A stretch of 64,000 bases of DNA from a phage. The notes under the pieces were generated by a model. The model ran no database searches. It was not told where the DNA came from and saw only the letters and a list, made by a program, of their open reading frames with translations. This document shows positions 1 through 64,000 of this stretch, in pieces (positions within the stretch are counted from its first letter, which is position 1; the number at the start of each line of letters is the position of its first letter). The stretch lies in sequence record PZ445450.1; one strand, 5' to 3'. Both the position numbers and the translations under genes were made by a program.

Positions 1-2206
1 CGATCTTCCGCTGTGGAAATATGTGGATCGTGTGTTCGAGGACGTTATCATCCAGGAGTTGCTCTGGAAAGAGTTGGTAGCGGAATCAAAAGGTGTATTC
101 TACGGCAAATCTGACATGCAGAACTTTATGTATGACCCTGCCAAAGAGAAGCCTAAAGGATTCAAGAAGATTACCTGGAAGAATGCATTACGCCGAGGCA
201 TGCTGCAGCATTTCCTGATGGAGTTGCAGGCTCGACAGGGTGTGTATTTCGACATAGATGGGGCTATTGCTTTACGTGACCGCTGCGATGCGTGGATGAA
301 AGAGATCGCTGATCGTGTTGAACCACAACTTCCTTTAAAAGAGTTATCAATGTCTCAGCGGCCTAAGTTCCCTGAAAAGCCGTTTAACCAGGATGGGACA
401 ATCTCCAATAATGGTTGGAAATGGTTAAAAGACAAGCTTGGCTACCCTGTGGACATGAGTGCTTTAGAATTCAAAGCTCCTCCTAAGCGAGCATTTACCT
501 CCACAGGAGATGTCAGTAAGATGGGGATAAAATGGTGTGAAGAGATGGGCTGTAAAGACCCTGATAAGATGGCGGATTTCTTGAGGGGCTATATCAAGGG
601 CACCTCCACACCACAACCTTTACCTAAAGAGCTAATGGATCAGGCAATAAGCGATCTACAGCAGAAGCGAATGCCTGACTGCAAGATACCTATGAAAATC
701 AGCAATCAGGACGATATTAAGCGATACCTGATCAGTGCTGGTTGGCTTCCGACAATGTGGAGAACTAAGGATGTAACTAAAGACAGCAAGAAGAAAGCTC
801 TACCTGATGCAGATGTTGATGCACGAGTGTATGCATATATGGACGAGCTTTTAGAGTCAGAGTATTGTGACCTAATTATCAACTTCTGGAACAAAACTGA
901 TGCTAAGTTCCAGACAACCGTGCACAAGTTCCGAAGCTTTCCTAACTCCGAAAGGATTAAAAAGGAAGTATTCGGGAAAATACGTAGAAAAGCTAGGGCA
1001 CTTATTACTTCTCCGCAACTGAAAGATACGTTTGGACACCTATGCCCGAATCTTGAAAAATTGAACGGAGAGATGGCTAAAGATATCGTCTTGTGGTTAT
1101 CATTGCGAAACCGCAGATCGGTCCTTGATCCAATCAAGGAGGATAAGGTTGATACTGGTCTTCTTAATCACCCACGTTTGAAGATTGACCATAAGCTTCC
1201 TGCTAAAAGTTCTGGATTAACAAACACTTCCCGACAGAAACACAGTATTTGTGCAAACATGCCTAAACCATCTCCTAAAGTGGTTATGGGTAAAGAGATG
1301 CGTAGTCTGTGGGGTGTTCCTCCAGGATACTTTGAGATCGGTATTGACGGGTCCAACTTAGAGCAGCTTATCGGGGCTTGGGGTGCCTTTGAGTTCGACA
1401 ACGGCTTGTACTATGATGTTGTAAGTAACGGAGACGCACACCAAAACAATGCTGAGGCATATACAAAAGTAGCAGGCAAAGAGGTGTCTCGTAACGACGG
1501 TAAACCTATCACGTATGGGGTTATGTACGGGGCACAAAAAGATAAAGTTGCAGATATGCTGGATATCTCCCCAGAGTTGGGGCAAAGGGTGATCGATGCA
1601 CTTTGGGATGCCAACCCCGGTCTTAAGGGGCGCAAAGAGGATCTGGAGAAATTCTGGGAAGCAACAGGTAAGAAGTTTATCTACTCTTTTGATGGTCATG
1701 CTATCTGGACCCGATCTAAACACTCTTTACTTAATGCATACCAACAAAATGGTGGTGCATCGCTGTGTGACTTAGTTGGGATACTCATGCACCACCAAAT
1801 GGTGAAGCGTGGGTGGTACGATGAAGGTGTCCGTCGTATTATTTATTACCATGATGAGTACCAACTTCAGGTCCCTGACACACCTAAGTATAAGACTGTG
1901 TACACCTTCGACACAATTGAAGAATTGGAAGCATTTAAGGCAGAGCAGGAGGCCAAACTTCATGTGTTCGACGGTCATAAGTACAAAAAGGCACGCAAGG
2001 ATGAAAACGGAAACGAAGTGGTTGACAGAGACGGAAACACGGTGTACGATCCTATCCTGAACGATGACGGAAAGCTTGAACTTATCTGGAGCCCTGTGGG
2101 TGAAATGGTGGTGCATTGCTTCTGGCAAGCTTCTAAAATGATGGGCGTTCCATTCCAGATCACAGGTGAATACTTGTGCGGTCGTAACTGGGGTGATTGT
2201 CACTAA
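1..2206 (+). CDS. DNA polymerase, family A (Pol I-like), C-terminal part; 5' end lies outside the window
   Basis: ORF open from window start in frame 2. Motif A-like DGSNLEQL, motif B K...YGVMYG, motif C YYHDEYQ. Confidence 0.9.
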   Translation, partial: DLPLWKYVDRVFEDVIIQELLWKELVAESKGVFYGKSDMQNFMYDPAKEKPKGFKKITWKNALRRGMLQHFLMELQARQGVYFDIDGAIALRDRCDAWMKEIADRVEPQLPLKELSMSQRPKFPEKPFNQDGTISNNGWKWLKDKLGYPVDMSALEFKAPPKRAFTSTGDVSKMGIKWCEEMGCKDPDKMADFLRGYIKGTSTPQPLPKELMDQAISDLQQKRMPDCKIPMKISNQDDIKRYLISAGWLPTMWRTKDVTKDSKKKALPDADVDARVYAYMDELLESEYCDLIINFWNKTDAKFQTTVHKFRSFPNSERIKKEVFGKIRRKARALITSPQLKDTFGHLCPNLEKLNGEMAKDIVLWLSLRNRRSVLDPIKEDKVDTGLLNHPRLKIDHKLPAKSSGLTNTSRQKHSICANMPKPSPKVVMGKEMRSLWGVPPGYFEIGIDGSNLEQLIGAWGAFEFDNGLYYDVVSNGDAHQNNAEAYTKVAGKEVSRNDGKPITYGVMYGAQKDKVADMLDISPELGQRVIDALWDANPGLKGRKEDLEKFWEATGKKFIYSFDGHAIWTRSKHSLLNAYQQNGGASLCDLVGILMHHQMVKRGWYDEGVRRIIYYHDEYQLQVPDTPKYKTVYTFDTIEELEAFKAEQEAKLHVFDGHKYKKARKDENGNEVVDRDGNTVYDPILNDDGKLELIWSPVGEMVVHCFWQASKMMGVPFQITGEYLCGRNWGDCH

Positions 2207-2255
2207 TGTAAACTATCAGCACAGGGAGGTGCTGTTGAGCAAAGAGGAGACTTTT

Positions 2256-2540
2256 ATGGTAGTAGAGCCAACAAAAACATTTACATCCATGACCATTCCT
2301 GTTATTATGCAGGTGGAGTGTGTTCAGGTATCTCAAGTGTGGCCTGGCACCAAAATCCCAACAGGGCCTGATTTCTTTCAGGTTGGGAAAGTGTACAATG
2401 TCTGGAAGGCACCAGATTGTTACCCTTTCATTAAAGATGACCGTGGGATGCTGTGGTATCTTGGAAATGACTTGACACTGCACCTTGGGAATGCTATTAT
2501 TGCAGTATTCAGACTTAACAAGAAGGAGACCGATCAATGA
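2256..2540 (+). CDS. hypothetical protein
   Basis: ATG preceded by agaggag RBS; track ORF 2166..2540 trimmed to the RBS-supported internal start. Confidence 0.5.
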   Translation: MVVEPTKTFTSMTIPVIMQVECVQVSQVWPGTKIPTGPDFFQVGKVYNVWKAPDCYPFIKDDRGMLWYLGNDLTLHLGNAIIAVFRLNKKETDQ

Positions 2541-2764
2541 CGACTTTGGTTAAAGCTACCTTTGTAGAAGAAAAGATGACAGACCTGTCATTCTTTAAAG
2601 AAGGAAAGACCTACGAGGTTTATTACGATAAAGCTCGTGCAAACAAAATGATTAAAGACGAGGAAGGGGTTGCCTGGTATATCTCTCACCTGGCAAACGG
2701 TGAGTATCATATCTACGGAACCACTTTGCTTGCCAAGTTTGTAGTTGTTGAAGAGGACCTATGA
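2537..2764 (+). CDS. hypothetical protein
   Basis: ATGA stop/start overlap with upstream gene; aaggagacc RBS. Confidence 0.5.
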   Translation: MTTLVKATFVEEKMTDLSFFKEGKTYEVYYDKARANKMIKDEEGVAWYISHLANGEYHIYGTTLLAKFVVVEEDL

Positions 2765-2955
2765 AAGTAAAGTATCTTGCTGAAGGTATGAATAGGTATT
2801 TTACCCTTGGTGAAGAATATTGGCCCTTTACAAACAACGGTGATGTCTACGTGAAAGATAATTTCGGCACGCCGTGGTTTCTGCACTCTAATGGGCTGGG
2901 ATACTCCATTTACTGCGGTGCAGTGAACAACACAACTCTTGCAGAGTTCGTTTAG
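2761..2955 (+). CDS. hypothetical protein
   Basis: Start overlaps upstream stop (ATGA); operon context. Confidence 0.45.
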   Translation: MKVKYLAEGMNRYFTLGEEYWPFTNNGDVYVKDNFGTPWFLHSNGLGYSIYCGAVNNTTLAEFV

Positions 2956-2965
2956 AGGAGGTAGG

Positions 2966-3337
2966 ATGTTAGTAAAAGGTACCCACACAGTCAAACAACG
3001 TATTGAAGTTGAGATTGATGATTGTGAGCTGAAGCATATTTTACGGTCATGCTCCAACGTTTTGCTCCTTAGTATTCTCCAGGAGCGAGCGGAGAACGAG
3101 TTCTTAAATGCACTGGCAGGCCGCCCTGGTGATTTCTGTGTGCGTAAGCGTGGTGACAACAAGTCATGGCTGTGGGAGATAGACGCAGAATGGGATTACC
3201 ATAAAAATGAGGGTATAGATGAACCTATTCGTGAATTGACGGACAACGAGGTTCAGATGTACAATGAAGTTTGTCAGTGGGCAAAAAGTCAACAAACTTA
3301 TCTTGATCCTTGGTGGATGATCGAAAATAGTCGTTGA
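2966..3337 (+). CDS. hypothetical protein
   Basis: gaggagg RBS before internal ATG of track ORF 2939..3337. Confidence 0.5.
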   Translation: MLVKGTHTVKQRIEVEIDDCELKHILRSCSNVLLLSILQERAENEFLNALAGRPGDFCVRKRGDNKSWLWEIDAEWDYHKNEGIDEPIRELTDNEVQMYNEVCQWAKSQQTYLDPWWMIENSR

Positions 3338-3362
3338 CAGGAAGTAAGATTAGATATAAGAT
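3334..3362 (+). promoter_or_regulatory. sigma70-like promoter (TTGACA-N17-TAAGAT)
   Basis: -35 TTGACA at 3334-3339, -10 TAAGAT at 3357-3362; upstream of gene 3414. Confidence 0.5.
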
Positions 3363-3413
3363 GCTTCACACAAACAGAGCGTTGATTGTTTAACACTTAA
3401 GGAGACCGCTAAG

Positions 3414-3668
3414 ATGAAAATTACTCTGAAGCCAGAATGCGTTGAAAATGACCGAGCTTTTAAAGATTGCACAATCGGTGCAATTTATGAAGCAGAGTTT
3501 TGTGAGAACCCTTTGGTAAAAGCCCTTCTGGAAGAAGGAGCTCCTCTATCACAGGAAGAGCTTGATGAGTTGGAAAACTCAGCACAGTGCCTTACCTTTA
3601 AAGATGATGAAGGAGACTCTGTCTGGTGCACTGTTAATGAAGTAGTTTTTGTAAAACCTGAACATTAA
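3414..3668 (+). CDS. hypothetical protein, paralogue of 3732..4004
   Basis: RBS taaggagacc; shares KP(E/D)..E.D.AF(K/R)DCT and KDD(E/Q)GD motifs with the next gene. Confidence 0.55.
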   Translation: MKITLKPECVENDRAFKDCTIGAIYEAEFCENPLVKALLEEGAPLSQEELDELENSAQCLTFKDDEGDSVWCTVNEVVFVKPEH

Positions 3669-3671
3669 TGC

Positions 3672-3700
3672 TTGACAACAGTCATAGGGCTTACTATAAT
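3672..3700 (+). promoter_or_regulatory. consensus sigma70 promoter (TTGACA-N17-TATAAT)
   Basis: -35 TTGACA 3672-3677, 17-nt spacer, -10 TATAAT 3695-3700. Confidence 0.6.
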
Positions 3701-3731
3701 GGCCCTATCAAAACGAAAGGGGACCACAGCA

Positions 3732-4004
3732 ATGACCAAACAATATCAACGAATTAAAGCCAAGGTTAAGCCAGACTATCTGGAGAAGGACTCTGCTTTT
3801 CGGGACTGCACAGCTGACAAAGTTTACACAGGGGCCGTCCTGTTGAACGATGAACTTGAAGTAGATATTCTGGGTAAAGAGGCCACTATTAAGGACGACC
3901 AAGGCGATTATGTTTGCTGCACCACACGTGAGCTAGAAATCTTAGAATACTTCGGTGAAATCTTCACCTCTCTTGATGATTACTTAGATGATGAGGAAGC
4001 GTGA
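3732..4004 (+). CDS. hypothetical protein, paralogue of 3414..3668
   Basis: aaagggga RBS before internal ATG; the longer track ORF start lies inside the promoter. Confidence 0.55.
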   Translation: MTKQYQRIKAKVKPDYLEKDSAFRDCTADKVYTGAVLLNDELEVDILGKEATIKDDQGDYVCCTTRELEILEYFGEIFTSLDDYLDDEEA

Positions 4005-4393
4005 TGAAAAATATTTGGGATATCGATATCTTTGAAGCCTCTAAGCTTGATGGTGCTGATGGAGTGATTATGGTGTCTGATGGCAAGGCAACACTAACTT
4101 CCGGAGATATCATCTATGCCTTGGACGAGCTGGCGCTTCTGAAATCTACCGGTAACACTTTAGAGGAGCGTCTTCAAGGCTTCGCCTTCAAAGAAGGCAC
4201 AAATACCGCCATGATGTGCACCACACGGACAGTTCAAGTTGGTAACGGTGTCTATATGATCATTGCTGTGTGTCCTAAATTCAGCAACGTCAACAAAGAT
4301 GATGCTGACGCTGTCAACGATGTGGTTGTTCTCTTCGTGGGTGACGCTATGGCAGATCTGATGAATGCAGGAGAAGCAGCAAATGAAGACTGA
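4001..4393 (+). CDS. hypothetical protein
   Basis: ATGA overlap with upstream stop; 130-aa ORF. Confidence 0.5.
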   Translation: MMKNIWDIDIFEASKLDGADGVIMVSDGKATLTSGDIIYALDELALLKSTGNTLEERLQGFAFKEGTNTAMMCTTRTVQVGNGVYMIIAVCPKFSNVNKDDADAVNDVVVLFVGDAMADLMNAGEAANED

Positions 4394-4685
4394 AAACATC
4401 ACCCCCGCAGGGTTCTTAAAAGTATACCGTGAACTGCTATATACTACAGAGGACAGTGTTCTAGAGTATCCAGAATATCTTTTGCTGTATAAGTATCTGC
4501 AGGAGGCTGGTGAAAATCTGCCAGTTAGTGCAGAAGGTGGTCCGAACTGGATATACAGCGCATGGAGAAAGGTTGACATTCTCCCCGACCCAGGTAAAGA
4601 TATGGTAGTTTGGCAGCTTATTAACAACATCGGGATTCCAATCTTTGATGAAGCTGTTAAAATCTATTTTGAACTTGACGATTAA
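4383..4685 (+). CDS. hypothetical protein
   Basis: caggagaag RBS lies between first and second ATG, so the second ATG is taken as start. Confidence 0.5.
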   Translation: MKTENITPAGFLKVYRELLYTTEDSVLEYPEYLLLYKYLQEAGENLPVSAEGGPNWIYSAWRKVDILPDPGKDMVVWQLINNIGIPIFDEAVKIYFELDD

Positions 4686-4702
4686 TATCAGGAGACCTTA
4701 AG

Positions 4703-4948
4703 ATGACTGAAGTAGTTGCTCGCGCAGGACAGAAAGTACGTTGTGTTGAAGTAGGTTTTGGTGGCAAAGGGTGTCAAAACTTGACTCAAGGTAAGGAATA
4801 CGCTGTTATTTCTGGTGGTGGCGACGAAAGTATTGTGTTCGAGGGCCACATCCTGGATGCTGAAAACTTTGAAATCTTTGACGACGATGGGGATCCGATC
4901 ACCTGCCTGCTGGACGGGAATTGGGGAACTTTCGAAGTGATTGGCTAA
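4703..4948 (+). CDS. hypothetical protein
   Basis: caggagacc RBS; Gly-rich acidic 81-aa ORF. Confidence 0.5.
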   Translation: MTEVVARAGQKVRCVEVGFGGKGCQNLTQGKEYAVISGGGDESIVFEGHILDAENFEIFDDDGDPITCLLDGNWGTFEVIG

Positions 4949-5031
4949 CAAATACCTATTGTAATTTACAGAAGGAGATGCTAAAATAGTGTCTCCTTCT
5001 ATGTTGTTCAAATAAAATCGGAGATTCCATA

Positions 5032-5397
5032 ATGGAACAAATGAACGATCAAGCGTCGGTTGCGATGAACGAGCAAGAACAACCTCAAGAATTTTTCTTA
5101 GGGTTAAGTAAAGATCAAGTGTCTCTTTTGCTAGTGCTTTCTTCTTTCATGGGAAGACTTCAGGAGCTCACACAACAACCGGAGGCTGAACAATTATTTC
5201 AGGCTCTGCGTGAAGAAGAAAAATATCGTCGTTTGGACTATGCCTTAGGTTGGGTAGCTCAACAACGAGATATGCTGATGGCCCTCTCTGGGACCACAAG
5301 TTTTGCAATGGGCCTGTTGGCTCAAGTTCAGGACAAATTAATTCAAGCAGGGTTTGCACACACGGCAAACACTAACGAAGAACAAGGAGACAAATAA
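5032..5397 (+). CDS. hypothetical Gln/Glu-rich protein
   Basis: RBS ggaga; 121-aa ORF. Confidence 0.5.
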   Translation: MEQMNDQASVAMNEQEQPQEFFLGLSKDQVSLLLVLSSFMGRLQELTQQPEAEQLFQALREEEKYRRLDYALGWVAQQRDMLMALSGTTSFAMGLLAQVQDKLIQAGFAHTANTNEEQGDK

Positions 5398-6626
5398 TGA
5401 GCGTTATTCAACAATTCGCTAACCCGATGAATCCGCGTGAAACTGTTTTACTGGCTCACGGCATGATTAAACGCGTCAGCATCAAGCCTATCAAAGGTGC
5501 TGATCCTACAACAGGTATTAAAACCACTGTGTGGCAAGGTAAGAAAATTGAGTCCAGCCACACCATCTCTTTACTGATTTCTGAACTGGATTCCTCTGAT
5601 AACCTGCTTCAAGGTGGTGAAGAAGTCTGGATCAGCATGGGTGATAAACTGCTTAAACCGGGTCATCAAGACTCTGTCTCTGTTAAGATTGATGACAAGT
5701 GGGAAACCGTAACGCCAGGATGGATCGTAAATATCCCTTTGAAGGCAAACGAGCATAACGGTAAGACCTACTACAAAGGCTCACTGGCTAAGATGGTTAA
5801 GCTGGGCGCAGGAGAGGCTCCAGCAGCGACTCAGCAGCAAAAACAGCAACAAGGTGCACAATCACAAGGCCAGAAGCAGAAACCTCAGCAGAATGCCAAT
5901 CAGGACGTTTTACGCATCTATGGTGATGTGACTCAGATTGTTGGCAACGTGGTTACTGTAAATGACCACAAGATTGGCGAAGGTGCTATGGTTGTAACTG
6001 ATGAGCAGCTTAAAGACCTGGTGGTAGGCGGTCGTGTTGCAGCCATTGTGGACAAAGACACCGGAAACATTATCAGTGGTTTCAAAGCCTACCCACCTAA
6101 GGCAGAGAACGGCACTCAAGGCCCTGGTGGCAAGCGTAAATCCTCTTACGACCCTATTGGTGTGGAGACGGGGCATAGCATCAATGCGTTGCAGATCATC
6201 CTGGATCGTGGGTTTAAGGTAGACGACCCACTAGGCGTGGCTAAAACACTGCACGTAGTCACCATCGAGCTTAAGAAAGAGTATGCTCAAGCCACCAACC
6301 GAACTGAAGATGAAGTAGGTGCCAGTGTCGGTAATGCGGTGTTGAACGCTTGTCGCCGTATTGACAAGAAAACGAAAGTTGATGATTTTGCAGCGGCAAT
6401 TACTGCAGAAGCAAAAGATGTTTTGACTAATCTGGCTGAGCCGTTGTACGATTGGATCAAGAACGGTGCTGAGTCCACTGACCATCAAGAACCTCAAGCT
6501 GCCAAACAGGAAGAAGCCGCTCCACAGCAAAACACTGTAGACGCCCCTCCTGTAAATGATGAGGAAGATGACCCGATGGATCAGAATCCAGCACAGTACG
6601 CCTTTGATGATGACATCCCTTTTTAA
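5397..6626 (+). CDS. ssDNA-binding-like protein with bacterial SSB-type C-terminal acidic tip
   Basis: Ends AFDDDIPF, as E. coli SSB ends DFDDDIPF; Gln-rich linker QQQKQQQGAQSQGQKQKPQQ; RBS aaggagac; start overlaps upstream stop. Confidence 0.6.
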   Translation: MSVIQQFANPMNPRETVLLAHGMIKRVSIKPIKGADPTTGIKTTVWQGKKIESSHTISLLISELDSSDNLLQGGEEVWISMGDKLLKPGHQDSVSVKIDDKWETVTPGWIVNIPLKANEHNGKTYYKGSLAKMVKLGAGEAPAATQQQKQQQGAQSQGQKQKPQQNANQDVLRIYGDVTQIVGNVVTVNDHKIGEGAMVVTDEQLKDLVVGGRVAAIVDKDTGNIISGFKAYPPKAENGTQGPGGKRKSSYDPIGVETGHSINALQIILDRGFKVDDPLGVAKTLHVVTIELKKEYAQATNRTEDEVGASVGNAVLNACRRIDKKTKVDDFAAAITAEAKDVLTNLAEPLYDWIKNGAESTDHQEPQAAKQEEAAPQQNTVDAPPVNDEEDDPMDQNPAQYAFDDDIPF

Positions 6627-6642
6627 CATCTAGTCAACATGG

Positions 6643-6669
6643 CCCTGCCCGAAAGGGTGGGGCATTTTT
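6643..6669 (+). terminator. rho-independent terminator
   Basis: ccctgccc-GAAA-gggtgggg hairpin followed by cattttt. Confidence 0.55.
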
Positions 6670-6688
6670 GTATAAGGAGATCTGAAAA

Positions 6689-7105
6689 ATGACATTAGAA
6701 GATATCATTGTTAAGCCTGAGAACTATGACCAATACAACCTGTCAACTCAATCTGTAGACCTTGGATGCGCCACGGTCAGTGCGTGGCTGGTTAACGGAA
6801 AAGAGTTGGATAAATGCTTGGAAGCCCACATGTCTGTTAACAAGTTCCTGGATGAAAACACTCACTGGCTTGAGGGTGCAGGCGTATATGCTTCATGGTT
6901 GGAGAGTATGGGATTCGACTACCAATCTGAAGAGGGGTGGTGGAGCTATTTAGCTATCTGCCCAGAGACGCTACAATGCTTCATGAAATATTCTGAAGAT
7001 TTGGAGTACCGTGCGGTGGTTGATAGTGCTATTGCCCGTTATAGCCGTAAACCTTTTTCCCACGACATTAAAACTGTGGAAGAATTTGTTGAAGTTTTCT
7101 GTTGA
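6689..7105 (+). CDS. hypothetical protein
   Basis: aaggaga RBS; 138-aa ORF. Confidence 0.5.
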   Translation: MTLEDIIVKPENYDQYNLSTQSVDLGCATVSAWLVNGKELDKCLEAHMSVNKFLDENTHWLEGAGVYASWLESMGFDYQSEEGWWSYLAICPETLQCFMKYSEDLEYRAVVDSAIARYSRKPFSHDIKTVEEFVEVFC

Positions 7106-7130
7106 CACGGATTGAAAGGTGTGCAATTAT
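7102..7130 (+). promoter_or_regulatory. sigma70-like promoter
   Basis: -35 TTGACA 7102-7107, about 17-nt spacer, A/T-rich -10. Confidence 0.4.
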
Positions 7131-7201
7131 AACTTCATAGAACGGGAGGACGTGATGAACGAAGAAAACTGGGATGTATAACTAACAGGAGGCCACTGCC
7201 C

Positions 7202-7399
7202 ATGATTTATCGAATCCGTGTAAGAGAAGATGCACCAGGCTGTTACTTTGACTGGCGTGGGTGGTGGTTTCTCCACCCGATGGATGGACTCACAGATAGA
7301 ATGCTGGATGCTGCCCTTTATACAGATACCGATATAGAATATAATCTCTATCTGAAGGACGGTATAGATAACGGTCTATTTGAAGCAATTCCTGTGTAA
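7202..7399 (+). CDS. hypothetical protein
   Basis: aggagg RBS; 65-aa ORF. Confidence 0.45.
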   Translation: MIYRIRVREDAPGCYFDWRGWWFLHPMDGLTDRMLDAALYTDTDIEYNLYLKDGIDNGLFEAIPV

Positions 7400-7467
7400 G
7401 AGACTGTGATAGCCATGTTTTATGATCTTCCTGTAGCACCACCACCTGTTGAACCCGGAGAACTAAG

Positions 7468-7893
7468 ATGATCTATGAAATGCCAAAACTGATTCGTGAC
7501 GATGCCCAAAACGCTCACACCATTATTATGGGCAAACGCATGGATATTATTTGTCATAAAGATTTCTGGGAAGGAAGTTACTTCACAGAGTATTTTGGTA
7601 AACTGGACAATGGTCTGCTGATCCAGTTCTACACCGATGCGGAAAACAACATTCACTGGGAGTTCGAAACTGAAGATATCCATAAACTTTTCACCTTCCT
7701 CGGTATTAAGGTTGAGGCCAAGTTTGAAGAAGGTGAGTGCGACGATTGTGGATTCTATGAGGTAACAGATTTCTACCTTCCAAGTGGTAAAAATCTCTAC
7801 TACGAAAGCCACTTCGGCAACTCAAATATGCCACAGGGTTGGGATGAGTTTTTGGAAATTGCAGAAGAGGAGCTGGAATACCGTGATTATTGA
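7468..7893 (+). CDS. hypothetical acidic protein
   Basis: ggaga RBS; 141-aa ORF. Confidence 0.5.
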   Translation: MIYEMPKLIRDDAQNAHTIIMGKRMDIICHKDFWEGSYFTEYFGKLDNGLLIQFYTDAENNIHWEFETEDIHKLFTFLGIKVEAKFEEGECDDCGFYEVTDFYLPSGKNLYYESHFGNSNMPQGWDEFLEIAEEELEYRDY

Positions 7894-8341
7894 TACTGTA
7901 AAGGGAGATCTAATCTCCATTTTCAAGAAAGGGTCAGGCCACATGATCCACGGTTGTAACTGCTTTCACACAATGGGTGCAGGTATAGCGAAAGATATTG
8001 CCCGTGAGTTCCCTCAAGCACTGGCAGCCGACAAAGAGACTGCTTATGGTAATCTAGACAAGCTGGGTATGTTTTCTTGTTGGGAGCATTTTGCCAAGGC
8101 CAGGGTCGTATATGGAATCAACCTGTATACCCAGTTCTACCCAGGGCCCAATGCTGAATACTTCTCAATCATGAAAGGTTTTGAGCGAGTCAACGAGGTA
8201 TTCAAAGGTATGTCATTGCCGTTCTACATTCCTAAAATCGGATGCGGTATTGGAGGTCTAAAGTGGGAACATGTAGAAGATGTAATTAATCTTGCAACCA
8301 CAGATATTGATGTGGTTGTAGTAGAGTACAAAAAGTGTTGA
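7883..8341 (+). CDS. macro domain protein, TARG1/OARD1-like (ADP-ribose hydrolase/deacylase family)
   Basis: VKGDLISIF...HGCNCFHTMGAGIA...PKIGCGIGGLKWEHV resembles the TARG1/OARD1 signature. GTG at 7883 chosen as start; the longer track ORF from 7784 lies inside the upstream gene. Confidence 0.7.
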   Translation: MIIDTVKGDLISIFKKGSGHMIHGCNCFHTMGAGIAKDIAREFPQALAADKETAYGNLDKLGMFSCWEHFAKARVVYGINLYTQFYPGPNAEYFSIMKGFERVNEVFKGMSLPFYIPKIGCGIGGLKWEHVEDVINLATTDIDVVVVEYKKC

Positions 8342-8366
8342 CGACCATCTTCTGAGGTGATATAGT
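8338..8366 (+). promoter_or_regulatory. sigma70-like promoter (TTGACG-N17-TATAGT)
   Basis: -35 8338-8343, -10 8361-8366. Confidence 0.45.
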
Positions 8367-8395
8367 TTCCACAACAACTAAGAGAGGAGAGCACT

Positions 8396-8566
8396 GTGGA
8401 GACTAAAATCTTAATTCTTGCTGTGGTAGATACAACCGAAGGAGCTATATTCGAATCTGCAGGAGGGTATTTCTACCTACCATACGGAAAAAGAACTTCC
8501 GAGCCAAGTAAAGATTCAATCCTCAAAGTGTTCCCGTGTGCTTTCTGGCTGGAGATTTTGGTATAA
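8396..8566 (+). CDS. small hypothetical protein (56 aa, GTG start)
   Basis: agagaggagag RBS 6 nt upstream of GTG; below the ORF-track size cut-off. Confidence 0.35.
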   Translation: METKILILAVVDTTEGAIFESAGGYFYLPYGKRTSEPSKDSILKVFPCAFWLEILV

Positions 8567-8592
8567 GATTGCAGATGATTTGGGAGAGAATT

Positions 8593-8787
8593 ATGAGAAA
8601 CAAGAAAGAACTTTACTCTGGTGAGTGGATCAACGATCAACAGGTGGGAGAGGTAACCTGCTTCCGATGTTTTACCAGGTACAATCTTAAAACTGCACCA
8701 AAAAGTGTTCCAAAGACTGATGGTTATTATATAAAAGAACCCCATTGCCCAAAATGTAAATGCCGATTGTACTGGAGCAATCTGTAA
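8593..8787 (+). CDS. zinc-ribbon protein (CxxC...CxxC)
   Basis: CFRCF...CPKCKC; ggagag RBS before internal ATG of track ORF 8536..8787. Confidence 0.45.
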   Translation: MRNKKELYSGEWINDQQVGEVTCFRCFTRYNLKTAPKSVPKTDGYYIKEPHCPKCKCRLYWSNL

Positions 8788-8791
8788 GAGG

Positions 8792-8819
8792 TTGACATCT
8801 GAAAACTGCAGTGTATAAT
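8792..8819 (+). promoter_or_regulatory. consensus sigma70 promoter (TTGACA-N16-TATAAT)
   Basis: -35 8792-8797, -10 8814-8819. Confidence 0.6.
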
Positions 8820-8850
8820 ATACGCATAAACTAACAGAGAGCGATGTATT

Positions 8851-9042
8851 ATGGTAATTTTTAACCGAGATGGTATCATAGTTAGACAGCACCCGTTCCT
8901 TGAATACTATCAAATTGAGCAATGGTGCTACGGGGATTGCAGTCACTCCTATGGGCAAAGTTGGGGATACCGTACAGTTTTTGAATCCACAGACCTTGAC
9001 AAAGTAAGACAGAAAGTTTTAGAACTTATTAACAACAAGTGA
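8851..9042 (+). CDS. hypothetical protein
   Basis: Downstream of consensus promoter; 63-aa ORF. Confidence 0.45.
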   Translation: MVIFNRDGIIVRQHPFLEYYQIEQWCYGDCSHSYGQSWGYRTVFESTDLDKVRQKVLELINNK

Positions 9043-9049
9043 GTATGAT

Positions 9050-9382
9050 ATGGTAACATTGGAAAGACGTAAAGCTATCGCCGCCACACTGGCAGACATC
9101 TTTTGGGATTGCAACTTAAAAGATACCAGAAATTGTGGCGCATCTGTAGATGTATTATTCTCACGGCCCACCATTGTTGCAATGGGAAACCTGTTAAACG
9201 TAGTGTACGGAGCATGGGATAAAGAGGGTGGATTTTACATCTGGCAACCTGACTACGGGACCTGGAAAGAGGTAAGGGGTGCGGATGACTTTGGGCCTGC
9301 AGCTGCTAAGATGGATGGCTGGCAAATTTATGTTGGAAACGACATGAAGCTGAAAGGCGAGATTGTTTACTGGTTACCTTAA
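9050..9382 (+). CDS. hypothetical protein
   Basis: 110-aa ORF in operon context. Confidence 0.45.
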   Translation: MVTLERRKAIAATLADIFWDCNLKDTRNCGASVDVLFSRPTIVAMGNLLNVVYGAWDKEGGFYIWQPDYGTWKEVRGADDFGPAAAKMDGWQIYVGNDMKLKGEIVYWLP

Positions 9383-9402
9383 GAGAATGCAGGAGATAAA
9401 GT

Positions 9403-9648
9403 ATGAACAAAGGGTGGACATTTGTAGACGGCGTTAAAAACATGCCTCTAGGGAAGTATATTGTAGCCATGGCAGATGAGAATGGCAAGGTGGATTTCGG
9501 AGTTTGCGAGGTTGTTCTTGCAGGATCTGGTGACTATGCTCACAAAACTGGGATAATTAACGGTCATTTCTACTTTGATTACAACCCTGTTGTGGCGTAT
9601 ATGGCTATGCCAGAGTTAGAGCTCCCAAAGGAGGGTGCAGATGTTTAA
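9403..9648 (+). CDS. hypothetical protein
   Basis: gcaggagataaag RBS. Confidence 0.45.
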   Translation: MNKGWTFVDGVKNMPLGKYIVAMADENGKVDFGVCEVVLAGSGDYAHKTGIINGHFYFDYNPVVAYMAMPELELPKEGADV

Positions 9649-9838
9649 GCTTAAATCTGCATGGAACATCGCTGTGGGGGACGAGATCCGCATCCCAGGT
9701 GGAAAGACCATTATGAAGATATCACGTATCGAGTATGAAGGTGATCGTGTATTTCATATCTTTGCAGAAGATGGTCGAGAAATTTATATACAGGCAGGCT
9801 CTCACATCTATATCCGTAAGAAAGGGGACGACAAATGA
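9635..9838 (+). CDS. hypothetical protein
   Basis: ggaggg RBS; short overlap with upstream gene. Confidence 0.45.
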   Translation: MQMFKLKSAWNIAVGDEIRIPGGKTIMKISRIEYEGDRVFHIFAEDGREIYIQAGSHIYIRKKGDDK

Positions 9839-10167
9839 CAGAGATCATCGTTTCAACTGCAGGGTATGTATTCCTGACAATCATTGCGTTGGCTATTCTG
9901 GTGGCGGTGTATGGATTTGTTATCCTGCCTATTCTTGAGACATTTAGTTTGTGTCGGTGTTGGAGAAAAGCTTACGGACCACAACCGTGGAAAGACTGGT
10001 TCCATTTGGTGCGTATAGCGTTCTCTTATGCCTATGACCACTCTAGCAGTGCATGCGTAACCGGGTACCATGCCTACAACTGGAACTGGGAAGGGCTGGG
10101 GAGATGGACTGTTACAAAAACTATACCCTTACGGTTGTATAAAGGAAAGAACAAACTGGGCACCTGA
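9835..10167 (+). CDS. hypothetical membrane protein
   Basis: ATGA overlap; hydrophobic helix VFLTIIALAILVAVYGFVILPIL. Confidence 0.45.
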   Translation: MTEIIVSTAGYVFLTIIALAILVAVYGFVILPILETFSLCRCWRKAYGPQPWKDWFHLVRIAFSYAYDHSSSACVTGYHAYNWNWEGLGRWTVTKTIPLRLYKGKNKLGT

Positions 10168-10197
10168 TATTTTTAAGTTATCAGGTTGCTAGAGATC

Positions 10198-10229
10198 AGG
10201 AGGATTTCTAAAATGGATTTCCTCCTTTT
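10198..10229 (+). terminator. rho-independent terminator
   Basis: aggagga ... tcctcct stem followed by ttt; ends plus-strand block 1. Confidence 0.5.
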
Positions 10230-10478
10230 GATATTTCACCGGACCAGATATTTTAAAATTCTTAGAAAATCAGAAAATGGATCGAAAACTAAAATGGATT
10301 TTTCAGAGTAGGCGCGACAAGCTGAATCGCTCATCCTATCGTTTGCACCATATTCTAGACCACCATTACAGATTTCCCGCACATGCTCACATCCTTCTAC
10401 TAGAACTTCCTCCACTTACCCTTGACTTTTTATGGTAATAGTCTAACCACTATCTTGAGGTTGCGGTACAGCTTTCCG

Positions 10479-10640
10479 GGTACTCGATCTGTTTTTCGTT
10501 TCAAAGATTGAATTTTCTGAAAATTTTTCTCGATAAATTTCTCAGTACTCGATCTGTTTTTCGTTTTCTGAATCGGATTTTCTGGAAATCGTTCCGGAGC
10601 TCGACCTGAAATTTTTGGGGACGAAATCGATTTTTCGTTT
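10479..10640. repeat. AT-rich tandem direct repeats
   Basis: gtactcgatctgtttttcgttt occurs identically at 10479 and 10548; flanking gattttctg(a/g)aaat and aaatggat(t) motifs recur 3-4 times between 10200 and 10680. Confidence 0.6.
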
Positions 10641-10772
10641 TCAGAAATGGATTTTTAAAATTTCTATATGGGAATATTTTATAGGATACTGTTTTATAGG
10701 AAATTGTTACGGAGGGTAATTAGCATGCTAATTAAATTTATTAAATGCGAGGAGTTCTCATTTAGAATTTTG

Positions 10773-10927
10773 AATGATAATCATTCTCGTTTGCAGAATA
10801 ACGGGCAGGCCCGGTGATTGTCTCCCGGCCCCTGTTGCCCCGGCTTGTTATTATAGTATCACACAGGACAAAGAAAGCAAGGACTTTTTGCATAAATTTT
10901 TAAATGATAATGATAACCGTTCTCATT
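10773..10927. promoter_or_regulatory. Fur-box-like palindromes next to a GC-rich hairpin element
   Basis: aatgataatcatt (10773-10785) and aatgataatgataaccgttctcatt (10903-10927) resemble the Fur box GATAATGATAATCATTATC; GC-rich elements at 10806-10846 and 10941-10980. Confidence 0.4.
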
Positions 10928-11149
10928 TTATGCAGCGCCCATCCCCGGTGGTTGTCTCCCCCGTCACCGGTGCCTGCCGTCCTTTCGATAGGTATATTGT
11001 GCCACCTGGCGGGGCCGCTGTCAACACTTTTCAAAAAATTTTTCTAACCTGATGCGCTAACCGTTGCAACCTGGCGGGGCCAGCCTGGCAGGGGGGTGAA
11101 AGCTTGCAAACCTGGTAGTAGGGTAAACAATTGAAGAGGAGGTACAAAA

Positions 11150-11323
11150 ATGAAAGGTAATGCTACTCACCTGGAGAATGTAGCGATTAATGACGCTGAG
11201 GCTATCGCCCTGGTTGAAAAGGCTATGGCGGGAGCGTTGGAACATAAAGAAGAGTACGAAAAAATGGTGGTTAACCTAGCGGGGGCGGCAGGTGGATTCT
11301 ATCATAAAAATAATTTAAAATAG
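11150..11323 (+). CDS. small hypothetical protein (57 aa)
   Basis: Strong RBS gaagaggagg 7 nt upstream; not in ORF track (under 60 aa). Confidence 0.45.
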   Translation: MKGNATHLENVAINDAEAIALVEKAMAGALEHKEEYEKMVVNLAGAAGGFYHKNNLK

Positions 11324-11326
11324 TCG

Positions 11327-11354
11327 TTGACAACAAGGTTAATCATGGTATTAT
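11327..11354 (+). promoter_or_regulatory. sigma70-like promoter (TTGACA-N16-TATTAT)
   Basis: -35 11327-11332, -10 11349-11354. Confidence 0.5.
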
Positions 11355-11404
11355 TACCCTACAAGGTGAACAACACCGCACTAACCAGTAAAGAGGATAA
11401 ATTT

Positions 11405-11602
11405 ATGAACGCATACGGGATCAAAGTACGTTGCAACACTCGCCAGGTGGTCACCAATCAAGTGATTTGCCGGGTGGATGTAACCATCAACAACGGGCAA
11501 GGCCTTTATAAATTTCGTCGCGGTCATAGCTATACCCTGCAACAGCTTAATCGTTGCGCCCTGACAAAAGGTCAGATCAACCACTGGTTTAATAAAAAAT
11601 AA
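11405..11602 (+). CDS. hypothetical protein
   Basis: aagagga RBS before internal ATG; the longer track ORF overlaps the promoter. Confidence 0.5.
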   Translation: MNAYGIKVRCNTRQVVTNQVICRVDVTINNGQGLYKFRRGHSYTLQQLNRCALTKGQINHWFNKK

Positions 11603-11605
11603 ATA

Positions 11606-11634
11606 TTGACATGTAGTCTGAAACAAAATATACT
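11606..11634 (+). promoter_or_regulatory. sigma70 promoter (TTGACA-N17-TATACT)
   Basis: -35 11606-11611, -10 11629-11634. Confidence 0.6.
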
Positions 11635-11666
11635 GAAAGCACAAAAGACACTAAGAGGATAAAATC

Positions 11667-12065
11667 ATGAAAACCACAACCTTTAATTTTGACAATGCTG
11701 ACTTCTCTTTTTCTGATGTTAAAAGCTGCCGCCGTGATCGCGGATTCTACAAGGCCTATAATCTGGTTGGCCTGGACGATGATAATAATTTGCACGAAGT
11801 AGCGGAGATCCGGTACTATGCCGCCGCCAGCGGTAACACTCACTACTGTGTATTTTGGATTCACGACAACAAGAACAATAAGTACGGTTATACTGGCGGC
11901 AAGGCGAGCGGTCACGGTTATGATAAAGCCAACGCTGCACTTGAAAGCGCATTAAGTGCCATGGGAATCACTGCCGACGGCTGGATCTATGAAGAAGAGT
12001 TTTTGGCGGCACTTGCTAACCACCTGGGCTATAAAAAGCACATTGTAACATGTGCCCACGAATAA
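11667..12065 (+). CDS. hypothetical protein
   Basis: aagaggataaaa RBS; 132-aa ORF. Confidence 0.55.
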   Translation: MKTTTFNFDNADFSFSDVKSCRRDRGFYKAYNLVGLDDDNNLHEVAEIRYYAAASGNTHYCVFWIHDNKNNKYGYTGGKASGHGYDKANAALESALSAMGITADGWIYEEEFLAALANHLGYKKHIVTCAHE

Positions 12066-12073
12066 AAAAATTA

Positions 12074-12102
12074 TTGACACGCTGCAAAATTCAAGTAAAC
12101 TA
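12074..12102 (+). promoter_or_regulatory. sigma70-like promoter (TTGACA, -10 TAAACT)
   Basis: -35 12074-12079; followed by 5' hairpin ggcggga-atgt-ttcccgcc at 12112-12130. Confidence 0.5.
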
Positions 12103-12149
12103 TACACAAAAGGCGGGAATGTTTCCCGCCAACACAAAGGAAAAAGATC

Positions 12150-12545
12150 ATGAATAAGAACGTACGCCGCATCATGAACGAACTGGCAAACGATGAAAAA
12201 ATTATTGACATGCATTTAGTCAACATTTGCCGCCGTTGTGTAACATATAACAACCGCGCCGCAAAAGCGCGTGAGATGAACGCAAAAGGCACCTTAAAGC
12301 CTTTTCAGGTGGTTGTAAAATCTATAACTAATGCAGCAGGCCAGGCGCATGACCACAACAACGAGAGCACTAATATTGATCCGTCTTACGTAATGAAACG
12401 GATCCGGACTTGCAAGAATAAAGAGCAGGTGTATAACGTCATAGATTGGCTGGACTCCCTGGGCGATGTGGTTTACAATAGGTTTTCTGCAGCCATCGAG
12501 ATCCAGCTTGACAGATTGGACGGGAAAGTACTAAAAACTTATTGA
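12150..12545 (+). CDS. hypothetical protein
   Basis: Leader caacacaaaggaaaaag then ATG; 131-aa ORF. Confidence 0.55.
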   Translation: MNKNVRRIMNELANDEKIIDMHLVNICRRCVTYNNRAAKAREMNAKGTLKPFQVVVKSITNAAGQAHDHNNESTNIDPSYVMKRIRTCKNKEQVYNVIDWLDSLGDVVYNRFSAAIEIQLDRLDGKVLKTY

Positions 12546-12547
12546 GT

Positions 12548-12591
12548 TTATTTTTAGATGGCCTTGACTCCAGGGCCATCAATAAAGTAAA
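12548..12591 (+). repeat. 44-nt intergenic element, copy 1 of 3 identical
   Basis: ttatttttagatggccttgactccagggccatcaataaagtaaa; hairpin GATGGCC/GGCCATC with TTGACT in the loop; begins 3 nt after the stop codon. Confidence 0.8.
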
Positions 12592-12625
12592 CTAACCACA
12601 ATTAAGCGGAAAAGGAGGCTTAAAG

Positions 12626-12745
12626 ATGAGCACTACACGCCAGCACACAAAGGTAACTATTATCGTTTGCATCATTGGTTACATCCTGGCGCAAATGTTG
12701 ATGGGTAGCGCCAACGGTGTAGCAAAATTTTTCTTAAACTTTTAA
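12626..12745 (+). CDS. small hydrophobic peptide (39 aa)
   Basis: aaaaggaggc RBS; sequence VTIIVCIIGYILAQMLMG. Confidence 0.4.
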   Translation: MSTTRQHTKVTIIVCIIGYILAQMLMGSANGVAKFFLNF

Positions 12746-12773
12746 TTGACAAGCTAACTTAGATCAGTATACT
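12746..12773 (+). promoter_or_regulatory. sigma70 promoter (TTGACA-N16-TATACT)
   Basis: -35 12746-12751, -10 12768-12773; 5' hairpin gggaa-aac-ttccc follows. Confidence 0.6.
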
Positions 12774-12824
12774 AAGCACATAGACGGGAAAACTTCCCCA
12801 GACACACGAAAGGAGAAAAACACC

Positions 12825-13166
12825 ATGACTACTATGACCGCCGAAGAAAAAGCCCTGCAGATCGCCGCTCTGAAAAAACAGATCGCAGACCTTGAGAATA
12901 AGATCGATAACTTTGAAATCGACGAGGACAAGTACGACGAAAACTATGATGAATGGCTAGACGAGGTTTATGGCGAAATTATGATCGGAAACATTTCTTT
13001 TCTTCCGTCGCGTATCCTCAAGGAGTTAGATCCTATCGCTTACCGCTGCGGATTTAGCGACTACATCGACAGCCTGGATATTGAGGACGATGAAGAATAC
13101 CGGGAATTACAGACAGAGTTGGAAGAAGCAAAAGAAGAGCTTGCGGAGCTGGAAGAAAACGAGTAA
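12825..13166 (+). CDS. hypothetical acidic coiled-coil protein
   Basis: aaaggagaaaaa RBS; very acidic 113-aa protein. Confidence 0.55.
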   Translation: MTTMTAEEKALQIAALKKQIADLENKIDNFEIDEDKYDENYDEWLDEVYGEIMIGNISFLPSRILKELDPIAYRCGFSDYIDSLDIEDDEEYRELQTELEEAKEELAELEENE

Positions 13167-13168
13167 GA

Positions 13169-13212
13169 TTATTTTTAGATGGCCTTGACTCCAGGGCCAT
13201 CAATAAAGTAAA
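13169..13212 (+). repeat. 44-nt intergenic element, copy 2 of 3 identical
   Basis: Identical 44-mer to 12548..12591; begins 3 nt after the stop codon. Confidence 0.8.
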
Positions 13213-13255
13213 CTTTATACTGTTAACACTGAACTAATGCATAGGAGTTAAAACC

Positions 13256-13501
13256 ATGGCAGCACTAATCACTAAATATTACGCCCCTACCAACACCAAA
13301 AGCGCCCGTATCATGGTAAAAGGCTTCGGACGTAAAAAGGTTTACACCTGGGATTATGCCTTAGACACGGAAGACAACTACACCAACGCGATGACAGATT
13401 TTATTAATGAGCTGAACACGCGGATCTTGACAAATTATAAAATTACCGATATTGCCTATATAGGGGAAGGCGGGATCTGTTTTGTCGGTATCGTCAAATA
13501 A
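13256..13501 (+). CDS. hypothetical protein
   Basis: aggag RBS; 81-aa ORF. Confidence 0.5.
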   Translation: MAALITKYYAPTNTKSARIMVKGFGRKKVYTWDYALDTEDNYTNAMTDFINELNTRILTNYKITDIAYIGEGGICFVGIVK

Positions 13502-13577
13502 ACTGTTTTTTCGGTGGTCCTGGTAGCAGGGCCATCTATAAAGATAGTTTATCAATACAATGAAAGGAGAAAGTAAC

Positions 13578-13925
13578 ATGATCAGTGGGGCAAGTTTTAT
13601 TATTGGCGCTATTGCTACGGCTTTAATTGTAAACAAGATCCAATCTAAAAACGAAAAAGAGAGCAACGCGCTCACAGAATACCCATTTTGGATATTCAAC
13701 GACAATGAAGACTACATTATCAAGTACAAGAATGAGAAGGGCGACCAGGTAACACCGCGACCGATCCCGGCCTACAAGATGCAAGAAACACTATACCGCC
13801 TAAAGGCTGGAGGCGCAAAAATCGTAGACTTTTGGGGATATGATTGCAAGGATCAGGAGGTTATAAAACGGCGTATCCGGGCTATTCAGGCCAATATTGA
13901 AGTTAGCAAGGGGGGGAATATATGA
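13578..13925 (+). CDS. hypothetical membrane-anchored protein
   Basis: aaaggagaaag RBS before second ATG; N-terminal helix ISGASFIIGAIATALIV. Confidence 0.5.
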   Translation: MISGASFIIGAIATALIVNKIQSKNEKESNALTEYPFWIFNDNEDYIIKYKNEKGDQVTPRPIPAYKMQETLYRLKAGGAKIVDFWGYDCKDQEVIKRRIRAIQANIEVSKGGNI

Positions 13926-14119
13926 AGATTAATTTTGAGAAGATTGTAAAGCGATCTCATGTTTCCGAAGAGCTGCCGGAACGACGCCAGCGTAACAATA
14001 AACTGAATAAGCCAAAAAGATTTGGAAAGATCTGGCGAAATCATTATGATCGTAAATTGCCTGGCCTACTTTTGGAACGTGAACGACAGGCAGAACGATA
14101 CCGCCATAAAGACAAATAA
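13922..14119 (+). CDS. hypothetical basic protein
   Basis: ATGA overlap; Arg/Lys-rich 65-aa ORF. Confidence 0.45.
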   Translation: MKINFEKIVKRSHVSEELPERRQRNNKLNKPKRFGKIWRNHYDRKLPGLLLERERQAERYRHKDK

Positions 14120-14127
14120 CAACCAAC

Positions 14128-14153
14128 GCCCCGCCATTGTGCGGGGCTTTTTA
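14128..14153 (+). terminator. rho-independent terminator
   Basis: gccccgc-cattgt-gcggggc then ttttta. Confidence 0.7.
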
Positions 14154-14300
14154 TTTCTATCCTACGAATAGCGCCCCTGGTTGGCCCTGTAAGCGCCAAA
14201 AAGGCCCCACCTATGCAATCGCCCCCCTTTAACCTGAAAACATCGCTTAGGGCCGTTTTATGGCGTTAAAAATATCATTGACAGTGATTTTATTTAAAGC

Positions 14301-14328
14301 TTGACATCTTAAACAGGTTAGCTATACT
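14301..14328 (+). promoter_or_regulatory. sigma70 promoter (TTGACA-N16-TATACT)
   Basis: -35 14301-14306, -10 14323-14328. Confidence 0.6.
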
Positions 14329-14360
14329 AACCACATCAAAGAGAGAAAGGAGTAAACGCC

Positions 14361-14621
14361 ATGCGTAAATTAAAAAATTTTGATAAAGTTGATGTTGTCC
14401 TGAATAATTTTTACTACTGCAACAACAAGGCCATTTGGTGGCGTGATAGTTCCACCGATAAAGTCAAGGCGCGCTTTCTCCAGGGGCACTGGCAAGGCCG
14501 CCCAGTGATTAAAATCATGGGGCAATTGGTAGCGTTTAAAAATTGCCGCCGTGTTGATGACGTTGAGGAGATTTTAAACATTTTGCGCCACAATAATTTA
14601 AAAAATAGTGTTGACAAGTAA
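14361..14621 (+). CDS. hypothetical protein
   Basis: aaggag RBS; 86-aa ORF. Confidence 0.5.
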   Translation: MRKLKNFDKVDVVLNNFYYCNNKAIWWRDSSTDKVKARFLQGHWQGRPVIKIMGQLVAFKNCRRVDDVEEILNILRHNNLKNSVDK

Positions 14622-14638
14622 ATCTCAATAAGTATAAT
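14611..14638 (+). promoter_or_regulatory. consensus sigma70 promoter (TTGACA-N16-TATAAT)
   Basis: -35 14611-14616, -10 14633-14638; 5' hairpin ggcgg-gaaaactta-ccgcc at 14649-14667. Confidence 0.65.
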
Positions 14639-14695
14639 TAAACACACAGGCGGGAAAACTTACCGCCACTAACAAAGAAAACAGGAGAAAATATC

Positions 14696-15319
14696 ATGAC
14701 CACCGTTAACATTACCACAGGTTACAATTTATCTTTCGACGTGCTGACCGACGAACAAAAAGAAAAAGCCATTGAAATGGTACGCGAAAGAGAAGAACAC
14801 AGCGGGGATGACTTTTTTGCAGAAAGTGTAATTGAACACTACAAAGAATATATCTTTCCAGAGTACGGCCTTGAAGATACCGAAGTACATTGGTCCGGCT
14901 TTTGGTGCCAGGGTGACGGCGCGTCAATCAGTGCTGAAAACGTGGATTTAGAAAAATTTTTGCGTAAAGTAAAGGCCCTGACCAAGTTCCGATCAATTCG
15001 TCACTTGTTCGGCACAATGCACGATGGCGAGTTATCAGCCAGTGTTGAACGCGACAAGTACAGCCATTACAGCCATGAAAACACTGTAAGCGGATACATT
15101 GATACCACCTGGCTAGATCTGACCGCCAAACAAGAAAACAAAGTGGAAGACCTGGAAGAGCTGATCACCGAGACGGTACGGGAGCTATCCCGCAAGGTTT
15201 ACGTAGACCTGGAGGAGGCCTATCTAGAACAGTTCACTACCGAAAACCTGATCGGCCTTATTGAGGCCAATGATTGGCGGTTTGATGTGGATGAATATGG
15301 AGAGATGAGTTTTTCATAA
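14696..15319 (+). CDS. hypothetical acidic protein (207 aa)
   Basis: Leader ctaacaaagaaaacaggagaaaat then ATG; largest protein of the cassette array. Confidence 0.55.
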   Translation: MTTVNITTGYNLSFDVLTDEQKEKAIEMVREREEHSGDDFFAESVIEHYKEYIFPEYGLEDTEVHWSGFWCQGDGASISAENVDLEKFLRKVKALTKFRSIRHLFGTMHDGELSASVERDKYSHYSHENTVSGYIDTTWLDLTAKQENKVEDLEELITETVRELSRKVYVDLEEAYLEQFTTENLIGLIEANDWRFDVDEYGEMSFS

Positions 15320-15327
15320 ATAAAGTG

Positions 15328-15355
15328 TTGCAATAATCTAAAAACCTGCTATATT
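15328..15355 (+). promoter_or_regulatory. sigma70-like promoter (TTGCAA-N16-TATATT)
   Basis: 5' hairpin ggggcaa-gacg-tttgcccc at 15365-15384 follows. Confidence 0.5.
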
Positions 15356-15408
15356 AAAACTCAAGGGGGCAAGACGTTTGCCCCACACAAAACAAAGAGG
15401 AAAACATT

Positions 15409-15789
15409 ATGAAAAACACTACTAAAGCTATTGACACCGTTATGTTTAACCTGGTTACCTTTCGCGAGGATATGAAAGATCTTCCACGTGAAACAGTGTG
15501 CGATCACATTGAAAACTATCGCAAACTAATCAAAGAGTTGCCTTTAAAACGTGACCAGTATGCGGCTAACGCTATGCTCAACGCCATGATCAAAAAGATG
15601 ATTCAGTGTGATTTAACCCTGGCCTATGATTATGCAGGTGGTCGTTTTGCAGTATACAATCAGCCCGTGCCTGGTATGGGCACCACTGAAGAATTGCACG
15701 CGCTCAATCTAAAACAAGACGTGTGGGATAGTATGCCCCGCGTGGTGGTGTGGGCAGAAAGCGGAAAGATTTACGGCGATAATTTTTAA
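15409..15789 (+). CDS. hypothetical protein
   Basis: cacaaaacaaagaggaaaac leader; 126-aa ORF. Confidence 0.55.
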   Translation: MKNTTKAIDTVMFNLVTFREDMKDLPRETVCDHIENYRKLIKELPLKRDQYAANAMLNAMIKKMIQCDLTLAYDYAGGRFAVYNQPVPGMGTTEELHALNLKQDVWDSMPRVVVWAESGKIYGDNF

Positions 15790-15853
15790 TCAGGTAACAG
15801 GCGGCATATTTGCCGCCTTATTGTTAAACAGAACTGCAAAAGAGGTACATAGA

Positions 15854-16225
15854 ATGGAATTTATTATTTTGGCCGTATTAGTTGCCTTGTTTAACGCCTG
15901 GATCGCTGGCAAGATGGGTAGATCCGCCTTTTTATGGTTTATTATATCTATTTTCCTGGGGGTGGTTGCAACTATTGTACTTGTTATCCTTGCAATTGTT
16001 GACAAAGGCGATAATAGAAAGGGTAAAGTATTTTCCGACCTGTATGACGCGCAAACATTTGTCAACGCCTATTATAGTGATCTTCCAGTCTCCCTACGCT
16101 GCAGCCTTGCACAACAGGTTTTCGATGAAGCTAAAACCAGAGATCACGCCCATGAGATTTGTTTAACTGAGGCGGATCGCCTATTTGAGAGGAATAGAAA
16201 ATATGTGGGCCAGCCGTTTAAATAA
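15854..16225 (+). CDS. hypothetical membrane protein (2 predicted TM helices)
   Basis: aaagaggtac RBS before internal ATG; IILAVLVALFNAWIAG and FLWFIISIFLGVVATIVLVILAIV. Confidence 0.5.
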   Translation: MEFIILAVLVALFNAWIAGKMGRSAFLWFIISIFLGVVATIVLVILAIVDKGDNRKGKVFSDLYDAQTFVNAYYSDLPVSLRCSLAQQVFDEAKTRDHAHEICLTEADRLFERNRKYVGQPFK

Positions 16226-16448
16226 TACCACGTTAATTAATCCCTTTGATGAAGATTTGAAGCCAGCCGCCTGGCGTGATGGATTCAATAACGAACGCTT
16301 TATTTTCAGGCCTGATCTTAAGGAATTTTATAACAATGGATCGAACAACGACAGAGATAATTTTTCTTGTGATGTGCGTGGTGATGGTACTCCTGGGGGC
16401 CATTGTAAACCACGTCACTACTACCAGGATGAAAGGGGGAGACGATGA
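16203..16448 (+). CDS. hypothetical protein
   Basis: gagagg RBS; its stop forms an ATGA overlap with the next ORF, supporting this frame. Confidence 0.4.
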   Translation: MWASRLNNTTLINPFDEDLKPAAWRDGFNNERFIFRPDLKEFYNNGSNNDRDNFSCDVRGDGTPGGHCKPRHYYQDERGRR

Positions 16449-16564
16449 CAACCAAGGATAAGCCCCGCACCGATAAGGTGCGCCGGGTTATGGTATGGCT
16501 TGAGATCATCGCCCTTGAAATATTGTTAGGCGTAGGGATGTATTTTATCGCTGTAAGTAACTGA
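16445..16564 (+). CDS. small membrane peptide (39 aa)
   Basis: aagggggagacg RBS; WLEIIALEILLGVGMYFIAV. Confidence 0.4.
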   Translation: MTTKDKPRTDKVRRVMVWLEIIALEILLGVGMYFIAVSN

Positions 16565-16568
16565 TAAC

Positions 16569-16598
16569 GGCCCCCGATCCCTGGGGGCCTAACTTTTT
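16569..16598 (+). terminator. rho-independent terminator
   Basis: ggccccc-gatccct-gggggcc followed by taacttttt. Confidence 0.65.
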
Positions 16599-16621
16599 CA
16601 AAAAATTTTTCTTCCGGGGTG

Positions 16622-16650
16622 TTGCAATCCGGTCCGAAATATGGATAATA
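16622..16650 (+). promoter_or_regulatory. sigma70-like promoter (TTGCAA-N17-ATAATA)
   Basis: Followed by 5' hairpin gggga-gctaa-tcccc at 16663-16677. Confidence 0.5.
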
Positions 16651-16708
16651 ATAATAATCAACGGGGAGCTAATCCCCACCAACACAAAAACCAGAAAGGA
16701 GAAACAAA

Positions 16709-16909
16709 ATGAGCAACAATATCCGCGTTATTAACTTCAAAAAAGAAGAAAAAATTGCCGTGCTGATTGACGGTCAAGAAATCTTCAAGGGCGACTATGA
16801 AGATCATCAAACGGCGATTAGTATCACTCGCGTGATTGGTTACCATAATTTTTACCCCCAAGGCGCTGAGGCAGCTGTTAAACGAATCAAAGAGATTGTA
16901 GGCCTGTAA
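16709..16909 (+). CDS. hypothetical protein
   Basis: Leader ccaacacaaaaaccagaaaggagaaac then ATG. Confidence 0.55.
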   Translation: MSNNIRVINFKKEEKIAVLIDGQEIFKGDYEDHQTAISITRVIGYHNFYPQGAEAAVKRIKEIVGL

Positions 16910-16912
16910 AAT

Positions 16913-16956
16913 TTATTTTTAGATGGCCTTGACTCCAGGGCCATCAATAAAGTAAA
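16913..16956 (+). repeat. 44-nt intergenic element, copy 3 of 3 identical
   Basis: Identical 44-mer to copies at 12548 and 13169; begins 4 nt after the stop codon. Confidence 0.8.
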
Positions 16957-16993
16957 TTTAAACCCTGTTAAAATACCACGCAGTTAACAAGGA

Positions 16994-17302
16994 GTGATAG
17001 ACATGTTTATCCAGGCTAATAATCTTTATTTCTTTGATGGTCAGATCGTAGACGGCGTGGAAGTAGAGATCACCGGGTGCCCTGGCGGTCAGGTTATGAC
17101 TTTTCGGAATAATGCCTTTGATGATTCTCATATCGTTATGAGAATGGAAGTTAGTAAGCTGGACGATAAGAAAACACTCATTGATTATTCCGTGAAAGAT
17201 CATCCAGACTACCACATGATCTATGGCGATTTGTGCATTGTTGACCGTGACAAGGTGAACGGCATTGTGATCGCTATTGTGAACGATGTTTTCTCAAACT
17301 AG
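16994..17302 (+). CDS. hypothetical protein
   Basis: aacaaggagtgatagac RBS. Confidence 0.55.
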   Translation: MIDMFIQANNLYFFDGQIVDGVEVEITGCPGGQVMTFRNNAFDDSHIVMRMEVSKLDDKKTLIDYSVKDHPDYHMIYGDLCIVDRDKVNGIVIAIVNDVFSN

Positions 17303-17319
17303 TTTCAGCAGGTTATTTT

Positions 17320-17670
17320 ATGAAAGTAAAACTATATTACCTTAATGAGCTTAACCCCCTTGCCCAGGTCCGCGCCCTGGCTAATACCTTGATTTGTGAG
17401 AAATCTGTATATTGTGTTGAGATTAACGCCATGCGTGAACGTCTCAAAGGTGGTTACTTTGACATCCATGCTGCAATCAACGGCCTGAATATGGAATTTA
17501 TCCGCTTACGTAACAGCCGCCAGAGTCTGGCAAGAATGGAACAAGATCCGGCCCACCTTCGTAAGCTGGTTATTGAAAACCATCTGATGTTCAATGCCGA
17601 TGGCGATTATTACCATTTTCACCGTAAACGCTGGTACCGTAGCGGCAATATAGGAAATAATGCAAAATAA
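17320..17670 (+). CDS. hypothetical protein
   Basis: 116-aa ORF; weak RBS. Confidence 0.45.
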   Translation: MKVKLYYLNELNPLAQVRALANTLICEKSVYCVEINAMRERLKGGYFDIHAAINGLNMEFIRLRNSRQSLARMEQDPAHLRKLVIENHLMFNADGDYYHFHRKRWYRSGNIGNNAK

Positions 17671-17707
17671 GGCCCCCGGCAGGGCCTACAGCGATATAAT
17701 CATCTAA

Positions 17708-17739
17708 AGGCTATGCAACCGCATGGCCTTTATTATTTT
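17708..17739 (+). terminator. rho-independent terminator
   Basis: aggctatgc-aacc-gcatggcct then ttattatttt. Confidence 0.6.
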
Positions 17740-17871
17740 GGCGTTACAGCGGCCCCAAGGCGCTTAAAAATTTTTTTAAAGAAGTGCTTGCATCAAGTCC
17801 TACAATATGGATAATAGGACGTGTCAGGGGGCGGCCCCCAATCATTAACCGGATAGATAGGAGTTAAAACT

Positions 17872-18156
17872 ATGGCTATTGTTACCGTTGGCGATGTAGT
17901 AGAAATGGAAGCCAAATACTTAAAAGCGGGTATGCATATCCTACGCAACGATCTTGAGCTAGTCCTGACAATGGTCGACTATAATCCCGGCCAGGATTAT
18001 CCAAGCATCGACTACTTTTTTGAGTATGTTGATGAAGAGCTAAAAGAAGACGAAGCCTATTGCGGTGAATTTTGCAACTTCTTTTGCCCTGATGAGGTTG
18101 TAAAAGTTATCTATCAACCTGGCGTACCTTTCCCGTTGCACGCCATCAATAAATAA
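17872..18156 (+). CDS. hypothetical acidic protein
   Basis: Promoter-like TTGCAT with 5' hairpin ggggg-cgg-ccccc at 17827-17839; aggag RBS. Confidence 0.5.
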   Translation: MAIVTVGDVVEMEAKYLKAGMHILRNDLELVLTMVDYNPGQDYPSIDYFFEYVDEELKEDEAYCGEFCNFFCPDEVVKVIYQPGVPFPLHAINK

Positions 18157-18218
18157 GCCTAGCGGGGCCGAAAAGGCCCCTCCTGAAATTATGAAAAAAT
18201 AAAGAGGGGTAAATCATC

Positions 18219-18455
18219 ATGATTGAACAAATTAAAAGCACTAAACCGAACGTTAACGGCAATGTTTCTCACTTTATTGGTGATAATGAAAGAGGGACAC
18301 CGTACGCTGCGGTAACAGTTCAACCGAACGGGGATTATTGGTTTACTGTATACGGATCTTATTCTTTTGGGCGTCCGGTGCATGATAGAATTTTAAAAGT
18401 AGCTAATCCGACCGGGAAGAATATCACAGCAGAAAAATTTTTTGAAAATAGTTGA
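18219..18455 (+). CDS. hypothetical protein
   Basis: aaagagggg RBS. Confidence 0.5.
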   Translation: MIEQIKSTKPNVNGNVSHFIGDNERGTPYAAVTVQPNGDYWFTVYGSYSFGRPVHDRILKVANPTGKNITAEKFFENS

Positions 18456-18479
18456 CATGACCGTATAAGACTGTAGTAT
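18452..18479 (+). promoter_or_regulatory. sigma70 promoter (TTGACA-N16-TAGTAT)
   Basis: 5' hairpin ggggc-aa-gcccc at 18490-18502, then ccaaccacaaagaggataaaaatc. Confidence 0.55.
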
Positions 18480-18527
18480 ATAAATCAAAGGGGGCAAGCC
18501 CCACCAACCACAAAGAGGATAAAAATC

Positions 18528-18707
18528 ATGGCTATTATTGCAAAGACCGAGATTGTAGGGTTAGATTCTATTCTCCTGGCATATGAGGAAGCTATAGAAA
18601 TGTATGTGGTTTCCTACGGTGAGTATATCCGTGAATATAAATCTGTTGATCTAGCTTTTGAATGTTATATTCGCCAGGTCAATAAAGCATATGATGATTA
18701 TCGTTAA
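18528..18707 (+). CDS. small hypothetical protein (59 aa)
   Basis: Full promoter-hairpin-RBS cassette upstream; below ORF-track size cut-off. Confidence 0.5.
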   Translation: MAIIAKTEIVGLDSILLAYEEAIEMYVVSYGEYIREYKSVDLAFECYIRQVNKAYDDYR

Positions 18708-18713
18708 AATAGT

Positions 18714-18741
18714 TTGACAACAATTATAAATCGGGTAGAAT
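18714..18741 (+). promoter_or_regulatory. sigma70 promoter (TTGACA-N16-TAGAAT)
   Basis: -35 18714-18719; 5' hairpin ggcggca-atga-tgccgct follows. Confidence 0.55.
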
Positions 18742-18792
18742 GTATTTCGTAGGGCGGCAATGATGCCGCTCACAACTAGAAGAGGGGTCATC

Positions 18793-18987
18793 ATGGCGCT
18801 TAAAAAACTAACAAGCAATACTCGTTGGGATGAAATCGACGGGGAAGTTTACATTTTCGCCCGTAAACCAGGGGATCAAAAATGGTCAAAGGCTTTTACT
18901 TGCCACCCTGCAACAATAGACCTGATAAAAAGGGAAGGTCTACGTGAAGCAGTATCAAGAAGCCTACTGATCCCTTGTAAAAAATAG
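18793..18987 (+). CDS. hypothetical protein
   Basis: agaagagggg RBS before internal ATG. Confidence 0.5.
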   Translation: MALKKLTSNTRWDEIDGEVYIFARKPGDQKWSKAFTCHPATIDLIKREGLREAVSRSLLIPCKK

Positions 18988-19068
18988 TTGGACAATACGC
19001 GGTTACCTGGTAAAGTGTACGACATAGGGCGGGGCAATAAGGCAACGCCCATTAATGAGGGTGGAATC

Positions 19069-19173
19069 ATGTTAGAGAAAATTTTCACGGTTGTAGTAGT
19101 GGGCCTGGCGTTATCGGTTGGAGTAGTTGCAACTATGGCTAACATGATCCTATCTTCCCACGGTATTGGATAA
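19069..19173 (+). CDS. small membrane peptide (34 aa)
   Basis: aatgagggtgg RBS; IFTVVVVGLALSVGVVATMANMIL. Confidence 0.4.
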   Translation: MLEKIFTVVVVGLALSVGVVATMANMILSSHGIG

Positions 19174-19183
19174 GGTGAATCAA

Positions 19184-19399
19184 ATGATCACGAATAAAAC
19201 AGGTAAAACAGAATTTTTACGCGGCTTGCAGATCGGCAAGCCTGAGATCTGGTATTGCACTAAAACACCACGTGACGAAATGAAAGACTTCACCGCCACG
19301 CTACAACGGGTAAAGATATCCATCACACAGAAAAAGGCCTTGATAGTGGTGGAAGGTGAGATCCCCCAAGCCGTTGTTATAGTTGAGCGTACAGCATAG
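19184..19399 (+). CDS. hypothetical protein
   Basis: aaggtg RBS before second ATG. Confidence 0.45.
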   Translation: MITNKTGKTEFLRGLQIGKPEIWYCTKTPRDEMKDFTATLQRVKISITQKKALIVVEGEIPQAVVIVERTA

Positions 19400-19488
19400 T
19401 TTAATCTATACCGTACACCCCATTAACTAACAAAGCATAAACAGGCGGCGGTGACCGCCTTAAACGCAACAGAAAGAGGATAGACACA

Positions 19489-19773
19489 ATGAAAAAGATG
19501 ATCGCAGTGGTTGCCCTGGTTGTTGGACTTAATGCGCCTGCAATGGCTAAAGAGCTGGCAAAAGAGGTAGATCTAACTGATATCCATGCCGTCAATCAAA
19601 TCGGGGTTACTTATCGCTTATGCCTTGCCGCTAAAACTTTTAAGGACGGCACTACAGAGTACTACGGATTCGAGGGCGTCCGGTGCGGTGAACTTGCTCG
19701 CGACCTTAAAGAAGATCCAGACCTGGAGGATCTGCCGATAACCGTAAACGGGAAAACTTACGTGAACCGTTAA
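19489..19773 (+). CDS. hypothetical secreted/periplasmic protein with signal peptide
   Basis: MKKMIAVVALVVGLNAPAMA then K; aaagagga RBS; 5' hairpin ggcgg-cggtga-ccgcc at 19444-19459. Confidence 0.55.
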   Translation: MKKMIAVVALVVGLNAPAMAKELAKEVDLTDIHAVNQIGVTYRLCLAAKTFKDGTTEYYGFEGVRCGELARDLKEDPDLEDLPITVNGKTYVNR

Positions 19774-19775
19774 CC

Positions 19776-19910
19776 ATGAGAAAGATAATTATTACCATAG
19801 GGATCGTGGCGGCAATGTTGGCGATCTTTCCCCTTATGGTTAGGTATGTGCTGATCAGTGTTGTCCTGGTAGTCAGCGATCTAATGTTATATATTAACTC
19901 ATTGTTTTAG
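19776..19910 (+). CDS. small membrane peptide (44 aa)
   Basis: Hydrophobic ORF IIITIGIVAAMLAIFPL...VLISVVLVV; weak RBS. Confidence 0.3.
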   Translation: MRKIIITIGIVAAMLAIFPLMVRYVLISVVLVVSDLMLYINSLF

Positions 19911-19918
19911 GTGGAATA

Positions 19919-20110
19919 ATGACAGCAGAAGAAGTTAAAAAAGTACTGGCAGTACTACGTTACCATAATCATTGCAAGGTGAAGAATGATCCTGATTATC
20001 TCGATTCATCCCTTGAAGAGGATACACTGCAAGCCATAAGCAACATGCAAGAATTGCTTAAGCGTATGACAGAGAAAAACCGACCGGACTATATAGGCGA
20101 AAAAATATAA
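19919..20110 (+). CDS. hypothetical protein
   Basis: aggtgg RBS; 63-aa ORF. Confidence 0.45.
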   Translation: MTAEEVKKVLAVLRYHNHCKVKNDPDYLDSSLEEDTLQAISNMQELLKRMTEKNRPDYIGEKI

Positions 20111-20126
20111 TCTTTATAAACCATAA

Positions 20127-20156
20127 AACAGGGCTTGTAATGGTCCTGTTTTTTGT
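20127..20156 (+). terminator. rho-independent terminator
   Basis: aacagggc ... gtcctgtt stem followed by ttttttg. Confidence 0.55.
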
Positions 20157-20170
20157 TATACTTATTTCAC

Positions 20171-20217
20171 GGCAGGCACCTGGCGACGGGGGGAGACAAT
20201 CACCGGGGGTGCCTGTC
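20171..20217. repeat. GC-rich element, inverted copy of the element at 10941..10980
   Basis: Reverse complement reads ccccggtgattgtctcccccc...ggtgcctgcc, matching 10941-10980 and, partly, 10806-10846. Confidence 0.7.
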
Positions 20218-20239
20218 ATATAAAAAACTATAAAAACCG

Positions 20240-20268
20240 TTGACACCTGCCAGGCGGTGGGGTAACAT
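20240..20268 (+). promoter_or_regulatory. sigma70-like promoter (TTGACA-N17-TAACAT)
   Basis: -35 20240-20245, -10 20263-20268. Confidence 0.5.
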
Positions 20269-20322
20269 TTATCTTGAAGGGGCAAAAGTGCTCACACAAC
20301 AACCAGAAGAGAGGAAAACGCC

Positions 20323-20595
20323 ATGTTAAGCTGGATTAACCAAGAAGTCGAATCACGTTTTAATACTATTTAGGATCTCATCGAAAAAGAGGACGGAACA
20401 TCAAGCCCTTATCTCAATAATCTTGAATTCCATTTCGTGGAAGCGATGAACGCAGAACATGATCACGAAGGTGGTGCGGACGAGTTCGCTAAAGGGTATG
20501 GCTTCAACAATGCCAACGAAATGATCGAGGCGGTTGTACTCCAGGCTGAGGAAGATTATCAATTAAAAACGCTTGAATTCTGCCGCCGTAAGTAA
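20323..20595 (+). pseudogene. cassette gene interrupted by an in-frame amber (TAG) codon at 20371-20373
   Basis: Promoter, CA-rich leader and agaagagaggaaaacgcc RBS precede ATG 20323; codon 17 is TAG, after which the same frame stays open for 73 more codons to TAA at 20593-20595. Confidence 0.45.
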
Positions 20596-20657
20596 TAAGA
20601 TAATGACACGGGCCAAAAGGCCCACTAATCAGAACCGCACAAAAAGAGAGAAAGAAA

Positions 20658-20876
20658 ATGGCAACCCGTAAAATTAAAGTTGTTTGCATTGAATCAACTG
20701 GTAGCGCTTTTGTAGTTGGTCAGAAATATAATGCGGTTTTAATGGGTACGGATTGGAAGGTTAAAGGCCTTGATGGTTACGAATACGGCACTACTCGGGG
20801 ATTGCGTGGTCGAATCGGATACGTGAGTTTTGACAACAAAGAAAAATTTGTTTTCGATATTGTTGTGAGTAAATAG
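20658..20876 (+). CDS. hypothetical protein
   Basis: 5' hairpin gggcc-aaaa-ggccc, leader cacaaaaagagagaaagaaa then ATG. Confidence 0.5.
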   Translation: MATRKIKVVCIESTGSAFVVGQKYNAVLMGTDWKVKGLDGYEYGTTRGLRGRIGYVSFDNKEKFVFDIVVSK

Positions 20877-20932
20877 CAATTCATGCTATATTATCAACTA
20901 ATCAAAACGAACCGCATAAAGAGGAAAACATC

Positions 20933-21196
20933 ATGAAACGTCTTGACCAGCTCAAACTAGTTCAGTACATGGCTTACAGAATTCTTGAAGTCCAAAAAGG
21001 TAGCAAAAAAGAAGTTTGCGAGAAAGCGTACAAGATCTTTACTCGCAAAAAAGACGATTGGATGTTACGCCAGACCAAAAAAGCCGATATCTTGGGGTAC
21101 CTGGAAGAAGAGATCCGGCTTGAAGAACAAGAAGAGATCCGCCGTAGTGAGGCAGATTATCAGGCAGCTTGGGAAAACTGGATGAGCAACAAATAA
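20933..21196 (+). CDS. hypothetical charged protein
   Basis: aaagaggaaaac RBS. Confidence 0.5.
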   Translation: MKRLDQLKLVQYMAYRILEVQKGSKKEVCEKAYKIFTRKKDDWMLRQTKKADILGYLEEEIRLEEQEEIRRSEADYQAAWENWMSNK

Positions 21197-21262
21197 TACA
21201 ACAGGTTGCATGGTCAGGGGCGATAAAGCCCCTTGATCACATAAAAATTATGCTATCCCTTG

Positions 21263-21291
21263 TTGACAGGGATCGGCAGTTTTGCTATATT
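21263..21291 (+). promoter_or_regulatory. sigma70 promoter (TTGACA-N17-TATATT)
   Basis: -35 21263-21268, -10 21286-21291. Confidence 0.55.
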
Positions 21292-21340
21292 CTTTTTTGA
21301 AGGGAAGTTGTAAGAAAATTAACTAAGAGGTAAAAACACC

Positions 21341-21760
21341 ATGAACATTAAATCTGATAATCCGGCATATAGCTTTGATAACGCTTTTTGTCACGGTCCG
21401 GCGGCGAAAGGATTCGAAATCGATGGTAAACTAATTATTGTCAATGTTGACGGGGAAGAGGTTGCAGTATATCCGGTGGCAGACGTTAAAAGCCGTCTAC
21501 AATGCCGCATAGATGTTACCGCCTATCAGCTTGATCCGGTCCGGGTAGTTGCCCTGGTCCTGGAAGAAGAAATTAAAGCAATGCACCACAGCAACAAGTT
21601 TATTGGTGACGCTCAAGATAATATGCAGGTATGCCGCTATAAAGTTAATGAAGTGCTTAAAGAGTACGGCTATAAGGATTTAATGATCAAGCGCGATGAA
21701 AAATTCCGCTACCGTAACAACCTGGCAAATCGGATTTTTGAAATATACGAATCATTATAA
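21341..21760 (+). CDS. hypothetical protein
   Basis: aagaggtaaaaac RBS; last gene of plus-strand block. Confidence 0.55.
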   Translation: MNIKSDNPAYSFDNAFCHGPAAKGFEIDGKLIIVNVDGEEVAVYPVADVKSRLQCRIDVTAYQLDPVRVVALVLEEEIKAMHHSNKFIGDAQDNMQVCRYKVNEVLKEYGYKDLMIKRDEKFRYRNNLANRIFEIYESL

Positions 21761-21780
21761 TTTCTTAACTGAATTATCAA

Positions 21781-21806
21781 GGGGCTTAAAGGCCCCTTTC
21801 TTTTTG
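21781..21806 (+). terminator. rho-independent terminator
   Basis: ggggc-ttaaag-gcccc followed by tttctttttg. Confidence 0.7.
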
Positions 21807-22421
21807 TCTGCTCTTCTCCTACCATAAACGGCCCTACCTGGCAAGTGGAATAATTGACTAGCCATCAATCCCACATACTGTACAAATATACATGGAAAAT
21901 AACTATTGCATAATCTTTCATTGTGCGGTAGCAGGGCCATTTTTACCCGTTTTCTCTCCCAAAAGTGCACGTAATGCCGCTATTGCACAAATTTTAACCT
22001 GATGCACATATCCAATATCTTGTCAACAACTAAAAATCTTTATAAGTCATACACTTATACAGCATCGAAAGCGTGTTCTACGTGAAAAATCGAGTATAAC
22101 TATAGCCGCCAGATCTCAGAATTCACGTACGCACGCCATTCTATAGCCTGCAAAGTATTTATTCCAACCACAGAATAACGGAATAGTCAATACCTGCATA
22201 AAATAATTATTCGTGTAAACTGCATAACATAAATCAGCTCAGGTGTCAACATTTTTCGTAAACAGTCCGAAATTATCACGATGAGTTATCATAAACAGAG
22301 AAATCTTTAGTCGTCTAATGTTTACTGTACATTACTATACTGACTGGAATCATTAGATGACTAAGAAAAAGATAAGAAATAATTAATAATGTAATTGTTT
22401 TATCTGTAACAATAAGGCAAC

Positions 22422-22700
22422 CATGCAAACGAATGTCATGGCGCGACGGAGTCGCGACATAATATAAAAGCAGTAACCATCACCCCCGTGATAGTTTGTC
22501 TGCAATCTATTATTCAGATCATAGTTGCCTTGTATTTAGTTAATCATGACATAACAAGCAAGGCAACTATAGCTCTGATAATAGTTGCCCTGCTTTTATA
22601 TTATGTCATAGATTGTTAGCTTGTTAACTGTCAGCCTGTTGGCTGTTAGCTTGTCAATTATTAAATTGCTAATCTTTATCATGCAAACGAATGTCATGGC
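22422..22700. repeat. Composite repeat locus: 21-bp direct repeats flanking nested inverted repeats
   Basis: catgcaaacgaatgtcatggc at 22422-22442 and 22680-22700; 18-bp inverted repeat gacataatataaaagcag (22456-22473) / ctgcttttatattatgtc (22580-22597); inner palindromes cgcgac/gtcgcg and atagttgccttg/caaggcaactat. Confidence 0.8.
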
Positions 22701-22711
22701 TTATCATCTCT

Positions 22712-22767
22712 GTGTAAACAGTTTGGGCGTAAACTATTCAGGCGTAAACAGTCTATGCGTAAACAGT
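22712..22767. repeat. Four tandem iterons with 15-bp period (G[CT]GTAAAC[AT][AG]T)
   Basis: gtgtaaacagt, gcgtaaactat, gcgtaaacagt, gcgtaaacagt at 15-bp spacing; tgttagcttgt/tgtcagcctgt repeats sit just upstream and tgtgtc repeats downstream. Confidence 0.8.
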
Positions 22768-23141
22768 GAGATATGGAATAGTAACAGCCGTTATTGTGTC
22801 ATATTGTGTGACATTGTGTCCGGTGTCTGGTGTCCAGTGTGTCAGACAAGTTTTTCTCCTCTTTGTCAAGTGCTGCATGAAAAATTTACAAACTGGTATG
22901 GTAGCATTTTTGCGGCCCTGTTTACATTCAGTTGTGTATGTATAACCCTTGTTGTGTGGGCGTTTAGACGTCTAGACGGTTGGAAGTCTGCAGGTCAATA
23001 TCTAATCTATCGGCTGCTAACTATATCCCACACAAATAGTAAGAAATATAATTGTTATGTGCGTAAACAGTAACTCATGTTATCAATCCCTGTATGTATC
23101 GCCAGTGGTGCGCATAATGGGTATTATGTTAAATTGCCCGT

Positions 23142-23178
23142 AATGATAATGGTTCTCACAATGATAGGTATTCTCATT
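23142..23178. promoter_or_regulatory. Fur-box-like palindromic motifs
   Basis: aatgataatggttctcacaatgataggtattctcatt; same motif family as 10773 and 10903. Confidence 0.35.
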
Positions 23179-23420
23179 CATCCACACAAAATAGGTTGCA
23201 AATGTTGTGCCACTGTGTGAACGGCCTGGCCTATTAATTTCCCTCACTGCCTCGATATTTGAGAATTGTTATAAGAATGAGAAGTATTCCCATTTCGTCC
23301 GCCTGGCAGCACTCCTGTAGTCCTACAAGGACTCTAGCTGAAAGCTAGACCCTTCGGGCCTCCCTGCAGGTCAGGTCAAAATCGTGGTAGAATTGGGCTT
23401 ATTCAGATATTTCTGGCCGA

Positions 23421-23961
23421 CTCTTCAGGTCTGTGTGGGAAAAGCCAACCTCTCCGGCGGGGCAGGGGGAGGTCAATTAAAAAATTTACGTGGTGTATGA
23501 AGCGCTCTTCAGGTAAGGCAGGTATTATGGGATGAAACCCTCTTCAGGCAATGATATTTGTGGGTGTGATATTTGCTGGAAAGCCAGATATGACGGGACT
23601 CCCGGCGGGGATGGGGCAGTACAGACAGGGAAAATATGGGGATGTAGTTGGGTAAATTGATCAGACAGGTAGAGTATGGAATATGTTACAAGTATGTTAA
23701 ATATGGAGGGTGAATATCTGTAGGATTTGTGTGTAAAATCAAAGACTTAAGCGGTGTTGTGGTATTTTCTATAAATAATTCAAGTTTAATAGGTAATATT
23801 TGTCTCTATCCACTCTGTGTGGTAAACAGATTCAGATGATATTGGTTTGCAAGTGTATACATAATATACAAATTAAAGATACAAGAAACCCCCCTCCCCC
23901 TTCGGCTACCATTCACCTTTTCCTCTGACTGGTACTTAAACACTTATTCAGACTCTTCAGG
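23421..23961. repeat. Dispersed direct repeats of CTCTTCAGG with degenerate ~110-bp units
   Basis: CTCTTCAGG at 23421, 23505, 23540 and 23953; ctccggcggggcaggggg and ctcccggcggggatgggg recur; no supported ORF. Confidence 0.7.
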
Positions 23962-24311
23962 TTATCACCCATATATCATATGGCAGTGACTGGTGTCCTC
24001 CGGCCCCTCTTTCGTCACCCGTCCGCTTCGCCATGCTAATGCCATAGCCAAATGTTCGGTTGTTCACCCTGTTCACTCAGGTGTATCTCCATACCCCTTC
24101 AAACCGAAGAGAACAGAAAACCCGAATTACTCGGTAAAAGAAAAGAGAAGAACTTAATTTTATCATGATAGGCAAGAATGTCAAGGCATGACTGCTCACT
24201 AAACAAGCAAACAGTCATGTGTGGAAGGTAAGTGATTGTGGTGGTAGGAAATTTAGTTGAAAGATGTGTTATAGGTGCTCCCAGCACTTTAGCCGGGTAG
24301 CTAATTGTGTG

Positions 24312-24527
24312 TCAGTCCAGTGGTTCATCACCTACTTCACTGAAATCAATGTTCATGGTCTCCTCCCAACCATCAATCTCAGCACCAGAGTAGAGATCTT
24401 TAGGACTTACTCCCAAAGCCTCAGCAACAGAGTCTATATTTAACACCTCTGGCAGGTATGATTCATCGAATTCAAGGTAAATCAGGCCACGAGTGTTGTC
24501 AGCTCCACCAAATATTTCTATCTTCAT
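24312..24527 (-). CDS. hypothetical acidic protein
   Basis: cagaggagat RBS before internal ATG of track ORF 24312..24593; last gene of minus-strand block. Confidence 0.5.
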   Translation of the reverse strand: MKIEIFGGADNTRGLIYLEFDESYLPEVLNIDSVAEALGVSPKDLYSGAEIDGWEETMNIDFSEVGDEPLD

Positions 24528-24647
24528 GAAATCTCCTCTGGAAATGAGAATGTGAACAGGGTTTATATGTTCCAATGCACTGGAATTATGCACGTTTGCC
24601 TCTTCAGGCCATGCTTTAGCATGAGGAACCTGTGTGGGCTCGGTGCT

Positions 24648-24860
24648 TCATAGTCTACCACCTCTGAACTCTTCGTGCTCAGGCATAATAGAGAACCAGA
24701 TATCTACGATGTCTTCCCACGTTAGGTCATCAGCCTCAGGATCTACCTGGAGCGAAGATGGAGAATCTTCAGAATTGAAGTTTTCCTCTTGCACTGGCTC
24801 AGTCAAGGGACATATAGTCACTCCTTTGGATGTCTCTTCAGACGCATGTGTGGTAGTCAT
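24648..24860 (-). CDS. hypothetical acidic protein
   Basis: 70-aa ORF; start overlaps stop of upstream small ORF. Confidence 0.45.
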   Translation of the reverse strand: MTTTHASEETSKGVTICPLTEPVQEENFNSEDSPSSLQVDPEADDLTWEDIVDIWFSIMPEHEEFRGGRL

Positions 24861-24946
24861 GTTCCACCCGTGAGTATTCCGGCAACAGCCGCTATGGAAG
24901 TAATGATCATCAGGATCACCACTAAAACTTCAGACAATGTTCTCAT
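24857..24946 (-). CDS. small membrane peptide (29 aa)
   Basis: ggaga RBS; LVVILMIITSIAAVAGIL; its TGA overlaps the ATG of the downstream gene. Confidence 0.3.
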   Translation of the reverse strand: MRTLSEVLVVILMIITSIAAVAGILTGGT

Positions 24947-25226
24947 TGTGTATTCCATATTCTCCAAACTGTGTGTGGATACTATCACGGGAGCGGTAAT
25001 GTGTCAACAGCAACGCCGCGAGGGTTTGGTTAAAATCCGAGCGTATGGTGATTTGGGTCAAAACGGACGTGCGTTCTCGCTACGCTCGAAAGAGAGGTTT
25101 GTTTATAGACCGTCCTTAAACGCTCTGTAACGAGATTATCTGTCCAAGGTATGCAATCGTGCACCAGATAAAGAAAAGGACGCCATAGAGCGTCCTAGGT
25201 GTCTTAAATTTGATATTTTGCTATAC

Positions 25227-25532
25227 CTATGAGGGCTTATCAAGGTTGGAGTAGCTGAAAGGTGTCAAAAGGTGATTGTCAAAATCTCTCAAACTGTCCA
25301 GATCTTTTTCCTCGTCCTGACACCATCTGTGCCTACATTTATTGTTGTAGTGCATAGAATGCATAGCGTTCTGCAACTTAACAGGCACAAGTGATTCAGG
25401 AGTGGATAGTATTGTTGGGTATGCCAGAACCACCTCAAATAGTGGGAACACATCGAAACTAAAGTCTACCTCTGCAGAGGTTGATGGCATGTAGGAGTAT
25501 TTAGCCGCCTTTGTAGACATAATCCACCTCAC
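25227..25532 (-). CDS. hypothetical protein
   Basis: 101-aa ORF; 4-nt overlap with upstream gene. Confidence 0.45.
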   Translation of the reverse strand: MRWIMSTKAAKYSYMPSTSAEVDFSFDVFPLFEVVLAYPTILSTPESLVPVKLQNAMHSMHYNNKCRHRWCQDEEKDLDSLRDFDNHLLTPFSYSNLDKPS

Positions 25533-25855
25533 ACAGGTTTGATAATACCTTTACCGAATAATTCTTCGTATCTAATCTTATCCGGATCCCACTCCTGGAT
25601 AATTTCGAAGACAATATCCAACCCAGGGATAATCACTTCTCCAGTGTCAAGTTTGGCAAGAACAAAACCAGAAGGCTGAATGGTTTCCCAGTTGCGACGA
25701 TTGGAATAGAAGACCTCGAAAATATCACCGACCTTGATCTGTTGATCAAGATGTTCAAGATTCTCTTTCATATAGATGCAGCGGATTTTTCGTGCAGGCC
25801 ATAGACCGCCTGCATCACGTTCATTTAGTTCTTTTACAGTAATCGGTATACCCAT
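25529..25855 (-). CDS. hypothetical protein
   Basis: 108-aa ORF in operon. Confidence 0.5.
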   Translation of the reverse strand: MGIPITVKELNERDAGGLWPARKIRCIYMKENLEHLDQQIKVGDIFEVFYSNRRNWETIQPSGFVLAKLDTGEVIIPGLDIVFEIIQEWDPDKIRYEELFGKGIIKPV

Positions 25856-25907
25856 CTCAAATCTCCTTCATGGATAGTAAAAGAGGGGCTTGGGCCCCTC
25901 TTTGTCA

Positions 25908-26213
25908 TTATTCTACAGAGCGTTTGAACAGAATGTCTGCCTCAGACATGTGCTCAACCTCTTCTTCGATTTTAGCTCGACGTTTTTCAGCCTCATAGCG
26001 AATATCGAACTCGGTAGCCACCAGAGATTTGATGAATTTAGGAGAATACAGATGATCCTGCTTCTCAACAAGAATGATATCCTTGATGGCATCTTTCAGA
26101 TCTTTAATCTGAAGCTGGAGTTCCACCAGTTCTTCGATTGTTTTGCGAAGGCGATCACGTTCTGCAGTGTCAGAAGGAAGAGAGGTGAACAGTTCAACTT
26201 TAGATTTAGCCAT
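25908..26213 (-). CDS. hypothetical charged helical protein
   Basis: 101-aa ORF. Confidence 0.5.
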   Translation of the reverse strand: MAKSKVELFTSLPSDTAERDRLRKTIEELVELQLQIKDLKDAIKDIILVEKQDHLYSPKFIKSLVATEFDIRYEAEKRRAKIEEEVEHMSEADILFKRSVE

Positions 26214-26241
26214 AGTAGGAGTCTCCTTATGTTGTTTTAAA

Positions 26242-26493
26242 TTAACGTTCTACAAAAATACCATTCAGTTCAATAACCAGGAATTTCTGGTCTTCACTAT
26301 CGTCTCGTGCCAGTACCTCACAGACGTATCGGTCATCCCCATCATCATCGCAGTCAAATACAAGACTGAGGACTTTATCATGGTAAACCTTCGCCACTAC
26401 CGCCTCGTAAGTATTGCCGATTGTGAATCCAAGATAATCTCCGATGCATTTGACAACAACATGGTCTCCAGCATTTAAGTCAATCTTTGTCAT
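26242..26493 (-). CDS. hypothetical protein
   Basis: aaggagcgcag RBS before internal ATG of track ORF 26242..26559. Confidence 0.5.
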   Translation of the reverse strand: MTKIDLNAGDHVVVKCIGDYLGFTIGNTYEAVVAKVYHDKVLSLVFDCDDDGDDRYVCEVLARDDSEDQKFLVIELNGIFVER

Positions 26494-26648
26494 TACTGCG
26501 CTCCTTGGGTAATAATACTGTATGTAAAACTTTAACCAGAGATGTGAATAACGCCCCAAAACACACCGATAGCACTAAAACAGACAAGGCCATCATTAAA
26601 GCTTCAGTAAAATCAGTCACTCCTCACCTCTTGTTAGTCACTATACTG

Positions 26649-26912
26649 TCATTTATCCTTGCCGTCAAGAACTTTTTTAAATCTTTCAGGGATATCTCCT
26701 GTTCTTAGATAGTTCATGACCTCGCAAGGTTCCCACTTGAATTTCTTACAGAGCAGGACGGCTGAGATTGTTTCATTGCGAAAAGAAAGGATATTAATAT
26801 CCCACTCTGAGAACCCCAACTTCCGAAGGGTAGCTATAGAAATCCTCACCGCAACCCAGCAGCAAAAACATGCAACAAACGCCACTGCTACAACCCACAT
26901 CAGGATGTTCAT
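26649..26912 (-). CDS. hypothetical membrane protein
   Basis: N-terminal helix ILMWVVAVAFVACFCCWVAV. Confidence 0.45.
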   Translation of the reverse strand: MNILMWVVAVAFVACFCCWVAVRISIATLRKLGFSEWDINILSFRNETISAVLLCKKFKWEPCEVMNYLRTGDIPERFKKVLDGKDK

Positions 26913-27001
26913 ACAAGCACCTTACTGAAATACAAGACACAGTGTTAAGGTTACTGACCAGCAAATAATTAACAGAACTGTTGCAACCTTGGCAAGATTT
27001 A

Positions 27002-27289
27002 TCATAGTGCCTCTAAGATTTCATATCCATCTGGTCGGAATACAAGCCACTCCGTGGCTCCGTTTGGTCGATACGCTTTATACAGAACAACCTGATCTCG
27101 GCACATGCACATAGCTACATAGTTTTCATCCACACCTGCAGCCTGCATTGCAGCTTCTTCTCCGGCAACTGCTTTGCTTACAACCTCCTTGGTAGGCAGG
27201 TGTGCGATCAGTTCGTCACCATCATTAACTCCAAAATGGCTGAGCTCCCCATTGGTATCTTTAATCTTAATCTTAACCAGATCTTTCAT
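27002..27289 (-). CDS. small acidic protein, possible member of the MK(I/V)K...EVVEE family
   Basis: Starts MKDLVKIKIK; acidic; contiguous with family members. Confidence 0.45.
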   Translation of the reverse strand: MKDLVKIKIKDTNGELSHFGVNDGDELIAHLPTKEVVSKAVAGEEAAMQAAGVDENYVAMCMCRDQVVLYKAYRPNGATEWLVFRPDGYEILEAL

Positions 27290-27618
27290 TAGTCTTCCTC
27301 CAGGTTCAAAGGCCCTAAGATTTCATATGCCAGATTAGAAGTTACCAGAGGGTCTTCTGCATCTTTAGTATTATACCACCCGTGAATAACCAGAGTCCCA
27401 CTCTGTTTCATATCCAACTGGAACTGTTCTGCAGTTTCCTCCTCCATCTCTAAGATTTCCATAAGGTATTTGATGTTAGGAAGGTATGCAGCTGTTACAG
27501 TCCCCTCTACCAGACCTTCAGGCCAACCTACATCTGGATGACAAGTAGGAACCAGGTTGGTCAGCTTAATGGTGTACGCTTTTTCTGCACGAGCCTTCAG
27601 TAACGGGTCAATCTTCAT
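27289..27618 (-). CDS. hypothetical acidic protein
   Basis: 109-aa ORF; starts 1 nt after the upstream stop. Confidence 0.5.
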   Translation of the reverse strand: MKIDPLLKARAEKAYTIKLTNLVPTCHPDVGWPEGLVEGTVTAAYLPNIKYLMEILEMEEETAEQFQLDMKQSGTLVIHGWYNTKDAEDPLVTSNLAYEILGPLNLEED

Positions 27619-27968
27619 TATTCGTCCTCCTCTTCGGTGCCTGCTTCCAGTAATAAGTTAAGAATATCTTCTGCACAAGGCTCATAGAACTCTTGGCCTT
27701 CATTATCGATGATTTTGTAGTCATCTCCACGAATAATCAGGGGATCACTCTCAAAATTATCGAGACCTTTAACAACGACAACACGATCGATTGCCATCAT
27801 TGTAAGAACTTTATCGACATCTTCCTCTGCTACACCATACTGCAGCAGAATGTCCTTGGTAGGAGGAACAGCATCCACCACAACACCGTTACCAAAACCT
27901 TCCGGCAAGTTAGCTAAAATATCTTCCGGAACCACATTAGTATCAAAACCGGTAATTTCTACTTTCAT
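27618..27968 (-). CDS. small acidic protein, family member
   Basis: Starts MKVEITG; acidic C-terminus EAGTEEEDE. Confidence 0.5.
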   Translation of the reverse strand: MKVEITGFDTNVVPEDILANLPEGFGNGVVVDAVPPTKDILLQYGVAEEDVDKVLTMMAIDRVVVVKGLDNFESDPLIIRGDDYKIIDNEGQEFYEPCAEDILNLLLEAGTEEEDE

Positions 27969-28229
27969 TTACAGCACCTCTTCGTCAACTACTTCATAAA
28001 AATGGCCTGGGATTGCAATAGCGTTCTCACCTTCACCTACAAACACAGTTCCATCAAGAATCAACATCATAAGAATTTCTGTAATATCCTCTTCCGGAAC
28101 GTTGCCAAAACCTTTAATCAGCTCGTAGGTTGGGAGATTTACCTCTAAGATGTCACCATCTTTAGAACGGAAATCAACACCGTCCTGAATCTCTGCCGTT
28201 TCAAGGTTTTTCAATTTAATCTTCATCAA
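27969..28229 (-). CDS. small acidic protein, family member
   Basis: MMKIKLKNLE ... FYEVVDEEVL. Confidence 0.55.
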   Translation of the reverse strand: MMKIKLKNLETAEIQDGVDFRSKDGDILEVNLPTYELIKGFGNVPEEDITEILMMLILDGTVFVGEGENAIAIPGHFYEVVDEEVL

Positions 28230-28305
28230 TCAGTCTCCTGTCTTGTTAAGATGAAGGTATTATTTCACACAGGGTTGGCGTTGTCAACACCTGTGTGCAA
28301 GAAAA

Positions 28306-28701
28306 TTACTGAAACAGTGTGAATAAATTACCTTCCGGTGGGAACTTATCTGCCAAAAACGGTGTTAGCACAGTAGCCTTCTGAAGATCTGGGGTCCACT
28401 CGTTGTTCAGAACATCCCAATAGTACGCAATGTTGCTGTGTGGGTGCCGCATTACGAACTTTTTCCCTTCGTAGTCAGTTGAAACCTCTACAGAAGAAAT
28501 AACAACAGAATCTTCAAGAGTTTCTTCATAGAAAGATCCGCCCTCGAATTTCCAACGAGATGCAAGAGCTCCTGCCTTAAACGCTGCAGATAACGGACTG
28601 TCTGCAAGAACATACATTTCTTGCACTCTGTCACTGCGATCTTTGCTTCTTACGTTGTATACAGTGTCTGAGCTATACTCAACACGGTATAGACTTACCA
28701 T
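28306..28701 (-). CDS. hypothetical protein
   Basis: 131-aa ORF. Confidence 0.5.
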   Translation of the reverse strand: MVSLYRVEYSSDTVYNVRSKDRSDRVQEMYVLADSPLSAAFKAGALASRWKFEGGSFYEETLEDSVVISSVEVSTDYEGKKFVMRHPHSNIAYYWDVLNNEWTPDLQKATVLTPFLADKFPPEGNLFTLFQ

Positions 28702-29033
28702 TACCGAACCTCCTCAATAACTTCCACATCTGAACCTACTATAAATGCAAAAGGACAGGTTTCAGGAAAGACATCCGGATCGCCGCCAAGCTTGCTAACA
28801 ATTTCTCCACCACTAATAAACACAAGCTCACCGATATTCATCAGGTTGCTGAAATAGTACCCATAATGATTAAAGAATGCAGCAGGGTCAGGTAGACTAG
28901 TGGCCTCAAGCTCTACATCGGTTGAGGTTACTTTCTTATCATAACCTCTCGCCTTTTGAGATGCAAGATCTGCAGAATCCTCAGGCGACCGGAGATGCAC
29001 AGGAATTGTTTCACCAATAAAACGTACTTTCAT
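28701..29033 (-). CDS. small acidic protein, family member
   Basis: Internal ATG (MKVRFIG) chosen; track start is TTG inside the upstream gene; ends DVEVIEEVR. Confidence 0.45.
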   Translation of the reverse strand: MKVRFIGETIPVHLRSPEDSADLASQKARGYDKKVTSTDVELEATSLPDPAAFFNHYGYYFSNLMNIGELVFISGGEIVSKLGGDPDVFPETCPFAFIVGSDVEVIEEVR

Positions 29034-29037
29034 ATTA

Positions 29038-29301
29038 TCACCCAACAACCATAGCTTCAAAAGGAGTCATGAACGAATAAACGGCATCATCATCTGCTTC
29101 AGGGAATGCTCCCAATGACTTCAGGTCTAAGCCCTTGACAAATACAAGGTTTTGATCAAAAGCTTCTTGCGGATCAATCCGATACATATCCCGTAGGATA
29201 TCGCTTACCTCCTCATCAAGAGGTGAGTATGCTGTGCACGTTTTTCCGATCAAGCTTTGAGAATCAGGGTATCCACCTGAAGTTTTAAAATAAACAATCA
29301 T
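29038..29301 (-). CDS. small acidic protein, family member
   Basis: LVFVKGLDLKSLGAFPE core shared with paralogues. Confidence 0.5.
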   Translation of the reverse strand: MIVYFKTSGGYPDSQSLIGKTCTAYSPLDEEVSDILRDMYRIDPQEAFDQNLVFVKGLDLKSLGAFPEADDDAVYSFMTPFEAMVVG

Positions 29302-29394
29302 ATAGTATCACCTCTGGCAAGAATGGGGATTCCTTTCCCACAAGTAATTACAAACTTTTCTTCTTATTGAGGCAGTATGCTAATCCAAGCAGGA

Positions 29395-29664
29395 TTATTC
29401 CTCTACAACCTCATACACATCAGGAGTTACAATCAACTCTTCTCCGTTACCCGGTGCAACAAACACCACCAAACCTTCAGGTGTGTGCTTTTTAGCCATC
29501 TCGATAACATCTTCTCGCAGAGCTGGCTCCATCAGATCAAAACCTTCACCCAGGGCATCACGAACCACCTTCATGTAGTCTACTGGTTGTGCTTCAACGA
29601 TCATGCCTTCAACCAGTCCACAGTTTTTGTCTGCCAGCTCAGTTTTGAATAATTTAATTTTCAT
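29395..29664 (-). CDS. small acidic protein, family member
   Basis: MKIKLFKTEL ... DVYEVVEE. Confidence 0.55.
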   Translation of the reverse strand: MKIKLFKTELADKNCGLVEGMIVEAQPVDYMKVVRDALGEGFDLMEPALREDVIEMAKKHTPEGLVVFVAPGNGEELIVTPDVYEVVEE

Positions 29665-29801
29665 TTAGAGGTCTCCTCAATTATTTGATATTAATAGCCG
29701 TAACCTAACACATTAACTACAACTGCGATTGCAAACATAATTTCAAAGCATGCAATCTCTACATTTGGGACTAGTTTCTTAATCACGCCCATTGTAGCAC
29801 C

Positions 29802-30119
29802 TCATTCTCCAAAGTCAATCTTTACTTTGCCTTTCCCCTTACCTTTCTTTCCACCACATTTAGCCAACTGACGTGCTGCAACATCTACCATACGGTCAGT
29901 TGCCTCGTAAGCATCACTGCCTTTAGCTTTGGCAATAACTTCTTTTCCGGAAGTGTCAAAAATGAACGCCATAACTTCCTGGTGATCATTTTCAACTTTT
30001 ACACTCACACGTGCATAGTTGGCAGAGGGGTGCAAACGCTCCAGCTTAGACATTTTGTGGGAAATGAAAGACACCATACCTTCAGTGATTTCTACGTTGC
30101 CAGTGATTTCAATTTGCAT
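29802..30119 (-). CDS. hpf: ribosome hibernation promoting factor / RaiA (YfiA) family homologue
   Basis: MQIEITGNVEITEGM...KLE...VKVE...AKAKGSDAYEATDRMVDVAARQLAK parallels E. coli HPF MQLNITGNNVEITEAL...KLE...LKVE...ASAEGQDMYAAIDGLIDKLARQLTK; Lys/Gly-rich tail. Confidence 0.75.
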   Translation of the reverse strand: MQIEITGNVEITEGMVSFISHKMSKLERLHPSANYARVSVKVENDHQEVMAFIFDTSGKEVIAKAKGSDAYEATDRMVDVAARQLAKCGGKKGKGKGKVKIDFGE

Positions 30120-30201
30120 AACGTGTTCCTTTTAAAGAAGAGGGAACCAAACCCTCTTTGAAAACAATGATACTAAATCTGAAGCGTTGTGTCAACAGTT
30201 T

Positions 30202-30492
30202 TTACAGCTTGTTGTCGATAGTTTTTAAAATATCTACAGCAAGATCTGCCATTTTTCGAACATACTCTGCAAACTCAACAGGATCCTTGATCAAAGAATT
30301 CACAGGGTCGTACCCTAGAGCGTTCAAAATGGCTGCAGCATCTACAACCTTCTCATCATTTGCGAAGATCTCTCCGTCAAACTTGTAGGTCCATTTTGAG
30401 TCAACCTTAGCAGAGCAGGGTTTGTCCATGCTTGTTACACCATCGTCTTTAAACTCTCCTGCGTTATCCATATTCAGAACTAAATCCATCAT
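30202..30492 (-). CDS. hypothetical acidic protein
   Basis: 96-aa ORF. Confidence 0.5.
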   Translation of the reverse strand: MMDLVLNMDNAGEFKDDGVTSMDKPCSAKVDSKWTYKFDGEIFANDEKVVDAAAILNALGYDPVNSLIKDPVEFAEYVRKMADLAVDILKTIDNKL

Positions 30493-30509
30493 AGTGGCAC
30501 CTCACTGTT

Positions 30510-30986
30510 TCAGTTTAGCTTTTCTTCAACAACCCCATAGCTTGGGACAGAGTCAAGAGCTTTCTGGTTTAAAAGTGGTGTAGCAGGATCTGCAATGACA
30601 TCCCAAGTCTCATACAGACCGCACTCATGATACCCCCAACGCTGCTCAATTGTCAAGCTGAGTGGCAAATCTTTACCGTCACAAACAACCTTCCATCTAC
30701 AAATGCTGGTATCTGGGCGTATCTGTGCACGGTATATCTGTACAAAATCCAATTTGAATTTGAGGTACTCGTCATACAATTTAAGCACAAAGCTCTCGAT
30801 TTGTGGAGACACTTTTGCAGCAAACTGTGCGTATTTGTACTTGCACTGGATGATCTTTCTGCGTTTTGCAGTTAAATTTTTTGCCGCCAGTTGTTCTTCA
30901 GTGTATCTCCACCTACGATCAACAAACGCAACAGGGTCTTTGTCCCCATAGAGGTCTTCCCAGTTAATCAGAAGCATACCTGTCAC
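30510..30986 (-). CDS. hypothetical protein
   Basis: 158-aa ORF. Confidence 0.5.
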   Translation of the reverse strand: MTGMLLINWEDLYGDKDPVAFVDRRWRYTEEQLAAKNLTAKRRKIIQCKYKYAQFAAKVSPQIESFVLKLYDEYLKFKLDFVQIYRAQIRPDTSICRWKVVCDGKDLPLSLTIEQRWGYHECGLYETWDVIADPATPLLNQKALDSVPSYGVVEEKLN

Positions 30987-31216
30987 TCCTCCACAACTTC
31001 AAGGCCTTTACCGCCTCGCTCTGGCAGATTACTTAAAGATAGGTAATACATATAATCAGGAGAGATCCTGCCAGACTCTGCACCTGCAGCTAGTAAATCC
31101 TTCCCTTTAACCAGGACAACATTCTCGTTTGCAGATAGCCGTTTTGCTTCCACAATTTTACCAACACAGTCAACCAAGGAAGGGTACCCTAAATCTGTAA
31201 GAAATTTAACTTTCAT
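30983..31216 (-). CDS. small acidic protein, family member
   Basis: MKVKFLTDLGYPSLVD ... GLEVVEE. Confidence 0.55.
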   Translation of the reverse strand: MKVKFLTDLGYPSLVDCVGKIVEAKRLSANENVVLVKGKDLLAAGAESGRISPDYMYYLSLSNLPERGGKGLEVVEE

Positions 31217-31255
31217 GCTACCTCCTGCTTCTACCGTCCCTGGTAAGATAAATTA

Positions 31256-31657
31256 TTACTGAACAGAGCGCGGGGCTGGGAAGGATAACTCTTCTAAAGA
31301 GAAGATTTCATTTCCTACCACCCAAGTTGCTGGATCATCTGGGTCAACAGGCTGGATAATCATTACCTCATCCGCCTCGCACACACGTTTCCCACCTATA
31401 GTAGCGGAGTCAGCCACTAGCATACGAGGCTCTTCAGAAATGCACAGGTAACCTCCTCGGCCCACTGTTCCTTCCACAGGATCCTGCCCTTTGACCACAA
31501 TGAATACCTTCTCTCCTGTGGCGATATTACTTTGCACACTAACAGTTTGACCAACTTTAGATGTACCGATCTTAGTGGCTTCAAACATTAAATCCCGAAT
31601 TACTGTTGCATAGTTGCCGGACACTTTCTTACCTTCTTTAGTAATCTCAATCTTCAT
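31256..31657 (-). CDS. hypothetical protein, possibly a distant family member
   Basis: Starts MKIEITKEG, same N-terminal pattern. Confidence 0.45.
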   Translation of the reverse strand: MKIEITKEGKKVSGNYATVIRDLMFEATKIGTSKVGQTVSVQSNIATGEKVFIVVKGQDPVEGTVGRGGYLCISEEPRMLVADSATIGGKRVCEADEVMIIQPVDPDDPATWVVGNEIFSLEELSFPAPRSVQ

Positions 31658-31929
31658 AATCTAGGCTCCTTAAATGAATCTATGTAATCAATTAAATCCC
31701 AAACATCGCGATGGGCTGTCAGAGGGTATACTTCTCCGAGAGGGATCATAGCAATAAGTCTATCAAAAACCCAGTCTGGACGCAACATTTTATGGTGATA
31801 TTCCCACTCACCTTCCACAGATTTTTTCTGAGTGATCAGGATCTCTGTGTAGTGTTTCGCCTGTCTTGAGTAGATTGAAAATGACTTGTACATAAATGAC
31901 CCCCTCTTGTTGAAAACAACAATACACAA
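31654..31929 (-). CDS. hypothetical protein
   Basis: 91-aa ORF; overlaps neighbour by 4 nt. Confidence 0.45.
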   Translation of the reverse strand: MCIVVFNKRGSFMYKSFSIYSRQAKHYTEILITQKKSVEGEWEYHHKMLRPDWVFDRLIAMIPLGEVYPLTAHRDVWDLIDYIDSFKEPRL

Positions 31930-32244
31930 CTACCAGGTTACTGTCAAGTAGGCAACCGTATTATTTTTCTCTGGGGAGATGCCAACAACATCTACCTGCA
32001 GACCTCCTGCCCTTAAATCTCCAACAATGTGCGGGAAGTAATCTGAGAGATGCGAGGGTAGATTTATCGAAAATCCGCACCCCAGAAAGCCTGCTAACGC
32101 TTTATTTTGTATCTCTCCTACAATCGCATCATAAATGGAGTTAAGCTCGTCAGGAAGCGTTACAGGACGTTTTAGCGCTAACTGGTGTAATTTGTCCTTA
32201 GCACTCATTTTCATTTCAGGTCTACCTCTGGGGGTGCCAACCAC
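31930..32244 (-). CDS. hypothetical protein
   Basis: 104-aa ORF. Confidence 0.45.
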   Translation of the reverse strand: MVGTPRGRPEMKMSAKDKLHQLALKRPVTLPDELNSIYDAIVGEIQNKALAGFLGCGFSINLPSHLSDYFPHIVGDLRAGGLQVDVVGISPEKNNTVAYLTVTW

Positions 32245-32744
32245 ATAAACGGCGGCAAGTCTAAACGGTTTTTCTTATCCCACACAAAATATGCATATGC
32301 TTGCCCGTCAGTTCTGCCGTTTGATTGAAATGATGGACGCTTAGATATTGTGATCACAGTAGTAGGTGCATTATCAAGCCACCATTCAAATCTGGCTTTG
32401 CTTTCCAGAAAATTAAGACGCAAAAGCATAATAACTACGTCAGCATCTTTCAACGCCTTGTCTACAAACTCACGAGCCAGGCTGTATGGTGGGTTGGTGA
32501 TAATACAGTCAACATGGTTGTATTCTGTATTCAGATAGTCAACACCTTCTTGGATTTCTCCCCATGCAGATCCTAACGGCATACGGGAGTAGAACACACC
32601 TGAGGCACTATTCCTGCAAGGCTCTAAGTAGGTCCAGTCTTCTGGGAACGGAATAAGGTCATACAGCCCTTCTGCACACCACTCCGGTGTCACATACTCA
32701 TCGTAGGCGTTACGTTGTTCATCAGGTTTTCGAGCACAAGTCAT
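32211..32744 (-). CDS. DNA methyltransferase (amino-methyltransferase, NPPY motif)
   Basis: VDCIITNPPYSLAREF catalytic motif; Dam-like size. Confidence 0.7.
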   Translation of the reverse strand: MTCARKPDEQRNAYDEYVTPEWCAEGLYDLIPFPEDWTYLEPCRNSASGVFYSRMPLGSAWGEIQEGVDYLNTEYNHVDCIITNPPYSLAREFVDKALKDADVVIMLLRLNFLESKARFEWWLDNAPTTVITISKRPSFQSNGRTDGQAYAYFVWDKKNRLDLPPFMWLAPPEVDLK

Positions 32745-32795
32745 GCAAATCTCCAGATCATAAAAGCCCTCCGAAGAGGGCTTTAGAATTAATGT

Positions 32796-33845
32796 TTAAG
32801 CTTCTTCGATAATTCCTGCACCCAGGATTTTTTCATTGAGCTCTTTTGCTGTTTTAATAATATTGTCCACCAGACGCTTGCGAGTCTTATCTTTTACCTT
32901 AACCTCTTCACCGCCGTTCAGGGTTGTCTTCAATTGGGACAGAATGTCTTGAAGTTCAACGACAGAGAATCGCTGCAGATCTTCTGAGGTAATCTCGCCT
33001 AAGGCAATCTTAACGGTCTCACCACTTTCCATCTGCAGGTTCAGGAACACAGTGTGAACATCACCTTTCGAACCACCCGCTTTTGCAGATTCAACAGCAT
33101 GAACTAGCTCATCTAAAGAGGTGCACTGGTGAATCTCCGGAAGACCTGCTTCACCTAGCACACCTTCTTCATCACCTTTTGCCAAAAGCTTTTTAGGTTT
33201 TTGTCCGTTCTGGATGCGTTGTATGTTGCCTTCATCCAGAATAATAGCTCCAGTACGTGCTGCCAGCTCTTCTCCGTCCAACCACACTTCGCCACCAGCT
33301 GTGATGGATGCGATCTCATCTTCTGTCAGCACTCCACCGTAGTATTTTTCAATCAGGCGTTCAAAACGTTTTTTCCAGTAGCTGACCTGAGTATTCATGT
33401 TCACACCGTTACCATAAGTGCCACCTTGATAGTAGTGGAACATAAATTCTGTGTCCGGAGCCACAGTGCGTTCTTTGCAACCCAGCCATAAGATTGTTCC
33501 CGCAGAGCAGCACATCCCTTCAGCATGTGCAACAACGCTTGCCTGAGACTCGCGGAATGCCTGTAGATAAGCCATTGCAATGTGCACGCAACCCCCAGGG
33601 CTATTGATGATCACCCGAATGCTTTCTTCCGGCTGAGCCATACGGATCGTCTGCAGACGAGACATATGATCCTGCAGGTCTTCCAAATCGTCGATATAAA
33701 GAACGTGGTCAACAACAGGTGTTGGGTAGCTGTATGTTTCCATGATACCGCCCGGCATACCAAACATTTTATTACTCATAGGTTCGAAACCGTTCTGTTT
33801 TTCTTTCATGCCGTGTACCATGGTGCTGCGAGGTGTTAAATTCAT
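32796..33845 (-). CDS. ClpP/S14-like serine peptidase with C-terminal extension
   Basis: INSPGGCVHIAMAYL and GMCCSAGTILWLG resemble the ClpP oxyanion and active-site Ser regions. Confidence 0.6.
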   Translation of the reverse strand: MNLTPRSTMVHGMKEKQNGFEPMSNKMFGMPGGIMETYSYPTPVVDHVLYIDDLEDLQDHMSRLQTIRMAQPEESIRVIINSPGGCVHIAMAYLQAFRESQASVVAHAEGMCCSAGTILWLGCKERTVAPDTEFMFHYYQGGTYGNGVNMNTQVSYWKKRFERLIEKYYGGVLTEDEIASITAGGEVWLDGEELAARTGAIILDEGNIQRIQNGQKPKKLLAKGDEEGVLGEAGLPEIHQCTSLDELVHAVESAKAGGSKGDVHTVFLNLQMESGETVKIALGEITSEDLQRFSVVELQDILSQLKTTLNGGEEVKVKDKTRKRLVDNIIKTAKELNEKILGAGIIEEA

Positions 33846-33905
33846 GAGAAATCCTTAATATTGGAAGTTGAAAGCTATTTATTTAAACCTGATTCACATT
33901 TACCT

Positions 33906-34340
33906 TTATTTAGCAATCACTATAGAATACTTACGATTGTCAGAAGCATCACAACTCAATGATTGCCAGTCTACCACATACCACGTATCATTGTCAACAA
34001 TTACTTTATCGCCTGTTCTGTAGCAAGTGCTGCTTTCAATAATGCGAGACTCGATAAAGAATCTGTGTCGGCGCTCACGTAGCAACGCTAAGTTGATTAT
34101 ATTACCACCGCTGTCCTTGGTCCACACATTCTTGGATCCTTTATTTGCCAAAATTGTCTCGCCGTTATAGACAAACAGGCAGTATATTTTATTCAGTTTC
34201 TCTTGTATTGTAGCCATACTGTCCTTCTCCTTGTTTTGTCCGATAATAATATCTAAAGCTTGCCTATTTGTCAACAACTGTTTTAGATATTTAAGGGTGG
34301 AATAACCACCCTTCTGTATTACTCGGAAACAGGGGTCCAA
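33906..34340 (-). CDS. hypothetical protein
   Basis: 144-aa ORF. Confidence 0.45.
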   Translation of the reverse strand: MDPCFRVIQKGGYSTLKYLKQLLTNRQALDIIIGQNKEKDSMATIQEKLNKIYCLFVYNGETILANKGSKNVWTKDSGGNIINLALLRERRHRFFIESRIIESSTCYRTGDKVIVDNDTWYVVDWQSLSCDASDNRKYSIVIAK

Positions 34341-35107
34341 ATATGATTTGCACGATCCTCGATAAGATTGAGTGCGATCTGACGACCCAACCCGGAACGA
34401 ACGACATCGTCTGGACTATCAAAGCTGATCATTCCAACCTCAGGATCTGGATGGCGAGTAAAGAAATCCGTCACCCATGCAAGGCCAGATTTGCCAGGGA
34501 TGTCACGTTGGCTATTATCACCCATAATTACAAGAGTGGCCTGATCAGAGATCCTTGTGATAATTGACAACATTTCTTCAGGGTTAGTTTGCTGTGCCTC
34601 GTCAATCAGAACAAAGCATCGCTCATCGAAACTACGACCACGAATGCTTTCAACTTCACAAATCTCGATACGACTGTTCTGACCGTCTCCCAGCATTGCG
34701 GCAAAAGCACCTTTGCCAACACGACGACAAATCGTGTCCATCATGCTTCGAAGATAGGGCCACAGTTTCTGCATTGCATTCCCTGGTTTAAATCCTGAAG
34801 TTTTTCCTGTCTGGACGTAAGGACGTGCAACAATAATCTTATCAATCTCGTTCTTACGCAGAAGATCACCTGCATATGCAGATGCCATGAATGTCTTACC
34901 GGATCCAAACACACCGTTTACAATAATAATCTTACGTGACCCTAGATAATCAAGATACTTTTGCTGCTTCTTATTCATTGGTCGGAGAGCTGGAGCGGTG
35001 TGCTCTCTTTCGTCAGCAAATTTCTCAGCAGCCTTACGCAGGCGATCAGATTTGCGAGCCTCTCTAGCTTCATCACGCATGCGTTTTGTTTCTTTAGCTC
35101 GACCCAT
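34319..35107 (-). CDS. phoH: PhoH-like ATPase
   Basis: Walker A GVFGSGKTFMA; PhoH-like length and layout. Confidence 0.75.
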   Translation of the reverse strand: MGRAKETKRMRDEAREARKSDRLRKAAEKFADEREHTAPALRPMNKKQQKYLDYLGSRKIIIVNGVFGSGKTFMASAYAGDLLRKNEIDKIIVARPYVQTGKTSGFKPGNAMQKLWPYLRSMMDTICRRVGKGAFAAMLGDGQNSRIEICEVESIRGRSFDERCFVLIDEAQQTNPEEMLSIITRISDQATLVIMGDNSQRDIPGKSGLAWVTDFFTRHPDPEVGMISFDSPDDVVRSGLGRQIALNLIEDRANHIWTPVSE

Positions 35108-35145
35108 GTTGGGACTCCTTTCAGATTGAGATGTGCCAAGTACTT

Positions 35146-35496
35146 TTACTGCAACAGTTTTTCAATAGCCGCTTCCATGCTGCTTGCAACAGCCTGAACT
35201 CGGATATTCATCTCTTCTTGGTGGATCAGCTCCTTAAGCTCTTTAATGGTAAATTCTTTAGAGAAACCTTCCACCATAATCTTGTGCAAGGCTTCTTGCG
35301 TGTCTACTTGCAAGAACTTTTCCAGTTTGTTGGCAGAGGCTTCTAAATCAGCCCGAATACGAGGGTCATCTGTGCGATTCAGCATTAGGCGTAAGCCATC
35401 AAGATTAGTAGAAATAGCATCTGCATGTTGAGTAACTAACCGTGGCAAAATGAGATCTACAAACTTATTAGCCAAATCGATACGTTCTTGTGTCAC
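35146..35496 (-). CDS. hypothetical protein (GTG start)
   Basis: 116-aa ORF; GTG start overlaps stop of upstream small ORF. Confidence 0.45.
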   Translation of the reverse strand: MTQERIDLANKFVDLILPRLVTQHADAISTNLDGLRLMLNRTDDPRIRADLEASANKLEKFLQVDTQEALHKIMVEGFSKEFTIKELKELIHQEEMNIRVQAVASSMEAAIEKLLQ

Positions 35497-35606
35497 TGTT
35501 GCACCCCCTCTTCATCTTCATGATGTTTCTTTTCACGCTTGTGTTTTTTCTTAAGCTCAAGCGCAATCTCTTTCTTGTACGCCTTCTTCAAGGCTTTTTT
35601 AGCCAT
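35493..35606 (-). CDS. small highly basic protein (37 aa)
   Basis: Strong RBS cagaggaggtg; MAKKALKKAYKKEIALELKKKHKREKKHH; not in ORF track. Confidence 0.4.
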   Translation of the reverse strand: MAKKALKKAYKKEIALELKKKHKREKKHHEDEEGVQQ

Positions 35607-35668
35607 TTGGCACCTCCTCTGCTTTCATTACGACAATTATAACCAACTTAACAAAGATTTGTCAACAA

Positions 35669-36142
35669 CTAGTCTACCTGAACCCAACCGCCTGATACTT
35701 TTTTAAACATTCTTTGGTTATCACTACCTCGGAACGGTTTCTTGGTTGGTAAATCTTTTACATACTTACCGTCAATGATGATATCAGCCAGTTTAAGAAC
35801 ATCACTAGAGATATGGTCAAATGTGAACCCAGTATATACAAGAATAGTTTTCTTGTCACCAAATTTTTCCTTAATTTTCTCCATCAGGCTAATAATATCT
35901 GGCTCATTATAGTATGCTAAGGGTTCTCCACCCAGCAGAGAGATACCGCACACAGACGGGTTATCTAAATCTGACAAGATTTTTTGCAAGTCTTCTTCAG
36001 TGAACTCCCTCCCCTTATCTTTTGACCAAAATGCCTGATTAAAGCAACCATGGCAAGCGTGTGGGCACCCAGATACCCACAAGGCAGTTCTAATACCTGG
36101 CCCTTCGGTGTAAGATATTTCTGTGTATCCGACAATGTTCAT
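35669..36142 (-). CDS. nrdG: anaerobic ribonucleotide reductase activating protein (radical SAM)
   Basis: CPHACHGCFN radical-SAM cysteine motif; directly downstream of nrdD. Confidence 0.85.
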   Translation of the reverse strand: MNIVGYTEISYTEGPGIRTALWVSGCPHACHGCFNQAFWSKDKGREFTEEDLQKILSDLDNPSVCGISLLGGEPLAYYNEPDIISLMEKIKEKFGDKKTILVYTGFTFDHISSDVLKLADIIIDGKYVKDLPTKKPFRGSDNQRMFKKVSGGWVQVD

Positions 36143-36255
36143 AGATACTCCGCATCACATTTAGGGCAATGCCAAATAAAATCGTCTAGTGCCTTGCACC
36201 AACGAAGATTGCAACTACAGCCGCACTTGCAAATTTTATAAATACCTGATGACAT
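36139..36255 (-). CDS. small Cys-rich protein (38 aa, 8 Cys), translationally coupled to nrdG
   Basis: RBS gctaggaggtg; MSSGIYKICKCGCSCNLRWCKALDDFIWHCPKCDAEYL; its TGA overlaps the nrdG ATG. Confidence 0.45.
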   Translation of the reverse strand: MSSGIYKICKCGCSCNLRWCKALDDFIWHCPKCDAEYL

Positions 36256-36318
36256 ACTGCACCTCCTAGCTCACTGTGTGTCAATAATATGCCACATCCT
36301 TGTGGCTTTTGTCAAGTA

Positions 36319-38442
36319 TCAGCAACTACAACTTCCATAGTGCTTAACTCGCTCGATAACTTCCGCTTGCTTACCTTTATTGTAAGGACGGGAGTTAGGA
36401 CTGGAAAGGTATCCAGACACACGTCGAATTACACTGATCGTTCCCTCTTCATGGTTTCCACACTCTGGGCACACAAAGCCTTTAGCTGTTGCACTGAACT
36501 CACCAGAGAAACCACACTTAAGACATTTATCCACAGGTTGGTTAATACCAAAATACATAATGTGTTTATACCCGAAGTCAACAAGAGCCTCTAAAGCATC
36601 AAGGTTGTTTTTCAGGTTAGGTGTCTCTACGTATCCGATGTTGCCACCGGAGGAGATCATAGCAAAACCTTCCTCATACTCCCACTTATCAAAAGGAGAG
36701 CTATTGATCCATACTGGCTGATGGAAACTGTTGGTGAGATATTCATGCTCGTGCTTTAACACTTCTGGATATTCACGATCCAGACAGGTTGCAGCTTTAT
36801 AGCATAGACTCTCAGAAGGAGTGCCGTACAAGCTAAATGCTAGTCTACTTTCCTTCTTGTATCGCTCACAAGCATCTCTCATGTGCTGAAGGATTCCAAG
36901 AGCTAAAGCCTTGTCACCCTCTCTACCCAAAATCTGACAGGTTTCATACACACCGATATACCCAATACTAATGGAAGCGTACCCGTCATAGAAGAGTTTA
37001 TCAATACTCTCTTCAGGATCCAGGCGAGCAAGAGCGCCTTCACACCACATGATGGGATTCTGCCCTGCCTTTGTTCCTTTTAGACGATTAACCCTTACAA
37101 GGTGAGCCTCGTATGCAAGATCCAAGTATTCGTCAAGAACTGCAAAGAAATCAACACCTTCCGTCTTGGCTTTTGCCGCAATCATTGGCAGGTTAAGGCT
37201 AACAACGCCTAAGTTAAATCTGCCAAGGTATTTCTCCTCACCTGTTTCCAAGTCATTGTATTTGCTAAGAAAACTCCGGCAACCCATGCTCGTTACTTTG
37301 CCATCTGTCGAGCCTGTCACTTTTCTATTTAGTGGTACAGATACGAAGTCAGGGTAGATACGTTCTGCACAGCATTCCAGAGCTAATCGTTTCAAATCAT
37401 AGTTAGGATCCCCAGGGTTCATGTTGACACCCTCTTCTAGGAAGAACAGCACTTTAGGGAACACAGGTGTAATACGTTCTTCACCAAGACCCATTTTGTG
37501 GACTTTCAGGTAGTTTTTGGTAATCATTCTACCAAAGACCGAGGTATCCAGTCCTAAACTTAATGTGATAAATGGAGTTTGCCCGTTGACAGAAGTTAAC
37601 GTATTGATTTGATAGAGCAAAGTCTGCATGCTGTCAAATACGTCTTTATCTGTCATTTGCATTGCAACAGTCTCAGCATCCGGCAACCAATGTTCCTGGC
37701 AAAATTTAAGGTTCTTCTCATAGGTTGCTTCAGCATACTGTGCCAGATAATGATCAATATGGCTCATAGTCTGACCACCATATTGAGCACTAGCTACCGC
37801 ACTAGAGATTTGGCTAAGGATTGTTGTTGCAACCCCTATTGACTTCGGCTTACTGACATGGGCGTTACCAATGTTGAATCCGTTTTCCAACATATCTGGA
37901 TAATTTACCAAACAACAGTTTGTTAACGGACTGATCAAGTAGTCAAGATCATGCACATGGATGAAGCCTTTATTGTGCTCTTCGGAGACACGGTCTGGCA
38001 GGATCTGTGTTGATGCAAGGTGTTTGCTAAGAATACCTGCAAGCAGGTCGCGATGAGTGTGTACATGATTAGTAGGCTTATTTGCGTTTTCTTTTGTAAA
38101 TTCATCACAAGTTCGATCCAAGAAGCCACTAATATCTGCAAGCAGTTTTCCACCTGCCTCTCTGTTATTATCTCTTGTCTGTCTATACTGGATGTATTCT
38201 CTGGCTGCACATTTTAAACCCATATCCATAAGAGCATCTTCAACAAGGATATGGATATTTTTTACAGAGATCGTGCACTGGTCGGTTGGTAGATTGTTAG
38301 CCACAACTTCATTAACCGCGCAGGCGATCCGGTAAGCTTCTTCTTCAGTATGTCCAGACTCAAGTAAGGCGGACTCTGCCGCCTTGATCACCTTAATTCC
38401 GTTATAGAACTCTTCTCTACCGTCCCGTTTTACAACTTTCAC
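36319..38442 (-). CDS. nrdD: anaerobic (class III) ribonucleoside-triphosphate reductase
   Basis: 707 aa; C-terminal glycyl-radical region RRVSGYLS and Cys-rich zinc site CLKCGF...CPECG. Confidence 0.85.
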   Translation of the reverse strand: MKVVKRDGREEFYNGIKVIKAAESALLESGHTEEEAYRIACAVNEVVANNLPTDQCTISVKNIHILVEDALMDMGLKCAAREYIQYRQTRDNNREAGGKLLADISGFLDRTCDEFTKENANKPTNHVHTHRDLLAGILSKHLASTQILPDRVSEEHNKGFIHVHDLDYLISPLTNCCLVNYPDMLENGFNIGNAHVSKPKSIGVATTILSQISSAVASAQYGGQTMSHIDHYLAQYAEATYEKNLKFCQEHWLPDAETVAMQMTDKDVFDSMQTLLYQINTLTSVNGQTPFITLSLGLDTSVFGRMITKNYLKVHKMGLGEERITPVFPKVLFFLEEGVNMNPGDPNYDLKRLALECCAERIYPDFVSVPLNRKVTGSTDGKVTSMGCRSFLSKYNDLETGEEKYLGRFNLGVVSLNLPMIAAKAKTEGVDFFAVLDEYLDLAYEAHLVRVNRLKGTKAGQNPIMWCEGALARLDPEESIDKLFYDGYASISIGYIGVYETCQILGREGDKALALGILQHMRDACERYKKESRLAFSLYGTPSESLCYKAATCLDREYPEVLKHEHEYLTNSFHQPVWINSSPFDKWEYEEGFAMISSGGNIGYVETPNLKNNLDALEALVDFGYKHIMYFGINQPVDKCLKCGFSGEFSATAKGFVCPECGNHEEGTISVIRRVSGYLSSPNSRPYNKGKQAEVIERVKHYGSCSC

Positions 38443-38717
38443 TTTTTCTCTCCAAAACCATTCTTAACAAAAGAGATGAAATCGTCGGCACCGCCTATAT
38501 GGACACTGTCAAGATCGCTTTCTAAGAAGATCTGCGGCAACGTTCTGGGGACAATTGGACTGCACTTCTCAATAAGCTCTTCTTTTGTGTAGCCCTCGCC
38601 AAGTGTCTTATATACAAAAGGCAGACCTTTGCTGATTGCAAATTCTTTTGCTCTGACACAATGTGGGCAGTTATCCTTACCGTAAATGATGATGAAAAAA
38701 GATTTTTCGCAGCTCAT
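38439..38717 (-). CDS. glutaredoxin/NrdH-like redoxin
   Basis: CPHC active site in GKDNCPHCVRAKEF. Confidence 0.7.
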   Translation of the reverse strand: MSCEKSFFIIIYGKDNCPHCVRAKEFAISKGLPFVYKTLGEGYTKEELIEKCSPIVPRTLPQIFLESDLDSVHIGGADDFISFVKNGFGEKK

Positions 38718-38720
38718 ATA

Positions 38721-39809
38721 TTAAAACTCCCAAATTTCTTCTTCAGCGTCGTTAACAGTTGTGTTGACGCGGTAGTCAGTGTTCGACATTTCTTGGTTCG
38801 CCGTCTGTTGCAATGAAGGTTTCATCCACACCTGCATAAACGGTAGCGGGTCCTTTGTTGGCGGCACAAAGTCTTTGTCGATGTCGTAGTAATCATAAAT
38901 CGGTGAGCAGTTATAGTCAACCCACTCTTTAAGCAACGGTGAGTTAAGACCTATAATCGCTCTTCCTTCGCTGAAAATATAGTCACTCCAACCGTACTCT
39001 TTGGTTCGTACTTCATCAAGAATCTCTTTTAACTCCCCCTTTATCTCAAGGAAGCTTTTCTCCCATGCGGGATCATTAAGCAGGATATCAATGATGGCAA
39101 AATCACCTTTCGAATGTAGCATTTCGTCAAGCATGATTTTTTGAACAAGCTGCGCCACCTGAACAAAGATACCCTGTTCAGCTACTGCGAAAGTGCATGC
39201 AAAACTTGCAATAAACTCAATACTTTCCAGAGCTAAAAGTGCAAAAAGCGCTCTAAGAATGCATTTCCGCACAACATCTTCTTCAACACTAGAAGGATCC
39301 AGTCGATATTTTGCACCAATAACCTCAAGCTCTTGCATGTATTTAACAATAACGCCGGATCTGCTCAGAACGTTTTGGTTTTCCTGAATCTCTTCTATAA
39401 TCTCACGGGCATTGGGGAGGCATTGTCTAACAATCTCTGAGTAAGTTAGTGCGTGAAGAACTTCAATCTCTGACTGTTTCATCAATAGAGTGAAAAGCTC
39501 ACTATTAGTGATGAATGGTGAAAAGAGGCAGATGATCGATCTTGCCGCAACGCTATCAGCCTCCCATTGCCACATCAAGGTCTGCACCATTACATCATAA
39601 GTTGACTTGGAGCATGTTACAAAATCTGAAATAGATTGCGACAAATCCACTTCATCCTCTGCCCAGTCTTGTTCTTTTTGTTTTTTGTACAGTTCGAACA
39701 GTTGTGGATATTTTTTGTTGATAGAGTCGTACATACCCATTTGCTGTCCCAGAAACAGCGGATAGTCACCAGTTTTATGAGCGGTGTTCTCAGCATTAAA
39801 TACAGCCAT
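38721..39809 (-). CDS. nrdB: ribonucleotide reductase class I beta subunit
   Basis: Follows nrdA; gaggtag RBS before internal ATG (MAVFNAEN); di-iron helix region E..H motifs; UUCG-loop hairpin ggggc-ttcg-gcccc between nrdA and nrdB. Confidence 0.8.
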   Translation of the reverse strand: MAVFNAENTAHKTGDYPLFLGQQMGMYDSINKKYPQLFELYKKQKEQDWAEDEVDLSQSISDFVTCSKSTYDVMVQTLMWQWEADSVAARSIICLFSPFITNSELFTLLMKQSEIEVLHALTYSEIVRQCLPNAREIIEEIQENQNVLSRSGVIVKYMQELEVIGAKYRLDPSSVEEDVVRKCILRALFALLALESIEFIASFACTFAVAEQGIFVQVAQLVQKIMLDEMLHSKGDFAIIDILLNDPAWEKSFLEIKGELKEILDEVRTKEYGWSDYIFSEGRAIIGLNSPLLKEWVDYNCSPIYDYYDIDKDFVPPTKDPLPFMQVWMKPSLQQTANQEMSNTDYRVNTTVNDAEEEIWEF

Positions 39810-39847
39810 TATTCTACCTCTAAAATGGGGCCGAAGCCCCTTTAAAA

Positions 39848-42163
39848 TTATAGTGCACAGCTTTCGCAATACGGATCTTCAACTGAACTATCTGCAATCA
39901 AAGGATAGTTCTTTCTGGTTTCATCTTCAGCCTGTTTCTTGGCATGAAGTTCCTCTGCCAAGGAGTCACCCGCACCAACCCTAGAGTTTAAATAATACCA
40001 TGTCTTCATTCCGAATTTAGTGGCACGGATAAGGTACCCTAGCTGCTCCTTCATTGAAATTTTACCATCTTTCAACTTGGTGTAGTCTATGTATAAATCC
40101 GCGCTGATTGCCTGACCTGTGAATTTTTGAATCACAGCATACATATCGATCATGTCGTTAGTATCAACGTCCCAAGCCGAAGTGTAATACTCTTTCAACT
40201 CATCATAGTCAGGAACGATAAACAGCACCTGCCCTTGTGGCGACTTTTTAAAGATAATGTGCTCACGGACAGGATAAACCCCGTTAGTGGTGTTTGTTGC
40301 CAGCGAAGAGCTTTCATTAGGCATGTATGCTTCAAGAACGCTATTACGTAGCCCACCATTTTCAACGATTTCTTTACGTAACCCTTCCCAATCCTGCTTA
40401 AGAGAAGGATCTTTCACCACACTATCGACCTCTTTGTTATAAGTATCGATTGGTAACCAACCCTCTGGGTATTTTGTTTTATGCATCCACTCGCAGACAC
40501 CACGCTCTTTTGCCAATCGTAAACTTGCCTTATGCAAGCTGTAGCTGTGGAGCTCTGCAAGATCGTGAACAAGCTGTTTACTTTCAGGAGACCCGTAAGC
40601 AACCTTGTGGCTGGCAATAAAATGTGCAACATTGGTAAGGCCAACCCCGATGGATCTGCGTTTTTTAACAGTGCTCTCCATATTTTCATACGGATATGTC
40701 ATGATTTCCATAACATTGTCAATCATAAGCACAGTGTAGTATGCAACATCCTCATACTCCTCTGGAGTAACCCTTCCAGCTACAAGAGATGACAGGAAGC
40801 ACAATGCAACTTCGCCATCATCAACATCGTACTTGAAGATATTACGCATATCTGAATAGCCTTTTGTCGGGAGGGCTATTTCTGCACACAGGTTACTTGA
40901 ATAGATCACATCTTTAAAAGGTGTATGTCTATTCATCTCATCTGTCCAGTACACATACAGCCTGCCAACCTCGGTACGCTGAGTGATCAGCTCAACAGCA
41001 AGATCTCTAGCTCGGATCCATGTTTTAGGAATACTGTCATCTTTAGCGATACGATCAACCTCTGCATCGAACTCCTCCATAGACATGGTGAAGATACCCT
41101 CATGCAGTTGAGGCGCGTGCTTATAAGAAACAAGCATCCAATCCAAATTCTTAGCCACACGGTTGATAAACGACCTATTAATACCTATAGAGTAGTCCAT
41201 GGTGTTGATTCTTTTTGAAGCAACAGTCATAGGGTTTCTCAAACGGATTAGCTCATCAATCTGCGGGTCCAGTGCAAGGAATGATACTGTTGCAGAACCG
41301 CCACGTGATTGTTGTCTGTTCTCCTTAACCCCAGCATCAATACCTCGATAATATGGAATCTTGCCCATATGTTTAATAGTGTTACCACGAACACCATCAC
41401 CTGCAGATCTTGATGATAAATAGTAGCCAATACCTGCTTGGTTAACCGTCATTGTGTATGCAACTTCACGTGCCACACCAATAGATTTTGCTGTATCGTC
41501 AGCTTTTATTACACAACAAGATGCATACCCTGTCTTGCCTGTGCGTAGACCGTTTAAGTACGGTGTCGGGGCATTGATCTTTAAGTCTGACAGATAAGTG
41601 TATAATTTTACAACATCTTCAATACGGCGTTCTTTCGGCATATTTTTCATGACAGCCATCGCTATCCCCATAAACATCATCTGTGGAGATTCGAACAGGG
41701 TGTCTTTAAGAGTATCCTTGATCCCGTATTTGTCTCGAAACTGTTTAAGGACTGCATAGCCATAACCAAGGTCTTTACTGTGATCAATAACAGTGTCTAA
41801 AGTGTTTAACTCGGTAAAGCTATATCCCATATCCTCCCAATACCCTTTATCAACCATGGTATTGTAAAATGATGGTAAGGAAGGGATCTTTGTGAATCCT
41901 CCAAAAGCCTCTTTATAAATCTGACCGATAAGAACACGACCAGCCATACGAGAATGTGCTTCGTCCTTACGGCTAACACAGGAGTCTATAATAGCTTGGT
42001 TAACTTCTTTGGTTGTGCATCCATCATACAGCCGTTTGTATGCATCAAGTGCAATATGTGACCAATTGCCGTTACCGTCGTCACCGAAAATAGCTGCCTT
42101 ATTTAAACGTTCCGGATCGAATGCTACTTCACATCCGTTGCTTTTAATTACCTTGGTGATCAA
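39848..42163 (-). CDS. nrdA: ribonucleotide reductase class I alpha subunit
   Basis: 771 aa; N-terminal ATP-cone-like VIKSNGCEVAFDPERL; active-site SNLCAEIALPT. Confidence 0.9.
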   Translation of the reverse strand: MITKVIKSNGCEVAFDPERLNKAAIFGDDGNGNWSHIALDAYKRLYDGCTTKEVNQAIIDSCVSRKDEAHSRMAGRVLIGQIYKEAFGGFTKIPSLPSFYNTMVDKGYWEDMGYSFTELNTLDTVIDHSKDLGYGYAVLKQFRDKYGIKDTLKDTLFESPQMMFMGIAMAVMKNMPKERRIEDVVKLYTYLSDLKINAPTPYLNGLRTGKTGYASCCVIKADDTAKSIGVAREVAYTMTVNQAGIGYYLSSRSAGDGVRGNTIKHMGKIPYYRGIDAGVKENRQQSRGGSATVSFLALDPQIDELIRLRNPMTVASKRINTMDYSIGINRSFINRVAKNLDWMLVSYKHAPQLHEGIFTMSMEEFDAEVDRIAKDDSIPKTWIRARDLAVELITQRTEVGRLYVYWTDEMNRHTPFKDVIYSSNLCAEIALPTKGYSDMRNIFKYDVDDGEVALCFLSSLVAGRVTPEEYEDVAYYTVLMIDNVMEIMTYPYENMESTVKKRRSIGVGLTNVAHFIASHKVAYGSPESKQLVHDLAELHSYSLHKASLRLAKERGVCEWMHKTKYPEGWLPIDTYNKEVDSVVKDPSLKQDWEGLRKEIVENGGLRNSVLEAYMPNESSSLATNTTNGVYPVREHIIFKKSPQGQVLFIVPDYDELKEYYTSAWDVDTNDMIDMYAVIQKFTGQAISADLYIDYTKLKDGKISMKEQLGYLIRATKFGMKTWYYLNSRVGAGDSLAEELHAKKQAEDETRKNYPLIADSSVEDPYCESCAL

Positions 42164-42390
42164 TTTGCTTCCTCCACTTCATCAACGTATTTATCAAGGC
42201 AGGTATCAGTATCTTGTTGGGTAAAGGTATCCTCTTCTACAGAGATATTTATAATTTTACCTGTATACTCGTCATAATAAACATCATCATACATTTTAAT
42301 ATCGTTTGTCAGGCCATTGAACCAAAGCCAACCAACATATTCTGCCCGACTTGCAAAACCAAGATCCTTCCACTTGGAGTTATGACTCAT
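42160..42390 (-). CDS. hypothetical acidic protein
   Basis: aaggtgg RBS before internal ATG (MSHNSKW). Confidence 0.45.
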   Translation of the reverse strand: MSHNSKWKDLGFASRAEYVGWLWFNGLTNDIKMYDDVYYDEYTGKIINISVEEDTFTQQDTDTCLDKYVDEVEEAN

Positions 42391-42400
42391 CTTCACCACC

Positions 42401-42862
42401 TTAGCTTTCAATACCGAATAATTTTTCCAGGCGATGCAGATCTTCAAAATTGAAAGGTTCATCAACAATATGAATATCTTCAGCCTTTTCAGATTGTTTT
42501 GTATACTTTCTTACATTGACACGATCCTCTACGGGGATATCATACGGAAGATCTTGAACAAGCATTGTCTCACCGGGTGCTTTATCTACATCTAGAATAT
42601 CTACACCATTATACATTTGTGGGTATCTAAAGTCTGCACGCATGACACCAGCAAATACATCGGCCTTTCGATAATGAGTTGGTTTATTTTTGCATCTAAC
42701 GTTTTTTCCACGAAGAACATCAATATTTTTTAAATCAAACCCTACGGCAAAGAGTGCAGCTCGAAGACCGTTTCGTGTGCGAACGTTAAACCCAGGAACG
42801 GTAGATAGGAAATCTAAAGTAACTGAAATAAATGTCTTTTTAGGAATCATAACATCACTCAT
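42401..42862 (-). CDS. hypothetical protein in nucleotide-metabolism operon
   Basis: aagggagacag RBS before internal ATG (MSDVMIPKK); no recognisable motif. Confidence 0.45.
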   Translation of the reverse strand: MSDVMIPKKTFISVTLDFLSTVPGFNVRTRNGLRAALFAVGFDLKNIDVLRGKNVRCKNKPTHYRKADVFAGVMRADFRYPQMYNGVDILDVDKAPGETMLVQDLPYDIPVEDRVNVRKYTKQSEKAEDIHIVDEPFNFEDLHRLEKLFGIES

Positions 42863-42960
42863 ATCTGTCTCCCTTTCTGGCTCACCAACAAAGTGAGCCA
42901 CTATTATAGATTATCTAATGCTATTAGTCAACACAAAAATTACCTATCGCTGTGATAGGC

Positions 42961-43944
42961 TTACCCTTTCATGAAGTGGTTATTAAGCAACTGTCTGTGC
43001 TGAACCCACCCACAAAAGTTGGCAGACCAGAATTTACCATCACGGTCTTGATGGGTTACACCTTCCTGCCAAACACAACTATCTTGTGTGATTTCACATG
43101 AAGACAGGTAGTAGTTTAAACGTTCCATTGCATTATCGTGATCCATAGGTGTCGCCTGGTGCTCGTAAGGGCTTGCATGAATACGATCCCCACCAATCAA
43201 TTTTTTAGCCACACTATCTGCTTTTTCAAACGTGCTGTCAATATTGCGATAAGATACTTGTGCACAGCAGCTCGCACTAATAGATAGAGCTTCTCCAGTA
43301 TCGAGAATGCATAGCTTCCCTTCTGTGTCACGCACGGCATAGTTAAACTCACCGTCCAAATAAACGTGCTCTACATATGGGGTGTGCCATTGGCCTGGTT
43401 TAAGGGTTTCAGGAGTGCTATTCATAAGAGCATCCCACATACAATTAGCCAGCATCTGAATCGTAGGATCAGCATCGTGCCAGCAACGCAGATGGAAAAA
43501 ATTATTCCACTCGGTGCTTGTTACAACTGTTTTCATGCGCTGAAACGGCTCCACTAAGCGATTACATACTTGCTTATGGTAACCAGCAAGGGCGAACTTC
43601 TCTGCATGCCACGCGGCGTTTTTTGCAGCTTCTTTCCAAAACTCTTCAGGAGTTAACTCCATGTCGGTATACTCTACACGGATCTTTTGATCGTGTTCCC
43701 CACCATCTTCCATCCCTCGCTTATTTACACCGAAGCGAACTGGCATTGCCGGATTCTCCACGATCTGCTGCAGCATCTTACCGACAGGAACTGCACGAGA
43801 AGACATGGCGTTTCGGCTGAACACTCGATGTGTCATAAGCTCTGAGTGAATAATTCGAGGATACTCTAGCTCAAAAGTGGTGATACGCTTACCTTTCTCG
43901 GAAATGCTGTCGGCAATAATCTTTGCAGTGCACAGTTTTAGCAT
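42961..43944 (-). CDS. thyX: flavin-dependent thymidylate synthase
   Basis: ThyX-type signature HRVFSRNAMSSR (RHR...S.N..S.R pattern). Confidence 0.75.
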   Translation of the reverse strand: MLKLCTAKIIADSISEKGKRITTFELEYPRIIHSELMTHRVFSRNAMSSRAVPVGKMLQQIVENPAMPVRFGVNKRGMEDGGEHDQKIRVEYTDMELTPEEFWKEAAKNAAWHAEKFALAGYHKQVCNRLVEPFQRMKTVVTSTEWNNFFHLRCWHDADPTIQMLANCMWDALMNSTPETLKPGQWHTPYVEHVYLDGEFNYAVRDTEGKLCILDTGEALSISASCCAQVSYRNIDSTFEKADSVAKKLIGGDRIHASPYEHQATPMDHDNAMERLNYYLSSCEITQDSCVWQEGVTHQDRDGKFWSANFCGWVQHRQLLNNHFMKG

Positions 43945-44144
43945 TATTTAGCTCTCCTTGTTTTAATTTTGGAAATTTCGTCTGGGTTTATGTTGGCCTT
44001 AAATGCAAGGTATCTGTTAAACATATCAGAGCACATGTCTTGGGTGATCCTGGAGGCATACACTAGCTTACCTCCAAGATCATATACCTCTAGCCAGTCA
44101 CCGTATCTGACTACAGGATCGCCACCTTTAGAACATCTGCCCAT
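43944..44144 (-). CDS. hypothetical protein
   Basis: 66-aa ORF; start overlaps the upstream stop by 1 nt. Confidence 0.4.
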   Translation of the reverse strand: MGRCSKGGDPVVRYGDWLEVYDLGGKLVYASRITQDMCSDMFNRYLAFKANINPDEISKIKTRRAK

Positions 44145-44145
44145 T

Positions 44146-44739
44146 TCAAATACCTTCTAAAAACTTTCCTATTTTATACCAACTATTGGTGGTATAGTCA
44201 ACACTGACCTTCAACTCCTCGAATTGCTCATAAGGAGTGTCTTTTAAGATTTTAATAACTTCAGGGCGTGAAGCGAATTGGTTCAGGTATTCATGCCTGT
44301 CGTCAATTATAACATCTACAGCCACATTCCCTTTGAAATGTGTGGCGTAGAAGCCGTGGCCCTGGGTGTGATCGTCCAGATCCATAAAATCGCTGGTCCA
44401 ACGCTTTAAGAACCTTGATTTAGATGCAAGGTGACCTTTCTTGCATACCGAGATAAATGCAAGCTTGTGACCACGAGCAACCAAATCTTTCATAACCTCA
44501 ATAGCCCCCTCTTCAGGCTTAAGAAAGTCGTAGAGGAACGGATCACTCCAGAAATCAAAAGGTCCTATGATGTTTTCTTTGGGGCGATCAGGCCAATACT
44601 TTGACAGATCGTAATACATCAGTCCGTTAGAAGGTTTAGCGACTGTCTTACTGGCTGGACCATACAAACGCTCCAACCACTCCCACCATGCTGTTCCTGA
44701 ATCTACCAGTGTCAAATCTACATCAATTCCGATTAACAT
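44146..44739 (-). CDS. HAD-family phosphatase, likely 5'(3')-deoxyribonucleotidase
   Basis: N-terminal IGIDVDLTLVD (DxDxT nucleophile motif). Confidence 0.6.
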   Translation of the reverse strand: MLIGIDVDLTLVDSGTAWWEWLERLYGPASKTVAKPSNGLMYYDLSKYWPDRPKENIIGPFDFWSDPFLYDFLKPEEGAIEVMKDLVARGHKLAFISVCKKGHLASKSRFLKRWTSDFMDLDDHTQGHGFYATHFKGNVAVDVIIDDRHEYLNQFASRPEVIKILKDTPYEQFEELKVSVDYTTNSWYKIGKFLEGI

Positions 44740-45347
44740 TCTTCTTGGGCCTCTTTAGCATCAATATACTTGCACACAATCTCCGATGCACATTCCCAAG
44801 GTGCACCTTCAGGGTTTACAACATCGAACTCAATTCCTTTTATTCCGTTCTTTTCCAGGCTTAGATAGGTTCTGGAATCATTTCCCCAGTCATATCCGGC
44901 CCGGTGAATACGGAACAACAACAGATCTCCACCTGTGCTGTATGCGTACTCGCTAAGGCATGCCAGCTCCTCTTTGAAGCCACCATCGGAGTAAACAACA
45001 ACCCCTTTACCTTCTGGGAAATCTTTCTCCAGAGAAGCAACACTGGCCTTTCCGAAGGCATCACTGCCGAATACAGGTTTAATCAGGGCCTCGCTACAAT
45101 GGATCATCCACTCACGAGGAGAAACGTGCTTGCCATCGATCATCAAGAACGGGCACGGCTCTTCTTTATAGCGGCGATCATAGAATGCATTCCACAACTG
45201 TGGTGAAATACCTGCTGCCTTAATTGCCACGCTGAATAGCATTTCCTTTACCTCGCGGTGATGCGAGTTTGGAATAGCTTCCAACAAAAGATCTGCGATA
45301 TGGTCTTTTCCAGAACTTGGTGGAGCATTAAGAACAATAATATCCAT
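44733..45347 (-). CDS. deoxynucleoside monophosphate kinase-like P-loop protein
   Basis: LNAPPSSGKDHIADL P-loop at N-terminus; T4 gp1-like length. Confidence 0.55.
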   Translation of the reverse strand: MDIIVLNAPPSSGKDHIADLLLEAIPNSHHREVKEMLFSVAIKAAGISPQLWNAFYDRRYKEEPCPFLMIDGKHVSPREWMIHCSEALIKPVFGSDAFGKASVASLEKDFPEGKGVVVYSDGGFKEELACLSEYAYSTGGDLLLFRIHRAGYDWGNDSRTYLSLEKNGIKGIEFDVVNPEGAPWECASEIVCKYIDAKEAQEEC

Positions 45348-45550
45348 TAAAAACCTCCGTGATATTCTTCGACTGCATCAATAATACTTTTACACTTATC
45401 TACCAGCTCGTTAGCCACTACAGCATCATCTTCCCAAACAGCCTCCTCAATCTGATCAAGCAGTGATCGCATCTTCCCCATCATCTCTGGAACAAAGTCT
45501 TCTGAAAAGCTGTCTGGAATTGTTAACTCTGGTGTCATTGCGGTCTCCAA
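45347..45550 (-). CDS. hypothetical acidic protein
   Basis: 67-aa ORF. Confidence 0.4.
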   Translation of the reverse strand: METAMTPELTIPDSFSEDFVPEMMGKMRSLLDQIEEAVWEDDAVVANELVDKCKSIIDAVEEYHGGF

Positions 45551-45565
45551 TCATACTGTGCGTTA

Positions 45566-46024
45566 TTAGAAGTTTGTTTTTACACGTCCCTTTTCATCTA
45601 CTTCGTTGTTAGCTAAAAGCGTTACAAAGTCTGTAAAACGAACATGAAGAACTCTTTTCTTATCTAGATATCCTAAAGCCACACCTGAGAAATTTATCAT
45701 CAAAGGGGCTAAAGAAGCTCTAGCATTAAAATGCTGCTGCTCCACTCTCCCAACACCCTTAGTATAAGAAGGGTTGAGATTGTAAGTTCTGAATCCAAGT
45801 TTTGTTGGAGCTTTAGAATTAAAAACAACTTTATAACGTTTCTTACTCAGCTTATGTTCCAGAATAAGCATACCCTTTTCACCTCGGATAAGCTGAAAAT
45901 CTGTAAAATGCTCTTTTAAGACAAAAGGTAGTGCCAGCCCCATAGCCTGCCCCCTTTGCACGGCTGTCTCACCAAAAGCTTTTGCATCGGTAAGCTCTTT
46001 AGTCAAGTCTATGCTTTTGATCAT
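45566..46024 (-). CDS. hypothetical protein
   Basis: 152-aa ORF. Confidence 0.45.
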   Translation of the reverse strand: MIKSIDLTKELTDAKAFGETAVQRGQAMGLALPFVLKEHFTDFQLIRGEKGMLILEHKLSKKRYKVVFNSKAPTKLGFRTYNLNPSYTKGVGRVEQQHFNARASLAPLMINFSGVALGYLDKKRVLHVRFTDFVTLLANNEVDEKGRVKTNF

Positions 46025-46835
46025 ACCTGGTCTCCAAAATGTATTGTAGTTCTTTCTTGCCTATACTCTTCATTCCAGCAGTCTTACCTGCTTCTTCTTG
46101 AAAAGAAGAATAGCACTCAACAAACACTCTGTCAACACCATCAACTAAAGATTTTATGAAATATGTTGATTCTTCAGATTTTGGGTCATCATCTCCCAAT
46201 ACTTTCCCAGCATTATACCCAACACGTCTTATACAGAAGTCGTAATCGTCCGGTGTGCTAAAAGAAAATAACTTATTCTCCCCGATCTCTACAGGGTCCC
46301 TATTGCACACCTTTTTCTCCCAAATTTGGAAAACACATGGCACGTCATAAGGTTTGCCGTTAAGTAAAAACGAGTTCTTGGGGCACCTTTCGCTGTAAAT
46401 AAGGTGCATCGACATGTCCAGTTTGTTTGCAAAAAATATTTTTTCAAAAGTTCGTGGCAAGATGAAGGCTATAGCTCCACCAGGCTCTAGCAATGATGCA
46501 CAGTGGTTAAAGAACTTGCAAGCTAAAGACGAATTTTTGCCGAATGGAGGATTACCTATGAATACATCAGCCTTGGGATACACCTCTAAGAAGTTTGCCT
46601 TAATACACGGGGTTGGGCCTTCAAATTCAGGATCTGGTACCAAATCATACGACAGTATCTCTGAAAATAGTTTTGAAAAAGAACCCTTTCCAGCAGAAGG
46701 CTCAACGTATGCACAATTCCCATACTTACCTTTTACTTTACCAACAAGATATTCTGCATACTCGGGGTCTGTGTAATATTTGTCGTTGGACTCTTTCTTG
46801 CTCAAAGTACCTCCAAAAGGAAAAGGGAGGCGCAA
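45999..46835 (-). CDS. DNA N6-adenine methyltransferase (NPPF motif)
   Basis: EPSAGKGSF (AdoMet motif I) and DVFIGNPPFG (motif IV). Confidence 0.7.
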   Translation of the reverse strand: MRLPFPFGGTLSKKESNDKYYTDPEYAEYLVGKVKGKYGNCAYVEPSAGKGSFSKLFSEILSYDLVPDPEFEGPTPCIKANFLEVYPKADVFIGNPPFGKNSSLACKFFNHCASLLEPGGAIAFILPRTFEKIFFANKLDMSMHLIYSERCPKNSFLLNGKPYDVPCVFQIWEKKVCNRDPVEIGENKLFSFSTPDDYDFCIRRVGYNAGKVLGDDDPKSEESTYFIKSLVDGVDRVFVECYSSFQEEAGKTAGMKSIGKKELQYILETRYDQKHRLD

Positions 46836-46850
46836 GCCTCCCTCTATTTG

Positions 46851-47834
46851 TTAGATTATCTGAATAAGGGTGTTTTTCATCTCTTCCCTAGTACGGATGT
46901 TGTTACGATCACGAACAACAGATCCACAACCTTCGCAGCGGTATGTTTTAAATGCACTCAGCTGAGTATACGCCAAAGCTTCTTCCTCGTGAAGGTGTTC
47001 TCCACCACAACGTGGGCAACGAACTTTTGACTCCTCATCTTGGTAGTACAACGACATGTTAGGGTGCTGCTTAGCAAACGGACGCGCCAGCAAATACAGG
47101 CCTTCAAGAGACAAGATGTCCCCAACATTATACTCCCGCATCTGTTTAAACGCATCAAGATCACCATGAACACACTTGATCCACATTTCAAATGTGTGGT
47201 CAATCAGCTTCTGTCGGGCCAGTTGGAAGTATTTACATGCATACTCTAACGTGTTTGCATTCAAACGGAATGCCTTTTTAATCATCTTGAGGGTGTCAAC
47301 CTCTTTGTATGGACTTGTTGGCGGTAAGCCGTGAAATGCAAATCGTTGGTTGGCCCATCCACAGTCAAAACCAGAGTTGTGCGCTACTGCAACATCACAT
47401 TTATCCAGATAATACCACAAATCTTGAATCAGTTCAAGATCGTTGTGGATATCCTCGCCCCACATTTTGTAATCAGGAAGAGCACAGTCAACCACGCTAG
47501 GGCTGTCTAACCATTTACCTGCGAAAGTTAGCATATAAGGCATAATTTCAATACCGCAGGTTTGAATGTTGGTCTTATAGTGCCCAAAGAACCAGCCGTT
47601 TGTTGGGGATGTCTCTGTATCATACACCCAAACTTTAGCGCCTTTGTGTTCTTCAAGGAAGCGCTCCGTTGCCTCTCCTACAATCTCTGACATATTCTCT
47701 TGTGCACGTTTAAGCTGTAGTCGGATCCAGCTCTCACGCGACTCACGCCCTAAAAATTCACGAGCAATTTGTCTATTAGTGTATCCCTGTTGCTTTAGTG
47801 TTAAAATTTGCTCAAGAGTTAACTTTGTCATCAT
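46851..47834 (-). CDS. DEDD-family 3'-5' exonuclease with N-terminal HTH and C-terminal zinc ribbon
   Basis: VWVYDTETS (Exo I), AVAHNSGFD (Exo II), YNVGD (Exo III); CPRCGG...CEGCGS. Confidence 0.7.
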   Translation of the reverse strand: MMTKLTLEQILTLKQQGYTNRQIAREFLGRESRESWIRLQLKRAQENMSEIVGEATERFLEEHKGAKVWVYDTETSPTNGWFFGHYKTNIQTCGIEIMPYMLTFAGKWLDSPSVVDCALPDYKMWGEDIHNDLELIQDLWYYLDKCDVAVAHNSGFDCGWANQRFAFHGLPPTSPYKEVDTLKMIKKAFRLNANTLEYACKYFQLARQKLIDHTFEMWIKCVHGDLDAFKQMREYNVGDILSLEGLYLLARPFAKQHPNMSLYYQDEESKVRCPRCGGEHLHEEEALAYTQLSAFKTYRCEGCGSVVRDRNNIRTREEMKNTLIQII

Positions 47835-47846
47835 CGTTAAGATTCC

Positions 47847-48068
47847 TTAGTAAAACTGAAGAATGTCTTTTAAAGCGAAGTCACGGTATTCGCCCTTATC
47901 TACGTCAAATGCATGCATCAACCACTGCTCTTCTTTATGATACTCTGTAGAGCCAAACCATAAATTAGGCTCAGTAACGCAGCGATCTGCAACAACACCT
48001 TTCCAGTTACGGTATTTCATCCTGATCAGAACTGAATAGCAAGGATTGAATACCTTTTTCGTCCCCAT
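47847..48068 (-). CDS. hypothetical protein
   Basis: 73-aa ORF; 3' end overlaps next gene. Confidence 0.4.
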   Translation of the reverse strand: MGTKKVFNPCYSVLIRMKYRNWKGVVADRCVTEPNLWFGSTEYHKEEQWLMHAFDVDKGEYRDFALKDILQFY

Positions 48069-48486
48069 AGAAATCTCTCTCCTCAGTTTTCTTTATAAAC
48101 TCCTGCATGTAGGCCTCAATAGCCTCATGCTTGGTATACTCTGAATTAATGACAAGACCGAGATCCGATTCTGCACGTGCAATAATCGTAGCTTTAGAGC
48201 ATCTCCTCAAGAACTTTGTCATATCATCTCTGTAATTTTTGTGGAGCGGGAAGTCGCTGTAGTCTTTCTCCAGATAGTCAGCCATCCGGCGTAACGCCTC
48301 TGATAAACTGCAATCTGTATACTCGTTACAGTATTTCATCCAGTATTTAAGCACATACCCCTCAAAGGTATTAGTGCATTGGGACAAAACACCCCTGCAA
48401 CGACCAGTCAGATGATCATGATCTAAACAAGGCTTACGAAGTGGTTCGCACAAGATTGGATCAAGACCATCCTGCTCTTCTGACAA
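48007..48486 (-). CDS. recombination endonuclease VII (T4 gp49-like Holliday junction resolvase)
   Basis: CLDHDHLTGRCRGVLSQCTN matches the endo VII HLDHDH..G..RG.LC..CN zinc/catalytic motif. Confidence 0.75.
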   Translation of the reverse strand: MSEEQDGLDPILCEPLRKPCLDHDHLTGRCRGVLSQCTNTFEGYVLKYWMKYCNEYTDCSLSEALRRMADYLEKDYSDFPLHKNYRDDMTKFLRRCSKATIIARAESDLGLVINSEYTKHEAIEAYMQEFIKKTEERDFYGDEKGIQSLLFSSDQDEIP

Positions 48487-48563
48487 TTCTTTCCGAAAGT
48501 CGGCTATGTCCTTAGAATCTTTTAGCCACCCGCTATGGACGGGGGCTTTGACAGCTTTCTTTC

Positions 48564-49193
48564 TTATTTTACGCTTTGCGATAATCCCTCCAGATGCGCC
48601 CTACCTATCCAATAAGCATCTGCGAGATCGGCCTTACCTTGTACCAAGTTGATCCCATCCAGGAACCCAGGTTCAGATACTTCGCAGGCCTTAACCATCA
48701 ACTTTTTATCCATCGTAACAGGTTTCTTCACAGTATGCTCTTTACCTGTCCTTTTGTCAAGCTTTTTCTTCTCCTCAAAAGCAAGTTCTTCAGGAAGATG
48801 ACTACGAGCAAACTTTTTGGCAGTTGTTGGTGTCACTGTGTGAACCTTAAACAGGCCGTCATTTTCACAATCTGCTAAAGCATCCCAAAGCATAACTTCA
48901 AGACCGTAAAACAACCCAGCCAGCTCACGTGTGGCATCACCTCGCGATCCAAAGGAAAGCCCTTCCATAACCACAGTATCGACTCCGTGCGTGTGGATAT
49001 AATATCTAACCTGTTTGCAGATCCAGTCAATACGCTCAGCAGCTGTTGCAAAAGAAACCGTCCCTGGTTTCTTCTCTTTTGCAGATGAGCTTTGTGTGCG
49101 TAACACAACCTTATGAACAGGCCTACCATCGTCCCATACAACACAGGCTGTGTGGGTAAGAGACTGGTCTATAGACAGCAGTCTTTCTCTCAT
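48564..49193 (-). CDS. RuvC/RNase-H-fold nuclease-like protein
   Basis: SIDQSLTHTACVV and DTVVMEGLSFG resemble RuvC-family acidic motifs; weak. Confidence 0.45.
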   Translation of the reverse strand: MRERLLSIDQSLTHTACVVWDDGRPVHKVVLRTQSSSAKEKKPGTVSFATAAERIDWICKQVRYYIHTHGVDTVVMEGLSFGSRGDATRELAGLFYGLEVMLWDALADCENDGLFKVHTVTPTTAKKFARSHLPEELAFEEKKKLDKRTGKEHTVKKPVTMDKKLMVKACEVSEPGFLDGINLVQGKADLADAYWIGRAHLEGLSQSVK

Positions 49194-49516
49194 GCTGTTT
49201 CCTCTTCATCTGGAGAATAAGCTTTGTCTTTGAATAGCACAAGAGAGCAAAGCTTAACGTCTGTTTCCACGCTGGTAAACATGCATAACCGCTCGCCCTC
49301 AATCAGCTCGCAATCCTCTTTTAAAACAGCAGACCATACACGATCATCTGCGTAATCATCAGTATACAGGATGTATGCAATAGTGTCATCTTCATACAAC
49401 CGCCACATACCTGTGGCAACAATAAATGTATTTTTTGTTTTAAGGGTCCCTGTTGTATGATCATCCTCAAAAACAGCTTCCATAATTGCATTATCTACAG
49501 AATTTTTAGTCATCAA
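49190..49516 (-). CDS. hypothetical protein
   Basis: 108-aa ORF; 4-nt overlaps both sides. Confidence 0.45.
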   Translation of the reverse strand: MMTKNSVDNAIMEAVFEDDHTTGTLKTKNTFIVATGMWRLYEDDTIAYILYTDDYADDRVWSAVLKEDCELIEGERLCMFTSVETDVKLCSLVLFKDKAYSPDEEETA

Positions 49517-50652
49517 ATTGCTCCAACATTTCTAAGAACGTTAACAAGTTTTGTTTGATCATTGAATGTTCGCTTCATATACAAACAGTCAAAAATTATA
49601 CTCATCCACTGACCTACGGAAATCCTACGGTCGATACCATTGAAATCAGTATACTTAACAGCACCTTTCGGAAACCATTTTTTATACTGATCAATGATTG
49701 TTAACCACATCTCTTTCGGTGTGCTGCACTGGGACAGCAAGGAGAATGCAGATGCATCTCCAAACTTCCCTTTACCAATAAGACCTTGGTAAGGCTTAAT
49801 ATTGTCAGCTGAGTCACCACATAGCATTTGATAACCGAAGAACAACATTCCATACCCACCAACATCGCCGTTTGGTTTCATGAATATGTTACCCATACCG
49901 TTATCAATGAGCATAGGTGTCTCTCTTACAAAATCACCTTTATCGTTCCTCATCGGATCGAATACAAGCCCAGGAAGTGTTCGCTGGTCCTTATCTATAG
50001 AGATAATAAACTTGTTGAACTTGCCTGTTTTCTGGTAGTGGTTCCAACCTTCAAATTGCTGGATAGCTAACCAGTCGTCAGCTTCAATACCGTTGATCAC
50101 TTGAGCGTTATATTGCTTTTGGAGATACTGTCTTGCATCTTCAAGCAATAGTGGTCGAAGAGTATTGTTACGGTTGGCTTTATATCGTTCCGGCATGGGA
50201 AGATCTAGTCTGAAATTACCAGTACCCCCAAGCACTCCTACGCACCGATCTTCAGGAATACCGAGATAGTTAAGGACTGCATTAGCTTTACACTTAATTG
50301 TGTGCAAGCAGTTCTCTACAGGATCAGGGGTTTGGATATCCAAGACATCGAAATCTTCTCGTGTCCACGGAATAAACTCCTTGCCAGCTTTTTTACATGC
50401 AGCTTCACGGTTGGTGTTCTCAGCCTTTAACCAACCACCAACTGCGTTCTTCTGCCTCCCCCAAAACTCTGTTCGTGTTTTAAACACCTTCTTACGTCCT
50501 GAGGCTTTATGTGTTACCTCAATTGTCCTTTTTTCACAACTTGCTGCAGCTTGGTATGCAACCTGATCGAAGTCATAATAAACTATAGCGTCAGGTTCAA
50601 GAAGATCAGCTAGACAATCTATGGACTCAATAAGCGGATATTCTCTACTCAA
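49513..50652 (-). CDS. 5'-3' exonuclease / flap endonuclease (FEN family)
   Basis: GIEADDWLA and LCGDSADNIKPYQGLIGKGK (H3TH-like) motifs. Confidence 0.75.
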   Translation of the reverse strand: MSREYPLIESIDCLADLLEPDAIVYYDFDQVAYQAAASCEKRTIEVTHKASGRKKVFKTRTEFWGRQKNAVGGWLKAENTNREAACKKAGKEFIPWTREDFDVLDIQTPDPVENCLHTIKCKANAVLNYLGIPEDRCVGVLGGTGNFRLDLPMPERYKANRNNTLRPLLLEDARQYLQKQYNAQVINGIEADDWLAIQQFEGWNHYQKTGKFNKFIISIDKDQRTLPGLVFDPMRNDKGDFVRETPMLIDNGMGNIFMKPNGDVGGYGMLFFGYQMLCGDSADNIKPYQGLIGKGKFGDASAFSLLSQCSTPKEMWLTIIDQYKKWFPKGAVKYTDFNGIDRRISVGQWMSIIFDCLYMKRTFNDQTKLVNVLRNVGAI

Positions 50653-50953
50653 AGACCCTCCTGTTAGTTATTCTGCAAGATGGTTGGATGCTGTAATGGA
50701 ATGCATCATCACTCTCTGCAATAAGCGACTCAACATCCCAATATTTTTCAAAAAGGAACGGATTAGACCCCCAGTGGTGGGTTATTTTCATCAAGGAGTC
50801 TGGTATCAGATAGCCACAGATCTTAATTACATCGCCAGGTTGAATTGTGTTTTCATGAAGGTTGCTTGCCTTCTTCAGAATCATACCTTTATGATTCTCG
50901 TTTGCATACAACTGGACAATATCTTTATCTTCAACAATAAAAATTTTAAGCAT
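50645..50953 (-). CDS. hypothetical protein
   Basis: 102-aa ORF. Confidence 0.45.
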   Translation of the reverse strand: MLKIFIVEDKDIVQLYANENHKGMILKKASNLHENTIQPGDVIKICGYLIPDSLMKITHHWGSNPFLFEKYWDVESLIAESDDAFHYSIQPSCRITNRRVFE

Positions 50954-51012
50954 ATCTAGTTCTCCTAGTTTATAGATATCTGACCGATAATATCAGATTA
51001 ATAACACTTTTG

Positions 51013-51306
51013 TCAAGACTTTTTAGTCTTTCTTGGAGAGCTTTTTGTTGATCTTTTCCTTTTGTGGTAGATTCCAAGTGCAGCATTTTCTTGGGCGCAC
51101 GTTTTAACAGTTCTCAGACAAGAACTTTCAGCTTTAGGCAGGTTTAACTCCCACCAACCAAGCCAGTAAAGTTCTGATTCAGACAACTGCTCAGATTCAG
51201 CCTTCCGATACAAGGCTTGCATACCTCTGATGATATCGTCCAGAGGTGTATCGAATACAAAAGCTGTCTTATCGAATTTCTCTTTTACAGGTCTCTTAGC
51301 CATCAA
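51013..51306 (-). CDS. hypothetical protein with basic C-terminus
   Basis: 97-aa ORF. Confidence 0.45.
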   Translation of the reverse strand: MMAKRPVKEKFDKTAFVFDTPLDDIIRGMQALYRKAESEQLSESELYWLGWWELNLPKAESSCLRTVKTCAQENAALGIYHKRKRSTKSSPRKTKKS

Positions 51307-51760
51307 GGTAACCCTCTATCCACGAAAAGTCAGTCTTCCATTCTGGAACTTTACTAAGCTCACGCCATTCTGCAAAGCAGTCTCGGTAATACGCCTCTGC
51401 CATACCCTTGGTGATCTTATTCACCTTAGCCAACTGATTAACTGCCTGAGCATACTTTCCACGAATATTTGCTAACCCAGGATGCACCGATGTGTGACAA
51501 TCTGGGCACAACGCTATCAGTCCGACAAGCCGGATCACTCCCTCTTCGAAAGTGTAAAGTTCATGACACTCCACTGGATGTTTGCTGCCTTTACCTCCGC
51601 ACACCTCACAAGTGTAGTTGGCTTCTCTATAGCACTTCTTTCGGATCTTATCCCACTCGCTCTTCTTCACAGCGTTCCGGAGGTTATTATACCAAGCTGT
51701 TTCTGGGATCAGCTGCACAATAAGCCTGCGTTCAGACTTCATTAAACGTCCGTCTTCCAC
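51296..51760 (-). CDS. zinc-finger HNH-like nuclease (putative)
   Basis: CEVCGG...HPVECHELY...CPDCH...H arrangement. Confidence 0.45.
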   Translation of the reverse strand: MEDGRLMKSERRLIVQLIPETAWYNNLRNAVKKSEWDKIRKKCYREANYTCEVCGGKGSKHPVECHELYTFEEGVIRLVGLIALCPDCHTSVHPGLANIRGKYAQAVNQLAKVNKITKGMAEAYYRDCFAEWRELSKVPEWKTDFSWIEGYLDG

Positions 51761-51769
51761 GTATCCCCC

Positions 51770-51976
51770 TTATTCAAAGAAATGGGTGCGAGGGCAGGAA
51801 CCTGCCTCGCCTTGTTTCACAAGCTCGTAGAGCTCACCTTGGCTTGTCTCATAAAGGCAAATACGTTTACCATTGTCCCGATATACATCGACAAGATACG
51901 CTGTTTCACCTGCAAACACGACACCACAGGCCAGACATGCTACCATGAACAAAATTGCCAACAGAAAATCTTTCAT
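51770..51976 (-). CDS. small lipoprotein (signal peptide with lipobox)
   Basis: MKDFLLAILFMVACLACGVVFAG; just downstream of the endolysin. Confidence 0.5.
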   Translation of the reverse strand: MKDFLLAILFMVACLACGVVFAGETAYLVDVYRDNGKRICLYETSQGELYELVKQGEAGSCPRTHFFE

Positions 51977-52039
51977 GGTTAAACCCTCCCAAACATTTTA
52001 TGAGGTGACAATACCACGTCCGTGTGGTTATGTCAACCA

Positions 52040-52519
52040 TTAATCCAGTACTGTGCCTCCGGCTTTTCGGAAGACGTCCAGCATCTTCTCTATGTTTTCT
52101 ACACGCTGATCATACAGTTTACCAGCCCCCGGTGGTGGTGGGAAACTTGCCCAACGGCTACGGCATTTATAGATAGCTGAACGGATCCTTCCTTCATAAA
52201 TGTCATCAAGGGCTTTACATTCGCGGATCAACTGTTTTGCTATGGCATCCTGACTTGCCGGACCAAAATCTCTTAAGCCAAGCTGCTTCATGTAATGCTT
52301 AGCGTATTTCTCCAGAATTTGGTATCTGCCAAATGCTGAAGAGGTAAGGCCTGGTCTTAATTTGACATAAATACCGGGATGCCTGCTGAGATCCTCTATG
52401 TATTTTCCACCAACAAGGATGTGGTACGAAGCATCTTCGCCACCATACCTGTCAGTACCTTCTGAATGTGAAATCATCGAAAAAAATGCTCTCAATTGTA
52501 CATTTTTATCTAGCTTCAT
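52040..52519 (-). CDS. endolysin, lambda R-like lytic transglycosylase
   Basis: LRAFFSMISHSEGTD...ILVGG...GRYQIL...KQLGL...GGTV closely parallels lambda R (AFLDMLAWSEGTD...VIVGG...GRYQLL...KQLGL). Confidence 0.9.
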   Translation of the reverse strand: MKLDKNVQLRAFFSMISHSEGTDRYGGEDASYHILVGGKYIEDLSRHPGIYVKLRPGLTSSAFGRYQILEKYAKHYMKQLGLRDFGPASQDAIAKQLIRECKALDDIYEGRIRSAIYKCRSRWASFPPPPGAGKLYDQRVENIEKMLDVFRKAGGTVLD

Positions 52520-53232
52520 TTAAACCTCCGATTAAACCACTCTTCCAACGAATCATCATGTTTTGCATATTCTGCGGATTTTCTGACGCATACAGCATCC
52601 CACCACTCCGTGTATTGCCCCAAATGATACCTTTTGCTGTTTTCAGCAATCTGAACTTGCCACTTGTCAGTATCGTGTCTCCATTTAACACCTGTACACC
52701 CAGATGTGTTATTAAGTTTTAGTATTTTGCCTTTATAAGTACCTGAAACTAGCTGTTTTCTTGCCTCTACAGCCTCATCTTTGGTCTTAAAGTACCCAGC
52801 AAACCTATCTCCTTCGAGGGTGTTATATACTGCATACCATAAACCACATTTCTTATAAACGCCTAAGTTACCGTGCGGGTTATTTTTCGGGAGTAAATTA
52901 TTTCTTATGCGGTCCTTGTTGTTATCACTGTAGGTGCCCATAGAAAGATTTTCTATATTATCCTGGCCTTTTATATCATTTAAATGCCTGACAAGAAAGT
53001 TTTTTGTTAAAGAGTTATAAAACATGTCGTAAATAATTCTATGACGCTTCTTATCACCACCTTTATGAGAGTTGATTATAACATACCCTTGTGCATCATT
53101 ACAACCAGCTTTTGTGCCAGCTTTTATGAAGAGTTGATTTTTACCTCGGCCTCTATAATGATTCTTTGTCCAAACTAGCTCCCCATCTTTGTACCAAAAT
53201 GCAAAATTATCATTGAAGAAGAAATTAATCAT
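52516..53232 (-). CDS. HNH-AP2 homing endonuclease (free-standing)
   Basis: HNH core HRIIYDMF...VRHLNDIKGQDNIENLSMGTYSDNN plus two AP2-like repeats (GVYKK..GLWYAV...F.TKDEA; TGVKWRHDTDKWQVQI...LGQYTEWWDA). Confidence 0.75.
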   Translation of the reverse strand: MINFFFNDNFAFWYKDGELVWTKNHYRGRGKNQLFIKAGTKAGCNDAQGYVIINSHKGGDKKRHRIIYDMFYNSLTKNFLVRHLNDIKGQDNIENLSMGTYSDNNKDRIRNNLLPKNNPHGNLGVYKKCGLWYAVYNTLEGDRFAGYFKTKDEAVEARKQLVSGTYKGKILKLNNTSGCTGVKWRHDTDKWQVQIAENSKRYHLGQYTEWWDAVCVRKSAEYAKHDDSLEEWFNRRFK

Positions 53233-53385
53233 TTTTTTTACTCTCCAATCTACTTATAGCATATCCGATCAACAACACTGTACAGCATGGTTATATTGCA
53301 CAGTGCGAATATCAAGGCATATGCAGGTGCCAATTGAAAAAACCCTCATTCAATTGGCTACCGTTACCTACTGAACCTTCCTACA

Positions 53386-54669
53386 TCATTCCAGCACCTC
53401 CCAAGTGTCTGGGTCAACATTTCGGACGCAGATACCGACAGGGAATTGGTAGTTGTTGTCTTCTGTCCTTGATTGATATTTGAAGGTGACAAACTTGCCG
53501 ATCATTTCCTGCATCCTGTCATAGCTACGCTCCTCGTGCGTGCCTTTCATCTTCATTTTAACAACTATACCTTCCTTGTCAACGCAGATAAGAACACCTT
53601 CATCATTCTTATCTTTCTCAACGTCAATAACTTTCACCTCAGCATCGTTGAACTTTTTCCATTTCAATGCTTCAGATGTTCGCTGACCATATTCATATTT
53701 ACCACAGAAGTTACGCATGATAGTACCTTCATATCCTTCGGACATGAATACACCAACAGATTCTTCGCAATGATCAACTGTGTACGCAAGCTCTGCGTCA
53801 ACAACCTTGATATGGTCAAGCATCAGGGTGGTAATGGTATCTTCTGCATCCATAAGATCCTTGCATCGTCCAGATTCTGTTTCCGGATCCCACCATACCT
53901 TGTCACTAGGAATGTCGAAAATATGATACTCTAAGTCATAGCTACAGTACCCTCCGTAACGCAAATCATCACGAACAGGCTCAACATCAACAGGAATATC
54001 TACCTTATTGAAGTTTTTGTATGTTGATAAGCCTGCCTTAATTGCGGCATGACGGCGTTTTTTATCTGCCTCGTAGTCTTTATCGATCTCGGCCTGAATC
54101 TCTTCCTGTGTGCGCCAACGTTTAGCAAGAGACACTATTTTCTGCAGAGGCAGACCATGAATATAGATCTCTCCGTCGAGCTGTTTAATCCCGGTGGTGA
54201 AGTGGAAAGAACGAAGTTGCTCCAGAAGCTTTCCTTGAATAGGGTAGGACTTATTACCACGGGAAATAAATTTAGGCTCACCGTTTTGGAAAACAACCAG
54301 TAGACGAAGGCCATCTAACTTACGCAAGATCCAGCAGGGTAATTTAAGTGCCTTTCCACGCTTCAGGTAGTCATGCACCAGCATGGGTAAAAGGTCAACA
54401 CCCTGCTCGCAATCTTCCATATTTTCAACATACCCCAGACGGACTTGTTTTTCCCACTTACTGATCGCTTCCAGCTCAGCCTGTTGCTCAGCTGTAGTTT
54501 CATTGGCACGGCCCACGTTCTTAGGTGTGCAGATCGTCTCTTTGTATTGCAGTTTACCATCAAGCTTGCCAAACTCTACGATAACCTTATCACCATCCGT
54601 GAATACTTTCCACTGTTGGTAGCTGCCATCTTTGTTCAGTGCGTACAGTGTTGTTTTGATCTGATGCAT
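53386..54669 (-). CDS. DNA ligase (nucleotidyltransferase superfamily)
   Basis: Motif I KLDGLR, motif IV-like EGYEGTIMRN, motif V-like KMKMKG. Confidence 0.7.
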   Translation of the reverse strand: MHQIKTTLYALNKDGSYQQWKVFTDGDKVIVEFGKLDGKLQYKETICTPKNVGRANETTAEQQAELEAISKWEKQVRLGYVENMEDCEQGVDLLPMLVHDYLKRGKALKLPCWILRKLDGLRLLVVFQNGEPKFISRGNKSYPIQGKLLEQLRSFHFTTGIKQLDGEIYIHGLPLQKIVSLAKRWRTQEEIQAEIDKDYEADKKRRHAAIKAGLSTYKNFNKVDIPVDVEPVRDDLRYGGYCSYDLEYHIFDIPSDKVWWDPETESGRCKDLMDAEDTITTLMLDHIKVVDAELAYTVDHCEESVGVFMSEGYEGTIMRNFCGKYEYGQRTSEALKWKKFNDAEVKVIDVEKDKNDEGVLICVDKEGIVVKMKMKGTHEERSYDRMQEMIGKFVTFKYQSRTEDNNYQFPVGICVRNVDPDTWEVLE

Positions 54670-54938
54670 TACTCGGCCTCTTCCTTAAAAATTTTAAACA
54701 TCTCTTCTTTGCTCATTACCAACCAGTCTCCCATAAAGTCAACTAGCCAATCTCCCTGGTACAAGACAAGGTTACCAAAAGGCTCGACAAGCTCACACAT
54801 GCGACGAAGATCTCTGGTCCGAACAGGTGACGATGTAAACACACCTGTATCAATCCACCGTTGCAGATCAGATACTGATGAAGAGCTTCCGTCAAACTGA
54901 TGTGCTTCTACAGGTTTAGCAAGATTAAATAACGGCAT
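54669..54938 (-). CDS. hypothetical protein
   Basis: 89-aa ORF. Confidence 0.45.
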   Translation of the reverse strand: MPLFNLAKPVEAHQFDGSSSSVSDLQRWIDTGVFTSSPVRTRDLRRMCELVEPFGNLVLYQGDWLVDFMGDWLVMSKEEMFKIFKEEAE

Positions 54939-55233
54939 TGCAGTCCTCCTTCTGTAGTAGGTCTTTTATAGGATAAACAAGTAAGTGTGGGTCGTAATAA
55001 CGTATAGTCCTATTCTGCCACACTATGAACTTTATTACAACCAAATTTACAATATCTTTATCACCATGTAGCCCAACACACACATTTGTCCATATTTTGT
55101 GGTTGAAGACCTTGCTATCGATGTAGATTTTAGTGTCAAACTTATCTTCCATTCTACCAATAAGTTTGATCAGCTCCTTCATCTGGTCGCCAAACACAGC
55201 ATCTTTTTCAAGATCTCTGGAATGCTTGTACAT
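54925..55233 (-). CDS. hypothetical protein
   Basis: 102-aa ORF. Confidence 0.45.
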   Translation of the reverse strand: MYKHSRDLEKDAVFGDQMKELIKLIGRMEDKFDTKIYIDSKVFNHKIWTNVCVGLHGDKDIVNLVVIKFIVWQNRTIRYYDPHLLVYPIKDLLQKEDCNAVI

Positions 55234-55295
55234 AACTGACTACCTCACTGCATACTTTCCATAATAAGTAAAGCCGGGTAATCCCGGCTATGTTG

Positions 55296-56009
55296 TTAAA
55301 TATACTCTGTTACATCCTTGAAGCTCGAAGGCTTCATAATCTTACCTTTACTGTCAAGGAATATAATAACTTTATTGCCGTTGTAGAACTCCTCTTTAGC
55401 AACGAAACCTTCGTAGCGACCACCAAAACGACGCTCAAGATCTTTAATCTCCAACTCGATGAGTTGTTCAGCAGGCATATCTGCACTGGCACCGTGTGAA
55501 TGCCGTAGATGGTTGATCCGTGCAAACTTACTGTCATTAGATTTTAGAACCTTCCGCATCATCCCACACACATCCCCGCTAAGCTGGAACAGTAAAGCTG
55601 TTGATAACTCCGCTAGTCGGTAAGCTGACGCTCTTTGCTTGGATGTGTTTTTCGCAGCGATCAGTGTATCATAGAACTCACCGATCTTGAACTTAAGACC
55701 TCGCGGATTATCAAACAGGTTTGACCACTTTTCGTGGTTATCATTAACAAGATAAGCTGCATAACTTGTGACAACGTGAAGATCGCAGGCCTCTTTTAGC
55801 AGGTGATCTCCACCATCACCTTTCTCCAGCTCTTCCAAAACCTCATTGAACTCTTCCTCAATGAAGCTAAGCTGTAATTCGAATGGTGTGTATGATTTTT
55901 TCACTTTAGCTGCCACACGGTTCCAGTTTTCCACCCAGTTGGCAGACCAAAGGTAGTTTTCAGGCTGGGACAGTTTTTCCAGGTTGTCGATCAGTTTAGT
56001 ATTCAGCAT
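55296..56009 (-). CDS. MazG-like nucleotide pyrophosphohydrolase (putative)
   Basis: FIEEEFNEVLEELEKGDGGDHLLKEACDLHVV resembles the MazG EExxE...D metal-binding helix pair. Confidence 0.5.
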   Translation of the reverse strand: MLNTKLIDNLEKLSQPENYLWSANWVENWNRVAAKVKKSYTPFELQLSFIEEEFNEVLEELEKGDGGDHLLKEACDLHVVTSYAAYLVNDNHEKWSNLFDNPRGLKFKIGEFYDTLIAAKNTSKQRASAYRLAELSTALLFQLSGDVCGMMRKVLKSNDSKFARINHLRHSHGASADMPAEQLIELEIKDLERRFGGRYEGFVAKEEFYNGNKVIIFLDSKGKIMKPSSFKDVTEYI

Positions 56010-56022
56010 TAAAGGTCTCCTT

Positions 56023-56784
56023 TTAAAGTTCCATAAAGTTTTCTACAGTTTCAATAAATGCTTTATCAGAGAAAGCGTCAACAGCACCGTTAAACCATAC
56101 AGGGATCCCGCGATCCTCATATTGATAAAGGTCGCTACGTGAAATGCCACTTCCATCTGCACTCTGCGAATCATACTTGTTTACAATCAGCAGTTTTGTG
56201 CCTTTACAAGTAGCAGGAAACAATTCCCAGTTAAAATTAATAACTGTGTTAGAACAACCTACCAGGATCACCATATCATTGCTTGTGAGAGATGTCAACA
56301 GGTCATACATGTCTGTATACTTAGGAGCAACCTCACCGAAGAACACTACATTGGGCTTAACCCAGGTATACTTGCCTGTATCTACCTCCGTGTATCCGAT
56401 ATTTTTAATTACATCATTACCTTCAGCATCTTCGTAGGTGATTTCAGGCAAATACCCGTGGACATGTAAAATATCTTCATGTTTTACACCAGCACGCTCC
56501 AGCAAATCATCTACATTGGTAGTAAGGTTGATCACACGACCAGACCAGCGGGAATACCACTCAGCGATCCGAAGATGTGCAAGGTTAGGATCAACACTGC
56601 CCAGAGCTACACGACGTGCATTGTAAAAGTCATGCACCTTATAGTAGTTCTTGGCAAAGGTGTGGATGTTGCACACCTCATCGATGCTGAAATTCTCCCA
56701 CATTGCAGTGCTACCAGATCGGAAAGTGGGAATACCAGATTCAGCGCTCAAACCAGCACCGGAGATAATAATCAGTCGTCGCAT
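56023..56784 (-). CDS. Sir2 (sirtuin) family NAD-dependent protein
   Basis: GAGLSAESGIPTFRSG, TTNVDDLLERAG, HVHGYL, PNVVFFGE sirtuin motifs; no obvious CxxC zinc ribbon. Confidence 0.8.
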   Translation of the reverse strand: MRRLIIISGAGLSAESGIPTFRSGSTAMWENFSIDEVCNIHTFAKNYYKVHDFYNARRVALGSVDPNLAHLRIAEWYSRWSGRVINLTTNVDDLLERAGVKHEDILHVHGYLPEITYEDAEGNDVIKNIGYTEVDTGKYTWVKPNVVFFGEVAPKYTDMYDLLTSLTSNDMVILVGCSNTVINFNWELFPATCKGTKLLIVNKYDSQSADGSGISRSDLYQYEDRGIPVWFNGAVDAFSDKAFIETVENFMEL

Positions 56785-56792
56785 AAGTGTCC

Positions 56793-57143
56793 TCAGTAGA
56801 TGTTTTGTTTAATCTCTATTCCAAACTTCTTGAATGAGTCAGCAGCAAGCATAAATTTACGAGCTGCCGATGGATTAGAAGTATGCACGAAAATAATCAC
56901 GTTGTCAATAAGTGGTGGCTTTCCGAATACAAGTTTCTCCTCTAGCGCAGAGAAGCAGTCGTACCCTTCAAGCACTTCACCTAGATCATTGTCAAAATGC
57001 CACTCAGAAACGCTCCTGTAGAGCTTTCTATTATCGTTAATAAAATCCATGAACTCAGAAGAGTTCTTCAGCCAAAGAGCATCTTGGATTCCGTAATTTG
57101 ACGGATCTCTCAAGTCATCTAGCCACACAATCAACTTCTTCAT
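56793..57143 (-). CDS. hypothetical protein
   Basis: Internal ATG (MKKLIVWLDD) forms ATGA overlap with the RNA ligase stop. Confidence 0.45.
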   Translation of the reverse strand: MKKLIVWLDDLRDPSNYGIQDALWLKNSSEFMDFINDNRKLYRSVSEWHFDNDLGEVLEGYDCFSALEEKLVFGKPPLIDNVIIFVHTSNPSAARKFMLAADSFKKFGIEIKQNIY

Positions 57144-58075
57144 TGCATATAGTCCTCGTTGTGAAAATAGCAATCAAGTATCTCACGGCGTTCCTGCTCC
57201 AGGAGGCAGTTCCACACATCTTCTGTGTAATTGCTACGAATGAAGTTTACCATGCCATAAAACTCTTCGTCAATACGTTTAAAGATATCATCATCCCAAA
57301 TCTTCCAAGCTTTACCCCTCATTACGGCCTTCCGTGCCAAATAGTATGGAGACTTGATCTTCAGCTGCAGGTCATAAGGGTAGTAAGGCTTACGGATCAT
57401 ATACCCTTCGCCCCTTGTTTCTGCAGCTAATTCTTTTGCATAGCTGAACGGGATTTCACGCACAGTGTGAGGACGTTTTGCACCAAGGTATTTGGCAATT
57501 CCATCTAAAGCTGCTTCTGGTAGCATTATTCCAGAATCATTATATCTGCAACCTATCAAATATGCGCCATGGTCTTCTTGAACAATATGCGGATCTGAAG
57601 GGTGACAAATTTCAAACATGAATGTCATGTTTTCATTGCCCATAACCTTCTTGATAAGATCTAAATTACCACATTGCTCTTGGATGGTTTCCTTTGCAAG
57701 GTTACAATATGGAGAATCAAGAGACCCGGTTGTTGAGAACAATAGGTCACCTTTATGAGATGATACCACACCAAGGAATCCGTTCTTTTTCTCTACCGCA
57801 GTCACAAGCTTATTGTCAGGCAGGTTGGTGGAGTTTTCTCCCAAGTTAAACACTTTTGTGAAGGGCCATGCCACAACATTTCCTTCATTACCTACAACAA
57901 TGCCTCGGCACTCCAGTAAACGAGGGGACAAATGCCATAAATTGTTGTAAAATACTTTTCTAGCATATTTATAGATCTTTAACCCGAGATCTGGGTAATA
58001 CCTACTGGTTACAAGACCTTTGTCAACTAGGTCGTCTGCATTAAAATACTTCATCATACGTTCCTCATTTGTCAT
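57140..58075 (-). CDS. RNA ligase-like nucleotidyltransferase (Rnl family, putative)
   Basis: Motif I EKKNGF, motif IV EGYMIRK, motif V LKIKSPYY; divergent from kinase/phosphoesterase genes. Confidence 0.6.
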   Translation of the reverse strand: MTNEERMMKYFNADDLVDKGLVTSRYYPDLGLKIYKYARKVFYNNLWHLSPRLLECRGIVVGNEGNVVAWPFTKVFNLGENSTNLPDNKLVTAVEKKNGFLGVVSSHKGDLLFSTTGSLDSPYCNLAKETIQEQCGNLDLIKKVMGNENMTFMFEICHPSDPHIVQEDHGAYLIGCRYNDSGIMLPEAALDGIAKYLGAKRPHTVREIPFSYAKELAAETRGEGYMIRKPYYPYDLQLKIKSPYYLARKAVMRGKAWKIWDDDIFKRIDEEFYGMVNFIRSNYTEDVWNCLLEQERREILDCYFHNEDYMQ

Positions 58076-58118
58076 TTTGTCAGTCTATCCTGTCACACAA
58101 ATAACCTAGTGTCAACAC

Positions 58119-58147
58119 TTGAAATTAACAAAACAGTTAGATATACT
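58119..58147 (+). promoter_or_regulatory. sigma70-like promoter (TTGAAA-N17-TATACT) in divergent intergenic region
   Basis: -35 58119-58124, -10 58142-58147. Confidence 0.5.
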
Positions 58148-58175
58148 ATCGTTGAAATTAAAACGGAGGGTCACT

Positions 58176-58586
58176 ATGTCTAAAATGCTATATATCGTGC
58201 GTGGTCTACCAGGGTCTGGCAAATCAACACTGGCAAATGCGCTATCTTTAGAGGGTCTGTATCCACATTTTGAGAAAGACATGTTCTGGTATGACGATGA
58301 CGGCAATTACAACTGGGATGCAAGTAAAGTAACACTCGCAGCGAAATGGTGCAAAGATAACGTAGAAGATATGATGCGTATGGGATACGACCGTATCGTG
58401 GTAAGTAATACGTTTACAAAAGAAAAACATGTGCAGGAATATGTTGACATGGCAATCAGTCATGGGTATAGTTATACCGTGATCGTGGTTGAAAACCGCC
58501 ACGGTAATAAAAGCATTCATGATGTTCCAGACAAGGTTGTGGATCGTATGGAACGCCAGCTTAAAAACTGCATTAAACTTAAATGA
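58176..58586 (+). CDS. polynucleotide kinase-like P-loop kinase
   Basis: ggaggg RBS; MLYIVRGLPGSGKSTLA Walker A at extreme N-terminus, as in Pnk kinase domains. Confidence 0.65.
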   Translation: MSKMLYIVRGLPGSGKSTLANALSLEGLYPHFEKDMFWYDDDGNYNWDASKVTLAAKWCKDNVEDMMRMGYDRIVVSNTFTKEKHVQEYVDMAISHGYSYTVIVVENRHGNKSIHDVPDKVVDRMERQLKNCIKLK

Positions 58587-58593
58587 GGAATGT

Positions 58594-59148
58594 ATGAAAT
58601 ACTTTGTAACAAGCGACACACACTTTCTCCACCAGCGGGTCATGGAGTTTGATTCATGTCAAAAACACAGATCTCAGTATGATCACAATCTTGACAGTAT
58701 GAATGCGGGAATCATCGCCGAATGGAACTCTGTTGTGTCACCTGCAGACACTGTGTTCCACTTGGGAGATATTGCGTGCACTAATGATAAGAATATCAAC
58801 AACTTACTTCCAGATATTCTAAATATGTTGAACGGACATATTATTCTTGTTCGTGGCAACCATGACACAAGGACGACTGTCAGAATTATGAAAGAGTTCG
58901 GTCATGAGGTTGTAGATTATTACGAGCTTCGCCACAACAAGAATTTGATCTGTATGAGCCATTACCAATTTGCAAAGTGGAACAGAAAGCCTCACGGATC
59001 AGTCCAACTGTTCGGTCATGCTCACGGAACCACACAACAGTTGTTTGGCAGGCAGCTTGATGTCGGTTGGGATGTGTGGGGGAGACTCTTACCATTAGAA
59101 GAGGCATACCGTATTGCAATGAGTTTTGCTATTGACAGCGGGGAGTAA
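58594..59148 (+). CDS. calcineurin-like metallophosphoesterase
   Basis: SDTHF, GDI, VRGNHD, GHAH motifs; gagg RBS before internal ATG. Confidence 0.7.
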   Translation: MKYFVTSDTHFLHQRVMEFDSCQKHRSQYDHNLDSMNAGIIAEWNSVVSPADTVFHLGDIACTNDKNINNLLPDILNMLNGHIILVRGNHDTRTTVRIMKEFGHEVVDYYELRHNKNLICMSHYQFAKWNRKPHGSVQLFGHAHGTTQQLFGRQLDVGWDVWGRLLPLEEAYRIAMSFAIDSGE

Positions 59149-59195
59149 TCCCTGCTATTTTAAAGAAAATTGCCACACAAGGAGAATCAGGAGAT

Positions 59196-59546
59196 ATGAA
59201 AGATGGGGATAAGCTGCTATATCTTAAAGTCCCCCTTGAAATACTGTCTATGTCAAAAGTTTTGAATGACACAACTGGAGAGGTTGTTGTTCTTGACTTA
59301 TATGACAAGATCGTATACTGCTACCTGCACAACTGGTACAAGCTTGGAGGAAATTCACGCTTCACACCCAGCACAAGGAAAATTGCAGCAGATGTTGGGA
59401 TAAAGAAAACAAAAGCAGCAGCGTGCGTTAAAACTTTAGAATGTGCAGGAGTGGTTGAAATATCCACACAAGGGAGAGGTAAAAGATGCACATTTTCCAA
59501 AGTTTTGCCACCAGAAGAGGTTATTCGAATGTCAACAACTGGTTAG
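59196..59546 (+). CDS. winged-helix/HTH DNA-binding protein (putative initiator or repressor)
   Basis: aaggagaatcaggag RBS; HTH-like TRKIAADVGIKKTKAAACVKTLECAGVVEI; immediately upstream of iterons. Confidence 0.5.
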   Translation: MKDGDKLLYLKVPLEILSMSKVLNDTTGEVVVLDLYDKIVYCYLHNWYKLGGNSRFTPSTRKIAADVGIKKTKAAACVKTLECAGVVEISTQGRGKRCTFSKVLPPEEVIRMSTTG

Positions 59547-59620
59547 ACCAGTAAAAACTTAAATATCTGTACTATAAGGATTCGTATGTTTTATGTCCAC
59601 CCCAGAGCAGAGGATAGTAA

Positions 59621-59705
59621 CTGTCCGTGATACGGACACTACTGTCCGTCACGCGGACACATCTGTCCGTAATACGGACACTAACTGTCCGTGATACGGA
59701 CACAT
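59621..59705. repeat. Four tandem palindromic iterons CTGTCCGT-N4-CGGACAC
   Basis: Units at 59621, 59642, 59663 and 59686 at 21-23 bp spacing; each contains inverted half-sites GTCCGT/ACGGAC. Confidence 0.85.
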
Positions 59706-59893
59706 AAAGAATATAACTAAAATAACTAAATAATAAAAAAATAAAAGATCTAGTACTTATGGTACTAAAGTGCATATACTTAACTTATGTAGAATATACT
59801 AGATCCTAAGTACCATGTTTTAAATTTATTACTTATTGTTGGTAGTGTCGGCCCTTCATTGGCACTCGCCTACGAGGGGCGAGATGCCGGGCC
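59706..59893. other. AT-rich tract with nested palindromes followed by a long GC-rich hairpin
   Basis: 59706-59845 is strongly AT-rich with agtac-ttatg-gtact and agatctagta/tactagatc inverted repeats; hairpin 59850-59893 with ggccc/gggcc outer stem and ggca+ctcgcc / ggcgag+tgcc inner stem. Confidence 0.6.
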
Positions 59894-60208
59894 TCCATAG
59901 TGCACACAATGACAGAAGTGCATACATGCAGGACTGTTAACATGTGTGGGAGCGAAGCGATAGCGCAGGCCAAAGGCAGAGCACTAATGTTGACCACCGA
60001 CGAAAGCTTGCCAGCGCCGGAAGGAGTCGGTTGAGAGACTCCCGCGCGAGTTCTGATAAAGTTTATGTGTGGAAACTGACAAGAAGGCTCCTAAATCGCT
60101 CCACAGCTATATAAACTATACCAAGTAAGGCAATCGCACCAGTTTGATAGAAAAGCTCGTTACAAAGCGATACAGTGAGTTTTTCTATAACTTGAAGAGG
60201 AGGCTGCT

Positions 60209-60787
60209 ATGAGTTCACGCAAAGATGCCCGTGAAAAGATTGCAAAACGTTATCAGGATGAAGAACAGATGGAGAAAACTTTCAAGTGGAAGCCAGGTTT
60301 CCAGCGTAATCATTCTAACGCCCGTGATCGTAAGCATCCTGATAAGTGGCTAACACCGCCAAATGATGGCATGCAGGTTGGTGATGAGAAGGAGCTATCA
60401 CCTGGAAAAGATGGCAACTACATTCGCACTAAGGACGCCAGTCCAAAGGATGACAGCTATCTTGTAGATAAGGTTCTTGATGGTATTGATGTAGATGTTG
60501 ACACTGCACGAAACCTTTTTCTTGGTTGGTATCGTACAGGTTTTTTCGACATCGAGGCTATTCGTCGTGTTTGTGATATTAAAAAGTCTGCATATGATGA
60601 CGACTCGTTACATCGCACCCTGAGACAATATTCAGAAAGATATGGTCATCCGGTTATCACTCTTGACGATGTTAACGAAGTGATGTATCATGCAGAGGTT
60701 GTTGCAGGCAGATTTGGTGATGCATATCTTGATATCCTTTCTGCAAACGATGAGGTAATGTTGAATAAGATTTACTATGAACGTTGA
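60209..60787 (+). CDS. hypothetical protein
   Basis: gaagaggagg RBS; 192-aa ORF. Confidence 0.55.
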   Translation: MSSRKDAREKIAKRYQDEEQMEKTFKWKPGFQRNHSNARDRKHPDKWLTPPNDGMQVGDEKELSPGKDGNYIRTKDASPKDDSYLVDKVLDGIDVDVDTARNLFLGWYRTGFFDIEAIRRVCDIKKSAYDDDSLHRTLRQYSERYGHPVITLDDVNEVMYHAEVVAGRFGDAYLDILSANDEVMLNKIYYER

Positions 60788-60797
60788 GGAGAGCTTA

Positions 60798-60986
60798 ATG
60801 AACAATCCGGTAGCAAAGAACTGTAATAAGTTCAACAAGTCTGCAATTCACACCGACAGGAAAAAGAGCTGGTCACCGGACATTGACGAGGAGCTTGAGA
60901 ATTACTTTGAAGATCTAGTCACCAATGCAGGTGAGGTTGCGATTAAAGAATACGCAGACAGGAAGGATAAGGCCGGAATCTGTTGA
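60798..60986 (+). CDS. hypothetical protein
   Basis: gaggagag RBS before internal ATG. Confidence 0.45.
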   Translation: MNNPVAKNCNKFNKSAIHTDRKKSWSPDIDEELENYFEDLVTNAGEVAIKEYADRKDKAGIC

Positions 60987-61011
60987 CAAAAATAATGTTA
61001 CCTGATAAGAT
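60983..61011 (+). promoter_or_regulatory. sigma70 promoter (TTGACA-N17-TAAGAT)
   Basis: -35 60983-60988, -10 61006-61011. Confidence 0.55.
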
Positions 61012-61062
61012 CTGCAATATGATGTGATACAATTTTAACTTACGAGGTCTACAGGTAATGCT

Positions 61063-61305
61063 ATGTTTAAGGTTAAGCTCGTTTTCCGTTCCATGAATGA
61101 GGATTATTTAGAAGATGAAGGTGAATTTCGTGCACTAGATGATGCAATAGATTTTGCCAACGACTTAGCTTGTATGAATACTGGTTATGGTTTATGTTGT
61201 TGGGATGGTGGTGTTCAGATTGGTGATAGCAAGATCTTCTACTTCTACCCTGAGCCCGATAACAAACAAATTAAGTATGTTTTATTTATTTGTGCTTTAC
61301 AATGA
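61063..61305 (+). CDS. hypothetical protein
   Basis: 80-aa ORF downstream of promoter. Confidence 0.5.
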   Translation: MFKVKLVFRSMNEDYLEDEGEFRALDDAIDFANDLACMNTGYGLCCWDGGVQIGDSKIFYFYPEPDNKQIKYVLFICALQ

Positions 61306-61593
61306 GGTTGTTTTCGTGTATCATGATGAATATCCAATTTAAAGATGAGTTTGATGGCTTTATCTCCGGATGCTTTGAAACAGGGTTCGGAGAAGGCTGA
61401 GTTCCCCTTAGAGGGCTTGATAGTGCACCACACTTAAAATGGTAGGGGCAGCCAGCACATGACGATGTGACCCCAGCCAACCTGTAATAAGGTCGAGCCA
61501 GAGCGCGGTAATGGGTATCTGGTAACCCACTTGTTGGGTCTTGCTGGTCCAGGACGCTGGGCAAGTCGCAGGGAATACCACCCTGCGGCGAAC

Positions 61594-61640
61594 TTGACAA
61601 TCAGTATTTGCCGTGATAAAATCCACCTATCACGTGATAA
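61594..61640 (+). promoter_or_regulatory. sigma70 promoter (TTGACA-N17-TAAAAT) overlapped by operator-like repeats
   Basis: -35 61594-61599, -10 61617-61622; CGTGATAA direct repeat at 61612 and 61633 and GTGATA...TATCAC inverted repeat spanning the -10. Confidence 0.55.
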
Positions 61641-61650
61641 TGGAGGAAAC

Positions 61651-61989
61651 ATGGCGGATACAACTAAAAAGCGTCGCCGTAGAGGCAGACCTCTGAAAGA
61701 GGAGTCCAACGCCATTCAGCTAGAGAAGAACATTCTTGATATGAAGGAATCTTTTATAGCGATGGTTCCAGAAGCTCACAAAGTTTTAAGAGAGCTGATG
61801 TTGGACCCGAAAACCAAACAAAATATTCGTCAAAGCATTGCAGAGTATGTTCTTGATAAGGCAGACCGAATGCAGGAAGAATATGATGAGATGTTTGGTG
61901 AAGAGGAAGAGGTGGTAGTAGAAGAGGCTGAAAAACCAGCACCTTTTATGCCATTTACCACAGAAATACAGCCTGTTGGCAATAGTTAA
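61651..61989 (+). CDS. hypothetical protein, basic N-terminus and acidic C-terminus
   Basis: ggaggaaac RBS before internal ATG; MADTTKKRRRRGRPLKEE. Confidence 0.5.
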   Translation: MADTTKKRRRRGRPLKEESNAIQLEKNILDMKESFIAMVPEAHKVLRELMLDPKTKQNIRQSIAEYVLDKADRMQEEYDEMFGEEEEVVVEEAEKPAPFMPFTTEIQPVGNS

Positions 61990-62085
61990 AATATTTTCTT
62001 GACAAACTTTGCCTAACAGTGTAATATTATAAACATGGTCTCCCACCTTTTCTGGCGGCTCAGGTGTAAAAGAAAGCCACCCAGT

Positions 62086-62160
62086 GCCCTGTTAGCTTAG
62101 TGGATAAAGCAGCGGCCTTCTAAGCCGTTGACACTGGTTCGAGTCCAGTACGGGGTGCCA
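62086..62160 (+). tRNA. tRNA-Arg (anticodon UCU)
   Basis: Cloverleaf folded by hand: acceptor gccctgt/acggggt (one G-U), anticodon loop CUUCUAA, T-loop TTCGAGT, CCA encoded. Confidence 0.8.
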
Positions 62161-62164
62161 AATT

Positions 62165-62251
62165 GGGGAGTTATCCCGTAGAGGTAGCGGTGTAGACTGT
62201 AAATCTATTGTCATTGCGACTCGGGTGGTTCGACTCCACCACTCCCCACCA
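62165..62251 (+). tRNA. tRNA-Tyr (anticodon GUA), class II
   Basis: Acceptor ggggagt/actcccc, anticodon loop CUGUAAA, long variable arm, T-loop TTCGACT, CCA encoded. Confidence 0.75.
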
Positions 62252-62365
62252 AATTTATATTTTTAAATGCATAAATCATACAGATAATGACATTGATATT
62301 TATCGTCGTTTATACTAGTCACTAACTGCTCGAAAATCAGTGTCATTATCAGTGTAATTTATAAA

Positions 62366-62456
62366 GGAGGGTAGGGAGCAATGGTGCTCAAGCGGTCTTG
62401 AAAACCGTCCCGTTGAGGATGACTCGATGATGGTTCGATTCCATTACTCTCCGCCA
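62366..62456 (+). tRNA. tRNA-Ser (anticodon UGA), class II
   Basis: Acceptor ggagggt/actctcc, anticodon loop CUUGAAA, long variable arm, T-loop TTCGATT, CCA encoded. Confidence 0.75.
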
Positions 62457-62554
62457 CATTGTTGACCTTGTAATTAAGCGAAAGCCGGAAGCAGAACCGG
62501 ATTATCAAATGTTACAGTCGTCATCGCCGACTAGCCACATGGTCAACATATTGC

Positions 62555-62653
62555 GCTAGGTAAGCCCTTTGGCAAGGGCGAGGATTTTTAATCCTGAAAA
62601 TAGACGAGGTAGTCGTTGAATACATAGGTGGTTCGATTCCATCACCTAGCACC
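62555..62653 (+). tRNA. aberrant tRNA-like gene (candidate Lys-UUU-like anticodon loop; ~30-nt insertion before T-arm)
   Basis: Acceptor gctaggt/acctagc, D-arm gccc-tttggcaa-gggc, T-arm ggtgg-ttcgatt-ccatc. Anticodon region aggatttttaatcct gives UUUUUAA loop only with a 4-bp stem; ~30 nt lie between it and the T-arm; 3' CC only. Confidence 0.45.
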
Positions 62654-62657
62654 TTTT

Positions 62658-62733
62658 GCTGATGTAGCACAATTGGCAGTGCAATTGATTTGTAATCAAT
62701 AGGTTGCAGGTTCAAGTCCTGCCATCAGCACCA
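62658..62733 (+). tRNA. tRNA-Thr (anticodon UGU)
   Basis: Acceptor gctgatg/catcagc, D-stem gcac/gtgc, anticodon loop UUUGUAA, T-loop TTCAAGT, CCA encoded. Confidence 0.8.
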
Positions 62734-62734
62734 T

Positions 62735-62809
62735 GGCCCTGTAGCTGGAAGGTTCAAGCAAGCGACTCATAATCGCCAGACGGTGGTTCAATTCCACCCA
62801 GGGCCACCA
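62735..62809 (+). tRNA. tRNA-Met (anticodon CAU; elongator Met or Ile2 lysidine type)
   Basis: Acceptor ggccctg/cagggcc with G1-C72, anticodon loop CUCAUAA, T-loop TTCAATT, CCA encoded. Confidence 0.7.
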
Positions 62810-62820
62810 AATAATAAATA

Positions 62821-62897
62821 CTCCGCGTAGCTCAGCTTGGTAGAGCGCCTGATTTGGGATCAGGAGGTCGAGTGTTCGAATCACTCCGTGGAGACCA
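62821..62897 (+). tRNA. tRNA-Pro (anticodon UGG)
   Basis: C1-G72 acceptor typical of tRNA-Pro, anticodon loop UUUGGGA, T-loop TTCGAAT, CCA encoded. Confidence 0.8.
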
Positions 62898-62943
62898 CCT
62901 TTAGTTATACTTTAAATATATACACACAAAAGGAACCTTTAAA

Positions 62944-63213
62944 ATGTATACACTTAAAATTGTAGAACGTGTAAATCCAACCCATACTGTAGATTTTCGT
63001 GAAGATTTCAACCCTCTTGCTGTAAATCTTCGAGAGTCGTATCATGAACTAAGCTGCGATGCAGTTGTGGTCTTCTTTGAAGACAACTCTGAAGGGGCAG
63101 TAGCTTGTGTTGTTGATAGCGAGCAGAAGTTTTATATTTACAGAGATGTGGATGCTTACTTGATGAATGAGAATGCGGTTACTGTCAGAATCATCCACCG
63201 AGTGCCTCGATAA
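62944..63213 (+). CDS. hypothetical protein
   Basis: aaaggaacc RBS; 89-aa ORF followed by terminator. Confidence 0.5.
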   Translation: MYTLKIVERVNPTHTVDFREDFNPLAVNLRESYHELSCDAVVVFFEDNSEGAVACVVDSEQKFYIYRDVDAYLMNENAVTVRIIHRVPR

Positions 63214-63269
63214 GTATTAGTCTCCTTTTAGTTAGTTTCGATCTATTTAGGTTACTCAATTTTAACCCG

Positions 63270-63300
63270 CCCCGTTAGCTGTATAGCTGCGGGGTTTTTT
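63270..63300 (+). terminator. rho-independent terminator
   Basis: ccccg-ttagctgtatagctg-cgggg stem-loop followed by tttttt. Confidence 0.7.
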
Positions 63301-63318
63301 CGTTTCTGGAGCCTTAAA

Positions 63319-63717
63319 ATGATTTCAGTCTTAACATTGATGAGTAAATACAGAGGGATCATAAAAGGTTTAGTTTTTGCAGCGGCTATAGGCATGGCTT
63401 ATCTTGGGGCCGTGTATTGGTTTAACTCTAAGCTCAATGATGCTTATCAGGAAGGTGTGTCAGCAACAGAGTTGAAGTGGGAACGGATCCTTGACCAACA
63501 ACAAAAGCAAGCCGACAAAATTAAAATGGGCCACGCAGAGGAGGTTAAAAACCTTGAAAAATCTCTTTCTGATCTACAGGATAAATTAAATATGGCTGAG
63601 AAGGCAGGTAAAGAAAAGCAGATTATCTACCTCCAATCTCCTGAAGGTAAGAAGTCAACACTTCCTGATCAGCTAATAGATATTTATAATGAGAGTATCA
63701 ATCAGGAGGTTCGATGA
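63319..63717 (+). CDS. i-spanin-like protein (N-terminal TM helix plus coiled coil)
   Basis: TM segment GLVFAAAIGMAYLGAVYWF then charged helical region; stop overlaps next ATG (ATGA). Confidence 0.5.
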   Translation: MISVLTLMSKYRGIIKGLVFAAAIGMAYLGAVYWFNSKLNDAYQEGVSATELKWERILDQQQKQADKIKMGHAEEVKNLEKSLSDLQDKLNMAEKAGKEKQIIYLQSPEGKKSTLPDQLIDIYNESINQEVR

Positions 63718-64000
63718 GAGTTACTGCACTGGTTGTTTTGTGCTTGTTATTGTGTGGGTGTGCAACCAGCGTTGAGAGAGAATACAAGATTGACCCTCCG
63801 GATGTAGGAAGGTTGATTGTTAAACCTCCCGAGGGTGCTATGAAACCACCTGCTAAAGCTATCCCTTTGAAGAAAGGTGCGCCAGATGCGGTGAATTCTG
63901 GCATTATGAGGGATAATAACCTGTCTTGTAGTAATGATAGAGCTAAATTGATCATTTTGCAAGACTATATAAGAACACTGTTTCCAAAGGAGAGAGGTTA
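63714..64000 (+). CDS. o-spanin-like lipoprotein (proline-rich), 3' end outside the window
   Basis: caggagg RBS; MRVTALVVLCLLLCGC signal/lipobox-like; Pro-rich DPPDVGRLIVKPPEGAMKPPAKAIP. Confidence 0.45.
   Translation, partial: MRVTALVVLCLLLCGCATSVEREYKIDPPDVGRLIVKPPEGAMKPPAKAIPLKKGAPDAVNSGIMRDNNLSCSNDRAKLIILQDYIRTLFPKERG

Follow-up and report, generated by a model that had tools for sequence, protein, structure and literature searches.

The stretch of DNA analysed here (64 kb, referred to as the window) comes from an rV5-like Vequintavirus, a strictly lytic coliphage, and near-perfect Fur-type boxes were found clustered in two of its non-coding control regions, one of which lies inside the terminal repeat. 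The box sequences are indistinguishable from the strongest E. coli Fur sites, with two being better, and the box arrays are under selection across several phage genera. With moderate confidence, the palindromes can be read from their sequence as genuine host Fur operators, at which bound Fur-Fe would gate non-coding transcription. As the boxes are conserved across related genera, rV5-like phages probably read or manipulate host iron status. This reading is partly supported by four independent computations: scoring with an E. coli matrix, unseeded motif discovery, the use of the same sequence at bacterial iron genes, and conservation across genera.

Fur-type boxes in the window

The palindromic unit is 19 bp long, AATGA(T/G)AA-N3-TTCTCATT, and is in the register of the Fur 7-1-7 box. 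The following boxes were identified and are listed with no strand.

10744..10762, no strand, distal, weak Fur-like box AATGCGAGGAGTTCTCATT, scoring 11.4 bits on the E. coli Fur matrix
10773..10791, no strand, strong Fur box AATGATAATCATTCTCGTT, 23.2 bits
10903..10921, no strand, overlapping Fur box AATGATAATGATAACCGTT, 15.0 bits
10909..10927, no strand, strong Fur box AATGATAACCGTTCTCATT, 23.3 bits, the top match in the window
23142..23160, no strand, Fur box AATGATAATGGTTCTCACA, 15.2 bits
23160..23178, no strand, Fur box AATGATAGGTATTCTCATT, 14.8 bits
23276..23294, no strand, weak Fur-like box AATGAGAAGTATTCCCATT, 9.7 bits, one mismatch to the refined pattern

The initial annotation had named three Fur-like palindromes (the boxes at 10773 and 10909, and a third site whose first half is the box at 23142), and all three strings were found in their places. 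Its estimate of a match at roughly 15 of 19 positions was fair, as the site at 10906 has 3 mismatches to the classical Fur 19-mer and direct reading gave 4-5 at the other sites. The weight-matrix scoring that it had proposed put two boxes on top, at 23.3 and 23.2 bits, and three more at about 15 bits; the palindromes are real and stronger than had been claimed. By matrix score, the phage boxes match the Fur 19-bp inverted repeat GATAATGATAATCATTATC and its 7-1-7 form TGATAATnATTATCA.

A set of 13 Fur-regulated promoters of E. coli K-12 served to learn the matrix de novo; these promoters themselves score 12.3-22.5 bits, so that boxes 10909 and 10773 exceed every training site. None of 100 Markov shuffles reached 18 bits, and a shuffle had on average 0.24 sites of 14 bits or more. 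Outside both clusters only one match in the window scored at least 14 bits (at 21744, the end of a coding ORF), and no non-coding site elsewhere in the 64 kb reached 14 bits with the E. coli matrix. In 448 kb of unrelated viral contigs, there were 3 matches of at least 14 bits and 1 of at least 18 bits. In word counts, AATGATAAT occurs 4 times in the window against 1.26 expected, and AATGAKA-N4-TTCTCA with up to 2 mismatches 18 times against 5.3 expected, a count reached by 0 of 100 shuffles. Matches to the refined pattern with 0-1 mismatch are found exclusively in 10744-10927 (region 1) and 23142-23294 (region 2).

In region 1, box 10744 starts 29 bp upstream of the start of box 10773, a spacing that recurs in relatives, and most of the recovered related copies of the GAATRRCGGGCA element are preceded, at a distance of exactly 4 nt, by the orthologue of box 10773. 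Box 10909, which is kept in Gotham, EdH4, L173 and L219, is overlapped by box 10903 at an offset of 6 bp, the hexamer register typical for extended Fur sites. In region 2, boxes 23142 and 23160 abut each other (18 bp start to start) and are annotated merely as 'repeat_region' in the naswa record. Among six rV5-like genomes, box 23142 varies mostly at three central, Fur-tolerant bases, box 23160 has a single substitution (A to G at the second base, in rV5) and box 23276 is unchanged. The region-2 boxes score just 10-15 bits, which counts against Fur, and this region is too conserved among rV5-like phages for footprinting.

The same palindrome at iron genes of bacteria

The E. coli sites of ryhB (AATAATAATCATTCTCATT), fecI (AATGATAACCATTCTCATA) and fhuA (TATAATAATCATTCTCGTT) differ from the phage boxes at 1-3 positions. 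The Fur-repressed promoters of ryhB, fhuA, fecI and exbB carry the same 19-bp palindrome in the same register as the phage, and the fhuA promoter shares an unbroken 16 nt, ATAATCATTCTCGTTT, with window positions 10777-10792.

The exact phage family consensus, AATGAGAATCATTCTCATT, was found in more than 120 bacterial contigs from diverse bacteria of many phyla. Among the 120 occurrences taken, 112 were intergenic and 86 lay within 200 bp upstream of an ORF. TonB-dependent receptors made up 7 of the 20 downstream ORFs that were scanned, which also included an FTR1 iron permease, two ZnuA-type binding proteins, an SBP_bac_6 protein and an ABC ATPase. By this context, with its enrichment for TonB-dependent receptors, FTR1 and metal ABC components, the sequence is used in bacteria as an operator of iron-uptake genes.

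Conservation in related phages

Related phages of at least six genera keep arrays of 1-5 boxes with a usual spacing of 29 bp. All relatives examined (phAPEC8, CR8, KaOmega, POP18, CB7/phiTE, ChuuTotoro, BIS47, a Salmonella phage and IMG/VR contigs) carry boxes of 15-26 bits, commonly 29 bp apart, and some have extra strong boxes at further loci. The motif is retained across genera where flanking identity is 70%, with the Fur-informative positions conserved and the Fur-tolerant positions variable. Motif discovery in 15 phage lineages, which was neither seeded nor constrained to palindromes, returned GAATGA(G/T)AATCATTCTCAT, correlating with the Fur matrix at r = 0.91.

TGATAA and TGAGAA are the commonest half-sites in the E. 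coli-trained matrix, and the phage boxes use the same alternatives. The two half-sites swap them independently, positions 6 and 14 being symmetric in 24 of 60 unique boxes against 30.9 expected, and there was no pairing covariation between half-sites among these 60 boxes. Independent variation of this kind agrees with recognition of double-stranded DNA by a dimeric protein, but not with a hairpin. The right half-site of promoter-proximal boxes is almost always TTCTCA, with C at a frequency of 0.97 compared to 0.23 in E. coli sites; across all unique boxes this C is found in 36 of 60. The preference could reflect a slightly different binder.

GC-rich elements and promoters beside the boxes

Three copies of a GC-rich element and predicted promoters were located around the region-1 boxes and at one further locus.

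10796..10846, minus strand, GC-rich element copy a (GAATAACGGGCA-N5-GGTGATTGTCTCC...), core 70-87% identical in DNA across genera
10932..10985, minus strand, GC-rich element copy b, with GGTGGTTGTCTCC at 10947-10959, one mismatch to the core 13-mer
20135..20222, plus strand (opposite to copies a and b), GC-rich element copy c, with the exact 13-mer GGAGACAATCACC at 20192
10850..10880, minus strand, sigma-70 promoter P_rev(a), -35 TTGCTT (10880-10875), -10 TACTAT (10858-10853), extended TG
10996..11024, minus strand, promoter P_rev(b), TTGACA-17-CACAAT, extended TG, 13.7 bits
10770..10799, plus strand, candidate weak promoter under box 10773, TTGAAT-18-CAGAAT, 8.3 bits

The initial annotation had placed two of its sites just upstream of GC-rich hairpins. 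The placement holds (boxes 10773 and 10909), but the elements are better described as a conserved sequence without significant structure. Within lineages, copy a forms a modest hairpin with AGACAAnCA in the loop; the consensus fold reached only -2.8 kcal/mol with 4 pairs in RNAalifold, and single-sequence fold z-scores for copies a, b and their orthologues (+0.65 to -1.33) were not significant. No Rfam family matches the element. A structured non-coding RNA or an intrinsic terminator was therefore rejected, with no significant or covarying structure being found. Copy a is interpreted as a 5' leader on a minus-strand transcript, and copy b aligns with the b-type copies of Certrevirus contigs. 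Copy c folds well (z = -3.9) and has its own upstream promoter, TTGTAA-16-TATACT (11.9 bits), without a Fur box. An antitoxin-mimic RNA locus of the pseudo-ToxI type known from phage phiTE was also rejected, since the 36-nt ToxI repeat had no match at up to 9 substitutions in the phiTE, CB7, CR8 and POP18 loci or in the window.

Of the promoters, those on the minus strand have the best support, and they are conserved. A promoter match is present at the P_rev(a) position in 15 of 15 lineages (8.7-9.0 bits in the window), and the invariant alignment columns are the TTG of the -35 and T-12, A-11 and T-7 of the -10. P_rev(b), which two separate promoter scans picked up, fires into element b and box 10909; at 13 bits or more there are only 49 promoter sites on both strands of the window. 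The plus-strand candidate matches 8 of 12 consensus positions and is found in 8 of 15 lineages, with the A at -11 not conserved. As transcription from the minus-strand promoters runs through the element and on into the boxes, which are at about +55 to +120, the boxes are mostly downstream of a promoter and not classically over one. In region 2, boxes overlap weak candidate promoters in both directions.

This geometry is unusual for Fur, and so is the 29-bp phasing, compared with the 6-bp hexamer phasing usual in Fur regulons. E. coli host genes have one or two boxes over the -35/-10, such as the ryhB box at -24 to -6, whereas the phage has 29-bp-phased arrays, mostly downstream of the best promoter, flanking non-coding DNA and not an iron gene.

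Terminal repeat and repeat-rich DNA

22845..23303, no strand, counterpart of the direct terminal repeat (459 bp) found in phage Gotham, holding all three region-2 boxes
10473..10668, no strand, three tandem iteron-like repeats of 57 nt, spaced by 65 and 74

Positions 1-459 of Gotham are identical to its positions 136567-137025 and map to the window at 95.4%; rV5-like similarity drops sharply just beyond 23315. The region-2 boxes are 9-160 bp from the terminal-repeat boundary, or genome end, with box 23276 lying 9 bp inside it. The third site of the initial annotation falls inside this repeat, a placement absent from that annotation. Counting the second repeat copy, a genome has ten boxes, seven of which are in the window.

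The iteron-like repeats are immediately upstream of the region-1 boxes, within a non-coding stretch of about 1 kb in which the local ORFs have no codon-phase bias, and direct reading found similar repeats in CR8 and phiTE. Both non-coding regions, of about 1 kb and about 2.5 kb, are rich in direct repeats.

A possible role for host Fur and the alternatives

If the boxes are Fur operators, iron-loaded Fur dimers would be expected to bind along the arrays in a cooperative manner. Conserved leftward sigma-70 promoters lie about 55-120 nt upstream of the region-1 arrays and would transcribe the conserved G-rich leader first; in about half of the lineages, the arrays additionally cover a weak rightward promoter. 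With this arrangement, Fur bound when iron is plentiful would block or occlude non-coding transcription over the repeat-rich region of about 1 kb, and under iron scarcity the transcription would be released. The downstream effect could be antisense control of early genes, replication priming, or something else.

A phage-encoded dimeric DNA-binding protein, such as a replication initiator, an early repressor or a terminase small subunit, could read the palindromes instead, with the likeness to Fur being convergent or incidental. The regular 29-bp arrays beside iteron-like repeats, the closeness of boxes to the terminal-repeat boundary, the near-invariant TTCTCA half-site and the adjacent small genes, none with a known function, would all suit such a protein. 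In addition, when the V5-like phage LL12 was screened on the Keio collection, the required genes were LPS genes only, and fur was not reported (PMC7229145), so Fur is not essential for plating in rich medium. We nevertheless regard this explanation as unlikely because the motif is in Fur register at both half-sites and outscores native E. coli sites, its alternatives are the two commonest Fur half-sites, and the identical 19-mer stands upstream of iron-uptake genes in many bacterial phyla. Searching 50,697 phage records by tblastn, with Fur of E. coli as the query, gave 34 matches, with none in the Vequintavirinae or the phAPEC8 group. An operator for a phage-encoded Fur-family regulator was rejected on this ground, and a non-homologous binder would have to copy Fur specificity exactly. 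Less probable still are AT-rich palindromes arising by chance, or RNA hairpins or terminators with no protein partner; the region is AT-rich, each box could form a short AU-rich stem and weak terminator-like features are nearby, but the shuffles, the nearly empty background DNA, the conservation across genera at 70% flanking identity and the absent covariation between half-sites effectively refute this.

Two further explanations give the boxes a different task, and both appear improbable. Replicated boxes might soak up Fur and derepress host iron uptake and RyhB, and the iron gained would supply phage enzymes such as ribonucleotide reductase. Multicopy Fur boxes do titrate Fur in vivo, which is the basis of the FURTA assay, where high-affinity boxes on a multicopy replicon sequester the protein; that is a laboratory artefact used as an assay, whereas the decoy role in the phage is a candidate. 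Arrayed boxes stronger than native sites, their duplication in the terminal repeat and the further strong boxes at other loci of relatives agree with titration. However, the count per genome is modest, and the placement of the proximal box is fixed with respect to the conserved element and promoters, which suggests that it acts locally in cis. The other explanation makes the regions replication or packaging hubs: there would be an origin primed by an R-loop and, in the terminal repeat, a site recognised by terminase, and the palindromes would be architectural, with or without Fur, and not transcriptional switches. The large non-coding regions full of direct repeats and the box 9 bp from the repeat boundary are in keeping with this, and by direct reading the RNA fired from the promoters is G-rich, is copied from a C-rich template and heads toward AT-rich DNA, an arrangement that resembles the R-loop origins of ColE1 and T4. 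Element copy c has no boxes, though, and for the exact palindrome a regulatory setting has been demonstrated in bacteria, both of which speak against a hub. Host Fur operators remain the reading we favour.

Comparison with known systems and significance

Host Fur boxes are likewise present on the DNA of temperate phages. The stx1 gene on Shiga-toxin phages is Fur-regulated cargo. The same applies to sitABCD on lambdoid phages (PMC6969025). These are accessory or virulence genes of prophages, integrated in the host regulon, whereas in this phage the boxes are in core non-coding control regions and the terminal repeat, and are conserved across the Vequintavirinae and the phAPEC8 group. Fur boxes go unmentioned in the genome papers of rV5 and CB7, and a full-text literature search for Fur together with Vequintavirinae or rV5 gave nothing relevant; Fur boxes are known for prophage cargo genes, and no report was found of them in core control regions of lytic phages. 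The GC-rich element is also reminiscent of promoter-proximal, cis-acting leader RNAs of phages, such as the put sites of HK022, being a conserved element of about 45 nt that follows a sigma-70 start by a few nt and has three copies per phage genome, but this is an analogy only, with no sequence or Rfam similarity and no significant structure here.

From the sequences, it may tentatively be proposed that a strictly lytic lineage (Vequintavirinae and the phAPEC8 group) has recruited host Fur, either for iron-dependent early non-coding transcription or as a Fur sponge, through arrays of super-consensus operators at an internal hub of promoters and leaders and in the terminal repeat beside the DNA end, although we consider this rather doubtful. 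If true, iron state would set the timing of replication or the antisense control of early genes via early non-coding transcription; in the sponge version, host iron uptake would be derepressed to the benefit of the phage. The boxes are the first feature assigned to two large non-coding regions left without explanation in the published descriptions of these genomes, and they offer a simple example, open to testing, of how a virulent phage may read a metabolic regulator of its host. The rV5-like phages are broad-host-range candidates for therapy and biocontrol, with uses in the gut and on food, both settings in which iron is limiting. A step dependent on iron or Fur would, if real, affect their efficacy and could be engineered.

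Results

Genomic context and occurrence of the palindrome

More than 100 Escherichia phages of the rV5-like group (Vequintavirus) share 92-97% identity with the 10000-14000 stretch of the window, vB_EcoM_Gotham being the best match. The plus strand carries small early genes from the window start to 21760, and the minus strand larger genes between about 24300 and 58600. The two blocks are separated by a 2.5-kb non-coding stretch, which was drawn merely as a grey 'non-coding' box in the rV5 genome paper, with Fur unmentioned (PMC3606486). In a cluster of seven tRNA genes, one ARAGORN call, at 62555-62653, is a 99-nt tRNA whose anticodon has four bases (atcc); its Rfam score barely exceeds the tRNA threshold.

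The initial annotation had pointed to three palindromes resembling the host Fur box, and all three strings were found at 10773, 10903 and 23142. The actual unit is a 19-bp palindrome, AATGA(T/G)AA-N3-TTCTCATT, with seven occurrences in two clusters:

10744, 10773, 10903 and 10909: region 1 boxes, non-coding, upstream of the gene at 11150
23142, 23160 and 23276: region 2 boxes, in the large non-coding stretch

The palindrome pattern was enriched: 5.3 matches were expected and 18 were found, a count that no shuffle reached, and every match with 0-1 mismatches falls within the two clusters.

Comparison with E. coli Fur sites

A Fur matrix was trained by an EM motif search, seeded with each 19-mer of the first four regions, on 13 intergenic regions of Fur-regulated E. 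coli K-12 operons (fepA-fes, fepD-entS, fepB-entC, fhuA, fur, fiu, cirA, ryhB, fecI, tonB, exbB, fhuE and fhuF). The resulting motif, AATGATAATCATTATCATT, is the classical Fur box with a three-base shift, in identical register with the phage palindrome, and G is the second most frequent base at its position 6 (0.23). The matrix scoring that the initial annotation had proposed gave 23.3 bits for the box at 10909 and 23.2 bits for 10773, compared with 12.3-22.5 bits for the top site in each of the 13 training promoters. The boxes at 23142, 10903 and 23160 scored 15.2, 15.0 and 14.8 bits, and those at 10744 and 23276 were weaker (11.4 and 9.7 bits). A score of 18 bits was reached in none of 100 Markov shuffles of the window, and 448 kb of unrelated viral contigs, used as a control, contained three sites of at least 14 bits and one of at least 18 bits. 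The early note of Fur-box-like palindromes was therefore borne out by position, enrichment and matrix scores.

Outside the two clusters, the 64 kb contained a single site above 14 bits. This lone 14.2-bit site (TATACGAATCATTATAATT, 21744-21762) lies at the 3' terminus of the final gene on the plus strand and is probably due to chance. Window 10777-10792 and the Fur box of the E. coli K-12 fhuA promoter have an identical stretch of 16 nt, ATAATCATTCTCGTTT, which may be mere shared constraint. A Zur box was rejected by direct comparison, as about 10 of 19 positions fit the Zur consensus and 17 of 19 fit that of Fur.

Two further tests did not depend on which promoters were used for training. In the first, one genome per bacterial species was searched for exact matches to AATGAGAATCATTCTCATT, the family consensus in distant relatives, and at least 120 bacterial contigs contained it, where we estimated a handful by chance. 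Among the matches listed, 112 of 120 were intergenic and 86 of 120 lay no more than 200 bp upstream of an ORF. When 20 downstream ORFs, taken by distance and length alone, were scanned with Pfam, seven were TonB-dependent receptors, and an FTR1 iron permease, two ZnuA-type metal-binding proteins, an SBP_bac_6 protein and an ABC ATPase were also present. In the second test, an unseeded, non-palindromic motif search covered, for 15 phage lineages, the 150 bp preceding the conserved element; the motif obtained, GAATGA(G/T)AATCATTCTCAT, correlated with the E. coli Fur matrix at r = 0.91. By sequence-level tests of membership, the window sites belong to the Fur-box family, and at this level the reading of the palindromes as Fur boxes is strongly supported.

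Conservation of the boxes across genera

In a sensitive search with 10700-11150, only 10737-10830, which comprises boxes and the beginning of the GC-rich element, was recognisable in other genera, at 70-87% DNA identity. These included Phapecoctavirus, Mydovirus and Certrevirus, a Salmonella phage of uncertain classification, and phages of Serratia, Pectobacterium, Klebsiella, Cronobacter and Enterobacter. Across eleven loci and 23 IMG/VR contigs, relatives carried one to five boxes each, scoring 15-26 bits and usually spaced 29 bp from start to start, with the exception of W70, where the top box reached just 9.3 bits. The boxes vary in detail by lineage while their scores stay high, and in most copies the final box ends exactly 4 nt ahead of a conserved GAATRRCGGGCA-N5-GGTGNTTGTCTC element. 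Among 60 unique boxes, the half-sites toggle independently between TGATAA and TGAGAA (24 symmetric boxes against 30.9 expected), as predicted for a dimeric protein on duplex DNA and unlike a hairpin. Region 2 is about 95% identical in six rV5-like genomes, and the variation in box 23142 is mainly in the three central bases, which Fur tolerates.

The GC-rich element and its promoters

The GC-rich hairpins of the initial annotation did not hold up as structures, as RNAalifold on 22 sequences gave four pairs and -2.8 kcal/mol. Folded singly, copies a and b and their orthologues did no better than shuffles, copy c being the exception, and Rfam returned only tRNAs and noise at gathering thresholds across the window and at permissive thresholds in both regions. 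The conserved feature of the element is its primary sequence; folds within lineages gave a modest stem with AGACAAnCA in the loop. A complement search with the element core identified a third, inverted copy without a Fur box (copy c, 20170-20222), with an exact 13-mer at 20192. The idea of an sRNA seed, GGUGAUUGUCUCC, pairing with a ribosome-binding site was dropped, since its exact complement at 20192 is this inverted copy and not a target. A link to the phiTE pseudo-ToxI locus was sought and none was found.

The copies at 10796-10846 (a), 10932-10985 (b) and 20170-20222 (c) share the core GGTGNTTGTCTCC, and in the G-rich sense each directly follows a sigma-70 promoter. The direction of copies a and b is opposite to that of the early genes, and copy c is co-directional with them. 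Within several lineages, the 4-5 bases 3' of GCA alternate between CCCC and GGNC.

Promoters of the three element copies
10880-10875 (TTGCTT) and 10858-10853 (TACTAT), minus strand: copy a; position-weight scan and cross-genus alignment
11024-10996, minus strand: copy b; TTGACA-17-CACAAT, 13.7 bits, also in the built-in scan
20135-20162, plus strand: copy c; TTGTAA-16-TATACT, 11.9 bits

In all 15 lineages, the position-weight scan placed a minus-strand sigma-70 promoter 59-64 nt rightward of the element anchor, with scores of 8.5-13. The columns invariant across genera are the TTG of the -35 and T-12, A-11 and T-7 of the -10, which is the signature of a genuine promoter. By these positions, the unit begins with the promoter, followed by the G-rich leader; copies a and b then have Fur boxes, which lie between about +55 and +120. 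Beyond the boxes, the leftward path enters a repeat-rich stretch with three tandem 57-nt units (10473-10668). Eight of the 15 lineages have a weak plus-strand promoter, TTGAAT-18-CAGAAT (10770-10799), in which the key -11 A is unconserved; the built-in scan did not return it because its 8 of 12 consensus matches are under the threshold of the tool. Where this promoter is present, the proximal box would occlude it in the classical manner. The region 2 boxes are overlapped by weak candidate promoters alone (8.2-9.3 bits).

Region 2 and the terminal repeat

Gotham has an exact 459-bp direct terminal repeat (1-459 = 136567-137025), which corresponds to window 22845-23303 at 95.4% identity. All three region 2 boxes lie within this equivalent, the last (23276-23294) ending 9 bp from its boundary, so they would be doubled in the virion, near a DNA end. 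Similarity among rV5-like phages falls sharply about 12 bp beyond 23303, on entering a variable GC-rich stretch.

Other repeats were seen nearby. CTCTTCAGG has eight copies, all on the plus strand, against 0.4 expected (23421-24608, plus 37009, 43642 and 44509), five of them clustered in non-coding DNA immediately outside the terminal repeat, and a Certrevirus contig has a similar CCCTTCAGG in its corresponding region. The 22300-23070 stretch contains GCGTAAACAG-type repeats (22712-22766 and 23061), runs of CATTGTGT and GTTAGCTTGT, and inverted ATAGTTGCC arms at about 22505-22586.

Coding potential of region 1

A 92-aa ORF at 10774-11052, annotated as a CDS in Gotham and with its own PHROG family, covers Fur boxes and both GC-rich elements. 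A coding explanation was rejected, as this ORF and those at 10236-10415 (minus strand) and 10277-10438 (plus strand) are without codon-phase bias, and the cross-genus alignments of region 1 contain indels that are not multiples of three. The PHROG matches arise solely because close relatives annotate the same ORFs, and the ORF at 10774-11052 is very probably no gene. The apparently non-coding 10170-10740 stretch is rich in repeats, with several AAAATGGATTT motifs beside the tandem 57-nt units; it looks iteron-like, and analogous GGTCTCGATCG...GTATTCTC repeats occur in CR8 and phiTE. In phAPEC8 (1819-2085 of the fetched sequence) and at the equivalent position in CB7 and phiTE, which belong to other genera, a small minus-strand gene lies directly to the right of the element region; its 88-aa product (motif LGWQGGTVHQV) belongs to phrog_19316, of unknown function, and the gene is absent from the rV5-like window.

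Discussion

When 50,697 phage records were searched by tblastn with E. coli Fur, none from Vequintavirinae or the phAPEC8 group matched, and the small genes near the boxes were assigned solely to families of unknown function. Host Fur would therefore be the simplest ligand of the predicted sites. A phage protein non-homologous to Fur may bind the boxes instead. In a Keio screen with the V5-like phage LL12, the only genes required were LPS genes (PMC7229145), indicating that Fur is not essential in rich medium, which is more in keeping with a repressor or modulator than with a structural factor that the phage could not do without.

The nearest precedents for host Fur at these sites are Fur-repressed promoters of the host and the Fur boxes that precede cargo genes of prophages, for example sitABCD (PMC6969025). 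Unlike these, the boxes here belong to phages with a lytic lifestyle, have non-coding targets, form 29-bp arrays, lie mostly downstream of the promoter and include a copy in the terminal repeat. No description of such arrays in these phages was found in the searchable literature, which also yielded no usable transcriptomes of rV5-like phages.

Based on the predicted sites, a mechanism coupling these phages to iron is plausible. Host Fur with iron would occupy the box arrays, where it could be a roadblock for non-coding transcripts heading leftward and, in the lineages that have one, occlude the weak rightward promoter. Transcription of the repeat-rich region could thereby become dependent on iron.

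Follow-up and report, generated by a model that had tools for sequence, protein, structure and literature searches.

An element that folds into a long bipartite RNA hairpin lies in four copies between early genes of PZ445450.1, and it has not been described previously for the rV5-like phage group. The window analysed (64,000 nucleotides) is the early region of a Vequintavirus, an rV5-like phage of E. coli. Comparison of the copies and their relatives demonstrates, at the level of sequence, that the hairpin is under selection and that this selection acts on the RNA. The explanation that we favour, with a confidence only slightly above even, is that the element is a variant of the promoter-early stem-loops (PeSLs), a composite mark that sets off one small early gene from the next in Vequintavirus phages. 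It is neither an intrinsic terminator nor a homing site nor a mobile repeat.

The core of the element is a 44-mer, TTATTTTTAGATGGCCTTGACTCCAGGGCCATCAATAAAGTAAA, which, as an earlier note on this DNA had reported, occurs exactly three times on the + strand (12548-12591, 13169-13212 and 16913-16956); its distances from the preceding stop codons (last bases at 12545, 13166 and 16909) are 3, 3 and 4 nt. No further match with up to three mismatches was detected in the window, and 100 shuffled sequences gave 0 matches. The similarity among the copies spans 49 nt, beyond the limits of the 44-mer. The same note had listed two degenerate relatives. The one at 13514-13543 lies inside a genuine fourth, diverged copy (13501-13549; 65% identity to copy 1, the same fold, 74 bits with the family model), whereas the one at 21927-21940 was rejected, being an exact 14-mer only, with no pairing partner and missed by the family model. 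Scanning the window with this model gave no copies besides the four, and an Rfam search with the element gave no family match.

Copy 1 (12545-12593, + strand) has a lower stem that begins at the final base of the TGA stop of gene 12150-12545, with TTGACT at 12564-12569 and TAAACT at 12588-12593 as -35 and -10 hexamers; its predicted fold has -25.1 kcal/mol (z -7.2) against -17.2 on the minus strand, and it scores 82.9 bits. The same hairpin is formed by copy 2 (13166-13214, + strand; -21.5 kcal/mol, z -5.1, 80.6 bits), directly past the stop of gene 12825-13166, with the hexamers at 13185-13190 and 13209-13214 of the + strand. Copy 3 (13498-13552, + strand) is the diverged one and is a hairpin only: its stem takes in the TAA stop of gene 13256-13501, its upper stem GGUGGUCCUG/CAGGGCCAUC contains two G·U pairs and closes on a GUAG loop, and it has the best fold of the four (-28.2 kcal/mol, z -8.1; minus strand -12.7; 74.1 bits). 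It has no TTGAC -35, and the promoter scan lists no promoter-like site there. Copy 4 (16909-16959, + strand; -23.6 kcal/mol, z -5.8, 80.7 bits) begins at the final base of the TAA stop of gene 16709-16909, has its hexamers at 16929-16934 and 16953-16958 (TAAATT) of the + strand, and carries an A-U pair in the lower stem where copy 1 has G-C.

Each of the three canonical copies (1, 2 and 4) follows a single gene preceded by a promoter or promoter-like site on the + strand. Before copy 1 this is a strong sigma-70-type early promoter (12074-12101, TTGACA-16-TAAACT, P194 in rV5 Table S4), which shares the AAGTAAACT -10 region with the element, and before copy 2 a strong early promoter (12746-12773, TTGACA-16-TATACT, P192 in rV5 Table S4); both are predicted to drive the single gene in question. 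Before copy 4 lies a weaker promoter-like site (16622-16649, TTGCAA-16-GATAAT), after a terminator at 16569-16589. The PHROG matches of the seven flanking proteins were all of unknown function, and a Pfam search with these proteins gave none above the cut-off.

The earlier note had described the hairpin as GATGGCC/GGCCATC with TTGACT between the arms. The arms and the hexamer are indeed present; those 7 bp, however, are only the top of a hairpin of approximately 23 bp. The complete structure has about 20-23 bp in the + strand RNA and starts at the preceding gene's stop codon. A tetraloop caps the G/C-rich upper stem of 10 bp, which a 2x3 internal loop separates from 10-13 bp of A/U lower stem that extend into the flanks. 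This fold was obtained for 4/4 copies and for 28/28 distinct variants from 15 related sequences (-20 to -32 kcal/mol), and in every copy and variant the + strand fold was better than that of the minus strand. The elements rank among the most stable 62-nt folds of the 64 kb, at just 32-39% G+C.

In a 24-sequence alignment, 92% of the cells pair, compared with 36-54% with slid partners. Pairing in the upper stem is complete (100% of cells), four pairs alternating between G·U and Watson-Crick, and five pairs of the lower stem are altered on both sides. G·U occurs in 62 of the pairing cells and A·C in 4, which indicates that the pairing is functional solely in the + strand RNA, a strand-specific pairing that the earlier note had overlooked. 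This covariation comes from a small number of independent events, most of them differences between copy 3 and the other copies. Among 9-12 genomes the element has substitutions only in the loop and internal loop, and the neighbouring untranslated sequence varies freely. In the divergent genome L053 the fold is kept despite a 1-nt insertion in the loop and altered lower-stem pairs.

In three copies the hairpin also contains TTGAC(T/A)-N18-TAAAYT, whose -35 falls in the apical loop and whose -10 forms part of the 3' lower stem. The proposal of the earlier note that TTGACT-N18-TAAACT could act as a promoter is plausible for the three copies with the identical 44-mer. In copies 1, 2 and 4 the putative promoter reads TTGACT-18-TAAACT/TAAATT (9/12 match, 18-nt spacer), and every canonical copy has TTATTTTTA at a distance of 7 nt before the -35. 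TTGAC is invariant in these copies, the next two loop bases vary (T/A/G and C/T), and a perfect TTGACA is present in several related genomes. AAGTAAAYT doubles as the -10 region of accepted early promoters (rV5 P194 and phage W70), and downstream of the -10, copy 1 matches the strong promoter at 14301 in sequence (family D6). The match is intrinsically weak, with 9/12 positions, an 18-bp spacer and no TG extension, and sites of this quality are common (61 found against 37 expected from shuffles). The -10 lies in the stem, so its conservation may be purely structural. In copy 1 of L053 the hexamer spacing is 20 or 15 bp and the downstream gene is retained, indicating that the promoter function is dispensable, at least in L053.

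The element acts as a recombination breakpoint for cassette loss. Phage ECP32 (L027) and the IMG/VR contig L013 precisely lack the 621 bp that separate copies 1 and 2, and in each a single hybrid element remains, joining the left flank of copy 1 to the right flank of copy 2; the exact crossover point inside the repeat cannot be fixed. These are the cassette variants with breakpoints at the element that the earlier note had envisaged, and they show that homologous recombination between near-identical direct repeats removes whole gene cassettes. The dispensable cassette (12594-13214, + strand), bounded by copies 1 and 2, contains a 39-aa membrane ORF (12626-12745), the promoter at 12746-12773, a 113-aa acidic ORF (12825-13166) and one copy of the element. 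It is present in L053, the most divergent relative.

A similar organization is known from the PeSLs of the T4-like phages RB49/phi1, PST/T4 and nt-1/KVP40 (Arbiol et al. 2010, PMC2839356; Comeau et al. 2014, PMC4122927). PeSLs and the rV5-like element have in common an A/T-rich stretch upstream of the -35, sigma-70-type -35/-10 hexamers with a superimposed stem-loop, no U-tract following this stem-loop, and the gain or loss of genes between two motifs in related phages, leaving one chimeric motif. In the rV5-like element the stem-loop over the putative promoter is stable (-21 to -28 kcal/mol, z -5 to -8) and supported by covariation, the sites lie between a stop codon and the downstream SD/ATG among small genes of unknown function, and the breakpoints of the 621-bp cassette fall inside the motifs. 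The geometry, however, is unlike that of RB49, whose PeSLs combine consensus promoters (TTGACA-17-TATACT/TATAAT) with a short hairpin of 7-8 bp, GGGGAUC...GAUCCCC, that occupies just the spacer. The rV5-like element has a weaker putative promoter and a bipartite 20-23-bp hairpin centred on the -35, its UP-element region pairs with its -10 region, and selection on the RNA pairing is demonstrable. It is present in just four copies, one of them promoterless, and belongs to Vequintavirinae, not Straboviridae, with no sequence relationship to PeSLs.

The intercistronic RNase III sites of the T7 early mRNA, R0.3, R0.5, R1, R1.1 and R1.3 (identities and positions after Dunn and Studier 1983; sequences from NC_001604), provide a second comparison. 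Like the rV5-like element, they are a family of mutually similar hairpins between early genes, just past stop codons, with a 10-bp G/C-containing upper stem with G·U pairs, an apical loop of 3-5 nt, an A/U-rich, unpaired or weakly paired 3' segment without a U-tract, and a total helix near the ~22 bp that RNase III accommodates. According to PMC6212723, the source of the 22-bp figure, RNase III sites used in vivo are overrepresented in those parts of transcripts that lie between genes. The rV5-like element has 10 + 10-13 bp (about two helical turns) with an internal loop, on the coding strand within early operons, and the real size of its hairpin agrees with the earlier note's suggestion to test for RNase III processing. 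Side-by-side reading gave no sequence similarity to the T7 family beyond a GGCC core. The T7 sites also differ in having no promoter within the hairpin in the arrangement seen here, and their lower stems in MFE folds are shorter and less regular; for the rV5-like element, RNase III cleavage is what we infer by analogy.

A comparable architecture was found in Escherichia phage W70 (Septuagintavirus, a sister genus), which has two promoter-in-hairpin elements (L169:26493-26568 and 26786-26861). Both begin at the upstream stop codon and have TTGAC at the apex of an 11-12-bp upper stem, a small internal loop, an A/U lower stem of ~11-13 bp and the -10 (CATAAT) on the 3' side; these two direct copies flank one small gene and differ from each other by compensatory changes. 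Their sequence is unrelated to that of the rV5-like element, the family model giving no hit and no homologue in W70, and they differ from it in an 8-nt apical loop and a 17-bp spacer; for one of them the folds of the two strands are equally good. The parts of the W70 paper that were searched contain no description of them.

The most serious competitor of the composite mark is that only the hairpin matters, as a signal for RNA processing or stability (an RNase III site or a 3' stabiliser), the hexamers being incidental to a G/C-rich stem with A/T-rich arms. Copy 3, a hairpin without any -35, agrees with this, as do copy 1 of L053, in which the fold survives a shift in hexamer spacing, the frequency of 9/12 matches by chance and the pairing of the -10 bases, which constrains them anyway. 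The invariance of TTGAC beside variable loop bases, the TTGACA variants, the use of AAGTAAAYT as -10 by other early promoters and the recurrence in W70, in elements of unrelated sequence, of a layout that has the -35 at the apex and the -10 on the 3' side argue against it, and we regard it as rather unlikely. A transcriptional attenuator combined with a promoter, in which the hairpin would halt or reduce read-through RNA polymerase as proposed for PeSL stem-loops, appears less likely still. A PeSL stem-loop did reduce downstream lacZ as strongly as rrnB T1 (Arbiol et al., PMC2839356), RB49 PeSL stem-loops likewise have no U-tract, and the rV5-like element, like Rho-independent terminators, places a G/C-rich hairpin directly past a stop codon. 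Unlike in such terminators, the T-run precedes the stem on the 5' side and A-rich sequence follows it on the 3' side. The nucleotides 3' of the stem read AAUAAAGUAAA, those after the full hairpin AACCACA, UAUACUG, CAAUACA and AAACCCU, and a U-tract is absent after both the upper stem and the full hairpin. By the established rules of intrinsic termination in E. coli, a hairpin without a U-tract is expected to be inefficient, and the element should hence terminate poorly. The consensus terminator scan does not list it, which upholds the view of the earlier note that it is not a standard terminator, whereas canonical T-run terminators occur elsewhere in the region (14128, 15799, 16569 and 17705). 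A selected 10-13-bp A/U lower stem is unnecessary for termination, and the promoterless downstream genes (after copy 3, and after copy 1 of L053) require read-through.

Much less probable is an element that works as DNA. In that case the inverted repeat centred on the -35 would be either an operator, bound by a repressor of phage or host origin, or a cruciform, which would switch the promoter or be the substrate of a junction-resolving enzyme. The perfect 7-bp palindromic arms overlap the -35 in the three canonical copies, the flanks are A/T-rich, and recombination at the element does happen. Nevertheless, the arms of copy 3, GGTGGTCC and GGGCCATC, are not a DNA palindrome and pair fully as RNA, which speaks against a palindrome in DNA as the factor-binding site suggested in the earlier note. 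The excess of G·U over A·C implies selection on one strand only, the minus-strand folds are far weaker, and the lower stems vary between copies of one genome yet pair, contrary to recognition of fixed half-sites; symmetric half-sites were not conserved in all copies. Selfish or mobile DNA, either a REP- or MITE-like miniature repeat or a recently spread target of a homing endonuclease, is hardly credible. It would account for near-identical, hairpin-forming, intergenic copies directly past stop codons. Against it, the three copies and the diverged one occupy fixed orthologous positions in essentially all of the ~120 vequintavirus records, including one only ~85% identical, rather than variable non-orthologous ones, so that recent spread, which the earlier note had offered, beside strong selection, as the reason for the exact identity, is unsupported. 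In other vequintaviruses the copies differ from each other at unpaired positions, exact identity being peculiar to PZ445450.1. Searches of the rest of the window, of 5,426 E. coli genomes and of the sister genus gave no copies, and no endonuclease gene adjoins the element, the flanking ORFs having no assigned function.

According to the composite reading, RNA polymerase coming from the strong upstream promoter would transcribe through the element, and the RNA would fold into the hairpin of ~20-23 bp. This hairpin would mark the end of the upstream cistron post-transcriptionally, most likely as a substrate of host RNase III and/or a barrier to 3' exonucleases, and the messages on its two sides would be uncoupled in their fates. 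Three copies out of four would double as moderate sigma-70 promoters, with the T-rich 5' lower strand in the position of an UP element, TTGAC(T/A) at the apex, an 18-bp spacer and TAAAYT in the 3' lower strand, which would restart transcription 26-39 nt before the next start codon. No transcript data for any rV5-like phage were found in the literature searched; both the RNase III-type mechanism and the promoter activity are inferred.

A more specific version can be put forward tentatively. The whole sigma-70 promoter, UP-element region and -10 included, would be written as a palindrome, so that read-through yields an RNase III-type hairpin of ~23 bp and the element becomes a 'cut-and-restart' mark. 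If this is true, the old transcript would be cut exactly at the start of the new one, and each small early gene would be an autonomous, portable expression cassette. The design, not the sequence, would be conserved between the genera of Vequintavirinae, as in the rV5-like and W70 elements. Modular shuffling of the PeSL type would then extend beyond the T4-like phages, and the stem-loop would gain a defined post-transcriptional mechanism.

Positions 11500-18000 of the window share 94-97% identity with over 100 Vequintavirus (rV5-like) genomes, and here the element lies in a block of small plus-strand early genes punctuated by strong sigma-70-type promoters and ordinary terminators. The exact 44-mer reported in the earlier note was confirmed at 12548, 13169 and 16913, a recurrence for which the chance expectation is none, and each of these copies starts 3-4 nt past a stop codon, as had been described. 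The likeness among the copies spans 49 nt, beyond the 44-mer (copy 1, 12545-12593; copy 2, 13166-13214; copy 4, 16909-16959). Only one of two suggested degenerate relatives belongs to this family: the sequence at 13501-13549 is a fourth copy, 65% identical (copy 3, 13498-13552), whereas the site at 21927 is not a structural copy. The latter shares an exact 14-mer (GGTAGCAGGGCCAT), lacks the 5' arm, folds differently and was missed by a covariance model of the element family, and it was treated as a fragment or a coincidence. This model detected four sites in the 64 kb, at 74-83 bits, and no others; on the minus strand it gave just 31-40 bits. No relevant family was returned by an Rfam scan of positions 10-24 kb, and neither a minus-strand promoter nor a minus-strand terminator was found at the element by inspection and scanning. 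A micro-ORF of 10 codons within the element (ATGGCC...AAGTAA) was rejected; it has no Shine-Dalgarno sequence, is missing in copy 3 and is frameshifted in copy 1 of L053, the most divergent relative. The element is a real, conserved regulatory repeat.

Other repeats were observed in the window. The orphan 14-mer at 21927 lies in a gene-poor stretch (about 21800-22700), probably the counterpart of the box marked 'non-coding' on the rV5 map; CATGCAAACGAATGTCATGGC, a sequence of 21 nt, recurs there exactly at 22422 and 22680, and a long inverted repeat at 22520-22610 folds with -30.5 kcal/mol. Upstream of the early gene block, a 57-nt unit is repeated three times in tandem at 10473-10668, with identities of 61-100% and spacings of 65 and 74 nt; the units are rich in TTTTTCGTTT and GATTTTCTG, and a comparable array is present in phage W70 of the sister genus (L169:23135-23313). 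At 59612-59703 a unit of ~28 nt containing the palindrome GTCCGTNATACGGAC occurs three times, and jointly these units give rise, on either strand, to the window's most stable local folds (about -35 kcal/mol).

The 7-bp stem described in the earlier note is present in the element, but it is merely the core of a far larger structure. In the plus-strand fold of each copy, an upper stem of 10 bp (GAUGGCCUUG/CAGGGCCAUC, with one U·G pair) is topped by a tetraloop and separated by a 2x3 internal loop from an A/U-rich lower stem of 10-13 bp, in which the 5' T-run pairs with the 3' AAAGUAAAY segment and which extends as far as the preceding gene's stop codon. On the plus strand the copies had fold energies between -21.5 and -28.2 kcal/mol (z between -5 and -8), compared with -12.7 to -17.2 kcal/mol on the minus strand, and they are among the most stable local folds of the window despite a G+C content of 32-39%.

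Selection on this fold was analysed in 15 related sequences (8 phage records, 2 IMG/VR contigs with 3 retrieved stretches, and 4 metagenome contigs), which provided 28 distinct element variants, all 28 with the same fold. In an alignment of 24 sequences, 92% of the cells assigned to pairs were paired, versus 36-54% when the partners were slid by 1-3 columns. The upper stem was paired in 24 of 24 sequences, four of its pairs being Watson-Crick in some sequences and G·U in others, and in the lower stem both sides changed at five pairs (e.g. G-C/A-U/G·U, U-A/C-G and A-U/U-A). Since much of the covariation separates copy 3 from the other copies, the independent covariation events are few. Among the non-Watson-Crick cells there were 62 G·U and 4 A·C, indicating that the pairing functions in the plus-strand RNA only. 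At orthologous sites of 9-12 genomes, substitutions fell in the tetraloop and the internal loop, and the untranslated sequence directly downstream varied freely. Copy 1 of L053 (~85% identity) has a 1-nt loop insertion, a bigger internal loop and changed lower-stem pairs, and still folds with -25.9 kcal/mol. These data demonstrate a pairing constraint on the element at the RNA level. Directly 3' of copy 4, the untranslated positions 16961-17000 occur in vequintaviruses in two markedly divergent allelic forms (13 differences in a 40-nt bin), with conserved sequence on both sides.

A further question is whether the element is also a promoter. The motif TTGACT-18-TAAACT/TAAATT matches the consensus at 9 of 12 positions, a score of no significance by itself, as the scan listed 61 sites of this quality where 37 were expected. 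TTGAC is invariant in the canonical copies (1, 2 and 4), whereas the next two loop bases vary (T/A/G, C/T), and several related genomes carry a perfect TTGACA. The sequence AAGTAAAYT also serves as the -10 region in accepted early promoters of phages rV5 (P194) and W70, the bases past the -10 of copy 1 recur past the -10 in the strong 14301 promoter (family D6), and the distance from the -10 to the next start codon, 33-46 nt, is appropriate. Against a promoter, and in favour of an element consisting of the hairpin only, which is one main rival explanation, copy 3 lacks any -35 and copy 1 of L053 has lost the hexamer spacing while the downstream gene is retained; the -10 is constrained in any case because it is paired. 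In our view the primary feature, common to all copies, is the hairpin, to which three copies probably add, judging from sequence, a second function as promoter. The hairpin would be cut by RNase III and/or would shield the upstream 3' end, and the promoter within it would fire. Another main rival is that the element acts as a transcriptional attenuator. A third, a DNA operator or cruciform, is disfavoured by the strand asymmetry of the pairing.

Small hairpins also accompany other early promoters of the window. At 21253-21271 a hairpin (ATCCCT-TGTTGAC-AGGGAT) surrounds the -35 of the promoter at 21263, and its rV5 counterpart, P164, has ATCCTTG-GTTGA-CAAGGAT, with a compensatory C-G to T-A change; at 20240-20268 a hairpin occupies the spacer of the promoter at 20240, as in the RB49 elements discussed below. 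Downstream of each strong early promoter, near +5 of the predicted transcript, there is a short G/C hairpin (GGCGGGAATGTTTCCCGCC; GGGGAGCTAATCCCC), as at 12112-12130, 16664-16678 and similar sites (families D3 and D6); it is followed by a CA-rich leader and then a Shine-Dalgarno sequence. In the HdK5 record these hairpins are labelled terminators, yet on the coding strand they are not followed by a T-run; they resemble hairpins that stabilise 5' ends.

Cassette variants with breakpoints at the element, anticipated in the earlier note, were indeed found. Phage ECP32 has just two element copies by BLAST, and in its genome the gene upstream of copy 1 is followed by one element and directly by the gene downstream of copy 2. 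This element is a hybrid whose left flank is that of copy 1 and whose right flank is that of copy 2, and the identical junction is present in an IMG/VR contig (L013). Since L053 retains the cassette (12594-13214), the ECP32/L013 state is most simply explained by a deletion through homologous exchange between direct repeats. The lost cassette comprises a strong promoter and two ORFs of unknown function, one for a 39-aa membrane protein and the other (12825-13166) for a 113-aa protein that is strongly acidic with coiled-coil-like ends, matches solely PHROGs of unknown function and is non-essential, as it is lost in ECP32. Besides the ECP32 deletion, a divergence profile in 40-nt bins revealed no mosaic boundary at any element, showing only the two-allele segment 3' of copy 4. 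Identical loop variants (ACC, TTC) turn up in different paralogous copies, and in 5 of 10 genomes copy 1 matches copy 2; at these variant frequencies and among related genomes, this falls short of significance, and gene conversion among the copies is no more than suggested by these patterns.

BLAST matches to the element were confined to Vequintavirus records, typically at three places per genome and with 96-100% identity. No similar sequence was found in 5,426 E. coli genomes, indicating that the element does not mimic a host element, and pattern scans of IMG/VR and metagenomes gave mostly chance matches and few vequintavirus contigs. Seventeen records labelled 'Campylobacter phage' (e.g. MG065658, MG065661) are ~96% identical to 11500-18000 and carry the element; these host labels look doubtful. 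The element is absent from W70 (OP778610), which represents the sister genus. A tblastn search with a flanking protein showed that the early genes are not common to other Vequintavirinae genera, and hence orthologous intergenic regions cannot be compared between genera. W70 does contain two direct repeats around one small gene (L169:26493-26568 and 26786-26861). Each is a bipartite hairpin beginning at a stop codon: TTGAC sits at the apex of an upper stem of 11-12 bp, an internal loop separates this from a lower A/U stem, and CATAAT is located on the 3' side. Between the two repeats there are compensatory changes. Their architecture matches that of the window's element, whereas their sequence is unrelated.

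The closest described kind is the promoter-early stem-loop (PeSL) of T4-like phages, which combines an A/T-rich stretch, a sigma-70 promoter and a superimposed stem-loop, is placed after a stop codon and ahead of a Shine-Dalgarno sequence in regions whose genes have unknown functions, and holds indel breakpoints (PMC2839356, PMC4122927). Four RB49 intergenic regions were folded: three have TTGACA, a 7-8-bp GGGGAUC hairpin filling the spacer and TATACT/TATAAT, with no U-tract 3' of the stem-loop, and the fourth has no stem-loop. The window's element shares every sequence-level feature of PeSLs, but its long bipartite hairpin encloses the whole promoter, and the promoter is weaker. T7 RNase III sites have hairpins of similar size and shape and likewise form a repeated family located after stop codons; we regard this likeness as a functional analogy rather than as demonstrated membership. 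RNase III can accommodate ~22 bp, and within transcripts its preferred sites are intergenic (PMC6212723). The rV5 genome paper gives no promoter or terminator at the element positions, and our literature search found no other description of the element, no paper tying RNase III to rV5-like phages and no transcriptome of them.

Phages of the rV5 type find wide use in phage therapy and biocontrol and, to our knowledge, nothing is known about the expression of their roughly 100 small early genes. The element offers a concrete, testable handle on the punctuation of early operons, on a host factor possibly involved (RNase III) and on the loss and exchange of accessory gene cassettes. It also represents a type missed or mislabelled by current promoter and terminator finders. 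If a promoter folded into a processing hairpin holds true in several genera, the PeSL concept of a portable cassette would extend past T4-like phages, and the lowered downstream expression caused by such stem-loops without a U-tract would be accounted for.

Follow-up and report, generated by a model that had tools for sequence, protein, structure and literature searches.

The closest described counterpart of the locus reported here is ORF 167 of coliphage rV5, whose product, gp167, is a protein of 90 aa, 10.5 kDa and pI 4.4 that is listed without a function and is encoded near the end of a transcription unit running through genes 238-164 (PMC3606486). Two further classes of described system bear on an amber codon that interrupts a conserved frame. 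Phages with a reassigned stop codon (TAG or TGA) carry many in-frame recoded stops together with a suppressor tRNA gene of their own, and the genes affected avoid ending on the recoded codon. The classical amber mutants of T4 and lambda are conditional lethals in essential genes that were selected on suppressor hosts. TGG to TAG is one of the two usual ways in which an amber codon arises; RF1 terminates translation at such a codon, and supD, supE and supF hosts can suppress it.

The locus in our window, by which we mean the whole 64,000-nucleotide stretch that was analysed, resembles each of these systems in part. It shares its position, promoter, leader and 90-codon frame with rV5 gp167 and with QDB73780.1 of phage ECP32, both of which have TGG at codon 17, whereas the window copy has TAG there and, as written, encodes 16 residues. 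An in-frame TAG within a conserved ORF looks locally just as it does in a stop-codon-reassigned phage; unlike those phages, the window holds a single such TAG, ends 8 of its 84 genes with this codon and encodes no tRNA(CUA). With the classical mutants the locus shares the kind of lesion, a TGG-to-TAG change by G:C-to-A:T transition, but here the change falls in a small accessory gene and bears no sign of deliberate selection. In our assessment the amber codon is probably an unprogrammed nonsense mutation that arose recently in a dispensable accessory gene, a true mutation rather than a consensus error. The lesion itself is ordinary and, judged from the sequence, the window copy is best regarded as a nonsense, pseudogene-like allele of phrog_7287, the family of rV5 gp167, which is already known and uncharacterised.

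The phage, the gene and its expression signals

The window derives from an rV5-like coliphage (Vequintavirus). Its best megablast match is vB_EcoM-ECP32, with which it shares 99.5% identity across 801 nt; the figure is 98% for the 3.4 kb around the locus and about 95% when 45 kb of the window are aligned. Since the phage collection contains no identical record, the window represents a distinct isolate. An intact 273-nt CDS is annotated at exactly the same place in ECP32, rV5 and EmilHeitz; its product is ABI79232.1 in rV5 and QDB73780.1 in ECP32. With Trp17 restored, residues 2-86 of the window's protein match positions 2-86 of the 86-position phrog_7287 profile at an E value of 3.2e-46, and identity to the ECP32 protein is 98.9% over residues 1-90 with the stop included (89 of 90 positions). 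Besides the amber, the ORF differs from that of ECP32 by one synonymous base, and the flanking genes are the same as in the relatives. The window copy therefore has the profile similarity, the genomic position and the expression signals of a phrog_7287 member; what it lacks is the uninterrupted ORF of about 85-92 codons with an invariant tryptophan in helix 1.

The reading frame opens with ATG at 20323-20325 and runs into the amber TAG at 20371-20373, which is codon 17. Codons 1-16 (20323-20370, + strand; MLSWINQEVESRFNTI) correspond to the start of rV5 gp167 and would be the sole part translated in a non-suppressing host. Past the TAG the frame stays intact and open for 73 sense codons, 18-90 (20374-20592, +), whose protein sequence is identical to that of QDB73780.1, up to the natural tandem stop TAA TAA of the gp167 homologue (20593-20598, +). 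The first-pass annotation had described the same start, amber and 73 further codons, its end at 20595 taking in the first TAA. Because the 90-codon gene is conserved in relatives, the open frame 3' of the TAG is not a product of chance.

The promoter, CA-rich leader and ribosome-binding site that had been noted upstream of the ORF are likewise real. The predicted sigma-70-type promoter, TTGACA-17 nt-TAACAT (20240-20268, +), matches the consensus at 10 of 12 positions, occupies the same position as the annotated promoter P168 in rV5 DQ832317 and is nearly invariant across ECP32, rV5 and EmilHeitz. The leader (CACACAACAACCAGAAG; 20290-20322, +) is also conserved and nearly invariant in the relatives, and its Shine-Dalgarno element AGAGGA (20310-20315, +) lies 7 nt 5' of the ATG. 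Upstream, the cassette is bounded by the intrinsic terminator (20125-20152, +; 11-bp stem, 6-nt loop and T-run) of a preceding 63-aa gene (19919-20110). The GC hairpin GGGCC AAAA GGCCC that follows the gene (20610-20623, +) has no T-run and was not among the terminators predicted, and no further promoter-like site occurs before 20863-20892, so the gp167 homologue is probably co-transcribed with the next gene (72 aa, 20658-20876), which could suffer some Rho-dependent polarity.

Several other features of the region and of the related records deserve description in their own right. Between the upstream terminator and the gene's promoter sits a GC-rich hairpin (20171-20217, +) whose imperfect stem, GGCAGGCACC...GGUGCCUGUC, comprises about 16 pairs and which folds at -24.6 kcal/mol (z -3.08). 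A weak promoter-like site (20135-20162) precedes it, a 29-aa CDS that looks spurious is annotated at the same site in EmilHeitz, and the hairpin may represent a small RNA, a regulatory element or a site of recombination. The 72-aa gene directly downstream of the gp167 homologue (20658-20876, +) is a variable cassette covered by 19 of 138 matching phage records; most matches end near 20653, just past the GGGCC-AAAA-GGCCC hairpin, and the next gene of those phages is an 87-aa one. Further along, from about 21770 to 24650, two opposite-strand gene blocks meet in an ORF-poor stretch of some 2.9 kb, where no ORF that starts with ATG reaches 60 aa and GC falls to 0.35 around 22000-22500. At the equivalent place rV5 has a 'non-coding' box, between genes 163 and 164 (PMC3606486), and ECP32 an unannotated gap. 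This is where the aligned window is most diverged from ECP32 (90.5% identity, 34 gap openings), and a search of it with Rfam returned no family at its gathering score.

At about 30540-30610 the window has no counterpart of 13 consecutive small CDSs of ECP32 (30909-34241), which marks an indel or mosaic junction in an accessory-gene region. In GenBank, 15-24 'Campylobacter phage' records (MG0656xx, host Campylobacter jejuni) match the rV5-like region at about 94-97% and look mislabelled or contaminated. ECP32 itself (MK883718) has adjacent CDS pairs that share a product name at 3810-5071, 26229-27427 and 35042-35766 (RNA ligase, PhoH-like and sigma-54 modulation factor). These pairs may be split genes, in which case gene disruption would be nothing unusual among the Vequintavirus genomes on deposit.

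A single base change at an invariant tryptophan codon

Alignment of the window with ECP32, rV5 and EmilHeitz traces the stop (20371-20373, +) to a single G-to-A transition at 20372 that converts TGG (Trp17) to TAG, and DNA alignments also read TGG in one IMG/VR contig, one metagenome scaffold and phage NHEP1. We searched the phage collection by megablast with an 80-nt segment, once as it stands in the window and once in the ECP32 version, and compared the records that appear in both tables. Replacing the A with G gained exactly one matched base in 30 of these 30 records, with identity stepping from 98.8 to 100, from 97.5 to 98.8 or from 96.3 to 97.5%, and the identity bands of all 86 matching records shifted upward. 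The TAG allele was found in none of the phage records by this search, and exact-pattern scans of viral, metagenome and genome contigs yielded no second occurrence.

The protein alignments lead to the same residue. Trp17 is present in all 13 protein clusters (90% identity; about 250 members), every one of them full length, the homologues measuring 85-90 aa, and it is one of just 14 columns that stay invariant even when homologues of 34-36% identity are added. Comparison of relatives at this codon, which the first-pass annotation had proposed, therefore gave TGG or Trp in every relative examined. The prospect that it had raised of an unrelated short ORF ending at this TAG is contradicted, the relatives having instead a full-length conserved ORF without the stop.

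Candidate second truncated alleles did not survive inspection. The 52-aa cluster P0014, which equals the window's GTG-started sub-ORF, was rejected: in the contig from which it comes, codon 17 is TGG and a scaffold gap, filled with Ns, covers the 5' end. In NHEP1 the frame is intact; its split annotation, like the 49-aa calls, arose because gene callers missed a GTG start codon.

Stop codons, tRNAs and the competing readings

The use of stop codons across the window places the amber in context. When ECP32 proteins were compared with the window by tblastn, three alignments among about 85 genes contained a stop. One falls at residue 4 of an ECP32 protein whose start was probably set too far upstream, another lies two residues before a C-terminus, and the TAG at codon 17 is the only true internal premature stop in this comparison. 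The 45-kb alignment of the window with ECP32 contains about 2,200 substitutions, and about 4.6% of random substitutions in the window's genes would create a stop; the single nonsense change therefore indicates purifying selection elsewhere, with the gp167 gene as the lone exception. The eight genes that TAG terminates in the ordinary way include both neighbours, which end at 19397-19399 and 20874-20876.

ARAGORN identified seven tRNA genes in the 64-kb window (Arg-TCT, Tyr-GTA, Ser-TGA, Thr-TGT, Met-CAT, Pro-TGG and one without a clear anticodon), none of them with a CUA anticodon, in agreement with the first-pass annotation, and the complete rV5 genome is reported to carry only the same six that have a clear anticodon here (Arg, Tyr, Thr, Met, Pro and Ser) and no suppressor (PMC3606486). 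A tRNA-like element of 99 nt (62555-62653, +) that is not among the six of rV5 lies inside the tRNA cluster. ARAGORN assigns it a four-base 'anticodon', atcc, the Rfam tRNA model scores it at 35.5 bits against a gathering score of 29, and its fold is a cloverleaf that bears an additional long arm (z -3.66); if the anticodon loop had the canonical 7 nt, the anticodon would be UUU. It is not an amber suppressor, because CTA occurs only in its acceptor stem. The RNA beginning at the TAG shows no unusual structure over 80 nt, 20371-20450 folding at -14.9 kcal/mol (z -0.25 against shuffles), and our literature search returned nothing relevant on amber mutation or suppression in rV5-like phages.

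These observations bear directly on how the codon is to be read. Programmed readthrough or recoding, by which the TAG would yield both a 16-aa peptide and the full-length protein or would be reassigned altogether, has in our view almost no likelihood. It draws only on the frame staying open for 73 codons after the TAG, whereas the stop is conserved in no homologue, where tryptophan is invariant, and no stimulatory structure or context follows it. An in-frame TAG interrupts one gene only and TAG is not avoided as a terminator, so that genome-wide recoding is rejected on stop-codon usage; together with the lack of a suppressor tRNA in the window and in rV5, this leaves programmed readthrough unsupported. 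Among the four options that the first-pass annotation had offered, the pair of point mutation and sequencing error thus stands while programmed readthrough falls away, and the short 16-aa peptide with an untranslated tail holds as the molecular outcome in a non-suppressing host. The amber mutation of a laboratory strain that it had also suggested is not borne out as a deliberately made mutant, since the gp167 gene is a small accessory gene rather than an essential one. Within the surviving pair, it is rather unlikely that the true base is G and that the A at 20372 is a base-calling or assembly artefact. The TAG is a singleton present in no other record, the rest of the ORF is perfectly intact and the change falls on an invariant residue, as an error would allow; however, the window is otherwise clean, with no other internal stop or frameshift in the roughly 85 genes set against ECP32, and the site, ATT TAG GAT, lies outside the homopolymers and repeats where errors concentrate. 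Isolated substitution errors are also rare in modern consensus assemblies. We infer from this that the base at 20372 is a real mutation.

Two further readings accept the amber as real and let part of the gene's function persist. Suppression by the host (glnV44/supE or supF), with less full-length protein, a substituted residue 17 and relaxed selection, strikes us as very unlikely. Many laboratory E. coli K-12 hosts are amber suppressors, at least one related phage record, that of Shigella phage CM1, lists DH5alpha as host, and the downstream frame is undamaged; but Gln or Tyr may not function in place of the invariant Trp17, and a suppressor is unneeded for survival if the gene is dispensable. 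Re-initiation would produce C-terminal fragments of 52 or 49 aa with part of the function kept, and this hypothetical route is given a comparably slim chance. The only candidate start codons, GTG at 20437 and ATG at 20446 (20437-20448, +), are both in frame and 64-73 nt after the stop, and in one homologue, P0015, the same 49 C-terminal residues follow an N-terminus of unrelated sequence, so this half may be separable. Neither codon is preceded by a convincing Shine-Dalgarno sequence (AATTCCATTTC, GTGGAAGCG), however, the N-terminal third holds the invariant residues W17, Y30, L31, N33, E35 and H37, and helices 1-2 belong to a single compact four-helix model. As an observation in its own right, P0015 (a Logan contig, 84 aa) is a natural chimera in which a C-terminal 49-residue segment 88% identical to the gp167 family follows an unrelated 35-residue N-terminus, which suggests that the C-terminal half of the family is a separable module.

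The gp167 family and the probable consequences of the amber codon

An AlphaFold2 model of the gp167 homologue, built with 13 homologues, reached a pLDDT of 86.8 and a pTM of 0.74 and comprises four helices (residues 7-24, 29-47, 51-58 and 64-89), with Trp17 located in helix 1. Foldseek returned no significant match to this model in the PDB or BFVD, all E values exceeding 0.5, and the weak matches were only MazG-like folds at a TM score of about 0.28. A profile search of PDB sequences with the family found nothing, and Pfam gave only a sub-threshold match to DUF2218.

The family is small, with 9 representatives at 50% clustering in an exhaustive HMMER search of 1.8 billion proteins; among these, the match to a 1,201-aa repeat protein looks like low-complexity helical resemblance. 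By tblastn the family occurs in 147 phage records, mostly of Vequintavirus, and its other carriers are some myoviruses of about 145 kb, at about 50% identity, and Salmonella, Citrobacter and Escherichia phages of about 45-50 kb, at 34-40% identity. Such a scatter is what one would expect of a mobile accessory gene, and it argues against essentiality. The gp167 gene appears dispensable, because it is small, has no annotated function, is not universal among related phages and is scattered over unrelated phage groups. In being small, strongly acidic and expressed early from a host-type promoter of its own, the protein also resembles host-takeover or anti-defence proteins in general profile.

On the preferred reading of a recent nonsense mutation, the G-to-A change at 20372 would have turned the invariant Trp17 codon TGG into amber TAG, and in a non-suppressing E. 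coli RF1 would terminate there and release the 16-residue peptide (MLSWINQEVESRFNTI). The remaining 219 nt of coding sequence would then form an untranslated tail and the gene would be functionally knocked out, a loss that the phage would tolerate if the gene is indeed a dispensable accessory one. The mutation would be recent, because the rest of the ORF is undamaged. Propagation on a supE/glnV44-like host would still allow some full-length protein, with Gln at position 17, and so leave the gene short of a complete null. It is also conceivable, at a probability we consider very low, that the knockout was itself selected, with gp167 sensed by a bacterial defence or harmful on a particular host and the amber serving as an escape mutation that let the phage grow on its isolation strain; the allele would then be a clue to what phrog_7287 does.

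The main consequence is for annotation, where the locus is best described as a disrupted (nonsense) copy of rV5 gp167/phrog_7287 rather than as an ORF of 16 or 52 aa; nor does it count as evidence of recoding. A real mutation would mean that on at least one host a Vequintavirus can dispense with this conserved early protein of 90 aa, which would provide a useful hint toward the function of the gp167 family.
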